Assembly: GCA_964252035.1 (NCBI GenBank)
Contig: OZ176203.1
Origin: Podarcis erhardii
Taxonomy: Eukaryota
Strand: one strand, 5' to 3'
Length of the DNA stretch: 64,000 nucleotides
A program made the translations under genes and the position numbers. Below, piece by piece: positions 1-64,000 of the stretch. The notes beneath the pieces were generated by a model. That model did no database searches. It worked only from the letters and a program-made list of their open reading frames with translations, and was not told the DNA's origin. Numbering within the stretch: the first letter of the stretch is position 1; every line of letters begins with the position of its first letter.

Positions 1-59
1 AGCGGCGCCCAGCCTCGCGCCGCTGGCCGGCAGGATCGAGCAGGACAAGGCCGGCCAAG
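1..59 (+). CDS. ARX: ARX exon 1, 3' end only (truncated by window start)
   Basis: Frame from position 2 reads AAPSLAPLAGRIEQDKAGQ-G, comparable to human [21 protein letters not shown]. Donor CAAG|GTAAGC at 59|60 is phase 1, as in human. Confidence 0.88.
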
Positions 60-1238
60 GTAAGCCCAGCCCAGGGGGGCAGAGGAAAGAGCAAGCGGGC
101 CTGCCAGGCAACTTCGCTTCTCCGGGCAGCTCCAGCGAGCTCCGCGGAAATCCTGCGCCCGGAGAGCGGGCCTAGAGCGCGGAGACCCCCTTGCAAGTGG
201 CGTGGATGGGCGCGTGGGTCTGAGATGCAGGCGACCCACCGCCCAGGCGATCAGGAAGGTTAGGGGGCAGAAACGGACTGGGAGGAACTCCGCTTCCCCG
301 CCACTCTTGGGGTCTCTTTTTTGCCTTGCCTTCCACCACCAGCTGCATCCCAGGCACGCCCGGGTCGCCTTTAGCTTGCTTGGGGAGAAGGGAGGTGGTG
401 CCCCAAATGGGGCTCTCCTCTTATTTTTTTGGAGAGGGTGGGTTGAAGGAAGATAAGTAACGGCGGCAAGTCAGCAGGTCCCTGGCGCGTCTTTTCCGTT
501 GCTGCTTCGGCGGCGCCTTTCCGCTGCCAGGCCTGCTTGGGAGGGCGAATAGCTAGGGCGTCCTTTGGCGGGGCTCCCGGTTGTAAAGAAGTGGGGCTCC
601 GGGTAGAATGTGTTTGGAGGGGACAGAGAAAAAGCGTTTCCCCCCCCCCAACACGCATATATAGAGTTTTAAAATATTTTAAGCCTCTTTCTCTCCGGCC
701 TTCCAATGCATGGGGATCTTCGGGTGCCCGCAGAGCCGCTGGAAATGCTTTTGACGAAGCCGACAGGTGTCAAATTGTCGGCTAGAGGAAGGGGACTTTT
801 AATGAATGCACTTAAAAGAATAGTAATGTTAATAAGTCAACTAGTTGGAATAAAAACTAATGCGGAGAACAGTTAGCTTTTGCTTTCGTCCAGACACAAT
901 CCTCAAATTTATCTCTCCGTACAGTTCCTACAGGGGTGGGTTTTGATAGAGCTTTCTGTGAAGGATGTTGGTCTCGGGACGGGAAAGGGAGACGTCGAGA
1001 GATTCGACCTGGTTTGGCAAAAATAATTGCAGCTGCCCGCCTAGAAAGTTGAAAGCATCTGGGCTAAATGGGGGGGTGTATTTACACCCGGGCCCCCCAC
1101 GCACAGTCTGCCCTTTGCTCCGAGTCCCGGGGCCCGTTTCTAGATGCAGACTGAGGGTCCCCCGGCTGGGCGGCAGCGAAACGTGCCCGGCCAGGTCGGT
1201 GATGGGTGCGTGTCTGTCTGTGTTCGTCTCCCCGGCAG

Positions 1239-1944
1239 GACCGGCCAAGGGCAGCCCCGGGGGCTTCGAGGCTGCCGAGCTGCACCTGCCGCCCAAGCTG
1301 CGCCGCCTCTACGGGCCCGGCGGGGGCCGGCTGCTGGCGAGGGCCGAGCGGGTAGAGGCGGGCGCCTCGTCCTGGGACTCGCTCAAGATCAGCCAGGCGC
1401 CGCAGGTCAGCATCAGCCGCAGCAAGTCGTACCGGGAAAACGCGCCCTTCCCGCGGGCCGCTGCCGCCCTCGACGAGCTGTCCAGCGGAGGAGGAGGAGG
1501 AGGAGGCGGCGGCCTCGACGGCAGGCCCGGCCGAGACGACGAGTTGCTGGACGACGAGGACGACGAGGATGACGACGACGACGACGAGGAAGAGGCCGAG
1601 GAGCTGGACGAGGAGCTGGAGGACGACGAGGAGCTGCTGGCCGAGGCCAAGGAGGCCCGGCGGGCCGCTGGGGGCCCCGTCGGCGTTGTCGGGGGACCTG
1701 GCGCGGCGCCGGGGACGGAGGGCGCCGACGGCTGCTCTCCCAAGGAGGAGCTGCTGCTGCCCGTCGACGAGCTGGTGGAGGGCAAGGACGGCGAGGACAG
1801 CGTGTGCCTGTCGGCCGGCAGCGACTCCGAGGAGGGGCTGCTCAAGAGGAAGCAGCGCCGCTACCGCACCACCTTCACCAGCTACCAGCTGGAGGAGCTC
1901 GAGAGGGCCTTCCAGAAGACGCACTACCCGGACGTCTTCACCAG
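1239..1944 (+). CDS. ARX: ARX exon 2 (N-terminal region, acidic tract, start of homeodomain)
   Basis: Acceptor CTCCCCGGCAG|GA at 1238|1239 (phase 1). Encodes [41 protein letters not shown] and [55 protein letters not shown]. Donor AG|GTAGGT at 1944|1945. Confidence 0.97.
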
Positions 1945-4844
1945 GTAGGTGGCGAGGCGGTTGGGGAGGGGAGGGGGCAGCTGCCCAGCTTGGGGGTTCC
2001 GCGTGTCCCCAGGGCGCAAAGCGAGGTCAGCTGGTGCGGCTCCCCTGGCCACTCTTCGCTCAAGTTAGACGGGGCTGGAAGGAGACAATCAGTATAAACT
2101 CTTAAGATTAAAATCGACGGAGGGGTGTCTACGGGCAGAATCGGAAGCCTTGGGACTTGGGGATAAATGTACACGGCAAGAAGAAAAAGTGCGCGCGCCT
2201 GGGGATAACTTGGGAAGCTGTGAAACTGACGGAGTGGGATATGTTGGGAAATTCCCTTCTCCCCCCGTTGTGTCCCAGGGCTTTATTCAATCCACTCCGC
2301 GTCCAGAAGAAAGTCATTCTTTTTTTGAGGTTCCCTCTCCTCAGAAGTCCAGACACCCCATCCTTAGGATAGGAGGCGAGAGGGGCTTGTGTGGCTCAGC
2401 CCGAGTTCGCCGGCAAAGGACAGGTTAGAGGTGGGTTTTGGCCGCGTCTTTGTCAAACCCTCTCCGGGGTCTATTTTTGCCTTGATCCTCTGGCTAGTCT
2501 GTCGGGTATCAGTTTCAGCGCTCTCGGTGGAAGCTGGAGCGCTGCCCTGCCGCAGGGAAGCCCCGTGCGTATATATAGATAGATATAGTTTTGAAAAGAT
2601 CAAAGTATTCCGCTTGAGAGGGCTAAAAATATGGGACGAGAATGGCAGCTTGCTTGGAAAGCTTTGGCAGAAGCCCCAAGCGCCCTAAGCGTCCGCCCGC
2701 CGGTTCAGGACGTTTCTGGGCACCGTCCAGAAAGAAAAAAGAAAAAGATTTTTTTTAAAAAGGGGGAGGGAATCCGGAGGGAGAAAGTCATTCTGATCCA
2801 TTGCCTTGGCCTTGAGGTCTGCTCCTTACAGGGGTTTGAAGCAGAAGCCTAACCGGGCACGCTTACTTTGAAAGGAACCGGGCTGTTCGTCTTCCCCTGA
2901 AGCGCTGTATCAGACGTGTATCAGTTTGATCCGAATTAAAGCGGTGTCAAGTTGCATTTGCGCTTTCAAGGGGGAAATCCCTGCCTCCCGTTAACTAGAA
3001 TCTGCTTGGGAGACGAACTTAATTGCAGTGAAAATGACAATAATGCAAATCCCCATTTTGTTTGCAAGTCTGTGCCTAAGTGGTTTGGTGGGTTTTTAAT
3101 TTTTAAATCACTCGGTATCAGATCCTTTCCTTTCCTTTGGATTCCCCCGTACTCCTAAAATGCTCCCATTTGCAATCCGGAGAAAAGGAGCGGAGAGCAT
3201 AACGCTATTAACGGGGTTACGCTCTCAATAAGTAGGCGAATTTCGTTTTGAGCTGCAAAGCCTCTTCTGCGAGGAATTCCTTTTACTGCATCCGGATCCG
3301 AGAAGGGTCGCTTTCAGCAATATTTGTAGCAAAGGTTTTGCTATTTACCAAGAGGAAAGGAATTACTGATCCTCAGAATAAAGAGATTCGTTTTGGCTTC
3401 TTATTAAGAGCGACCCTAATTCCCTTCCATATTCTACCCCTCCTTGGGGCTGCAATCCGGTTCCCATTTTAACAGAGTAGCCCACTGAAGTCGGTGGGAT
3501 TTACTTCCGAGGAGACCCACGTAACTCAGTTTATTGCACTGTTAAAGTCGTTAGCCAAGGCTCGCCTCACCTCTAATATGGGGGGTGGGGAAGAGTATTT
3601 CCGTAGAAATGGGATGGGAAGCAGCGTTTATTTCTTGGCACATTTGCTGGAATCTCCTTCGGAGCCAGCGGGCGTAAGACGCAGCTTCGCCGGCGTGGCA
3701 CAGGAAATCACCGGGATCCCCTTGCTTAGGAAACGGAACTGCCGGCTTGAGCGAAAGCTGCTGCCTTGCTTTGCCTCGCAGCCACTCAAGGCAACGGCCT
3801 GCCTAGGCAGCGCCCTTCCTCTGGAAGCCCGAGCGGCGTATGCTCCGATTTCGCTCGGAAAGGTCTTTGCAGTGGAATGTGCCGGCTGAGGCTGGAGAGG
3901 TTTAGCCAGGCCGCTCCTCCCATGGCGCACATCGGGGCAGAGAGGCTTTGGGGCGGCCATCTCTGTGAGGAGCCAGACCCTCGGGCTGGAGATCTTTTTT
4001 TTAAAAAAAGAAATAGTTGGCAGTCTGGAGGAGCTGGGCAAGGGCGAGCTGGTTCTTCCGCTCCAGCCCGGCCAGGCTCCCTCTCTGGCCAGCGCGGCGC
4101 TTTTCTTCCTAACGGAGGGAGAGCCAATTATCCCGGGAGCTCTCATATTCGAGGTAAACAGATTATAAGCAGTTTTCTAACATAGTAATGGTTTCCGATT
4201 TGCCTTAATTGTTGCAATAATAATCGCAATGAAGGGCTCGCGTTGCAGCTCAAAGGATCTCCTCTGTGCCGCGGCGCGGCGTTTGGAGGGGGAGCCTTGC
4301 TCCGGCGCGCGGGGCTGCGGGCCTTGGCCGGGGTCGCGGCCCTTCCCAGCAGACTGTCAAAGCCCCTGCTCGCAAGTTTTCCTCTTTTCACTTCCTCCAA
4401 ACATTGTCCCCTTCGTAACAACAACGGGAGGAAAGGTATTTTTTTTGGGGGGGGGGAGGGACACGCAGATCAAAACAAGAAACTTGGGAGGTGTTTTTTT
4501 TTTCTAGTCTGCTTTGTGCACCCGATTTCAAGCTAGCCTTCTCAGGATGTGGAGAGTGAAACGCTTCCTGGTTTGGGATATTAATTTTTTTGCGGGGAGT
4601 GGGGGTATTGGGGGCATTCCGGGGCGATCCAGCGTCAGTGCCAGTAGGAACTGGAGCGAAGGGTAGGAAACTGGCCTTGTTTGGGACTTTGCATGTGGAT
4701 GGCTCTCCCCTATATGGGCAAAGAAGGAAGGAGGAGTAGTAGCCTTCACCAAGGCGGTGAGCCGCGGGACCCTTTCTTTCCCGCTACCCCGCTTCACAGG
4801 GCCTCACCTGAGCGTGTGTCTTGTTGTGCTTGTTTCCCTCCCAG

Positions 4845-4890
4845 GGAGGAGCTGGCGATGCGCCTGGATCTGACCGAAGCCAGAGTGCAG
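4845..4890 (+). CDS. ARX: ARX exon 3 (46 nt, homeodomain)
   Basis: TTTCCCTCCCAG|G GAG GAG CTG GCG ATG CGC CTG GAT CTG ACC GAA GCC AGA GTG CAG|GTGAGT = (R)EELAMRLDLTEARVQ. Same length as human exon 3. Confidence 0.98.
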
Positions 4891-5229
4891 GTGAGTCCAG
4901 GGGCAGCTGCGATGGGGACTGGGAGCGCTCTCTCGGCGGGCTTGGGGTCCCCGCAGGTGGGGAGGGAGAGGAAATATTGTTTAAGACCCTTGAACCCAAA
5001 CAGGCGCTCGCTCCTTCTCTCCTCCCCCACACCCCCAAATTAAGACCAAACGCTGGGTGATGGGTGCCAGTCTGCCCTTTCCCTCGTTGAAACCAGTTAA
5101 TTTCGTTCCGGCTCTGTACGGGGGGGAGCAAGCCCCCAGCAGCTTTCCTTCTGCCCCCTTTCCACCCCCACCCCGATGAAAGAACTAGCTGTGGTTGTCA
5201 GCCCAACGCAGCGAGAAGTAGGTATTTGC

Positions 5230-5900
5230 CTGCGCTCTCAAATGGCCCATCGGGCCTCCATCAAAGGGCACTTTGGCGCTCGAGCAAACAGGGAGGGGCT
5301 GTTTGGTTTCCTCTCCGCTTGGCCCGAAGAGAGTCAGCTAATGCTATTTGATTTCCTCGATTTTGTTTTTGGCTCGACGGTGCAATGCTATTAGAAGGTG
5401 TTTGCTCCCCCACCCCGAGCCTGGAGGCTACGCAGCGCGGAGAGCCAGGCGCTCCACTCGTCCCTCTTCGGCCAACCCCCCGACAGATGGCGGCGGCCTT
5501 TTGCCTCCGCGCAAATCACTTTACACTGAAAGTCAGGCGCGGCGAAAGCATCATAAATTCCATATGGCTCATTTAATACACAACAGCTTCTCGCATTAGA
5601 GGGGCTAATGAAGAGCCCGGTCCCCTCCTTTCTGTTGACACATTTCTCCATTGTCAAACAGAGATGTGACAGCAAATCAGGATTTTCAGCTCAGGGGAAT
5701 GAGTCGTGGGAAAGTTAAATAACTAAGAGAGAGACAGAGACAACCCCCCTTTTCTTTCTCGCCCTCCCTTCCCTCCCTATTCAGTGGAGAAGATGTAATT
5801 AAGGGGAATATGAATTATTAGAGCCCCTCGGTTTACCTTTGGGTGTACTCAAACTTATTAATTCAATAAGAGAGGGGGAATTTGCAGTGGGGCCAAGTTG
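5230..5900. promoter_or_regulatory. Candidate conserved enhancer in ARX intron 3
   Basis: Non-repetitive and motif-dense: ATCAAAG 5260, CTCF-like CCGACAGATGGCGG 5480-5493, TAAT/ATTA and TGTCA/TGACA sites at 5540-5680. Confidence 0.5.
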
Positions 5901-6125
5901 CTAATTGAGTTGGAAACGGAAAAGACGCGCCGAGACGCCACGTTTGCCGTTGCCTTGAGCCGCAGTTCCTAGGCTGGCTGCGCTGGGACCTTCCTATAGG
6001 CGAGTGGAGCAACACAAACGAGAAGATGGTCCCGGTCTCCCTGCCCCCTCCCCCCCCCGAATATGTGGCTCTCTTTCTCATTTTCCCCAACCTATTTCCA
6101 AATAATTGCCTCCTATGGAAGCCGA

Positions 6126-6217
6126 GGCTGCAATCCTATTATATATCCTCACATGGGGAGTAAATCCCATTGAACTCGGTGAGATTTACTTCTGAGCATA
6201 CACCTATGGGGTTGCAA
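6126..6217. mobile_element. Short palindromic squamate repeat (GGCTGCAATCC...TTGCA), degenerate
   Basis: Self-complementary element of about 90 bp with core AAATCCCATTGAACTCGGTGAGATTT. Related fragments near 3447-3530, 13245-13290, 17450-17510 and 24005-24080. Confidence 0.5.
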
Positions 6218-7610
6218 TTGTCAATCTGTTTAGATTTTAGAAAGTAGCCCTCCCGTTTTTATTCCTTTCCAAATTTGGAGAGGGATATATTTTCGGTAGT
6301 ATTTCAGCGCTTTGGCTCCAAAACTGGAGAAATATGTCGATGGCTGATATGACTATATAGAGAACCCCTCCCTGTTTTTATTAATAACTAGGAAAGGGGA
6401 GGGAAGCTTGTTTATTGCTGCCCCTTTTGCTTTTCATCTCCCCCCGCTGAAAAGACCCGAGCTCTTTGCAAAATGTGAGCGTTCTCCCCGAGAACGGCTC
6501 TGGTGGCGGCTCTGAGTGTGGGTGGCTGCGGAGATGGCGTAATAACCACAATAATAATAATGAAAAATAATTTGCACGGACTGGGAAATTAGCGTTAGAG
6601 CCTTTTAAGTGCCGCTAAGAAGGCATGGGTTTAAAATTGTCATAAAAGAAAACATGATGTTTAGCGTGTGTGGCTGGCGAAAACATTCAACTGTCTGTCA
6701 AACAGTGGAGTTGAGAAAAGGCGGGGTGTGTAGGGGGGGAGAACCCGCTGAAAAGGCTGTATACGTGGAAGCTTTTGAAGAAAATAGGAGAACATTAGGC
6801 GAGGTTGCTTGAATGCAGTCGCATTGGTTGTATTATGTATTATGAAGGAGCGTCTTGCAGAAAGGCAGCCGCTTAAGAAGGAGCTGTTGCGTGTGTTTCT
6901 ACCTGTAGCCCAGGAAGCCCAGCCAAGTCAGAGCCTGCTCAAGCTGATGGATCACTCCCGTTAAGAATAAATAGATCTATATTAAGCCTGCCTTGGCCAG
7001 GCCAAGGGCTGGATCCACTTTAAGGTCACCACCAGAGAAACAAGATGCGTTTAATTATTGTCTTTATTTCCAATAGGGCACCATCTATTTGCATGGCGCT
7101 TTTACAGATTCCCAGGGACGCGGGGCGGGGGAGAGAGGCAGGTCTCTGCCAGCGAGGAGCTTGGCGTCTAAATTTCTACCGTGAGGGGGACACTAAGGAA
7201 GACACGGAGAAAACTGATTTGTGATGTCACTGTCACGTAGTTCTGTCCCATTTTGGGTCTGCATGCTCAGCAGTGAAACTTCCCACCCCTCTGCCCAAGC
7301 CATTTGCTTCGACATTCTCGCCCACCGATCTGGCAGGCACGAAAGGCATGGAGGAAAGGCAAAATGGGGTCTGGGCGCAGAGAGGTGGGCGCTCTTTTGC
7401 CAAGCCAGAAGCCCTTGCTTCCCTTTCTCCTTGGTTCCCTTTCCTCTAGGGGCCTCTCCCTGGGCAGGAGCGCTGGGTAGTTTCAGACAATGACTGCCCC
7501 AGAACCGCCACGGAGGCCCGAAGATGTGCGCTGCGCTTAGGCCCAGGTCCCCCGACGGCCTTGGCGCCGAAGCGAGCGCTGGGCCTTCCCGGAGGAGGGG
7601 GAAGAGGAGG

Positions 7611-7631
7611 CGTCGTCGTCGTCGTCGTCGT
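7611..7631. repeat. (CGT)7 microsatellite
   Basis: Seven perfect CGT units read directly. Confidence 0.95.
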
Positions 7632-7663
7632 CTCGGGGCTGCCGAGGAGCCGCGCTTGACTAA

Positions 7664-8050
<387 letters not shown>

Positions 8051-8699
8051 TAAACTTGAAGCAGGCGCGGCCTAAACCTCCTTCTTCCCCCCCCCCCCAC
8101 GCTGTCAACTAGAAGACCGTTACCGACGCGCGCACGTGCCGCGGCGGCGCTTCCTCCCGAGTACGCATGCGTAAGGCACGCTTCGGTGTCGAAGTGGGCG
8201 GGGCCTCAAGGGAATCCTGAGGGTGGGAATGGCGAAGGCAAGTCTTGGCCTGCCTGGTATTATATAGATTTGGGCGCGGGTTGTGCGCTGAGGGCCTCGC
8301 GCGTGAAGGTGCAGCGGTGCTTCTGAAGGCATGGGAAGGGAGAGTGGCTCTGTCTCCCACAGGACTAGATCATGGGCCATTCATTGGCCTCATCCAGCAA
8401 GCTCTGTCTGGCCATTTTCTAGACCTGGCGCAGGAGTGGTGGAACTTTTTCTGCTTCAAAACTTCAAGGGACCTGAGACGCTTCCTGCTCAAACCTTCAG
8501 AAGTTCCTTTCAGGGTTCGCTGGGCCTAACTCCCGCACTTATGGGCTTGGTGGCGCTGGAGAGGTTCCCTCCTTGTGCTGACAAGAATGACCTAGATGTC
8601 CATGCCTGGACAGGATGCAATAGTTCAGTCGCTTTGCTTCTGGGTTGCAAGTATAGCTCCCCAGTCTTTAGAATATGGAATTCGTATGAGTTGGGAATA

Positions 8700-8726
8700 A
8701 TGATGATGATGATGATGATGATGATG
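8700..8726. repeat. (ATG)9 microsatellite
   Basis: Read directly; it explains the poly-Met and poly-Ile pseudo-ORFs. Confidence 0.95.
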
Positions 8727-11352
8727 TGTGCAAAGCTCATGGTACCCTCCTGTTCCCTAAATGGATAGAGATAACTTTAAAGGAAAAGGCCAGTCACTGG
8801 CATTTGCATTTAGACCATGATCTTAAGCTCACTGGCTGGAAGGTACTCCTAAGATTTTCTTCTAGCTAGATGGCTTGGCCACATAATATTATTTAGGTGA
8901 TTGGATGACAGTCCGTTTATTAGAATAATCTTAACTTTTAAAATGGTCTACGTGCGTTTTAACACATTCATTTTACCTTTCATCTTTGTTGATATTTGAT
9001 CCCACACTAAATAGTCACAGAAAAGCATAAAATGAAATCGAGAAAGGGGTTTAAAAAATGAATAAAGACAACTTAAATCCACTGAAAAGTCACAGCAGTG
9101 CTGTCTAGTTTACACCTAAACGGAAAACCAGGCTTGTTAGTCAAGGATAAAATAAAATAAGTGATACTGCAGCTACCTTTCTCTAAACAATAACCAAACA
9201 ATTAATTTAAAGAAGTCAATAGGTAATTATAAAGTGACAAAAAAGCATTGTCGGGATTTATGGAAGCCGGAGAGAGGTTGAAAATGGAAGGGCAAAAGAA
9301 CTGCAGTGATGTCTCTACTGATGAGAACAAAGAAGAGATAGATTCATCGCAGGCGAGACGCCACTTAACACAATTATGTGTTGGAGGAGGGTTGGGGAAA
9401 ATCCAAGTAAAATTTAGTTTTGTGTCGTGGGGGAACGCGAGAGCCGCCCAGCTACAACGAAAGCGTTTCTGCCTTTCCCCTAAGCCCCCGAGTGACTCAG
9501 TTTCCCTCAAGGCAGACAGGCGGCTACGGGGTTGTCACGCCCCCTACTTGCCGCCGTGATTCTACACTTGGAGCGCTTCTCTCTGGCTGCATCAGCCGGA
9601 GCCCTTGCGCTACCTCCCCTTGCGCCCCCCATCAGATTGAAAAATGAGTTGTAAAATGCTTACTAAACTGCCTGGCTAATAGGCTGTGCGATCAAAATAG
9701 GCAGGCGACGAAAAAAGAGAGCGAGGAAGTAGTGAAGGGAGCAGAAGAGGAAAGCAGAGACTTTCCTCCTCGCGCTTCCATCTTGCTCTTAAAATGCGAA
9801 GTTTTTAGGAAAGCTTTTCGCCTTCCATAGAAACTGCCTTCTGAAAAGCCAAGCCACTGTGCATATAGGGTTCCCCGTTTTGCTATTTGTGTTTTTTTAA
9901 AAGAAAAACACCCTCGGAAATCGTAGCCTATAAGAGAGCAGCAAGATGCAGACCGTCCCACTTCAGGGCTGAGCTGCGCGAAGAATTTCAGGAGCAGAGA
10001 GTCGGGGAACCCCCCCTCCCCGCGCCCAAGTAATCCTCCCCAAGGCCCTCCCCGCGCCAGCCAGCCAGCCAGCCAGCCAGCCCGCAGTCCGGGAGCTTAG
10101 GAGGCTCCGGGCTTAGTATGTAGCCCCTGTTGCCTTCCAGGCCCACAGTTCAGTTCCTAGCCGTGATGATGTCAATAATCACCTCCTTGGTTAATGGAGA
10201 GTCTGTATATCTCGACGTGCCAGTCAAGGGGGTCAGTTGCTCTCTTCAGAGCGGCTGCTCCGGGGAGAGGTAAGGAAGGAAAACTAGAGGGGAAGGCATT
10301 TCCAAGATTGTGTCATTGAGCCGGGATGCTAGGGTTGCCGGAGAATAATTGGCATTCCACTGTGCGGAAATCCACAGGGACGGCGCGCCCTGCTGGGCGT
10401 GGGCATCCGCCCCGCGAAGGAGCCGAGCGGCAGACACCGCTTCGGGCATCCAGGACCTCTAATAAGGCGGGCCGAGGAAAGTATAGACATCGGAAGGGCA
10501 AGGGGAGGGGCGCCCGAGAAGCGAACGCGAAGGACAAGGGGAAAGAGCCCGCGGAGGCAGCGGAAAGAACCACCGCTGTAGCTTGGGGAAGATGGAAGTG
10601 GCGGGAGAGGAGAGGGAAAAGTCTCGATTGTTACTACTATTTATTATTAGCAATAGTTTTTTAAAAAATATTATTCTCTCTGATCACAGTATAAGTCGCA
10701 GGCTCAAGCGTCGCCTGCCAGCGAGCTCCTGTCACTAGCAAATGGGAGAGGATTAGGCGCCTTACAGACAATCTCGTTGACTGGGCGTTTCTCTTCCAAC
10801 CCCGCCTGGCTTATGCTGCCCCGAGAAGGGCCGCGAGTAGGAACCGGCCAGACCTTAAGCTTGGAAAACCCAGGATTCGAATCGAGGCCCGGGAGGGAAC
10901 AGAGGCGGGACCTTGTTTTGCACACCGCCCCGGGATCCAGACAGGGTGAAGGGCGGTATAAAAGCACTGATCAAATACATAAAGAGCATGCGGCTGTTGC
11001 CCGGGTCGGGATTGGCCGCTCTTTCACTCGCAGCCCTCTAATTCTGGGGTAGCCAACTTGACGCTCCCCATAAAGTTGTGGAACGACAAAGCCCAGGAGC
11101 CCCCCGGCAACGGCTCAGTAGTAGTGGGAATTGTAGTCTCAACTGTATGCGGAGGGTCGCGGGTTGGGCTTTCTCCGCCTTAAATTGTATAAGCGGAGGT
11201 TGAGAGTCCTCCGGAGGCCTGTTTCCTTGCCTTTGAAAGTGGGTTTGCCCTTGAATGGACTACAACGCCCATGAGCCACACTCCCTGGGCCTGATGGGAG
11301 CTGGAGTCCAGCAGCCCCCCGGCCTGTTTTAAAAGTAGCCTGAGGCGGATGA

Positions 11353-11739
<387 letters not shown>

Positions 11740-36461: not shown

Positions 36462-39400
36462 TATGGGACATTTGCAAAGACTGTGACTGAACACTTTGTA
36501 TCCTGTATTCTGCAACGAAGATGGATACAAAGTTTTCACCTTAACGTGTCTGATGCTCATCCCTTCATAAGGGGTGAGCAGTGCAGTAGCCATGTTTGTA
36601 GATAAAAATCAAATGATTTAGGATGGGGAAATCCTAAACAGACTATGAGTTCCAACAGCATATCTCTAAATTGGGTAAACAGGCTACAAAATAGCAAGTA
36701 ATGTTCAATGTTAGGATGTGTAATGTTATACAAATTGAGCCAAAAAACCCCAACTTCACACATACAGTAACTGGAAACGATTAATCCAGGAAAAATAATT
36801 TTTTTGCACCTTCAGCTGAAGCCCCCTCTCCTCCATTTAGGTGACACACCCACTTATCAAAGAGGAAATGATTTCATTATAGTTCTTTCAGTTCACACCT
36901 CTGAATTCTTTTTACAAACTCTCGAATGATCATCATCCAATCCTGGTGACTTGCTAATGTTACGTTTGTCAGTTATTATTTTTTTTTTTAAGTCTTATTT
37001 TGTCACTTTTAGTTGATCTGATTTGTCCAATATATTACCTTGAAAACAGTTCATGTATTCATCTCGCTAACCTCTTCTGCAGTGAAGTCATATGCAAAGA
37101 GTTTGTTTCATTTCTCTGCAATTTCCCTGTCTTCTCTGAATGCTCCTTTTAAACCTCTGTGATCTAATAGTCTAATGCCTCTTGGACCAGATTTCTGATT
37201 TTCATAATTATTACATTTTATATTTATAGCGATCTGCTGTTTAAATTTCTACTTGGCCTCCAGCGTTGTGGACTCATTTATTTTGCCAGTATATGCACTT
37301 TATTTCTTTTTTCTTTATTTGGGCAATATTTACAACTTATTAAACGCAGGTTAATTTGCATTTTATTTTCTCAACCCTAATATTTAATCTTGGGTTGATC
37401 TTGCCCATGTTTGTGCATTTTAATAATAGTTGCATATTTTATCATCACTATTATATTATATATTATATCTTGAATTATGAATACATTTTCACTGTTATCA
37501 TTATGTAAGATCACTTTGTAACCACATTCATCAAGTAGTTGAGAATATGTAACTGATTTATACAAGTTTATTCCCTTTGATTCAAACTGTATAAATTATG
37601 TGGTGAGGTCTGTTTCCTTCAGAATTTTAATAAAAAATAGATTCTATTCAAATTTTTGATTCATTCATATGTCATATATTGACAGCTTTTTTTAATAGAA
37701 CACAGCCTTATACAACTTCTAGTTTCAATTTGTTTGACCTGAAAGTCAGCTTTGCAGGAACTGTAACACAATTTAACTATATCATATTTGTTGATTTAAA
37801 ATATTTACACCCTGCACCTTAATTTTAATTTTTGAGGAAGCTTACAAGATAATTAAAATAAATTACAAGACAAGATTATTTAAATGATACGATAAATTGA
37901 AGCAGATGATGTACTGTATCCTCTGGTCACGAAACGTTCTTTGCTCCATTGGAGCACTCTGTGAAAGGAGGGGCAGGGGAGTAATTTTGAAGAGCAACCT
38001 ATGAGTGGATACAACCAAAAAAAAATCTCTTTATTTTATAGACCTGAATTTTATAGCCTCATGTTATAGGTAACACTGGGAGTGCATGTGATATGGTTTC
38101 TGCAACAGAGATTGGCTGCGTATTCAATCAGAGAAATTATATCTGTTTTAGGAGTCACACTGCACTTGTATCCCCCATTCACACATTCCATTGAAAAATT
38201 GTTGTTGTTGGGTCTCCTTAACAACCTGTCTGGTGCTCATCTCGTCATGCCTTTTGTGTGCGTTCCACATAAAACTGGCTATTGACATATTATGACTTTG
38301 GATTTGTTCTATTAATCAACTACAGTGGGTCAGTTGCGCACTTATATGTGAAGCTGACCTTCTCAGATGAGGTGAGATGCACTCCAGTATGGGTTATACT
38401 CAATTTAGAAGGAGACAGGCTGGATAAAGTCTGACTGAGGACAGCATCTGGAACACCTTACGGTCTTCCTGCACTTAAAGATAAGACACAAATGGGCTAG
38501 GAAGCCAAAAAATTCATTTCTAAGGACAAAGGAAAACCAGCAAAAGGCAAAATAAAGAAAAGAAACCTGCAATAGAGTTTGTTTTGATAACCTGGTGTGA
38601 AAGAAACTATTTTCCTAGCACACAATGCTCCTTGCTTTCAAGCTTTTCGCTTGTCTAATGACAACATTAATCAAATGCTATATAGACAGACACTAAACAT
38701 TCCGGCACCATTGTCTTTACAGAAATTAATGTAGTTCCCATTATGTTCTCTTTCTAGTTATTGTTCTGGATGGGTAAGCTAGAGTAGCATGAGAGACAAT
38801 CATAAAATCACAACTCACAATGAACTCACATTTACCATATTATCTCATCTGGAATCCCAATATGGGTCATAACAAAACAATATGCTTCTAATAATGGTCA
38901 GGACAAAATTTCTCTATGATACCGAGTCAATTAGAATTACATTGTACAGATGGTACCCTCCCCACAGACCATCTTGCCAGAAATCCAGTATACAGCACAC
39001 ACTTGCTTTGACTCATGTTTTTGGCTTGTTCACACTGTATCATATCGGTAGACTATTCTCAGGATACTTTTGAGATGGCATTACTTGAATTGGTCAGGTC
39101 TTCAAACCCAGTGAGATCAGATGTCTTGTAGTCAATTTCAATATGTAAGAGTTTGGATAGAAAGCTAGAATGAAGATTAAATAAATTCAGGGAGGGATGA
39201 GAAGTCTCCAACTTGAGGAATGGCCCATGCCCTCTAGTTTGGGAAACCGGTGTCTGCATAGCCTGTTTTGAGCAATTATAATGACCAAATCTGGACAGAA
39301 TCCTATTTAAGATCTAGGTGGAAGAAGAACCGAAAGCCAAAGAACTCCTTTCCTTCATAATATTGACCTAAACTCTGGATGGCCAGTCTTTCTCCCAGGA

Positions 39401-39972
39401 TTTGAACCTCAGTTACCATCTAGCTGTGATCTCTGTTGCCGTAATGGACAGCAATTACCCAAAGGCTAGCACTGGTGAGACATACCAATTGGCAGTGGTA
39501 TCTTTCTAAAGATGGGTGCCAATTTCTTGTTCCTCCATCCTGAATTTCAATCCCATCTATTCAGGATAATTGCCTAGCAAAGGAAGGACATGTCACAGCG
39601 GCCTTCAAAGCAGAAGATGGTGCTTCAATTTTTTCTTGAGAATTTTCTAATTTGCAATCTGCAGCATTTTAAGAGGCTAGATTTCACCTGCTAGTAGTAC
39701 TACTGTGTCCACAGATAATTTAAAAAGGGAGGAAAACAAAGACCAGTTCAGCAAGGACTGAGCATGCTCAGTGGCCTTCAGGAATCACAGAATGTTTAGT
39801 GTCATTTAAAACATAAATATGGAAAACAGAAGGGGTGGGGATTGGTCTGCTTGAGTCTCCCAACACTCTTGACTTGTGTCCTTCTGATCTCATGAGATAA
39901 GACATAACATTTGCTTTCTCTTATCTACTCTTCCATAAAGGAAGTATCTAAGGGTAATACCAACATAATATA

Positions 39973-40184
39973 CCGTAGATTCTGGCGTATTAGGCAGCTG
40001 CAATTTGGGGGTTCGTCTTATAAGCCCAGTCACCTAATACGCTGGGCAGCTCCGCGCTGGGAGAAAGCCGCCCGGCGTGGAGCGGAGCCCGCTGCCCCTG
40101 TTGCTGCTTCCGAATAAGACGACCTCCGACTTTTAAACCTCTTTTCTGGGGTTAAAAAGTCATCTTATACACTAGAATCTATGG
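39973..40184. mobile_element. Tc1/mariner-type MITE with CCGTA...TA(C/T)GG ends
   Basis: TA-CCGTAGATTCTGGCGTAT ... ATACACTAGAATCTATGG-TA imperfect TIRs. Confidence 0.65.
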
Positions 40185-40616
40185 TAACTGGGTTTTAGAG
40201 ATCGAGACTTAATCACATTAAATAATATTTTATCTAGTATATATGTGTGTGTGTGTCTTCTTCATTTACAAAATGTTCTGATCTTGATCCTTCTGACCAC
40301 ATCTTATAATGGAGATTCTGATGGGGTTGGGAGGAAAGCAGACAACCTTCAGACTCCACTCTTTCCACTTGCTGCATTCAGTGGGTATGAATCTTCTGCT
40401 TGCTTTCAAAGCAGTCCTTCATTTCAACAGCCACATCAAAATCTGATCATATGGCAACATATCTAAGAGCAGCCACAAGAGAAGTGTGTGTGCCTGGAAT
40501 AGGAATTAAGCCACACATGCATTATAATGTTCAAGAGTAGGTTCCTCAGCTCCTATTTTATTTGCTCCATGATTGGGGCTGTTTGTTTGGCAAGGATCAC
40601 TGTCCACACTCTTGTA

Positions 40617-40830
40617 CAGTGGTACCTTGTTTTGCACACGTCTTGGTTTGCATACATTTTGGATTACAAACATGTCAGACCCAGAAGTGCATGTTCCGGT
40701 TTGCAACCTTTTTTTTGGATTACAACCCAATTTTTTTGGAGGCCCCACTGGCGAAAGCGCACCTTGAGTTACAACCTGTTTACAAATGGACCTCCGGAAC
40801 GGATTATGGTTGTAAACCAAGGTACCACTG
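40617..40830. mobile_element. Tigger-like MITE family B
   Basis: TA-CAGTGGTACCTTGTTTT ... AAACCAAGGTACCACTG-TA; internal sequence differs from family A. Confidence 0.85.
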
Positions 40831-41169
40831 TACTTGCACGGTTTGCAGCTTGATTAAGTCAAATGTAAGAAAGAATCGGTGATCCAGGTTTCCTAATACA
40901 ACTCAGCCAGATACAGAGACCACAATGCAATGCACTACTAATCTGGCCTGTGCCCTGGCATGAAGTAGTCAATAGAGCACAATAAATTACAGAGAAAATG
41001 GCAGCACTGGAAAGCTGAAAGCACTGTTTTCTGCAGCAAGATCAGGCCGTTCAGTTCAAAGGAAGAGAAATGCCCCAAAGCAATTAGCAGACATCTTTCT
41101 AATTCCAGCTTTTGCACTGGGGAAGTATTGGTGGTGCCATTGTAGAAACAGGCTGCCAGCCAAAGAATA

Positions 41170-41497
41170 CAGTGGTGCCCCGCAAGACAAATGCCTCGCA
41201 AGACGGAAAACCCGCTAGACGAAAGGGTTTTCCCTTTTGGAGGCGCTTCGCAAAACGAATTTCCCTATGGGCTTGCTTCGCAAGAGGAAAATGTCTTGCG
41301 AGTTCCTGCGGGTTTTTTTCCTCCCCCCCCCTTTTTCTAAGCCGCTAAGCCGCTTATCAGCTGATCCGCTAAGCCGCTAAAAGCCGCTAATAGCGCTAAT
41401 CCGCTAAGCCGTCAATGGGCTTGCTTCGCAAGACGAAAAAACCGCTAGATGAAGAGAATCGTGGAACGGATTATTTTCGTCTTGCGAGGCACCACTG
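41170..41497. mobile_element. Tigger-like MITE family C
   Basis: TA-CAGTGGTGCCCCGCAAGAC ... GTCTTGCGAGGCACCACTG-TA; internal (GCCGCTAA)n repeats and retained CpGs. Confidence 0.85.
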
Positions 41498-41605
41498 TAT
41501 CTATATATCTATATCTAGGAGGGTTTACAGTTCAGTCTGCCTCCCATAGGACTGAGTAACATATAAACCGTACAGGAGTACTACCTAAAGCCGATCCACA
41601 GAATA

Positions 41606-41844
41606 CAGTGGTACCTCAGGTTAAGTACTTAATTTGTTCTGGAAGTCCGTTCTTAACCTGAAACTGTTCTTAACCTGAAGCACCACTTTAGCTAATGGGG
41701 CCTCCTGCTGCTGCACCGCCGGAGCCCGATTTCTGTTCTTATCCTGAAGCAAAGTTCTTAACCTGAAGCATTATTTATGGGTTAGCGGAGTGTGTAACCT
41801 GAAGCTTATGTAACCTGAAGCGTATGTAACCTGAGGTACCACTG
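41606..41844 (+). mobile_element. MITE family A copy 5
   Basis: TIRs, TA flanks, same internal sequence. Confidence 0.9.
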
Positions 41845-42499
41845 TAGGCACATTTGAAAAAAATCCATAAAAGCTAACCTATGAAATGAGAGAACACTGA
41901 ATCCATTCCCTTGCTTGGGATGCTACACATAGCCAAATAAATGCCAAAAAAACCACACCATCAGATGAGTTAATTGTGAAGTGCTTGGTGGCATAATAGA
42001 ATTCATTAAACCAAGCACAGCGAGCTCCCTATATACACATATGCAAGGAAAACATTGACATACCTGATCCTTCTATTATTATTTTGCAAAAGGTTTCAAA
42101 GAAAGCCAGTATAAACAGCTGCCATATACAGCTAGTATTTGCCTTACAAGCAGTAAACCAAAGGGTCCCTTTTCCATTCACAAGCAATGCTGGCAGAAGG
42201 AAAAACAGAGGTGGTGTTGAAGGGTAAGAGAGCAAAAAAGCGGATAAATTCCATTTGCGCTATTATAAAAAAACCAGAAAAGTGAAGCCAGTCGTTGAAG
42301 AGTGAAGATAAAGAGAAGAAAACAGTAATCTTGTTACAGAAACCAGAGAATTATGCTCTTACATGCATGCTCTCTCTCTCTTTTGCTTTCACACTGCACA
42401 AGCTCTAGCACCCTGAACAACTTACTCTCCTGCTATTTCCAGCACTTTAAAGAAACTTTTCAACATTTGTTTGACACATTTTTTCAACACCAAGGTGGA

Positions 42500-43920
42500 G
42501 ACAATAAGTAAACAGCTAGTGAAGGGCTATTTAGAGAGCTGGTCAGTCACTGTAATAATAAAGAAAAAGAAAGAAAAAAATATATAAATAAAAAGCATTC
42601 CACAGAAGAGAACATCTATCCTATGTGCTGTAGCTACAGACAACACATGNNNNNNNNNNNNNNNNNNNNNNNNNNNNNNNNNNNNNNNNNNNNNNNNNNN
42701 NNNNNNNNNNNNNNNNNNNNNNNNNNNNNNNNNNNNNNNNNNNNNNNNNNNNNNNNNNNNNNNNNNNNNNNNNNNNNNNNNNNNNNNNNNNNNNNNNNNN
42801 NNNNNNNNNNNNNNNNNNNNNNNNNNNNNNNNNNNNNNNNNNNNNNNNNNNNNNNNNNNNNNNNNNNNNNNNNNNNNNNNNNNNNNNNNNNNNNNNNNNN
42901 NNNNNNNNNNNCTTGAGAAGGGGAACCACTCCAACTATTGGGTGGGGAGGGGGGGGCGAGAAAGCAAAAAGGAGGATGAATTTAGCTAAGAGGAGAAAAT
43001 TACCAAATAGAAAGTTTAGCACTACATGTGGACTCTCAACAGGCTCTACTTAATTTGACTAAAGATTTTATCGCAGGCTTATATTAGTAGTGGCAGAACT
43101 AAACAAAAGTAAATATATATTTGTGGCTGTCTATTGTTCTAATGAAGTGAAAACCTACTGAGTAACGTCAATCATTTGTCAAACACATCTCCCTAGTTTT
43201 ATTTACCACCAAAAATAATGAGTAAATATGTGATAATAAAACTGTTCACTTTACATGGACATATACAATTTCCNNNNNNNNNNNNNNNNNNNNNNNNNNN
43301 NNNNNNNNNNNNNNNNNNNNNNNNNNNNNNNNNNNNNNNNNNNNNNNNNNNNNNNNNNNNNNNNNNNNNNNNNNNNNNNNNNNNNNNNNNNNNNNNNNNN
43401 NNNNNNNNNNNNNNNNNNNNNNNNNNNNNNNNNNNNNNNNNNNNNNNNNNNNNNNNNNNNNNNNNNNNNCAATAGCTTGAAGCAGAAAAGTAATTGGAAT
43501 TTGTCTGCAACATGCCAGATGACGACATTGGGTGCTTTGCTGCGCTCCAGCAAAATTTGGTCTGATGATAGAACAAACTTGGTGACAACTCTAGAAAATC
43601 CTGGAGTTAAGACAATCATGCTGAAACTAGGGATATTGTTTATTATTTCTCCATTGTAATGTCTAGGTACTATACACATGCAAATCAAAGAGTCAGTCCT
43701 TGGATTACTGATCTTCGTCAATATTAAGACAAAAGAGGACTCCTCCTCTAAAAGTGCCATTGAAATGAATGGGAGTAGCATGAGAGCACATCTTTGTAGC
43801 ACAGAAACTGCAAAAATGTCTATTTATTAGGCAACAGAAGTTGCCAAACATGGTGACGAAAGGCGAGAGACTTCGGTCCAAAGACTTATTAGCGCTCAGA
43901 TGTACATACAAATGTCTGAA
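42500..43920. promoter_or_regulatory. Candidate conserved enhancer with N-runs 42650-42911 and 43274-43469
   Basis: Unique flanks with CATTGT 43652, ATGCAAAT 43678-43685, ATCAAAG 43684-43690, and retained CpGs at 43850-43900. Confidence 0.45.
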
Positions 43921-45554
43921 TGTGGGGAAAGGTCTTGATCCATTTCAAGAGAAGGAGATCAAAACTGAAATGAACAGGAAAGCTGTTTCAGTTGGGTGAG
44001 TTCTTCGCAAAGGAGCGCATCCCTGGAACACACCACAGTCTCTGGAGACAAATGAATAGAAACCAGCTGATTTCAAAACATGGTTCCTAAGCCATAATGA
44101 TGCTCTAAAGCATCATAGAATTGTAGAGTTGGGAGGGACCCCAAGGGTTATCAACCTGCTGAAATGCAGGAATCTTAGCTAAAGCATCCATAAAGAAGTT
44201 CCTGGCACTGTGGTAAGGGCACATTTTAAACCATTTTGATTATTGAATTTAAGAAAGGACGGCAAAGACAAAATATGGGGGCTTTGCAGATATTTAAGAA
44301 GGTCCTGAAAATACCCGAGTGTTAGTTACCCAGGTAACAGCTTCAGTCGATATAGGACAGGTATATAATATAGTAACCCCCATTCCAGGTTACTGATTCA
44401 TTCCCTATTAATAATCTTCACAAGTTAAAATTTCCGTATCAAAACTTTTCTAAACTATTTTTATTTGAAATGAAAACAAAGGTACACATCCATTGGGATG
44501 GTAGATGTATGATGAGTTTTTGTGCGTTATTTGTTAAAAAAAGAAATAATATATGATATAGCTACAGAGGAATTTGAATATGCCCCATTTTTTCTAATAT
44601 GTTGGCATGCCATTATTACAGGAATTGCTATACATAGAAAGGTTAAATCTATAATTTAATATCCACGCTTCATTGGAATCCTATGATAAAAAGCTAAAGC
44701 AATCTGCAGCCATCTTCTATCTTTCAAAACTTATAAACACATGCTAATCTCCCCATAAAACTTGCCTCACTATAGTCTACAGAAGAAAAGCCTATCTTTT
44801 TTCATTATTTTAAAGATGAAAAAATAAAATAAAGAAAAGAAAGACACATACAAAAGAAAAACAGAATGACAGTGATGTTTTAGTTTACACTAGATATGGC
44901 AACACACGCAAACTGTCAAAACTAAGGAGTGAAAAAAGCTGTTATCAAGCAACTGTCAAGAGAGTCCTCTGAGATTTGGAAATCTTGTGTTTATTGTAAC
45001 TACTGCACATTACACAAAGAAAGAAACATCCCTCTCCTTACCGTTGCTGCTAAATATCATGCAAGAGAACATAGACTTCTTCCTTACTATTTAGATTAAT
45101 TTTTTTCTCTATAATTCTGTACTTGACAGTACTCCTCCCCTTCTTTTAAGTTTTTCTATTGTACGGTCAAAGTTCAGAGGAAAACGCAAGGCTACATCAA
45201 GCATTACTTCATTTTCAACAACTGTCAACATCCATTTCATGTTGTTAACTTGTTGTCCATTTAAGAATGGAAACTTAACACCAAGAGGAATTGACAAAGG
45301 ATTTCTAGCTTTACAGCAGAATAAAGGTAGTATGGAAAGGATATTTAAGGTATACCATTTATGTTATGCTCCGGAGATGAAATATGGGAATATTTTGTAT
45401 TTGGAGTAACAATTAAAAAGGTTCAAATCGAAGGCAGTATTCTACATTAAACCTCAAGTTTTTAATTTTTAAGAAAAATTACTGACTGCTGGACAAGAAC
45501 TTATACTCTGCTTTATTATTTGCATTTCCCTCCTCCTTGACTTTGACCCAGTTA

Positions 45555-45741
45555 CAGTCACACCTTGGCTTACAGACGCTTCAGGTTGAGTTTTTTGGGG
45601 TTATGGACCCACCGAAACCCGGAAGTATCAGAATGGGTTACTTCCGGGTTTCGGCGGTCGCACATGCGCAAAAGCGCCAAATCGCAACCCATGTGTACAC
45701 AGACGTGCCACTGTGGGTTGTGAACGCTTGTGGGTTGCAAG
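45555..45741. mobile_element. Truncated Tigger-like MITE with internal 16-bp perfect inverted repeat
   Basis: Begins TA-CAGTCACACCTTGG. CCGAAACCCGGAAGTA (45612-45627) pairs with TACTTCCGGGTTTCGG (45639-45654). Confidence 0.6.
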
Positions 45742-46249
45742 TTAATTTTAAATAAAACAAATCATTTGTCTACCATTTATCCTCAATATCCAAATGGTGC
45801 ACCAAATGCTGAATTTTGTAAATTCAAGTGACACCCAGTGTTCTTTCACAACTATTCACTTCATGATTTTCAGAGAAACATATAATTCTAAGTTCACGTC
45901 TTCATTTTCCAAACTTTGCATGGGTGCAGTGTGGCAGTATCTTACAGCAATGAATACAATCATATAACAGTGATCCAACAACAATTTAACTCACATTATT
46001 GTGTGGGTTTTAAAAAGAAATTTCTTGCTTTTCTTACTCATCTCTTTTGCATATGTTAATATTCCTAAGGTTATAAAACTGCAACTGTTAAAAGTTAGTT
46101 AAAATCTCAATGGTGATACAAAATATGATGAAATTGTTTGTTGAGATAGAGTAACTTATGACTAAAATATCCAGATAGGGATAAAGTTTTGTATGTTTTG
46201 GAGTTAAATATTTCATTTTCTTAAAGTAAAAATATTTGTTGGAAAACGT

Positions 46250-46620
46250 ATCCCAGCCCTGGAGGTGCACTGGACTGAACCACAGCAACTCCCTATCTCC
46301 ATCTGCCCTAATGCTGCACAAGTACCCAGGTAGGCACAACTGTGTGAGGAAAAAGTTCCCCCTGCTCACCCACCCAGGTCTCAGTGATATAGACAAGATC
46401 ACTCTCCTCATCCACAATCAGGTCATGGAGGCGGGAAAACTCACTCCAAGCTGACCTGGCATTCAGCAACAGCATCCACAAACCCGAGGGCTGGCTGATA
46501 AGGCAACCACATATCCCAAGGTGGGAGCCTCCTGGCACACAACAGTCACCAACTGCCTGTGCTGTGTGTCTCTTAACCGGCCTGCCCCACCTCCCACCCC
46601 ATACCCAGAACCACAGTGAT
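46250..46620 (-). mobile_element. L2-type LINE ORF2 fragment (AP endonuclease start)
   Basis: ORF 46308-46646(-) reads LLLNARSAWSEFSRLHDLIVDEESDLVYITETWVGE, matching the APE motifs xNAR and ITETW. Confidence 0.75.
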
Positions 46621-46676
46621 CGTGTGCCCCTTGCTTTCTCTAGCACCTCTTCCCAGGCACACCCTAAGTCATTTTA

Positions 46677-46820
46677 CAGTTGTACCTTGGAAGCTGAACG
46701 CCTTGCGAGTCGAACGTTTTGGCTCCCAAGCGCCGCAAACCCGGAAGCGAGTGTTCCAGTTTGTGAACGTTCTTTAGAACCCGAACATCCGATGTGGCTT
46801 CCGATTGGCTGCAGCTGCTT
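46677..46820. mobile_element. Truncated Tigger-like MITE
   Basis: TA-CAGTTGTACCTTGG left end with CCCGGAAG-type interior; no right end found. Confidence 0.5.
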
Positions 46821-48859
46821 TTGGACAACTGCCATTATCCCTGACCACTGGACCTCTGTAATTGCCAACAATGGTTTTGCTACCAAGTACTAAGTCATCT
46901 TTTGCAAAAGGATCAAATATTTATTTCACTCATTATAATGCACATCAATCTCTGACTTTTGTCTTCTGGGATTCTGGGGTTTTTCCTGTTGTTATTCTGT
47001 CTCTCATAGCTACAATAAACCTACCATTAAAATTATGGACTGGTTATTTCTTTGTCAGAGGGCAAACGGGCAAATTTAGCAGGGGATCAAATACTTTCCC
47101 CCTTCACTGTATGGACAGATAAGCATTAACAAAAAGTCTGTTTTCAGAACCTATGTCTCACTTTTATACCAGCCACAGCAGATTGCGTGTAACACATGTG
47201 AAATTCAGCCTTAAGGCTTATTAAATTTGGTTCAGAGTTCAACTGTATTGTTGCTCAATGGACAAATTAAAGCTGTATGTTAGAAGTCAGTTCTGAAGCG
47301 TATAATCCCATACGATACAGTAAATCACCAAAAGGCACAGTTCACCATTGTTTGTCATTGCTCCTTTCTCGAACCATGTAACGGTGAGCGGGGTTCAGTT
47401 GTATAAAGACTGCAGTCAAGTCAACAACCTGTAGTTACAAGTTAAAGACCTTCCAATTATTTCTGTAGACACTCATGCTCTGGAAATTGTTACTAGCTGA
47501 AAGGTCCATTCAATAATTTACTATTCCTTAAGCCTGCTAGTGAAGTTCAATGTAAAGATTAGCAAGTCTTTAAGGCTTAATACTTTAATTACAATTAGGT
47601 ATAAAAATACATGATTGCACTGCATAAAATGTATGTGAGTTGGGCTGCAGTACAAAGCTCTCTCTCCCTTAGGCCCGTATTAAAATTGCATACACAAATC
47701 CATGCTTCAAGGCCTCATGTGCAAGGACATAGAAGTCTTTGGCAGTAATCATCAAAGGATCTTACAGGGTTGGAAAAATGTGTGTCATTATGGCAGAAAT
47801 TTGACATATTGAAGTTGCCTACCATCAATATGAAGAGGTCATTCCATTAGCTATGGAATTTAGAGTGGTATTGGAGGATCTACCAGGCCTATTTCACTGC
47901 ACATGAAAATTCAATACCAGAATTGCTAAATTGAGTTAGCATCATCAGTGGAAAAATATGCTCTATTTCCTATTATTTATGAAGCCCTATCCTTTTCTTT
48001 CTAACCAATTACATTCCCTATCATTTCCAAAATATACGAACTGTTTTCAATCAACAGATTTCTTTATTATAGTGTACAGCATACTTGTTACTGCCTCTTT
48101 TCTATATTGAATCCTTGATTGGACAAGCATTTTGAATATAACATGGACTGTGATTGCACATATAAAACAAATTAAAGCTGCCAATCTCTTTTTGGAGGCT
48201 ATTCTTTATATACACAAAATACCAGGGTGGAGTATCCTGAGTGTATTTGCTTAGGAGAAATTAGGAAGGAGGGAAGAAATATTCACGGAAGAATCAGGAA
48301 GACTTTCACTTTCTGATAAAAAATATCTGTCTTTCAAAGTTTTATTTAACAATTCTCTTTTTAAAAATGGTATTATTAAAAGCATATTAAATCATTTTGG
48401 TTTTCCATGGCTTATTTTTGTTTACACTTATTTGGCTCTCCAAAAATAAATAACAGCTTTTATTCCTATACTATGTGAAAACAACTACTATTCCAGAGAA
48501 GCTTGTCTAAGTGCTTGACCATGCTCAGTAGGATTGTTTACCTTCTGTTACCAAGACTTTTATATATATATATCAAAGTCATTCAACATACAATAGATTG
48601 GATTCAGAGTTCCAGTTATGGAACAAGGCACCATTGGGTTTCAGCTCTCCCTTCTCCCTGCAGGGTCCTCTAAATTATCTCCAGTGGGGAGTTGGGGGTT
48701 GGTACTCCAGAAGTTCAAGGGAAGCTGCAAAGGGAATTGGTAAATATTGCCTCCATTCACAGTTGCACCCTGTTTATCAGACTGTGAGCTGACAATCATC
48801 AGTGGGCCTTGAGCAACTTCCAGGTGTACCTCGGTACCAGGTGTATTCACACTTGCTGT

Positions 48860-48903
48860 TGTGAACCACCATGGGATCTTCGGATGAAAGGTAGTATACA
48901 CAT

Positions 48904-48947
<44 letters not shown>
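48860..48947 (+). repeat. L2-like 3' end with (AAT)14 tail
   Basis: TGTGAACCACCATGGGATCTTCGGATGAAAGGTAGTATAC followed by AAT repeats at 48906-48947. Confidence 0.7.
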
Positions 48948-48949
<2 letters not shown>

Positions 48950-48989
48950 CATCAAATTTAATGGCCAAGATTGGACTTATAGACTCAAA

Positions 48990-49385
48990 GCTGGAAAGGT
49001 CATCTAGCCTCCATGGTGGCTAGCAGTGATTGATAGACCCATCCTCCACAAATTTGTCCGATCCTCTTTTTAAGCCATCCAAGCTGTTGGCACCATTGGC
49101 TTCTGTGGAAGCGAATTCCATAGTTTAACTGTACAAGTAAGTATTTTGTTTCATCTGCCCCGAATCTTTCAACATTCTACTTCACTGGATGTCCACAATT
49201 TCTAGTATTATGATAAGGAGAAAAACTTTTCTCTATCCCCTTTCTCCATGCCCTGTATCATTTTATAAACTTATTACATGTCACTTCTTCCTCACCTTTT
49301 TTCTAAACTTAAAAGACCCAAATGCTGCAGCCTCTCCTCACAGGGCAGTGTCTCCAGCCCCTTGACCATTTTGGTTGCCCCTTAC
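48990..49385 (-). mobile_element. CR1 LINE 3' fragment
   Basis: Minus strand AAGGGCAACCAAAATGGTCAAGGGGCTGGAG...GTGGACATCCAGTGAAG...TTAAACTATGGAATTCGCTTCCACAGA is a typical CR1 ORF2 end. Confidence 0.75.
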
Positions 49386-51514
49386 CGTCACCTTATATTT
49401 GTTATACATAGCTGTTCTACATAGGCTTCAGATGTGAAAAAGAGGTTATGATGCTTCTTCTATTTTCAGCTCATGCCAGCCTCAGGAGAAATTAGTTTTT
49501 ATTAAATTGAACAAGGTTTGGGGAAATTATTGTTTTTATTTTTATTGAAACTGGGTAAATTTTAGTGAAATGCTGAGGACAATGAGCTCAAATAAATTTT
49601 GTGGGCGCTAGAATATCCAACTGCCCTCTTCAGATTTACTGCCTGGTTCAACACTCAACATACGGACAACTAATTTTTGCAGACATTTTACTTAAACAGC
49701 GAAGCTGAGAGCAAGTCAAAGTCCTTATGACGTTGATTAAATAAAAATTTAGATTCAAAAGCAAGATGACTACCTGCAGTGAGCTAATGAACCAAGCAAC
49801 TATGTGCTTCACTGAAACTATAAAGCAGCTTTAAAGTGCTTCAATAACCCTAGATTCTGTAATCAACAGTCTGTGTTGCTGGCCAGCCCAGTCTCAGATC
49901 TTGCTTTTTCAACTGAATGAGGAACTGCTTTCAGCCCTGTAACATGTGAATTGTCCAGCTGGACAAAGAAATGGATAAACATGACTCCTTGGATAGGAGG
50001 CAAGTGGGAAAGGTCTAGAAGATCTATATAGCTAGGAAATAGTAAAACAACACTAATGACTGTAGTAAGAGGAAAGGCTTTTTTAATAAAAAAACTTTCA
50101 TAATATTAGATCACAGAGGCTTCTGCTATGGATTATAGTTCATAGTGGGAGGATATATTTCATGATATTGTGCACACAGAAACAAATTAAACTACACAGT
50201 GTTTTTACAATTAGCTAGCTATATTATAACAGTATTTATATACCCCAGGTTGTCTTAGCAGTCTATAAACATACATTTAGTAAGGGCACTCAGACAAACA
50301 CACATTAGGTGTGCAACATAAAATCCTTAGTTGCTAGTTTCCTTTATTCATTTAATAACCCCATTAATCTTCACGGCAGGGTTGTGTGATGAGGAATGCA
50401 AACTAGAGGTAAGAGGATACAGGGGCACTGGCATTGCCCAACCTTGCAAGCCAGCCAGAATGTACTTACCAACCTCCTTGCTTCTAAAATGTATCTTTCC
50501 CAAGGACCATCAGCATAGTTGTGAAAGTGTCTGGCAAAAGGCACAAAATGGACCTTGTATATTTTCTTAATTTCTTATAAGAGCAGCTCTTTCACCAAGA
50601 GCTTCCAAGTTGGCTGGGGAAAGTTTAATTTTTATATGTTGCAGAGATGAAAATCCATGAACTTTGTAAGCATCTTAACACATTTTCCTCTTGGGGGGGT
50701 GACTTTTCTGTTTTATATCTACCCAAAAATAGGAGTTAGATGAAGTTTCAGAAATGACCAGTTGATAAGGCACTCTGTTCTAACCATAAGTTAGTGCTGC
50801 AGAGATTAAGGGAGGGATGCTCTGCCACCACCCAGACAGGGAATCAAGGCCACTAGAAGACTGTTCCAAACAAGATCATAATGGGAAGGAGGAGGGAGAC
50901 CACACTTGCCCCACCTATTCCCCAGAGAAGCAGCAGATGTAGTGAGCTTGCTTCCCCCTTTCTGTGCATGAAGGAGCACTTTGCTCCAACTGCCAGTTAC
51001 CTGGGACTGCAGAACTGAAGGAAAGGAGGCACATACTGGTCTCCTAGCCAAGTGCCCTGGACCATTAGCAGGCTGCACACCCTCCCTCCCAAGAAAGCTA
51101 TTGCAACAACAGAGAGATCAGCCTAGTCTCATCCATCAGCCAGTGGAACAACAGCTGCTCCAATGCTTGGCTTCCTCTTCCCTCCCTCCTTTTTGCTTTG
51201 CTTTGTGTCCTGTTGATTATATTGTAAGCATATAATCAGAGACTACCTTACTGTTAAATGCATGCATAGTGTTCTAAGTGCTGTACCAGCATTAAAGTGT
51301 TTACAGGTTTTGTTCTGGTGAACATAGCTGCGGCTATTATTATCATTATCAATACACCTTTTTATCACTGACAAGGATAGGTTTGAACCGTCTTTTACTC
51401 TCCTTGGTTTCTTACTGCGAAATTAGCAAACAAATTATGAGAAGACAAAATTTCTGGTCTTCTCTAATTCCCAGAAACTAGAGAAATGGAGGACAAGAAA
51501 TCCAGAAAGTAAAG

Positions 51515-52550
51515 ATGCATAAATATCTCAGAATTTTATTCCAGAGTAACTCAGGTTGGTTAAACCATTGCAAAAGCACTATAAAACAGGCAAAGTGTAC
51601 CTCCTCAGCAGTAGCTCACTTTTATTTTCAGAAAGGTAACCAATTCATGCCAGCTGCCATTCAGATTTTTCAAGCTAAAGTGTCGTCCCAGCTACTTTTT
51701 GGGATCCCAATATGGATACAAGCATATAATAGTGATTTAGATAAAATATACTCAAGTTTCTTGAGACATATCTTCGGGCTCCCAAATTCAATCAGGTATG
51801 AGACGATGTGTGCAGAATTAGGTATATTCATGATGGAATATTGGGCATGGACAAGCACTATAAAATACTAGCTGTGTTGCCATTTTCGTTCCCAACCTTC
51901 AAGTCTGCTTTCTGATTTACTTAAGGACTCCTATAAATCCAGATGGCTCCAACTCATACACAGCAAAATTAGATCTACTGGTATTGACTTGGAATTATTG
52001 TATAATTCTAGTGAGCAAGATATTTATCGCAATATCCAAAATTAAAGGATATTGAAAAACAAAACACTGAGTCTGCTGTAAATAAAATCTGGTCCCCCAG
52101 GTTCTATGGTTTAAATACAACCAGTAACAGGATCACTTATATCTCAAAATTAACAATTCCAGCCTAATGCAGGACACTTATGTTAGTCCGACTGAACGCT
52201 TTCCCCTCAGCTTTTGTTAAGGGCAGATATTTAAACATCCCTAGAAATGGTAGGCATGTTGTTATTTGAATATTTCTACAGTCCAACCAGCTACATAAAC
52301 GCGTGATATCCTTCTTTTTGCGTAGTTTACCATCATGGCACAATGAAAATATCAGATTATACCTGTCTGATATTAAGCCGGAGGTAACTGCAAAGGTGGC
52401 TGAGTTTCTGTTAATAGTATCTCCTGGAGTGGTGAATGGCAGCAGGAAGACACTCCAATGAAAATTTCTGTATATGGATGTTTTAAGATGGTCTGTATCT
52501 GTAATGCCTAATAAATGTAATGCCTAATAAATGTAATGCCTAATAAATGT
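51515..52550 (+). mobile_element. Decayed non-LTR retrotransposon (RTE-X-like) 3' part with triplicated tail
   Basis: ORF 51515-51871 IFQAKVSSQLLFGIPIW...FLRHIFGLPN...AELG resembles the post-RT region of LINE ORF2. Ends in GTAATGCCTAATAAAT x3 (52501-52548). Clade assignment is tentative. Confidence 0.55.
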
Positions 52551-52580
52551 TTGGAGAAAGAAAGGCAATAGCTAACAACA

Positions 52581-52700
52581 ATTTGTTACTTATATCTGTC
52601 CCCCCCATCTGACTGGGTTGCCCCAGCCATGCTGGGCAGTATCCAACAGAATATAAAAAACAAAGCAAAACATTGTACATTAAAAACTTCCCTTCTGCTG
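52581..52700 (-). mobile_element. L2-like 3' end fragment
   Basis: CCCCATCTGACTGGGTTGCCCCAGCCATGCTGGGC...ACATTAAAAACTTCCC is a common lacertid L2 terminus in reverse. Confidence 0.55.
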
Positions 52701-54285
52701 AAGCAAAACCTGATTGTACCTACAGCTTTCAAAGTATTGCTTTCAAGAGGTGATGGGGAGGGGCTTGACACTGCCTAATGAAGTTCGTTTCCTCCGAGAT
52801 TGGCGATGGGATAAAAGTTTGCCTTGAGGAGGTTGAAAAAAAGCATTCCTGTCAAACTGGGGCTCTGAATTACACACCCAGAACCACAGGGGCAAGGAGA
52901 ACAGGCTCTGAAGAGACACCCTCTACCTAAAATAGTCACACACTTTCACTACTTCATTTGGACATCATAATAAACCATGGATTCATAAGAAAGGAATGCA
53001 CCTGTGAGACCCTTGGCCTTGCTTGGCCAGAAGGAGTTCAGAGCCCTTGCTCCTGTTTTGTTTTGTTGCTCCTGTTTCGGAACAGCATACATGAGAAAAA
53101 ATAACATTTTATCGGAAAAATCAGAACAGTTTGATACTGATTTATGATTTCTAGTGTTTGCTTTGAAAACAATGCATTCTTAAAAGTAGTTGACTGGGAA
53201 TTACAAGCACAACCAAAACTGAAAACTGTTGACAGTATGCAAAGCAATTTCCAGAGCAAACAGGTGTAAAAACTGGTCTTAATGTTAATACTCTGAACAC
53301 TGAAATACATCCATACAATATGAAGTATTAAGAACCACATTTGATGACATTAACCATTATTTGGTATGTAAAAACATGCAAAGGTTTGCTAAGAGGATTT
53401 CACACACTCCACTCATAATACGTTCTTCATTTGAAATACTCTTTCACTTATGAGAAGTAAGGAGACATTGTGGGAATTTTCAACAAAGGTGTATATCCAC
53501 CAACAAAGGTGTATATCTGGCTCTATACTAGGGGGCAGCCATTTTTTTCTGAACAGCTTTCAAAGACACCCACACATTTCTTGAATTGCCATAATCTAGC
53601 AAAGATGCTACCAGAGTCGGGATAACTGTGGCCATATGATCTCTTCAGAAGAGGGTGCAGATCTATTAGACTATAACACATTTGTGCTGCATTCAGCATG
53701 GACTTCAATTCAGAGCAGATACATCTTGGAAGATCTAAAACTCTGATTTATCTCCTGAGGAGACCCAAGGACTCTTGTATCAGCAATTAATGCTTTAAGA
53801 CCATCTGTTTTAACTGCTACACAAGTGTCATGCTGACACTGCAAGGACTTTATGCTGGTATGTAGGTATCAGCAGGGGCACTCCTACTAGTCACCATATT
53901 GGTGAAGATGAACCACTGTTATGAACTATGATGTTAACACACAAAATGGCACACGACACATGCATAAACAAATTTGATGTAAATTTATTTCCTTTTTTGT
54001 GAGTGGGGCGGAGGGCTGAATTCACATGCAGCACACTGACCCAATAAAACACTGCTGGCATCTCAATCCAGCATCTTAATTCTGGAAGCTCACAAGCCCT
54101 TGTTGGGCCATTTTGGTGGTGGGGGTGGGTTTGTTTTGTTTTTAGATTACAAAAGTCTATATTTCTGTGTATCTAGGGAGCACCCCGGTATGTAGAAACC
54201 ACTCCCTTATTTTTGGGTGTCCCTATTTTGATTCCAAATTGAAACACTGAGATCACTGTTGCAATAGAATCTGAATTTTATTTGC

Positions 54286-54288
<3 letters not shown>

Positions 54289-54330
<42 letters not shown>
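54289..54330. repeat. (TA)21 microsatellite
   Basis: Read directly. Confidence 0.95.
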
Positions 54331-54332
<2 letters not shown>

Positions 54333-55299
54333 AGAGATATTTTTTAGCTGCAGATTTTGAGACCTTAAATATATGTATAAAAAAAGGCAAACTCAATGTC
54401 GGGAATTATTATGAAAAATATTAATAATGAGAGAAACAAGCATCATAACGGTATTTTATAATCTATTATAGTCACATTTAAGAATAGTTTGTACAATTCT
54501 GCCAATTCCAAGGTCATCTTAGAGCTAGAAAAGCTACTGAAATGAGCAACTAAAATGATAATTAAAGCAATCTTTTTCATATGGAAGTATTTTCATTTTA
54601 AAAAAAGATTGAGGCTGCACTCGTAAACACACAATGAGTAAGCATCACTCAACCCAGTACTGTAGATCTTATTTTTGAGAAAAGTTTCATAAAATTAAAC
54701 AGTAGAGGCAAGATACAATAGAAATGTATAAAATTAATAACAACCTGATATTTGGACAATTTTTCTCCTTATATAATACCAGAGCTTGTTAGATCACCCC
54801 ATTAATTTGAAAGGGCTTGCTTCAGGGCTGATGGAAAAGTACTTCACAAAATACATAGATAATGTCTTCATTTCAAAAAACTAGACCTCACTTAATGTTT
54901 AAACTCATGAAGACTTACAATCAAAAAGTTAAAATATATAACCTCCATAAACAAATATGAACATCAAAGCCAAGCCCCAATAACAACCTCCGAAACAGGC
55001 AACTAAACTATGATATTAGATACACTAGCAAAAAGCAAGTTAGGTAAAATCCCCTTTAAAGCAGCCATGTTTTTACTAGTCTCGAAAACAAAATCGCCTC
55101 AGGTCCTGATGCTTTCCACAGCAGTGGATGCCAAAACGGAAAAGGACTGAACCCTGGCTATTCCTGGGATTGAGGGATCTGGAATAAGGTTTCAAAGGAT
55201 GACCAAAACTTGTGGGAAGGAAGATATGGAAGAAGGCAGCCCTTAAACTACTCATTCCCAAGCTGCTGAAAGCTTCAAAGGGTTAACACCAGAACCTTG

Positions 55300-55520
55300 A
55301 ATTAGGCTTTGGAAACAAAGCCATAACCAGCGCAGAGCATGTTAAACTGATGTGACGGAATCAAAACGCTGGACAGCAAACTGGTTGCAACATTTGTACT
55401 TGCAGCCACTTCCAAACGTTTTTTCAACGCAGCACCCCCAATGTAGAGTACAGTACAGTAGTCCAACCTGGAGGTTGCTATGGCATAAATTACTGTAGCA
55501 AGGTCCAATCGTTGCATTTA
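55300..55520 (-). mobile_element. L2 LINE ORF2 fragment
   Basis: DLATVIYAIATSRLDYCTVLYIG matches the L2 motif (HALVTSRLDYCN.L..G). Confidence 0.8.
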
Positions 55521-56964
55521 CGTACAGTAATCGTTCAACTCTGGCAGATGTGCTGTTTGAGAACTTTTATGCAACTCCACCACCCCCACCCTGAAACGTT
55601 CACTGTGGAAATCTTGCAGAAATTAAAAACAACATTGTGCAATATATACACAGCTAAACATTCATCTCAATGGAATTTGCACAGAAGAAATTCTCAGCAA
55701 ACTGTGCCCAGATGATTTATATTACGATGAACTGACCAATAGGCTCTCTTAAGGGACATAAATGAACACTTTAGATTATATAGGTAGTACATAGCTGTGG
55801 AATATATATATACTTTTTGTTAATTAGGTATCCAATAGTAACAAATTATGCACCTATTACAGATGACCTTTGGAGTCACTCAAGGTACAGTCACAATCAT
55901 GCATTAAAATCTGCTTTTCACTGTAATGTGTGAATGTATGAAATTAAATGAGGCTTGCAATGTAATCAGTGTGGTTGGCTGCCTTAATATATTCCATTTC
56001 AATTTCAAATCACCACAAGCCAAGAGTGATGAATCTAATTTGATCCGTTGCTCACAAAACCAGTGAAAAGAGTTGTTAGAAGCCTTATCAACAACTGGCA
56101 CCATGGCCACATTTCAAAAGTGGTTAATATTATTTTATTATTATGTTCTAATATCAATGGAAGTCTTAAAATATTCAAACCCAAGAAAAATAAAATTCCA
56201 CAGTGTTAGAAAGGCACACAATATTAATCTAGCAAAAACTATACGCTTTAATTAAAATCCACAGAACCCAGTAACTTCAGAATAAAACCTATAATATTGA
56301 TAAACAGTAGGAAGTAGTTAGTCCCAAGAATAGCATCCTAGTATAACTGTGCGTATGGAAACTCATTACTTATAAAAATGTATTCACCACATCACCAGTA
56401 TCTTCCATTAATATCATTATTATTGTTTGATAGCATCTAGTGATGTCCCTCTGCTGACAGAGGGATTCAGCAATGGCTGCTGGCAATGGAAAGGGGAGGG
56501 TGGGGATTTTTCCAATTCCGCACAGCTATTATGCTGCACCACTTCCCATGCTGTTTTGAAGGGTCTCCTAACTCTTTGGAGAAGATTGGGAGGCAGTGCT
56601 ACAGGGAGGAGGGGGAATCAGAAAAAATTAGACTTATTCTCCATTCCACTTTCAACGTCCTCTGAATCAAAGTGCTTTCTGACAGCAAAGGAGCACTACT
56701 GGATACAACCCATATTAATTCACCCTATTGGATTCAGTAAATTAATTGATTTATCTATAACTCAAATGTGCATATGGGTAAAATAAATATTTCTGAAGAA
56801 AGAAGCACAGTTTTGTTTTTAGATGGCGCATACAATGGCTGAGTTCACACATAAGGCCAAGCCATCATTTGTTTAATTGTGGTTTAAAACCATGCGTTGC
56901 TGTGGCTTACAAGGCTTGCTTTCGCTATGGCTCGTTGTTACCTAACAAAAACTGTCCAGGCAGA

Positions 56965-57215
56965 GTGAGAGCTTATCCATGCTTACCTTGTGCCCTGTTT
57001 GTCCCAGGTTTGTCTGAGCGCCCCCTTTTTTTGCTCTGGAGCTTTCCCTGCAAACAGCTACTTCGGTTTTCCATGGACTGCCATCTGTTCTAATTCTGCT
57101 TTAAAGAGCAGGTTTTGTTGGGGAAGACTCCAGGGCAAAAAAGGGGGGAGGCGTTCAGACACGGAACTTTAGAGCACAGTCCGAGCCTGGAAAGCATGGA
57201 TAAGTCCTGGCTCTT
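56965..57215. mobile_element. Imperfect long palindrome, probable non-autonomous DNA transposon remnant
   Basis: CTTATCCATGCTT pairs with AAGCATGGATAAG; GTCTGAGCGCCCCCTTTTTTTGCTCTGGAG pairs with CTCCAGGGCAAAAAAGGGGGAGGCGTTCAGAC. Confidence 0.55.
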
Positions 57216-57391
57216 GCTAGTGCTTTTTGGGAAGTAACCTTCCCTGTTCATTCTGCCTGGCAATAGACCCCTTTCCCCAACAAACTTCTTCCTGGCAAGG
57301 CCTTCCTCTAAAGCAAACCCACCTAGCCTTGCTGCTGCTCTGCAAGGAGAGAAAAATGTAAAGGGACTGTTGGCTAATTCACTAACATATA

Positions 57392-57633
57392 CAGTGGTAC
57401 CTCAGGTTACAGATGCTTCGCTAACCCAGATGCTCAGTAACCTCAGGTTACAGATGCTCCGCTAACCCAGAAATAGTACCTCGGGTTAAGAACTTTGCTT
57501 CAGGATGAGAACAGAAATCGTGTGGCGGCGGCAGGAGGCCCCATTAGCTAAAGTGGTGCCTCAGGTTAAGAACAGTTTCAGGTTAAGAATGGACCTCCAG
57601 AACGAATTAAGTTCTTAACCCGAGGTACCACTG
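57392..57633 (-). mobile_element. MITE family A copy 6 (inverted orientation)
   Basis: Same TIRs with reverse-complemented interior; TA flanks. Confidence 0.9.
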
Positions 57634-58462
57634 TATCCAAGTGAGTATGTTGAAAACACAACTTAACACATGCACACAAGCTCAGATAAAATAATATATC
57701 CCCTCAGGCTCTGAATGATTTACTTTTTAAAGGCCTCAAGGAAAATGAGGGACTCAGGATGCATTGAAGAAGCAAAAACTGAAAAGTAGTGAACAACGGG
57801 ATTTGTTGAGGCATCTCTCACAAGCTTCCACTGACAAGAACCCGCTCATTCTACAGTCTGCACACAGGAAACTAAGTGAGAGATTTCAGGTGCATTGCAC
57901 AGCAGCTAGCAGGAGGGAGAAGCAGATCAGAACGGAGCTCAGGGAAGTTCAATTAACAGCTGACTTGCAAAAGGTGGTGGTGGCCAGGATAGAGTGTGTG
58001 TTGGAACTCACGGGGGAGCTCTGGCAAGCAGGGCACTGCCACACTTTGCCCAAACTATGGAGCCTCTTACAGGTAAAGTTTCTCTGAGAAGAAGCCAAAG
58101 AACACTGGCCTTTCTATTTCACACTTTAGGTTTCCCTCTCCTCTCAGCACCATTGCAGGTGAATCGTCTATTGCCGGAAGAAAGGGAGGGAACATTGTTT
58201 GGTTCGCATGTGCAGAAAGCAGCTGAAAATCTCTAAGTAGAGTCCCATGCCCTGCATATGCAGTGGGCCAATGCCAACTGAGCAGGTGATGTGCCAAGGC
58301 CATGCCTGTATAGGAGTACTGCAAGGGCATTCAGGGCATCAGATGAAGAATGGCAGGAGACAACAAAGGTGTGGTTTATTTCGTTATCTGTGGAGGCTGA
58401 TCCTGGCTTCTTTAAGAGGCCATGGTTAAAATATATTTTAGCATAGTGTTAAGTGTGAAAGT

Positions 58463-58820
58463 AGGGACACGGGTGGCGCTGTGGGTTAAACCACAGAGTC
58501 TAGGACTTGCCAATCAGAAGGTCGGCGGTTCAAATCCCCGCGACGGGGTGAGCTCCTGTTGCTCGGTCCCTGCTCCTGCCAACCTAGCAGTTCGAAAGCA
58601 CGTCAAAGTGCAAGTAGATAAATAGGTACCGCTCCAGCGGGAAGGTAAACAGCGTTTCCGTGCGCTGCTCTGGTTCGCCAGAAGCTGCTTGGTCATGCTG
58701 GCCACATGACCCGGAAGCTGTACGCCGGCTCCCTCGGCCAATAAAGCGAGATGAGTGCCGCAACGCCAGAGTCGGTCACAACTGGATCTAATGGTCAGGG
58801 GTCCCTTTACCTTTACCTTT
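58463..58820 (+). mobile_element. Sauria SINE, full length
   Basis: A-box TGGCGCTGTGG, B-box GGTTCAAATCC (58527-58537), (ACCTTT)n tail, and target duplication (TT)AAGTGTGAAAGT at 58449-58462 and 58819-58832. Confidence 0.92.
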
Positions 58821-60626
58821 AAGTGTGAAAGTGGACAAAAACCTCCCCATGCTTAAAAATATATATGGGAGAATGCCTCTTTTAAGACGGTACTTACAAT
58901 CTGTGGTTTTTATGAGAACTTTTTTTAAAAGCATTCTGTCCCTGCTGCCCTGGTATGTACTTTTAATTGGGATAGCCATTAAGTCTTTTATGTATCCAGA
59001 TTATTTTTCTAAACTTTTAAAAGTAAAGTAAGACATATGTGCACATATGCACCCGCATCAAAAAGCAAAACCATGCACAAGTCCAATCAAGAACAACAAT
59101 CCACACACAATTTAAGTTCTTCTATTTGTAGAACAGTCCCTCCCCCAAACTTCCTATAACTAATATAGAGAGGAAATAGTTCCTACGGGGATTCAAATGA
59201 AATATTTCAACTCTAATGTACTTGTTACTATTTCTGTTACTAATCCAACCCCATAGTTATAGCCCACTCACAGCAATAAAAACATGAAGCAGCCACATAA
59301 ATAGCTCAGTATTTTAATTCCAAGTTCATAATATCTGACACTAATAGGATTATTTGTTTTTATCTAGTAAATAAAATAGCTCAGTCTGTCACTCACTTCC
59401 TTGTATTCTTTTTTGTCTTGCTGCATACATCTTTTGTAAAATGAAAATGTCTGTTTTAAGTGGAAATAATACGGTACATAACATTTTCATGTCAAAATAA
59501 CTGCATTCTTAGATTTTGTGTTAAATAATTTAAGACAGGAAAATATTTTGATACACATTTGACAGTTATAATCCTAGCAAGACCAACATCTTCATAGGTT
59601 AAAAATAAGGTGAAAATAAAGAATGCAAGGTAACTGGACAAGTTACTAGATTTTTATTCTGAAAACCTGGGTGCAAACCGAACTCAACGAAAGCAGCAAG
59701 ATGCATTGCTGAACGCTGATGAATTCAGTGAATTTAAGAGGCCAGCTTTGACACTTTTAGTAAAGGTCTCTCTATAAAAAAAGGTAAATGAGCTTATTCT
59801 AGTTTTTTACCAGTATCATAGGACATTCATGTAAATGTGCAATAGGCAGCCTTTGATTAAATGGTGGGAAAATAAGAGCAGGATGCTCACTTTATTACTC
59901 TAGTTTATACTTTAATTTTTTTTACACAACAACAACTTGGTAAGCGTATTTGGGACATAATTCTCAAAGTTCAAATCAAGTGTTACCCATTTTAAAATAA
60001 GGGAGGGAAACAGACAGATGTGAAACAGGGATATTAAATGGAGCATAATACAAAGACAAAAATGACATATCAATTTTGCTTTACATTTTTTCTAGACTAT
60101 AAGGCACAACATTATTTTATTCTCTGCCACAGGTTGTAGTCAGAAGAGGTGCATCTTTCAGTGTTATGAGGCAGACTGTGCCTTTTCCCAAAAGCACATT
60201 AGTCTGGCATGGAGAAGGAGCCCGTGAGTAATCAAATCTGACACCAGCCAGCTGCGATGGTACAATTCCCACAATGCAATTCAGAACTGGGTATTGCACC
60301 ACGGGAATCATAACATGAGCGATGTCCAGCAGCAGTCCAAGCCAAGCAACTGATTGGCTTCCAACAGTGCCAGTGCCTTACATACCTATTCAGAAGGAGG
60401 GTGTGAATGGTGAATACAGACTTGCTCACGCCTCCACCACTAGGGAATCTGGTCACTCGCTGTATGCTGAGGGTCCATTCAAGCCTGGGGATTGGCCTTG
60501 AGTGCTTCATAAACAAGTTGTGATGCGCTCTTTGGATCCTAATATCCAGGTAAAAGAATGCTGGATAAAGGGAGTCTCACTTTGTAGAACATGTTGACAC
60601 AGAGTTTTCATTTTGGAATGTTTGTA

Positions 60627-60852
60627 CAGTGGTACCTCGGGTTAAGTACTTAATTCATTCCGGAGGTCTGTTCTTAACCTGAAACTGTTCTTAACCTGAA
60701 GCACCACTTTAGCTAATGGGGCCTCCCGCTACTGCCGCGCCACCAGAGCACGATTTCTGTTCTCATCCTGAAGCAAAGTTCTTAACCCAAGGTACTATTT
60801 CTGGGTTAGCGGAGTCTGTAACCTGAAGCGTATGTAACCCGAGGTACCACTG
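60627..60852 (+). mobile_element. MITE family A copy 7
   Basis: TIRs, TA flanks, same internal sequence. Confidence 0.9.
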
Positions 60853-62171
60853 TACTTAATACAAAAAAACAACCACCTTATATAACCTCTGTCATGAGGT
60901 TCCCACCATTCAGCTCTACCTATTTTAAGACTGCTCCCTCCTACTGACCAAACATTCCAGCCAGATTCTCCAGTGCTTCAGTTTGAATTAAATTTGATTT
61001 AAACTGTTGTGATTTGTCCTGGGACCTTAAGAAGGATGGATAAGAATTTAAACAACAACAACAGCAGCAGCAGCAGCAGTTCAGAGCGATAAGTAGTTTA
61101 CATTGCTGTCATGAAAGGTGGCTTAATTTTTATTTCTATATTTGTAAGTGGCAATGTTAGCTATTAGTGCAAAAACAGCAACAGAGCACCCATATAAAGG
61201 ATTATTGTACTTTAATGTATTGCTTATTAACATGACAATGGGCTTTCCCATATGAAAAGTGCCAAGAAGAGAATCCAGCTAACAACAACCCGAGTCTCAA
61301 GAGATTATAGTATAAAAGATTCTTTGGAGAAATCAAGGCTAATGACTGCTCATAAAAATGATGGCAACTACAATTTATATACCAGCTTTAATTTCAGTGT
61401 TGGTCTTGTTTGTCTGCATGTTATTAGGTCATGAAAGAGGTATGGAAGCCAACTCAGAGAATTCACACTTGAGTTAGGCTTGAAACCTAGAACTCCCAAA
61501 TCCAAATGTAATTGCTGACCATCTGACAACCCCACCTCTCAGTGCTCTGTTTAATTTTAACTCCAAATTATTTATGCTTCATATATCAGCAACGGCTGGC
61601 ATTGTACCACAGAGCTGCCTTCCTGACAGTGGTGTTGCTGCTGCTTGGCTGGGCAGTGGCTGGACTGCCTAGCGGGGCAGGAAGAAAGATTGACTCCACT
61701 ATTGTGCCCATGCAGTCCCAATCTCTCTGCCACCACCCCTACCCCTGCGCCATCTCCGAACGCCAGTGGCCTAATGGCAGCCCTGTGGCACTGCCCCTCT
61801 GGACCAGCCACTCCTGTTGAGTACGTTGCTAGCTATTAAAATTTTTGTGGAAGCAACTAATGCCTTGACCTTCTGAGAGATAACAGTAGCAGCAACAAAA
61901 CAGACATAAGCTCCAGGAAAATTCAGAAGAAAACTGTAAAGCAAAGCAAAATAACTTTATCATACTTTCATAATTCATTAAAGGCAGATGTCGGCAATAT
62001 TTTTAACCATTTGCTGGCTTCAAAAGATGGAGGCCAGGAATTAAATTAAGATGTCAGATGTTAGTAAAGAAAATACGGTAGTAGTTCACCAATTGGTCTT
62101 TTAAATGATCTCCAGTTCATAAAATAAGATTTTAGAATTTTTTTACTAGATAATTATACTTCCTGATTTTG

Positions 62172-62246
62172 TAATTAGTGGAACTACATGTAATTACATA
62201 ATAATTATGATGGTAATTACGTAATTAAGATGTATAATTATGTAGT
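62172..62246. promoter_or_regulatory. Cluster of six TAATTA homeodomain sites in an imperfect palindrome
   Basis: TAATTA at 62172, 62191, 62202, 62214, 62222 and 62235. Function is inferred. Confidence 0.4.
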
Positions 62247-64000
62247 AAAAAACATTATGGAAATAAAAACTATCAACTGTATAACCACAATACATCTACA
62301 AAAAAATTCTCTCCCATTGCTTTAAAACTCTATTTTCCCACGAAAAAAATCAGTGATTAGTCTATATCAACTACCTGATGGCAAAATAAAGCAAAATCTT
62401 ACAGATATTAAGATACTGAATTATCCTCTTAAGACTTAATTATACCAATTTAGTAACAATCAAATGTATATATTTTGCTCAAAATCATTGTAAATTCACA
62501 AAAATCCAAATGAAGCAAATTAAACAAAGCCACAGTGAAATCAACATTGTAGATTTTAATATTTCTTAAATACTGATGTTCAGAATACATCAGAAAATAT
62601 ATGACGTATGCCCAAGAAACAGTTCTCTAAGCGATTGGTTCATGTTGGATTCGTATTACAGAAACTTTATTCCATTCAAAAAGCATTGCATATGCTATGC
62701 TTTTGTGTCTAGCAAATGTATCCTGTTACTTAGGCACAATTTCAAATTGGGCCTGAATCTGCCTACTTTTCCAGGAATATTTAACTTGAGTATATGGCAT
62801 TCTTTTAGTTATCAGCAAGCCAATGAACCTTGGGAAGGGATTCTGCAGCGAGTTATTCATCTCTAGATTGACTGGACATGAAAAATAACCATAATGAGCA
62901 GTTTTACTAGTTGATGTTTGAGAGGTTGCCTTCAAAGCTACTTCAATTATCAACTTGATGATATAAATACTACCTTGCTATCTATATGCCAATTCAGCAC
63001 ACCCTTCCAAAGTACATGCAAATTCTTATGCTATCTCTTGCACCCAAATCTACTAGTAGTCTAAGTGTGGGAACTCCATTTTCGCTTCTGGAAACACCCT
63101 GTTCTAATGAAGCATTTCATTCTTAAGTTTCTTTCGAGACACAGCTGCAGCATTCTGCATATACTTTTCTGAGTAATTGTCACCTGCTAACAGAGACATA
63201 CTGAAGACCCACCCATTACTAGCTCTGAGAAATACTGCCACTATGAAAAGTCTGCCTGTAAAGCTTTCTAGCAATTCATCCATAAAAAAATCACTTTCAA
63301 TTGATATTTGGTACACCACAGAGGGAACACAGAGGGGGGAAACGATGTTTAAATTACAGGATACAAGCAAATATTCAAAGTTAGATTTTGTGTTTTGCAT
63401 GTAGGTCATACAGCCTAACTTTCATTTTTCTAAATGCAATTTTACAGTTTATTCATCCAGAAAGTAAACTGGGCATGTTTAGTATTTTTTTATGAAGGTG
63501 GGAGTGTAAAATGCTGCTGTAACTGTGTAAAAGTATTTACTTAGTATGCATTTAGTTTGGTTTATAAATCCGGTGTATAAAAATAAATAGCATGACGATA
63601 TTAATAAGTACTGAAATGCACTCTCAAGGTACAGACAATGCTTTTAATATCTGACATTGTTTCAATCAGAACATATCTCAATATAACCTAACCTTTCATT
63701 TTTACTTCAGGCACTATTCTGATACCTTTAGGAACTTCGCATTTCAATGTCAGAAAGCTCTGCAATTAAGGTGTTCTATATCTACTGCTGGGTTAGCAGA
63801 CTTTCAATGAAAAGGAATGGAAAAATGCAAGACTCAATAGAAAGTCAAACATGTACAGAAATTATTACTTCTGATCTGTTCTTCAAGATATCATTCTTCC
63901 CTGGCTTCTGTTGAGGTTAAGCTGCAGAGTTCCTGTCTATTGTTCGAAACAGAGCCTGATACTCTTAAGTAGATATGTTGTCACCCTTTCTTACCAGGCA

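What the first reader, a model, noticed from the sequence alone, without database searches (positions are those of the whole stretch)
1..64000. ARX regulatory block in a lizard: developmental gene tail-to-tail with a housekeeping gene whose giant last intron hosts its enhancers
Seen: complete ARX exons 2-5 on +, POLA1 last exon on -, and no recognisable penultimate POLA1 exon in the next 44 kb. Known: in human and mouse the ARX-POLA1 interval and POLA1 introns contain ultraconserved forebrain enhancers (VISTA hs121, hs122 and others), with POLA1 as bystander gene. Inference: the whole architecture is preserved in a squamate, so the unexplained unique islands in the intron are best read as ARX cis-regulatory elements.
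Basis: partly seen in the sequence, partly recalled or inferred. Interest (0 to 1): 0.7.

Follow-up and report, generated by a model that had tools for sequence, protein, structure and literature searches.

The report
Conserved ARX–POLA1 enhancer block, lizard
This lizard window holds the brain-development gene ARX lying tail-to-tail with the DNA-polymerase gene POLA1, whose roughly 48-kb last intron carries about 14 deeply conserved non-coding blocks; this layout is already well described in other vertebrates, so the finding is real but ordinary.

Summary
The window holds the last 59 bases of ARX exon 1 and complete exons 2-5 on the + strand. All introns have GT-AG borders, and exon 2 is 98% identical to Podarcis muralis ARX. 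The terminal coding exon of POLA1 lies on the - strand at 19616-19779. A spliced viper POLA1 C-terminal fragment matches only that exon, so no penultimate exon lies in 19780-64000. By collinearity with viper and pigeon, that exon sits about 3.5-4.3 kb beyond the window, which makes the intron about 48 kb.

Loci from gecko, cordylid, viper, two turtles, emu, pigeon, a bat and a catfish all show ARX and POLA1 convergent. About 14 collinear non-coding blocks in the intron align at 73-91% to viper and pigeon. One of them also aligns to the catfish, again inside its last intron. An intergenic block is 95-100% identical across amniotes.

The five N runs sit inside these blocks. Their lengths equal or nearly equal the spacing in other species, so the flanks are continuous. 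I did not read the letters under them.

The blocks show no codon periodicity and are 6.8-fold enriched in TAATTA. Reading them as ARX enhancers rests on homology with mouse and human work; enhancer activity was not tested here. The architecture is already known, so interest is low. The scan's other note on this window (s1-244797) covers one of these blocks.

The parts
1..59 (+). 3' end of ARX exon 1 (codons about 46-64), donor G|GTAAGC
   Evidence: Frame-2 translation is identical to Podarcis ARX residues 46-64. The cordylid CDS aligns to window 1-65.
1239..1944 (+). ARX exon 2, with the acidic region and the start of the homeodomain
   Evidence: 98% identical to Podarcis muralis ARX. Mismatches are 3-periodic.
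4845..4890 (+). ARX exon 3 (46 nt, middle of the homeodomain)
7712..8049 (+). ARX exon 4 (end of the homeodomain, alanine run)
   Evidence: 87% of mismatches fall in one codon phase.
11499..11739 (+). ARX exon 5 coding part with OAR motif and stop codon
   Evidence: Pfam OAR E 4e-9. 100% identical to Podarcis residues 429-508.
11740..12945 (+). ARX 3' UTR. Conserved block 12347-12945; AATAAA at 12821.
   Evidence: The exact 3' end was not measured.
4017..4332 (.). Conserved non-coding block in ARX intron 2
   Evidence: Gecko 88%, turtle 81%, cordylid 88%, bat 77%.
5216..5986 (.). Conserved non-coding block in ARX intron 3
   Evidence: Aligned in gecko, cordylid, turtle, emu, pigeon and bat at 78-86% (block average over 4788-5986). 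No codon periodicity.
10067..10454 (.). Conserved non-coding block in ARX intron 4
   Evidence: Turtle 87%, cordylid 89%, gecko 80%, viper 72%.
14200..14689 (.). GC-rich, CpG-island-like conserved block downstream of ARX
   Evidence: Gecko 83%, viper 86%, bat 79%. A 52-nt core is 85% identical to catfish.
15406..16724 (.). Intergenic ultraconserved-type block, including the masked stretches 15861-16008 and 16228-16479
   Evidence: 16009-16227 is 98-100% identical in 7 sauropsid species, 95% in the bat and 80% in the catfish. Mask lengths equal the orthologous spacing in 8 species.
18600..19615 (-). POLA1 3' UTR (conserved part 19060-19380). The distal end near 18600 is approximate.
   Evidence: RNA reads at 18550-19214. 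AATAAA at 18608, 18766 and 18797 on the - strand. Conserved in turtles and birds at 82-87%.
19616..19779 (-). POLA1 terminal coding exon with stop codon
20013..20164 (.). Conserved block in the intron just upstream of the last exon
   Evidence: Aligned in gecko, cordylid and both turtles; turtle identity 76-78%.
24799..25416 (.). Intron CNE 1
   Evidence: Emu 87%, viper 83%, pigeon 88%, green turtle 91%.
26053..28999 (.). Intron CNE cluster 2 (about 2.9 kb), including the masked stretch 27606-28544. Positional candidate for the hs121/uc467 orthologue.
   Evidence: Flanks are 75-89% identical (viper, pigeon, turtle, emu). Spacing across the mask is within 6-21 nt. The equation with hs121 is inference.
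37112..37254 (.). Short block shared with viper only
   Evidence: 80% over 144 nt.
42098..43737 (.). Intron CNE cluster 3, including the masked stretches 42650-42911 and 43274-43469
   Evidence: Viper 79-84%, pigeon 80-88%. Spacing is 198=198 in pigeon and 262 vs 259 in viper.
44576..45343 (.). Intron CNE 4
   Evidence: Viper 74%, pigeon 84%.
47586..48313 (.). Intron CNE 5. Its core 47949-48056 is also conserved in the catfish POLA1 last intron.
   Evidence: Viper 85%, pigeon 85%, catfish 85% over 110 nt with E 9e-28.
49627..50515 (.). Intron CNE 6
   Evidence: Viper 79%, pigeon 76% over a short core.
55822..56190 (.). Intron CNE 7
   Evidence: Viper 85%, pigeon 88%.
59227..59586 (.). Intron CNE 8
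   Evidence: Viper 73%, pigeon 79%.
61918..62507 (.). Intron CNE 9
   Evidence: Viper 79%, pigeon 85%.
63114..63707 (.). Intron CNE 10
   Evidence: Viper 75%, pigeon 77%.

Best explanation
The window is the 3' two-thirds of the ARX genomic regulatory block of a lacertid lizard. ARX, a paired-like homeobox gene with a CpG-island-rich body, converges on POLA1, a housekeeping gene. [quoted passage not shown] They most likely act as tissue-specific enhancers, chiefly for the forebrain and partly bound by homeodomain factors such as DLX. These would loop to the ARX promoter 20-65 kb away, while the POLA1 promoter does not respond to them. Because the enhancers must stay in cis with ARX, the tail-to-tail arrangement and the order of the elements have stayed fixed from teleosts to amniotes. 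Shown here: the gene models, the synteny, the conservation, the collinearity, the non-coding nature of the blocks and the TAATTA enrichment. Inferred: enhancer activity, ARX as the target, and identity with individual VISTA elements.
For: Gene models.

Synteny: ARX and POLA1 are convergent in gecko, cordylid, viper, hawksbill, emu, pigeon, bat and catfish.

Conservation: the blocks align with E values from 1e-26 down to 0, within otherwise unalignable sequence. Only 11-38% of non-coding bases align. Order is perfectly collinear for 15 of 15 viper blocks and 14 of 14 pigeon blocks. The catfish keeps the intergenic core and one intronic block in the same order.

Non-coding nature: there is no codon periodicity in the blocks, against 57-87% of mismatches in one phase for ARX exons. 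No Pfam domain was found in the eight long intron ORFs scanned, and Rfam found nothing.

Motif: TAATTA occurs 13 times in 8.2 kb of intron CNEs and 8 times in the other 34.6 kb, a 6.8-fold difference with binomial p 2e-5. Composition-matched control hexamers show 1.3-1.8-fold.

Target-gene features: CpG-island-like bins occur only over ARX and its 3' flank, as expected of a GRB target gene (PMC5728398).

Literature: uc467 lies in the last intron of POLA1 next to ARX (PMC1964772). A 41-kb duplication covering only the terminal POLA1 exon plus ARX contains hs121, hs122 and hs145, and deleting these enhancers in mice alters Arx expression and the brain (PMC8955779). DLX binds and activates hs119 and hs121 (PMC6750766). 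POLA1 carries 12 UCNEs, and 13 UCEs cluster at its 3' end (PMC3436827, PMC13513235).
Against: No functional data exist for the lizard: no chromatin accessibility, no reporter assay and no contact map. The ARX promoter lies outside the window. Published cloning primers for hs121 and hs122 have no match in the window, so equivalence with named VISTA elements is positional only. Mammalian sequence was compared only up to window position 16.5 kb, so lizard-mammal conservation of the intronic blocks was not shown here. The most conserved cores are masked and could not be examined. Motif enrichment rests on 21 sites.
Confidence: 0.85

Rival explanations
1. The conserved intronic blocks serve POLA1 itself, for example in splicing or processing of its long last intron, as alternative exons, or as POLA1 enhancers. 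On this reading ARX is only a neighbour.
For: The blocks lie inside the POLA1 transcription unit. A conserved block lies 230-390 nt upstream of the last-exon acceptor, at 20013-20164, and could plausibly relate to splicing.
Against: A further block with the same extreme conservation lies outside POLA1, in the spacer at 15406-16724. In the catfish the last intron is only 5.9 kb yet keeps a block. Mouse deletions of the orthologous elements affect Arx expression and the brain (PMC8955779). RNA reads show no exon use in 19785-20420. GRB bystander genes typically carry a neighbour's CNEs in their introns (PMC5728398).
Confidence: 0.05
2. The blocks are unannotated exons of a protein-coding or non-coding RNA gene inside the intron.
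For: Public annotations have built short spurious gene models over such sequence, namely P0123, P0124 and P0127. Block 43470-43737 is open in one frame over its whole 89 codons.
Against: No intron block shows codon periodicity. The eight long intron ORFs scanned have no Pfam family, and there is no Rfam family. One open frame among 21 blocks times 6 frames is about what chance gives. The blocks are 0.3-1.5 kb long, without conserved splice-site-bounded ORFs.
Confidence: 0.04
3. The N runs are true assembly gaps of estimated size, so the window may be mis-joined and the 'giant intron' partly an artefact.
For: The scan's program labels them as assembly gaps with estimated length.
Against: Both flanks of every N run align to the same collinear stretch in other species. 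The N lengths equal the orthologous spacing exactly (148 and 252 in 8 species, 198=198 in pigeon) or within 3-25 nt. Viper and pigeon have last introns of 49.5 and 42.5 kb with the same block order. An independent DNA contig spans 17600-20420 without change.
Confidence: 0.03
4. The conservation reflects a regional mutational cold spot or slow neutral decay, not function.
For: None specific. The identity to viper (86.8%) and to pigeon (86.4%) is equal on shared columns despite different divergence times.
Against: The blocks are sharp islands. 62-89% of non-coding bases between them do not align at all, even to other squamates, and young SINE copies are interspersed. Blocks persist to a bat and a catfish. 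Equal identity at unequal distance is what constraint on a fixed set of sites predicts.
Confidence: 0.03

Closest known systems
Mammalian ARX regulatory landscape: VISTA enhancers hs119, hs121 (with uc467), hs122, hs145 and hs123
   Same: ARX and POLA1 are tail-to-tail. There is an extremely conserved element in the spacer and more in the last POLA1 intron. The spacer block aligns to a bat at 83-95% with identical spacing. The literature places uc467 in the last POLA1 intron, and places hs121, hs122 and hs145 within 41 kb that include only the terminal POLA1 exon (PMC1964772, PMC8955779).
   Different: One-to-one orthology of each lizard block with a named VISTA element was not established. 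Human sequence was not used, published primers do not match, and no mammalian sequence beyond the spacer was fetched. Enhancer activity in the lizard is untested. The lizard has more blocks in the last intron (about 14) than the handful of assayed mammalian elements.
Genomic regulatory block model: a target developmental gene plus a bystander gene carrying its CNEs, as reviewed for loci such as MEIS2 (PMC5728398)
   Same: There is an array of collinear CNEs spanning the target and the introns of a housekeeping neighbour. Synteny is conserved from teleost to amniotes. The target has a CpG-island-rich body.
   Different: Nothing differs in kind. Bystander status of POLA1 (unresponsiveness to the CNEs) is taken from the model, not measured here.
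UCNE/UCE catalogues: POLA1 with 12 UCNEs, and a POLA1/ARX 3'-end cluster of 13 UCEs
   Same: The cluster sits at the 3' end of POLA1. A lizard-bird block of 219 nt at 98-99% meets the spirit of the catalogue criterion, which I recall as at least 95% over at least 200 bp between human and chicken (PMC3436827, PMC13513235).
   Different: Those catalogues are defined on human coordinates. No mapping of lizard blocks to catalogue entries was done.

Membership tests
ARX orthologue (paired-like homeobox, aristaless-related) | Homeodomain split over exons 2-4, and a C-terminal OAR/aristaless motif | tested here: met
   Pfam Homeodomain E 1.4e-7 and OAR E 4.4e-9.
ARX orthologue (paired-like homeobox, aristaless-related) | Closest relatives are annotated ARX proteins, with full-length collinear exon matches | tested here: met
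   98% to Podarcis muralis ARX, and the top 120 hits are all ARX. tblastn covers residues 46-508.
ARX orthologue (paired-like homeobox, aristaless-related) | N-terminal octapeptide/engrailed-homology motif (exon 1) | not testable with these tools
   Only the last 59 nt of exon 1 are in the window.
POLA1 terminal exon | Encodes the C-terminal end of the Pol alpha zinc-finger/C-terminal domain, followed by a stop codon | tested here: met
   Pfam zf-DNA_Pol positions 153-186 of 186 (20.8 bits, below the 25.7 cut-off because it is a fragment). Xenopus Pol alpha C-terminus E 7.6e-9. 78% identical to the viper POLA1 fragment.
POLA1 terminal exon | Transcribed from the - strand and spliced at the predicted acceptor | tested here: inconclusive
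   14 RNA reads of a related species were laid. Coverage stops at 19784, and strand orientation is consistent with a - strand RNA. No junction was listed.
Genomic regulatory block (target ARX, bystander POLA1) | Cluster of conserved non-coding elements spanning the target gene and introns of a neighbour | tested here: met
   8.2 kb aligned plus 1.4 kb masked, which is 22% of the intron part in the window.
Genomic regulatory block (target ARX, bystander POLA1) | Gene order and element order conserved across distant vertebrates | tested here: met
   Nine other species, from gecko to catfish.
Genomic regulatory block (target ARX, bystander POLA1) | Target gene has long or multiple CpG islands | tested here: met
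   CpG-island-like 500-nt bins lie only in 1-15 kb, over ARX and its 3' flank.
Genomic regulatory block (target ARX, bystander POLA1) | Elements drive the target and not the bystander (enhancer activity, promoter contact) | not testable with these tools
   Known only from mouse and human literature (PMC8955779, PMC6750766).
Ultraconserved elements in the strict sense (at least 200 bp at 100% in human-mouse-rat) | Perfect identity with human, mouse and rat over at least 200 bp | not tested
   Human sequence was not to be used, and the likely cores are masked in the window. The unmasked 219-nt block is 95% identical to the bat and 98-100% to sauropsids.

The most novel reading that the evidence does not exclude
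Several of the distal intronic blocks (42.1-45.3 kb, 49.6-50.5 kb, 55.8-56.2 kb, 59.2-63.7 kb) may be ARX enhancers that are not among the functionally assayed mammalian elements, or may be restricted to sauropsids. The near-constant 42-50-kb length of the last intron in pigeon, viper and lizard, against 5.9 kb in catfish, may reflect a constraint on enhancer spacing rather than drift.
Probability: 0.2. Interest if true: 0.4.

Novelty: already known. Interest (0 to 1): 0.2.

Why it matters
The result gives a base-level map of the ARX exons, the POLA1 terminal exon and about 20 conserved non-coding blocks in a lacertid. It also shows that the window's N runs are exact-length masks inside the most conserved cores rather than assembly breaks. 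This is useful for annotation and for choosing fragments for reporter assays in reptiles. It does not change what is known, because the ARX/POLA1 ultraconserved cluster and its bystander logic are established in mammals, birds and fish.

Tried and rejected
(1) Motifs of the POLA1 penultimate exon recalled from memory gave no hit. They were superseded by real fragments.

(2) The large HMMER search with the 53-aa last-exon peptide returned no full-length POLA1, only fragments of 54-206 aa and one unrelated repetitive 631-aa protein. Two fragments (P0122, P0127) nevertheless carried the upstream exons and led to the 101-kb viper locus and the 108-kb pigeon locus.

(3) The X2 isoforms of turtle and alligator ARX are not on record for locus look-up.

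(4) Published cloning primers for hs121 and hs122 (PMC6750766) have no match with up to 3 mismatches in the window. Named-element orthology therefore stays positional.

(5) Rfam found no family in the window. Pfam found none in eight long intron ORFs.

(6) Dickel et al. 2018 (PMC5786478) is not held. Its results are cited second-hand through PMC8955779 and PMC5728398.

(7) SOX, octamer and E-box motifs are not enriched in the intron blocks.

(8) The exons were searched one by one by reference.

(9) The letters under the five N runs were neither read nor aligned in any species; only coordinates were used.


Full report
**What is in the window**

The + strand carries ARX. Frame-2 translation of bases 2-58 is identical to residues 46-64 of Podarcis muralis ARX and ends in a donor G|GTAAGC. 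The window therefore starts inside exon 1.

The remaining exons are:
- exon 2 at 1239-1944
- exon 3 at 4845-4890
- exon 4 at 7712-8049
- the coding part of exon 5 at 11499-11739

All have AG/GT borders and compatible phases. Pfam finds the homeodomain split over exons 2-4 and the OAR motif in exon 5. The word search with exon 2 gives Podarcis muralis ARX at 98%, followed only by ARX proteins of squamates, turtles, birds and mammals. The animal is therefore a lacertid lizard or a close relative. A conserved 3' UTR block (12347-12945) with AATAAA at 12821 marks the likely end of ARX.

The exons were searched one at a time.

On the - strand, 19616-19779 is the terminal coding exon of POLA1, with acceptor ACAG|GT and stop TAA at 19616-19618. 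It matches the last 34 positions of Pfam zf-DNA_Pol. It also matches the very C-terminus of Xenopus DNA polymerase alpha with E 7.6e-9.

RNA-seq raw reads of a closely related species (95-99% alike) cover 19595-19784 and 18550-19214 with the first mate on +. That orientation fits a - strand RNA in a usual stranded library. No reads fall in 19785-20420. Only 14 reads were laid, so this is modest support.

**The missing penultimate exon**

The large HMMER search with the 53-residue exon peptide returned only fragments. Two of them proved useful:
- P0122, from the viper Protobothrops, is a spliced C-terminal piece with 90 residues upstream of the last exon.
- P0127, from the pigeon Columba guinea, also contains the penultimate exon.

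Against the window, both match only at 19622-19759. Nothing else in 64 kb reaches significance.

Their genomic loci explain why:
- In the viper, the last exon is at L005 90873-91031 and the penultimate exon at 41199-41336, giving a last intron of 49.5 kb.
- In the pigeon, the last intron is about 42.5 kb.

The window's last collinear matches fall 3.5-4.3 kb short of those penultimate exons. The lizard intron is therefore about 48 kb, and the exon lies just beyond position 64000. The caveat is that 1397 intron bases are written N.

**The N runs**

All five N runs lie inside conserved blocks. For 15861-16008 and 16228-16479, the two flanking alignments are separated by exactly 148 and 252 letters in gecko, cordylid, viper, two turtles, emu, pigeon and bat. 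The other three runs agree within 0-25 letters.

The flanks are therefore continuous and collinear, and the N lengths are real. They behave as deliberate masks over the most conserved cores rather than assembly gaps. I used only coordinates, and the letters beneath were not read in any species.

**Conservation outside exons**

ARX-anchored loci of gecko, hawksbill turtle, emu and cordylid all show ARX followed by a convergent POLA1. So do the viper, pigeon, bat and catfish loci.

Only 11-38% of non-coding bases align, and they do so in sharp islands.

- **ARX introns:** the islands are 4017-4332, 5216-5986 and 10067-10454.
- **Spacer:** a GC-rich block lies at 14200-14689. The block 15406-16724 has a 219-nt unmasked centre that is 98-100% identical in seven sauropsid species, 95% in the bat and 80% in the catfish.
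- **POLA1 last intron:** the blocks are 24799-25416, 26053-27599, 28545-28999, 42098-42649, 42912-43271, 43470-43737, 44576-45343, 47586-48313, 49627-50515, 55822-56190, 59227-59586, 61918-62507 and 63114-63707. They align to both viper and pigeon at 73-88%, and some also to emu and green turtle at up to 91%. Block 37112-37254 aligns to viper only.

Order is perfectly collinear, for 15 of 15 blocks in viper and 14 of 14 in pigeon.

The catfish has a last intron of only about 5.9 kb. It still keeps the core of block 47586-48313 inside that intron (85% over 110 nt, E 9e-28). It also keeps the spacer core, with ARX convergent behind it.

**Are the blocks coding?**

No. In ARX exons, 57-87% of mismatches fall in one codon phase. 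The intron blocks show 34-41%, which is flat. The long intron ORFs scanned have no Pfam family, and Rfam finds nothing. Between the blocks lie eight copies of a roughly 250-bp SINE.

**How it most likely works**

The palindromic homeodomain site TAATTA occurs 13 times in the 8.2 kb of intron blocks and 8 times in the other 34.6 kb. That is a 6.8-fold difference with p 2e-5. Composition-matched control hexamers show only 1.3-1.8-fold, and SOX, octamer and E-box motifs are not enriched. CpG-island-like sequence is confined to ARX and its 3' flank, a property of regulatory-block target genes (PMC5728398).

The published record supports the same reading:
- uc467 lies in the last intron of POLA1 next to ARX (PMC1964772).
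- hs121, hs122 and hs145 lie within a 41-kb segment containing ARX and only the terminal POLA1 exon (PMC8955779).
- Deleting these enhancers in mice alters Arx expression and brain anatomy (PMC8955779, PMC5728398).
- DLX factors bind and activate hs119 and hs121 (PMC6750766).
- POLA1 is listed with 12 UCNEs, and with a 3'-end cluster of 13 UCEs (PMC3436827, PMC13513235).

The best reading is therefore an array of ARX enhancers lodged in the spacer and in the bystander's last intron, which locks the two genes together.

Conservation, synteny and non-coding nature are shown here. Enhancer activity, ARX as the target and identity with hs121 or hs122 are inferred. Published cloning primers for hs121 and hs122 do not match the window, so the equation of 26053-28999 with hs121/uc467 and of 15406-16724 with the spacer enhancers is positional.

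**Rivals**

- **Function for POLA1 itself:** this is unlikely, because one of the most conserved blocks lies outside POLA1 and mouse deletions affect Arx.
- **Hidden exons or RNA genes:** this is not supported.
- **Mis-assembly at the N runs:** this is excluded by spacing and collinearity.
- **A mutational cold spot:** this does not fit islands separated by unalignable sequence and young SINEs.

**Verdict**

This is the expected lizard copy of a well-documented vertebrate regulatory block, so it is already known and of low interest. The scan's other note on this window (s1-244797, 42500-43920) concerns one of these blocks. Its flanks are indeed conserved in viper and pigeon. Whether it is 'uncharacterised' could not be decided here, and SOX and octamer motifs showed no enrichment across the intron blocks as a set.

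Noticed in passing
window 20428-20686, 23565-23815, 33857-34102, 36229-36463, 40785-40838, 41601-41846, 57379-57643, 60616-60854: Eight copies (one partial) of a roughly 250-bp interspersed repeat, probably a squamate SINE, lie between the conserved blocks of the POLA1 intron. None lies inside a block.
   Followed up: partly
window 15861-16008, 16228-16479, 27606-28544, 42650-42911, 43274-43469: All five N runs sit in the centres of the most conserved blocks and have the length of the orthologous sequence in other species. They look like deliberate masks of ultraconserved (human-like) cores, not assembly gaps. The letters were not read.
   Followed up: yes
window 44576-45343 and 59227-59586 (L005 viper, L007 pigeon): On shared columns these two blocks are less like the viper (77% and 74%) than the pigeon (85% and 83%), although the viper is the closer relative. 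This may reflect relaxation or acceleration in the snake lineage. Over all blocks the two identities are equal (86.8% vs 86.4%).
   Followed up: partly
L010 (catfish Silurus meridionalis) 8328-14203, against L005 viper and L007 pigeon: The POLA1 last intron is about 5.9 kb in the catfish but 42.5-49.5 kb in pigeon, viper and lizard. The three sauropsid values are close to one another.
   Followed up: no
window 20028-20186; proteins P0123, P0124, P0127: Public gene models and ORF calls (Chelonia mydas 140 aa, a Logan contig 206 aa, Columba guinea 205 aa) join conserved intronic sequence to the true POLA1 last exon. These are annotation artefacts caused by the conserved non-coding blocks. The full-length POLA1 models of viper and catfish appear to end before the last exon.
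   Followed up: partly
window 19776-20420 (runs X1-X14): Fourteen small public data sets of two related species hold contigs only over the intron-proximal conserved stretch next to the POLA1 last exon. That is the pattern expected of sequence-capture (UCE or exon-capture type) libraries rather than RNA.
   Followed up: no
window 1239-1944 and 7712-8049: Lizard ARX exon 2 has a glycine run and a long acidic stretch, but no long polyalanine tracts at the places where, from my memory of the human protein, the disease-prone tracts lie. Exon 4 keeps a run of about 11 alanines.
   Followed up: no
window about 8700-8760: A short ATG trinucleotide repeat (read as a methionine run in one ORF) lies in ARX intron 4.
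   Followed up: no
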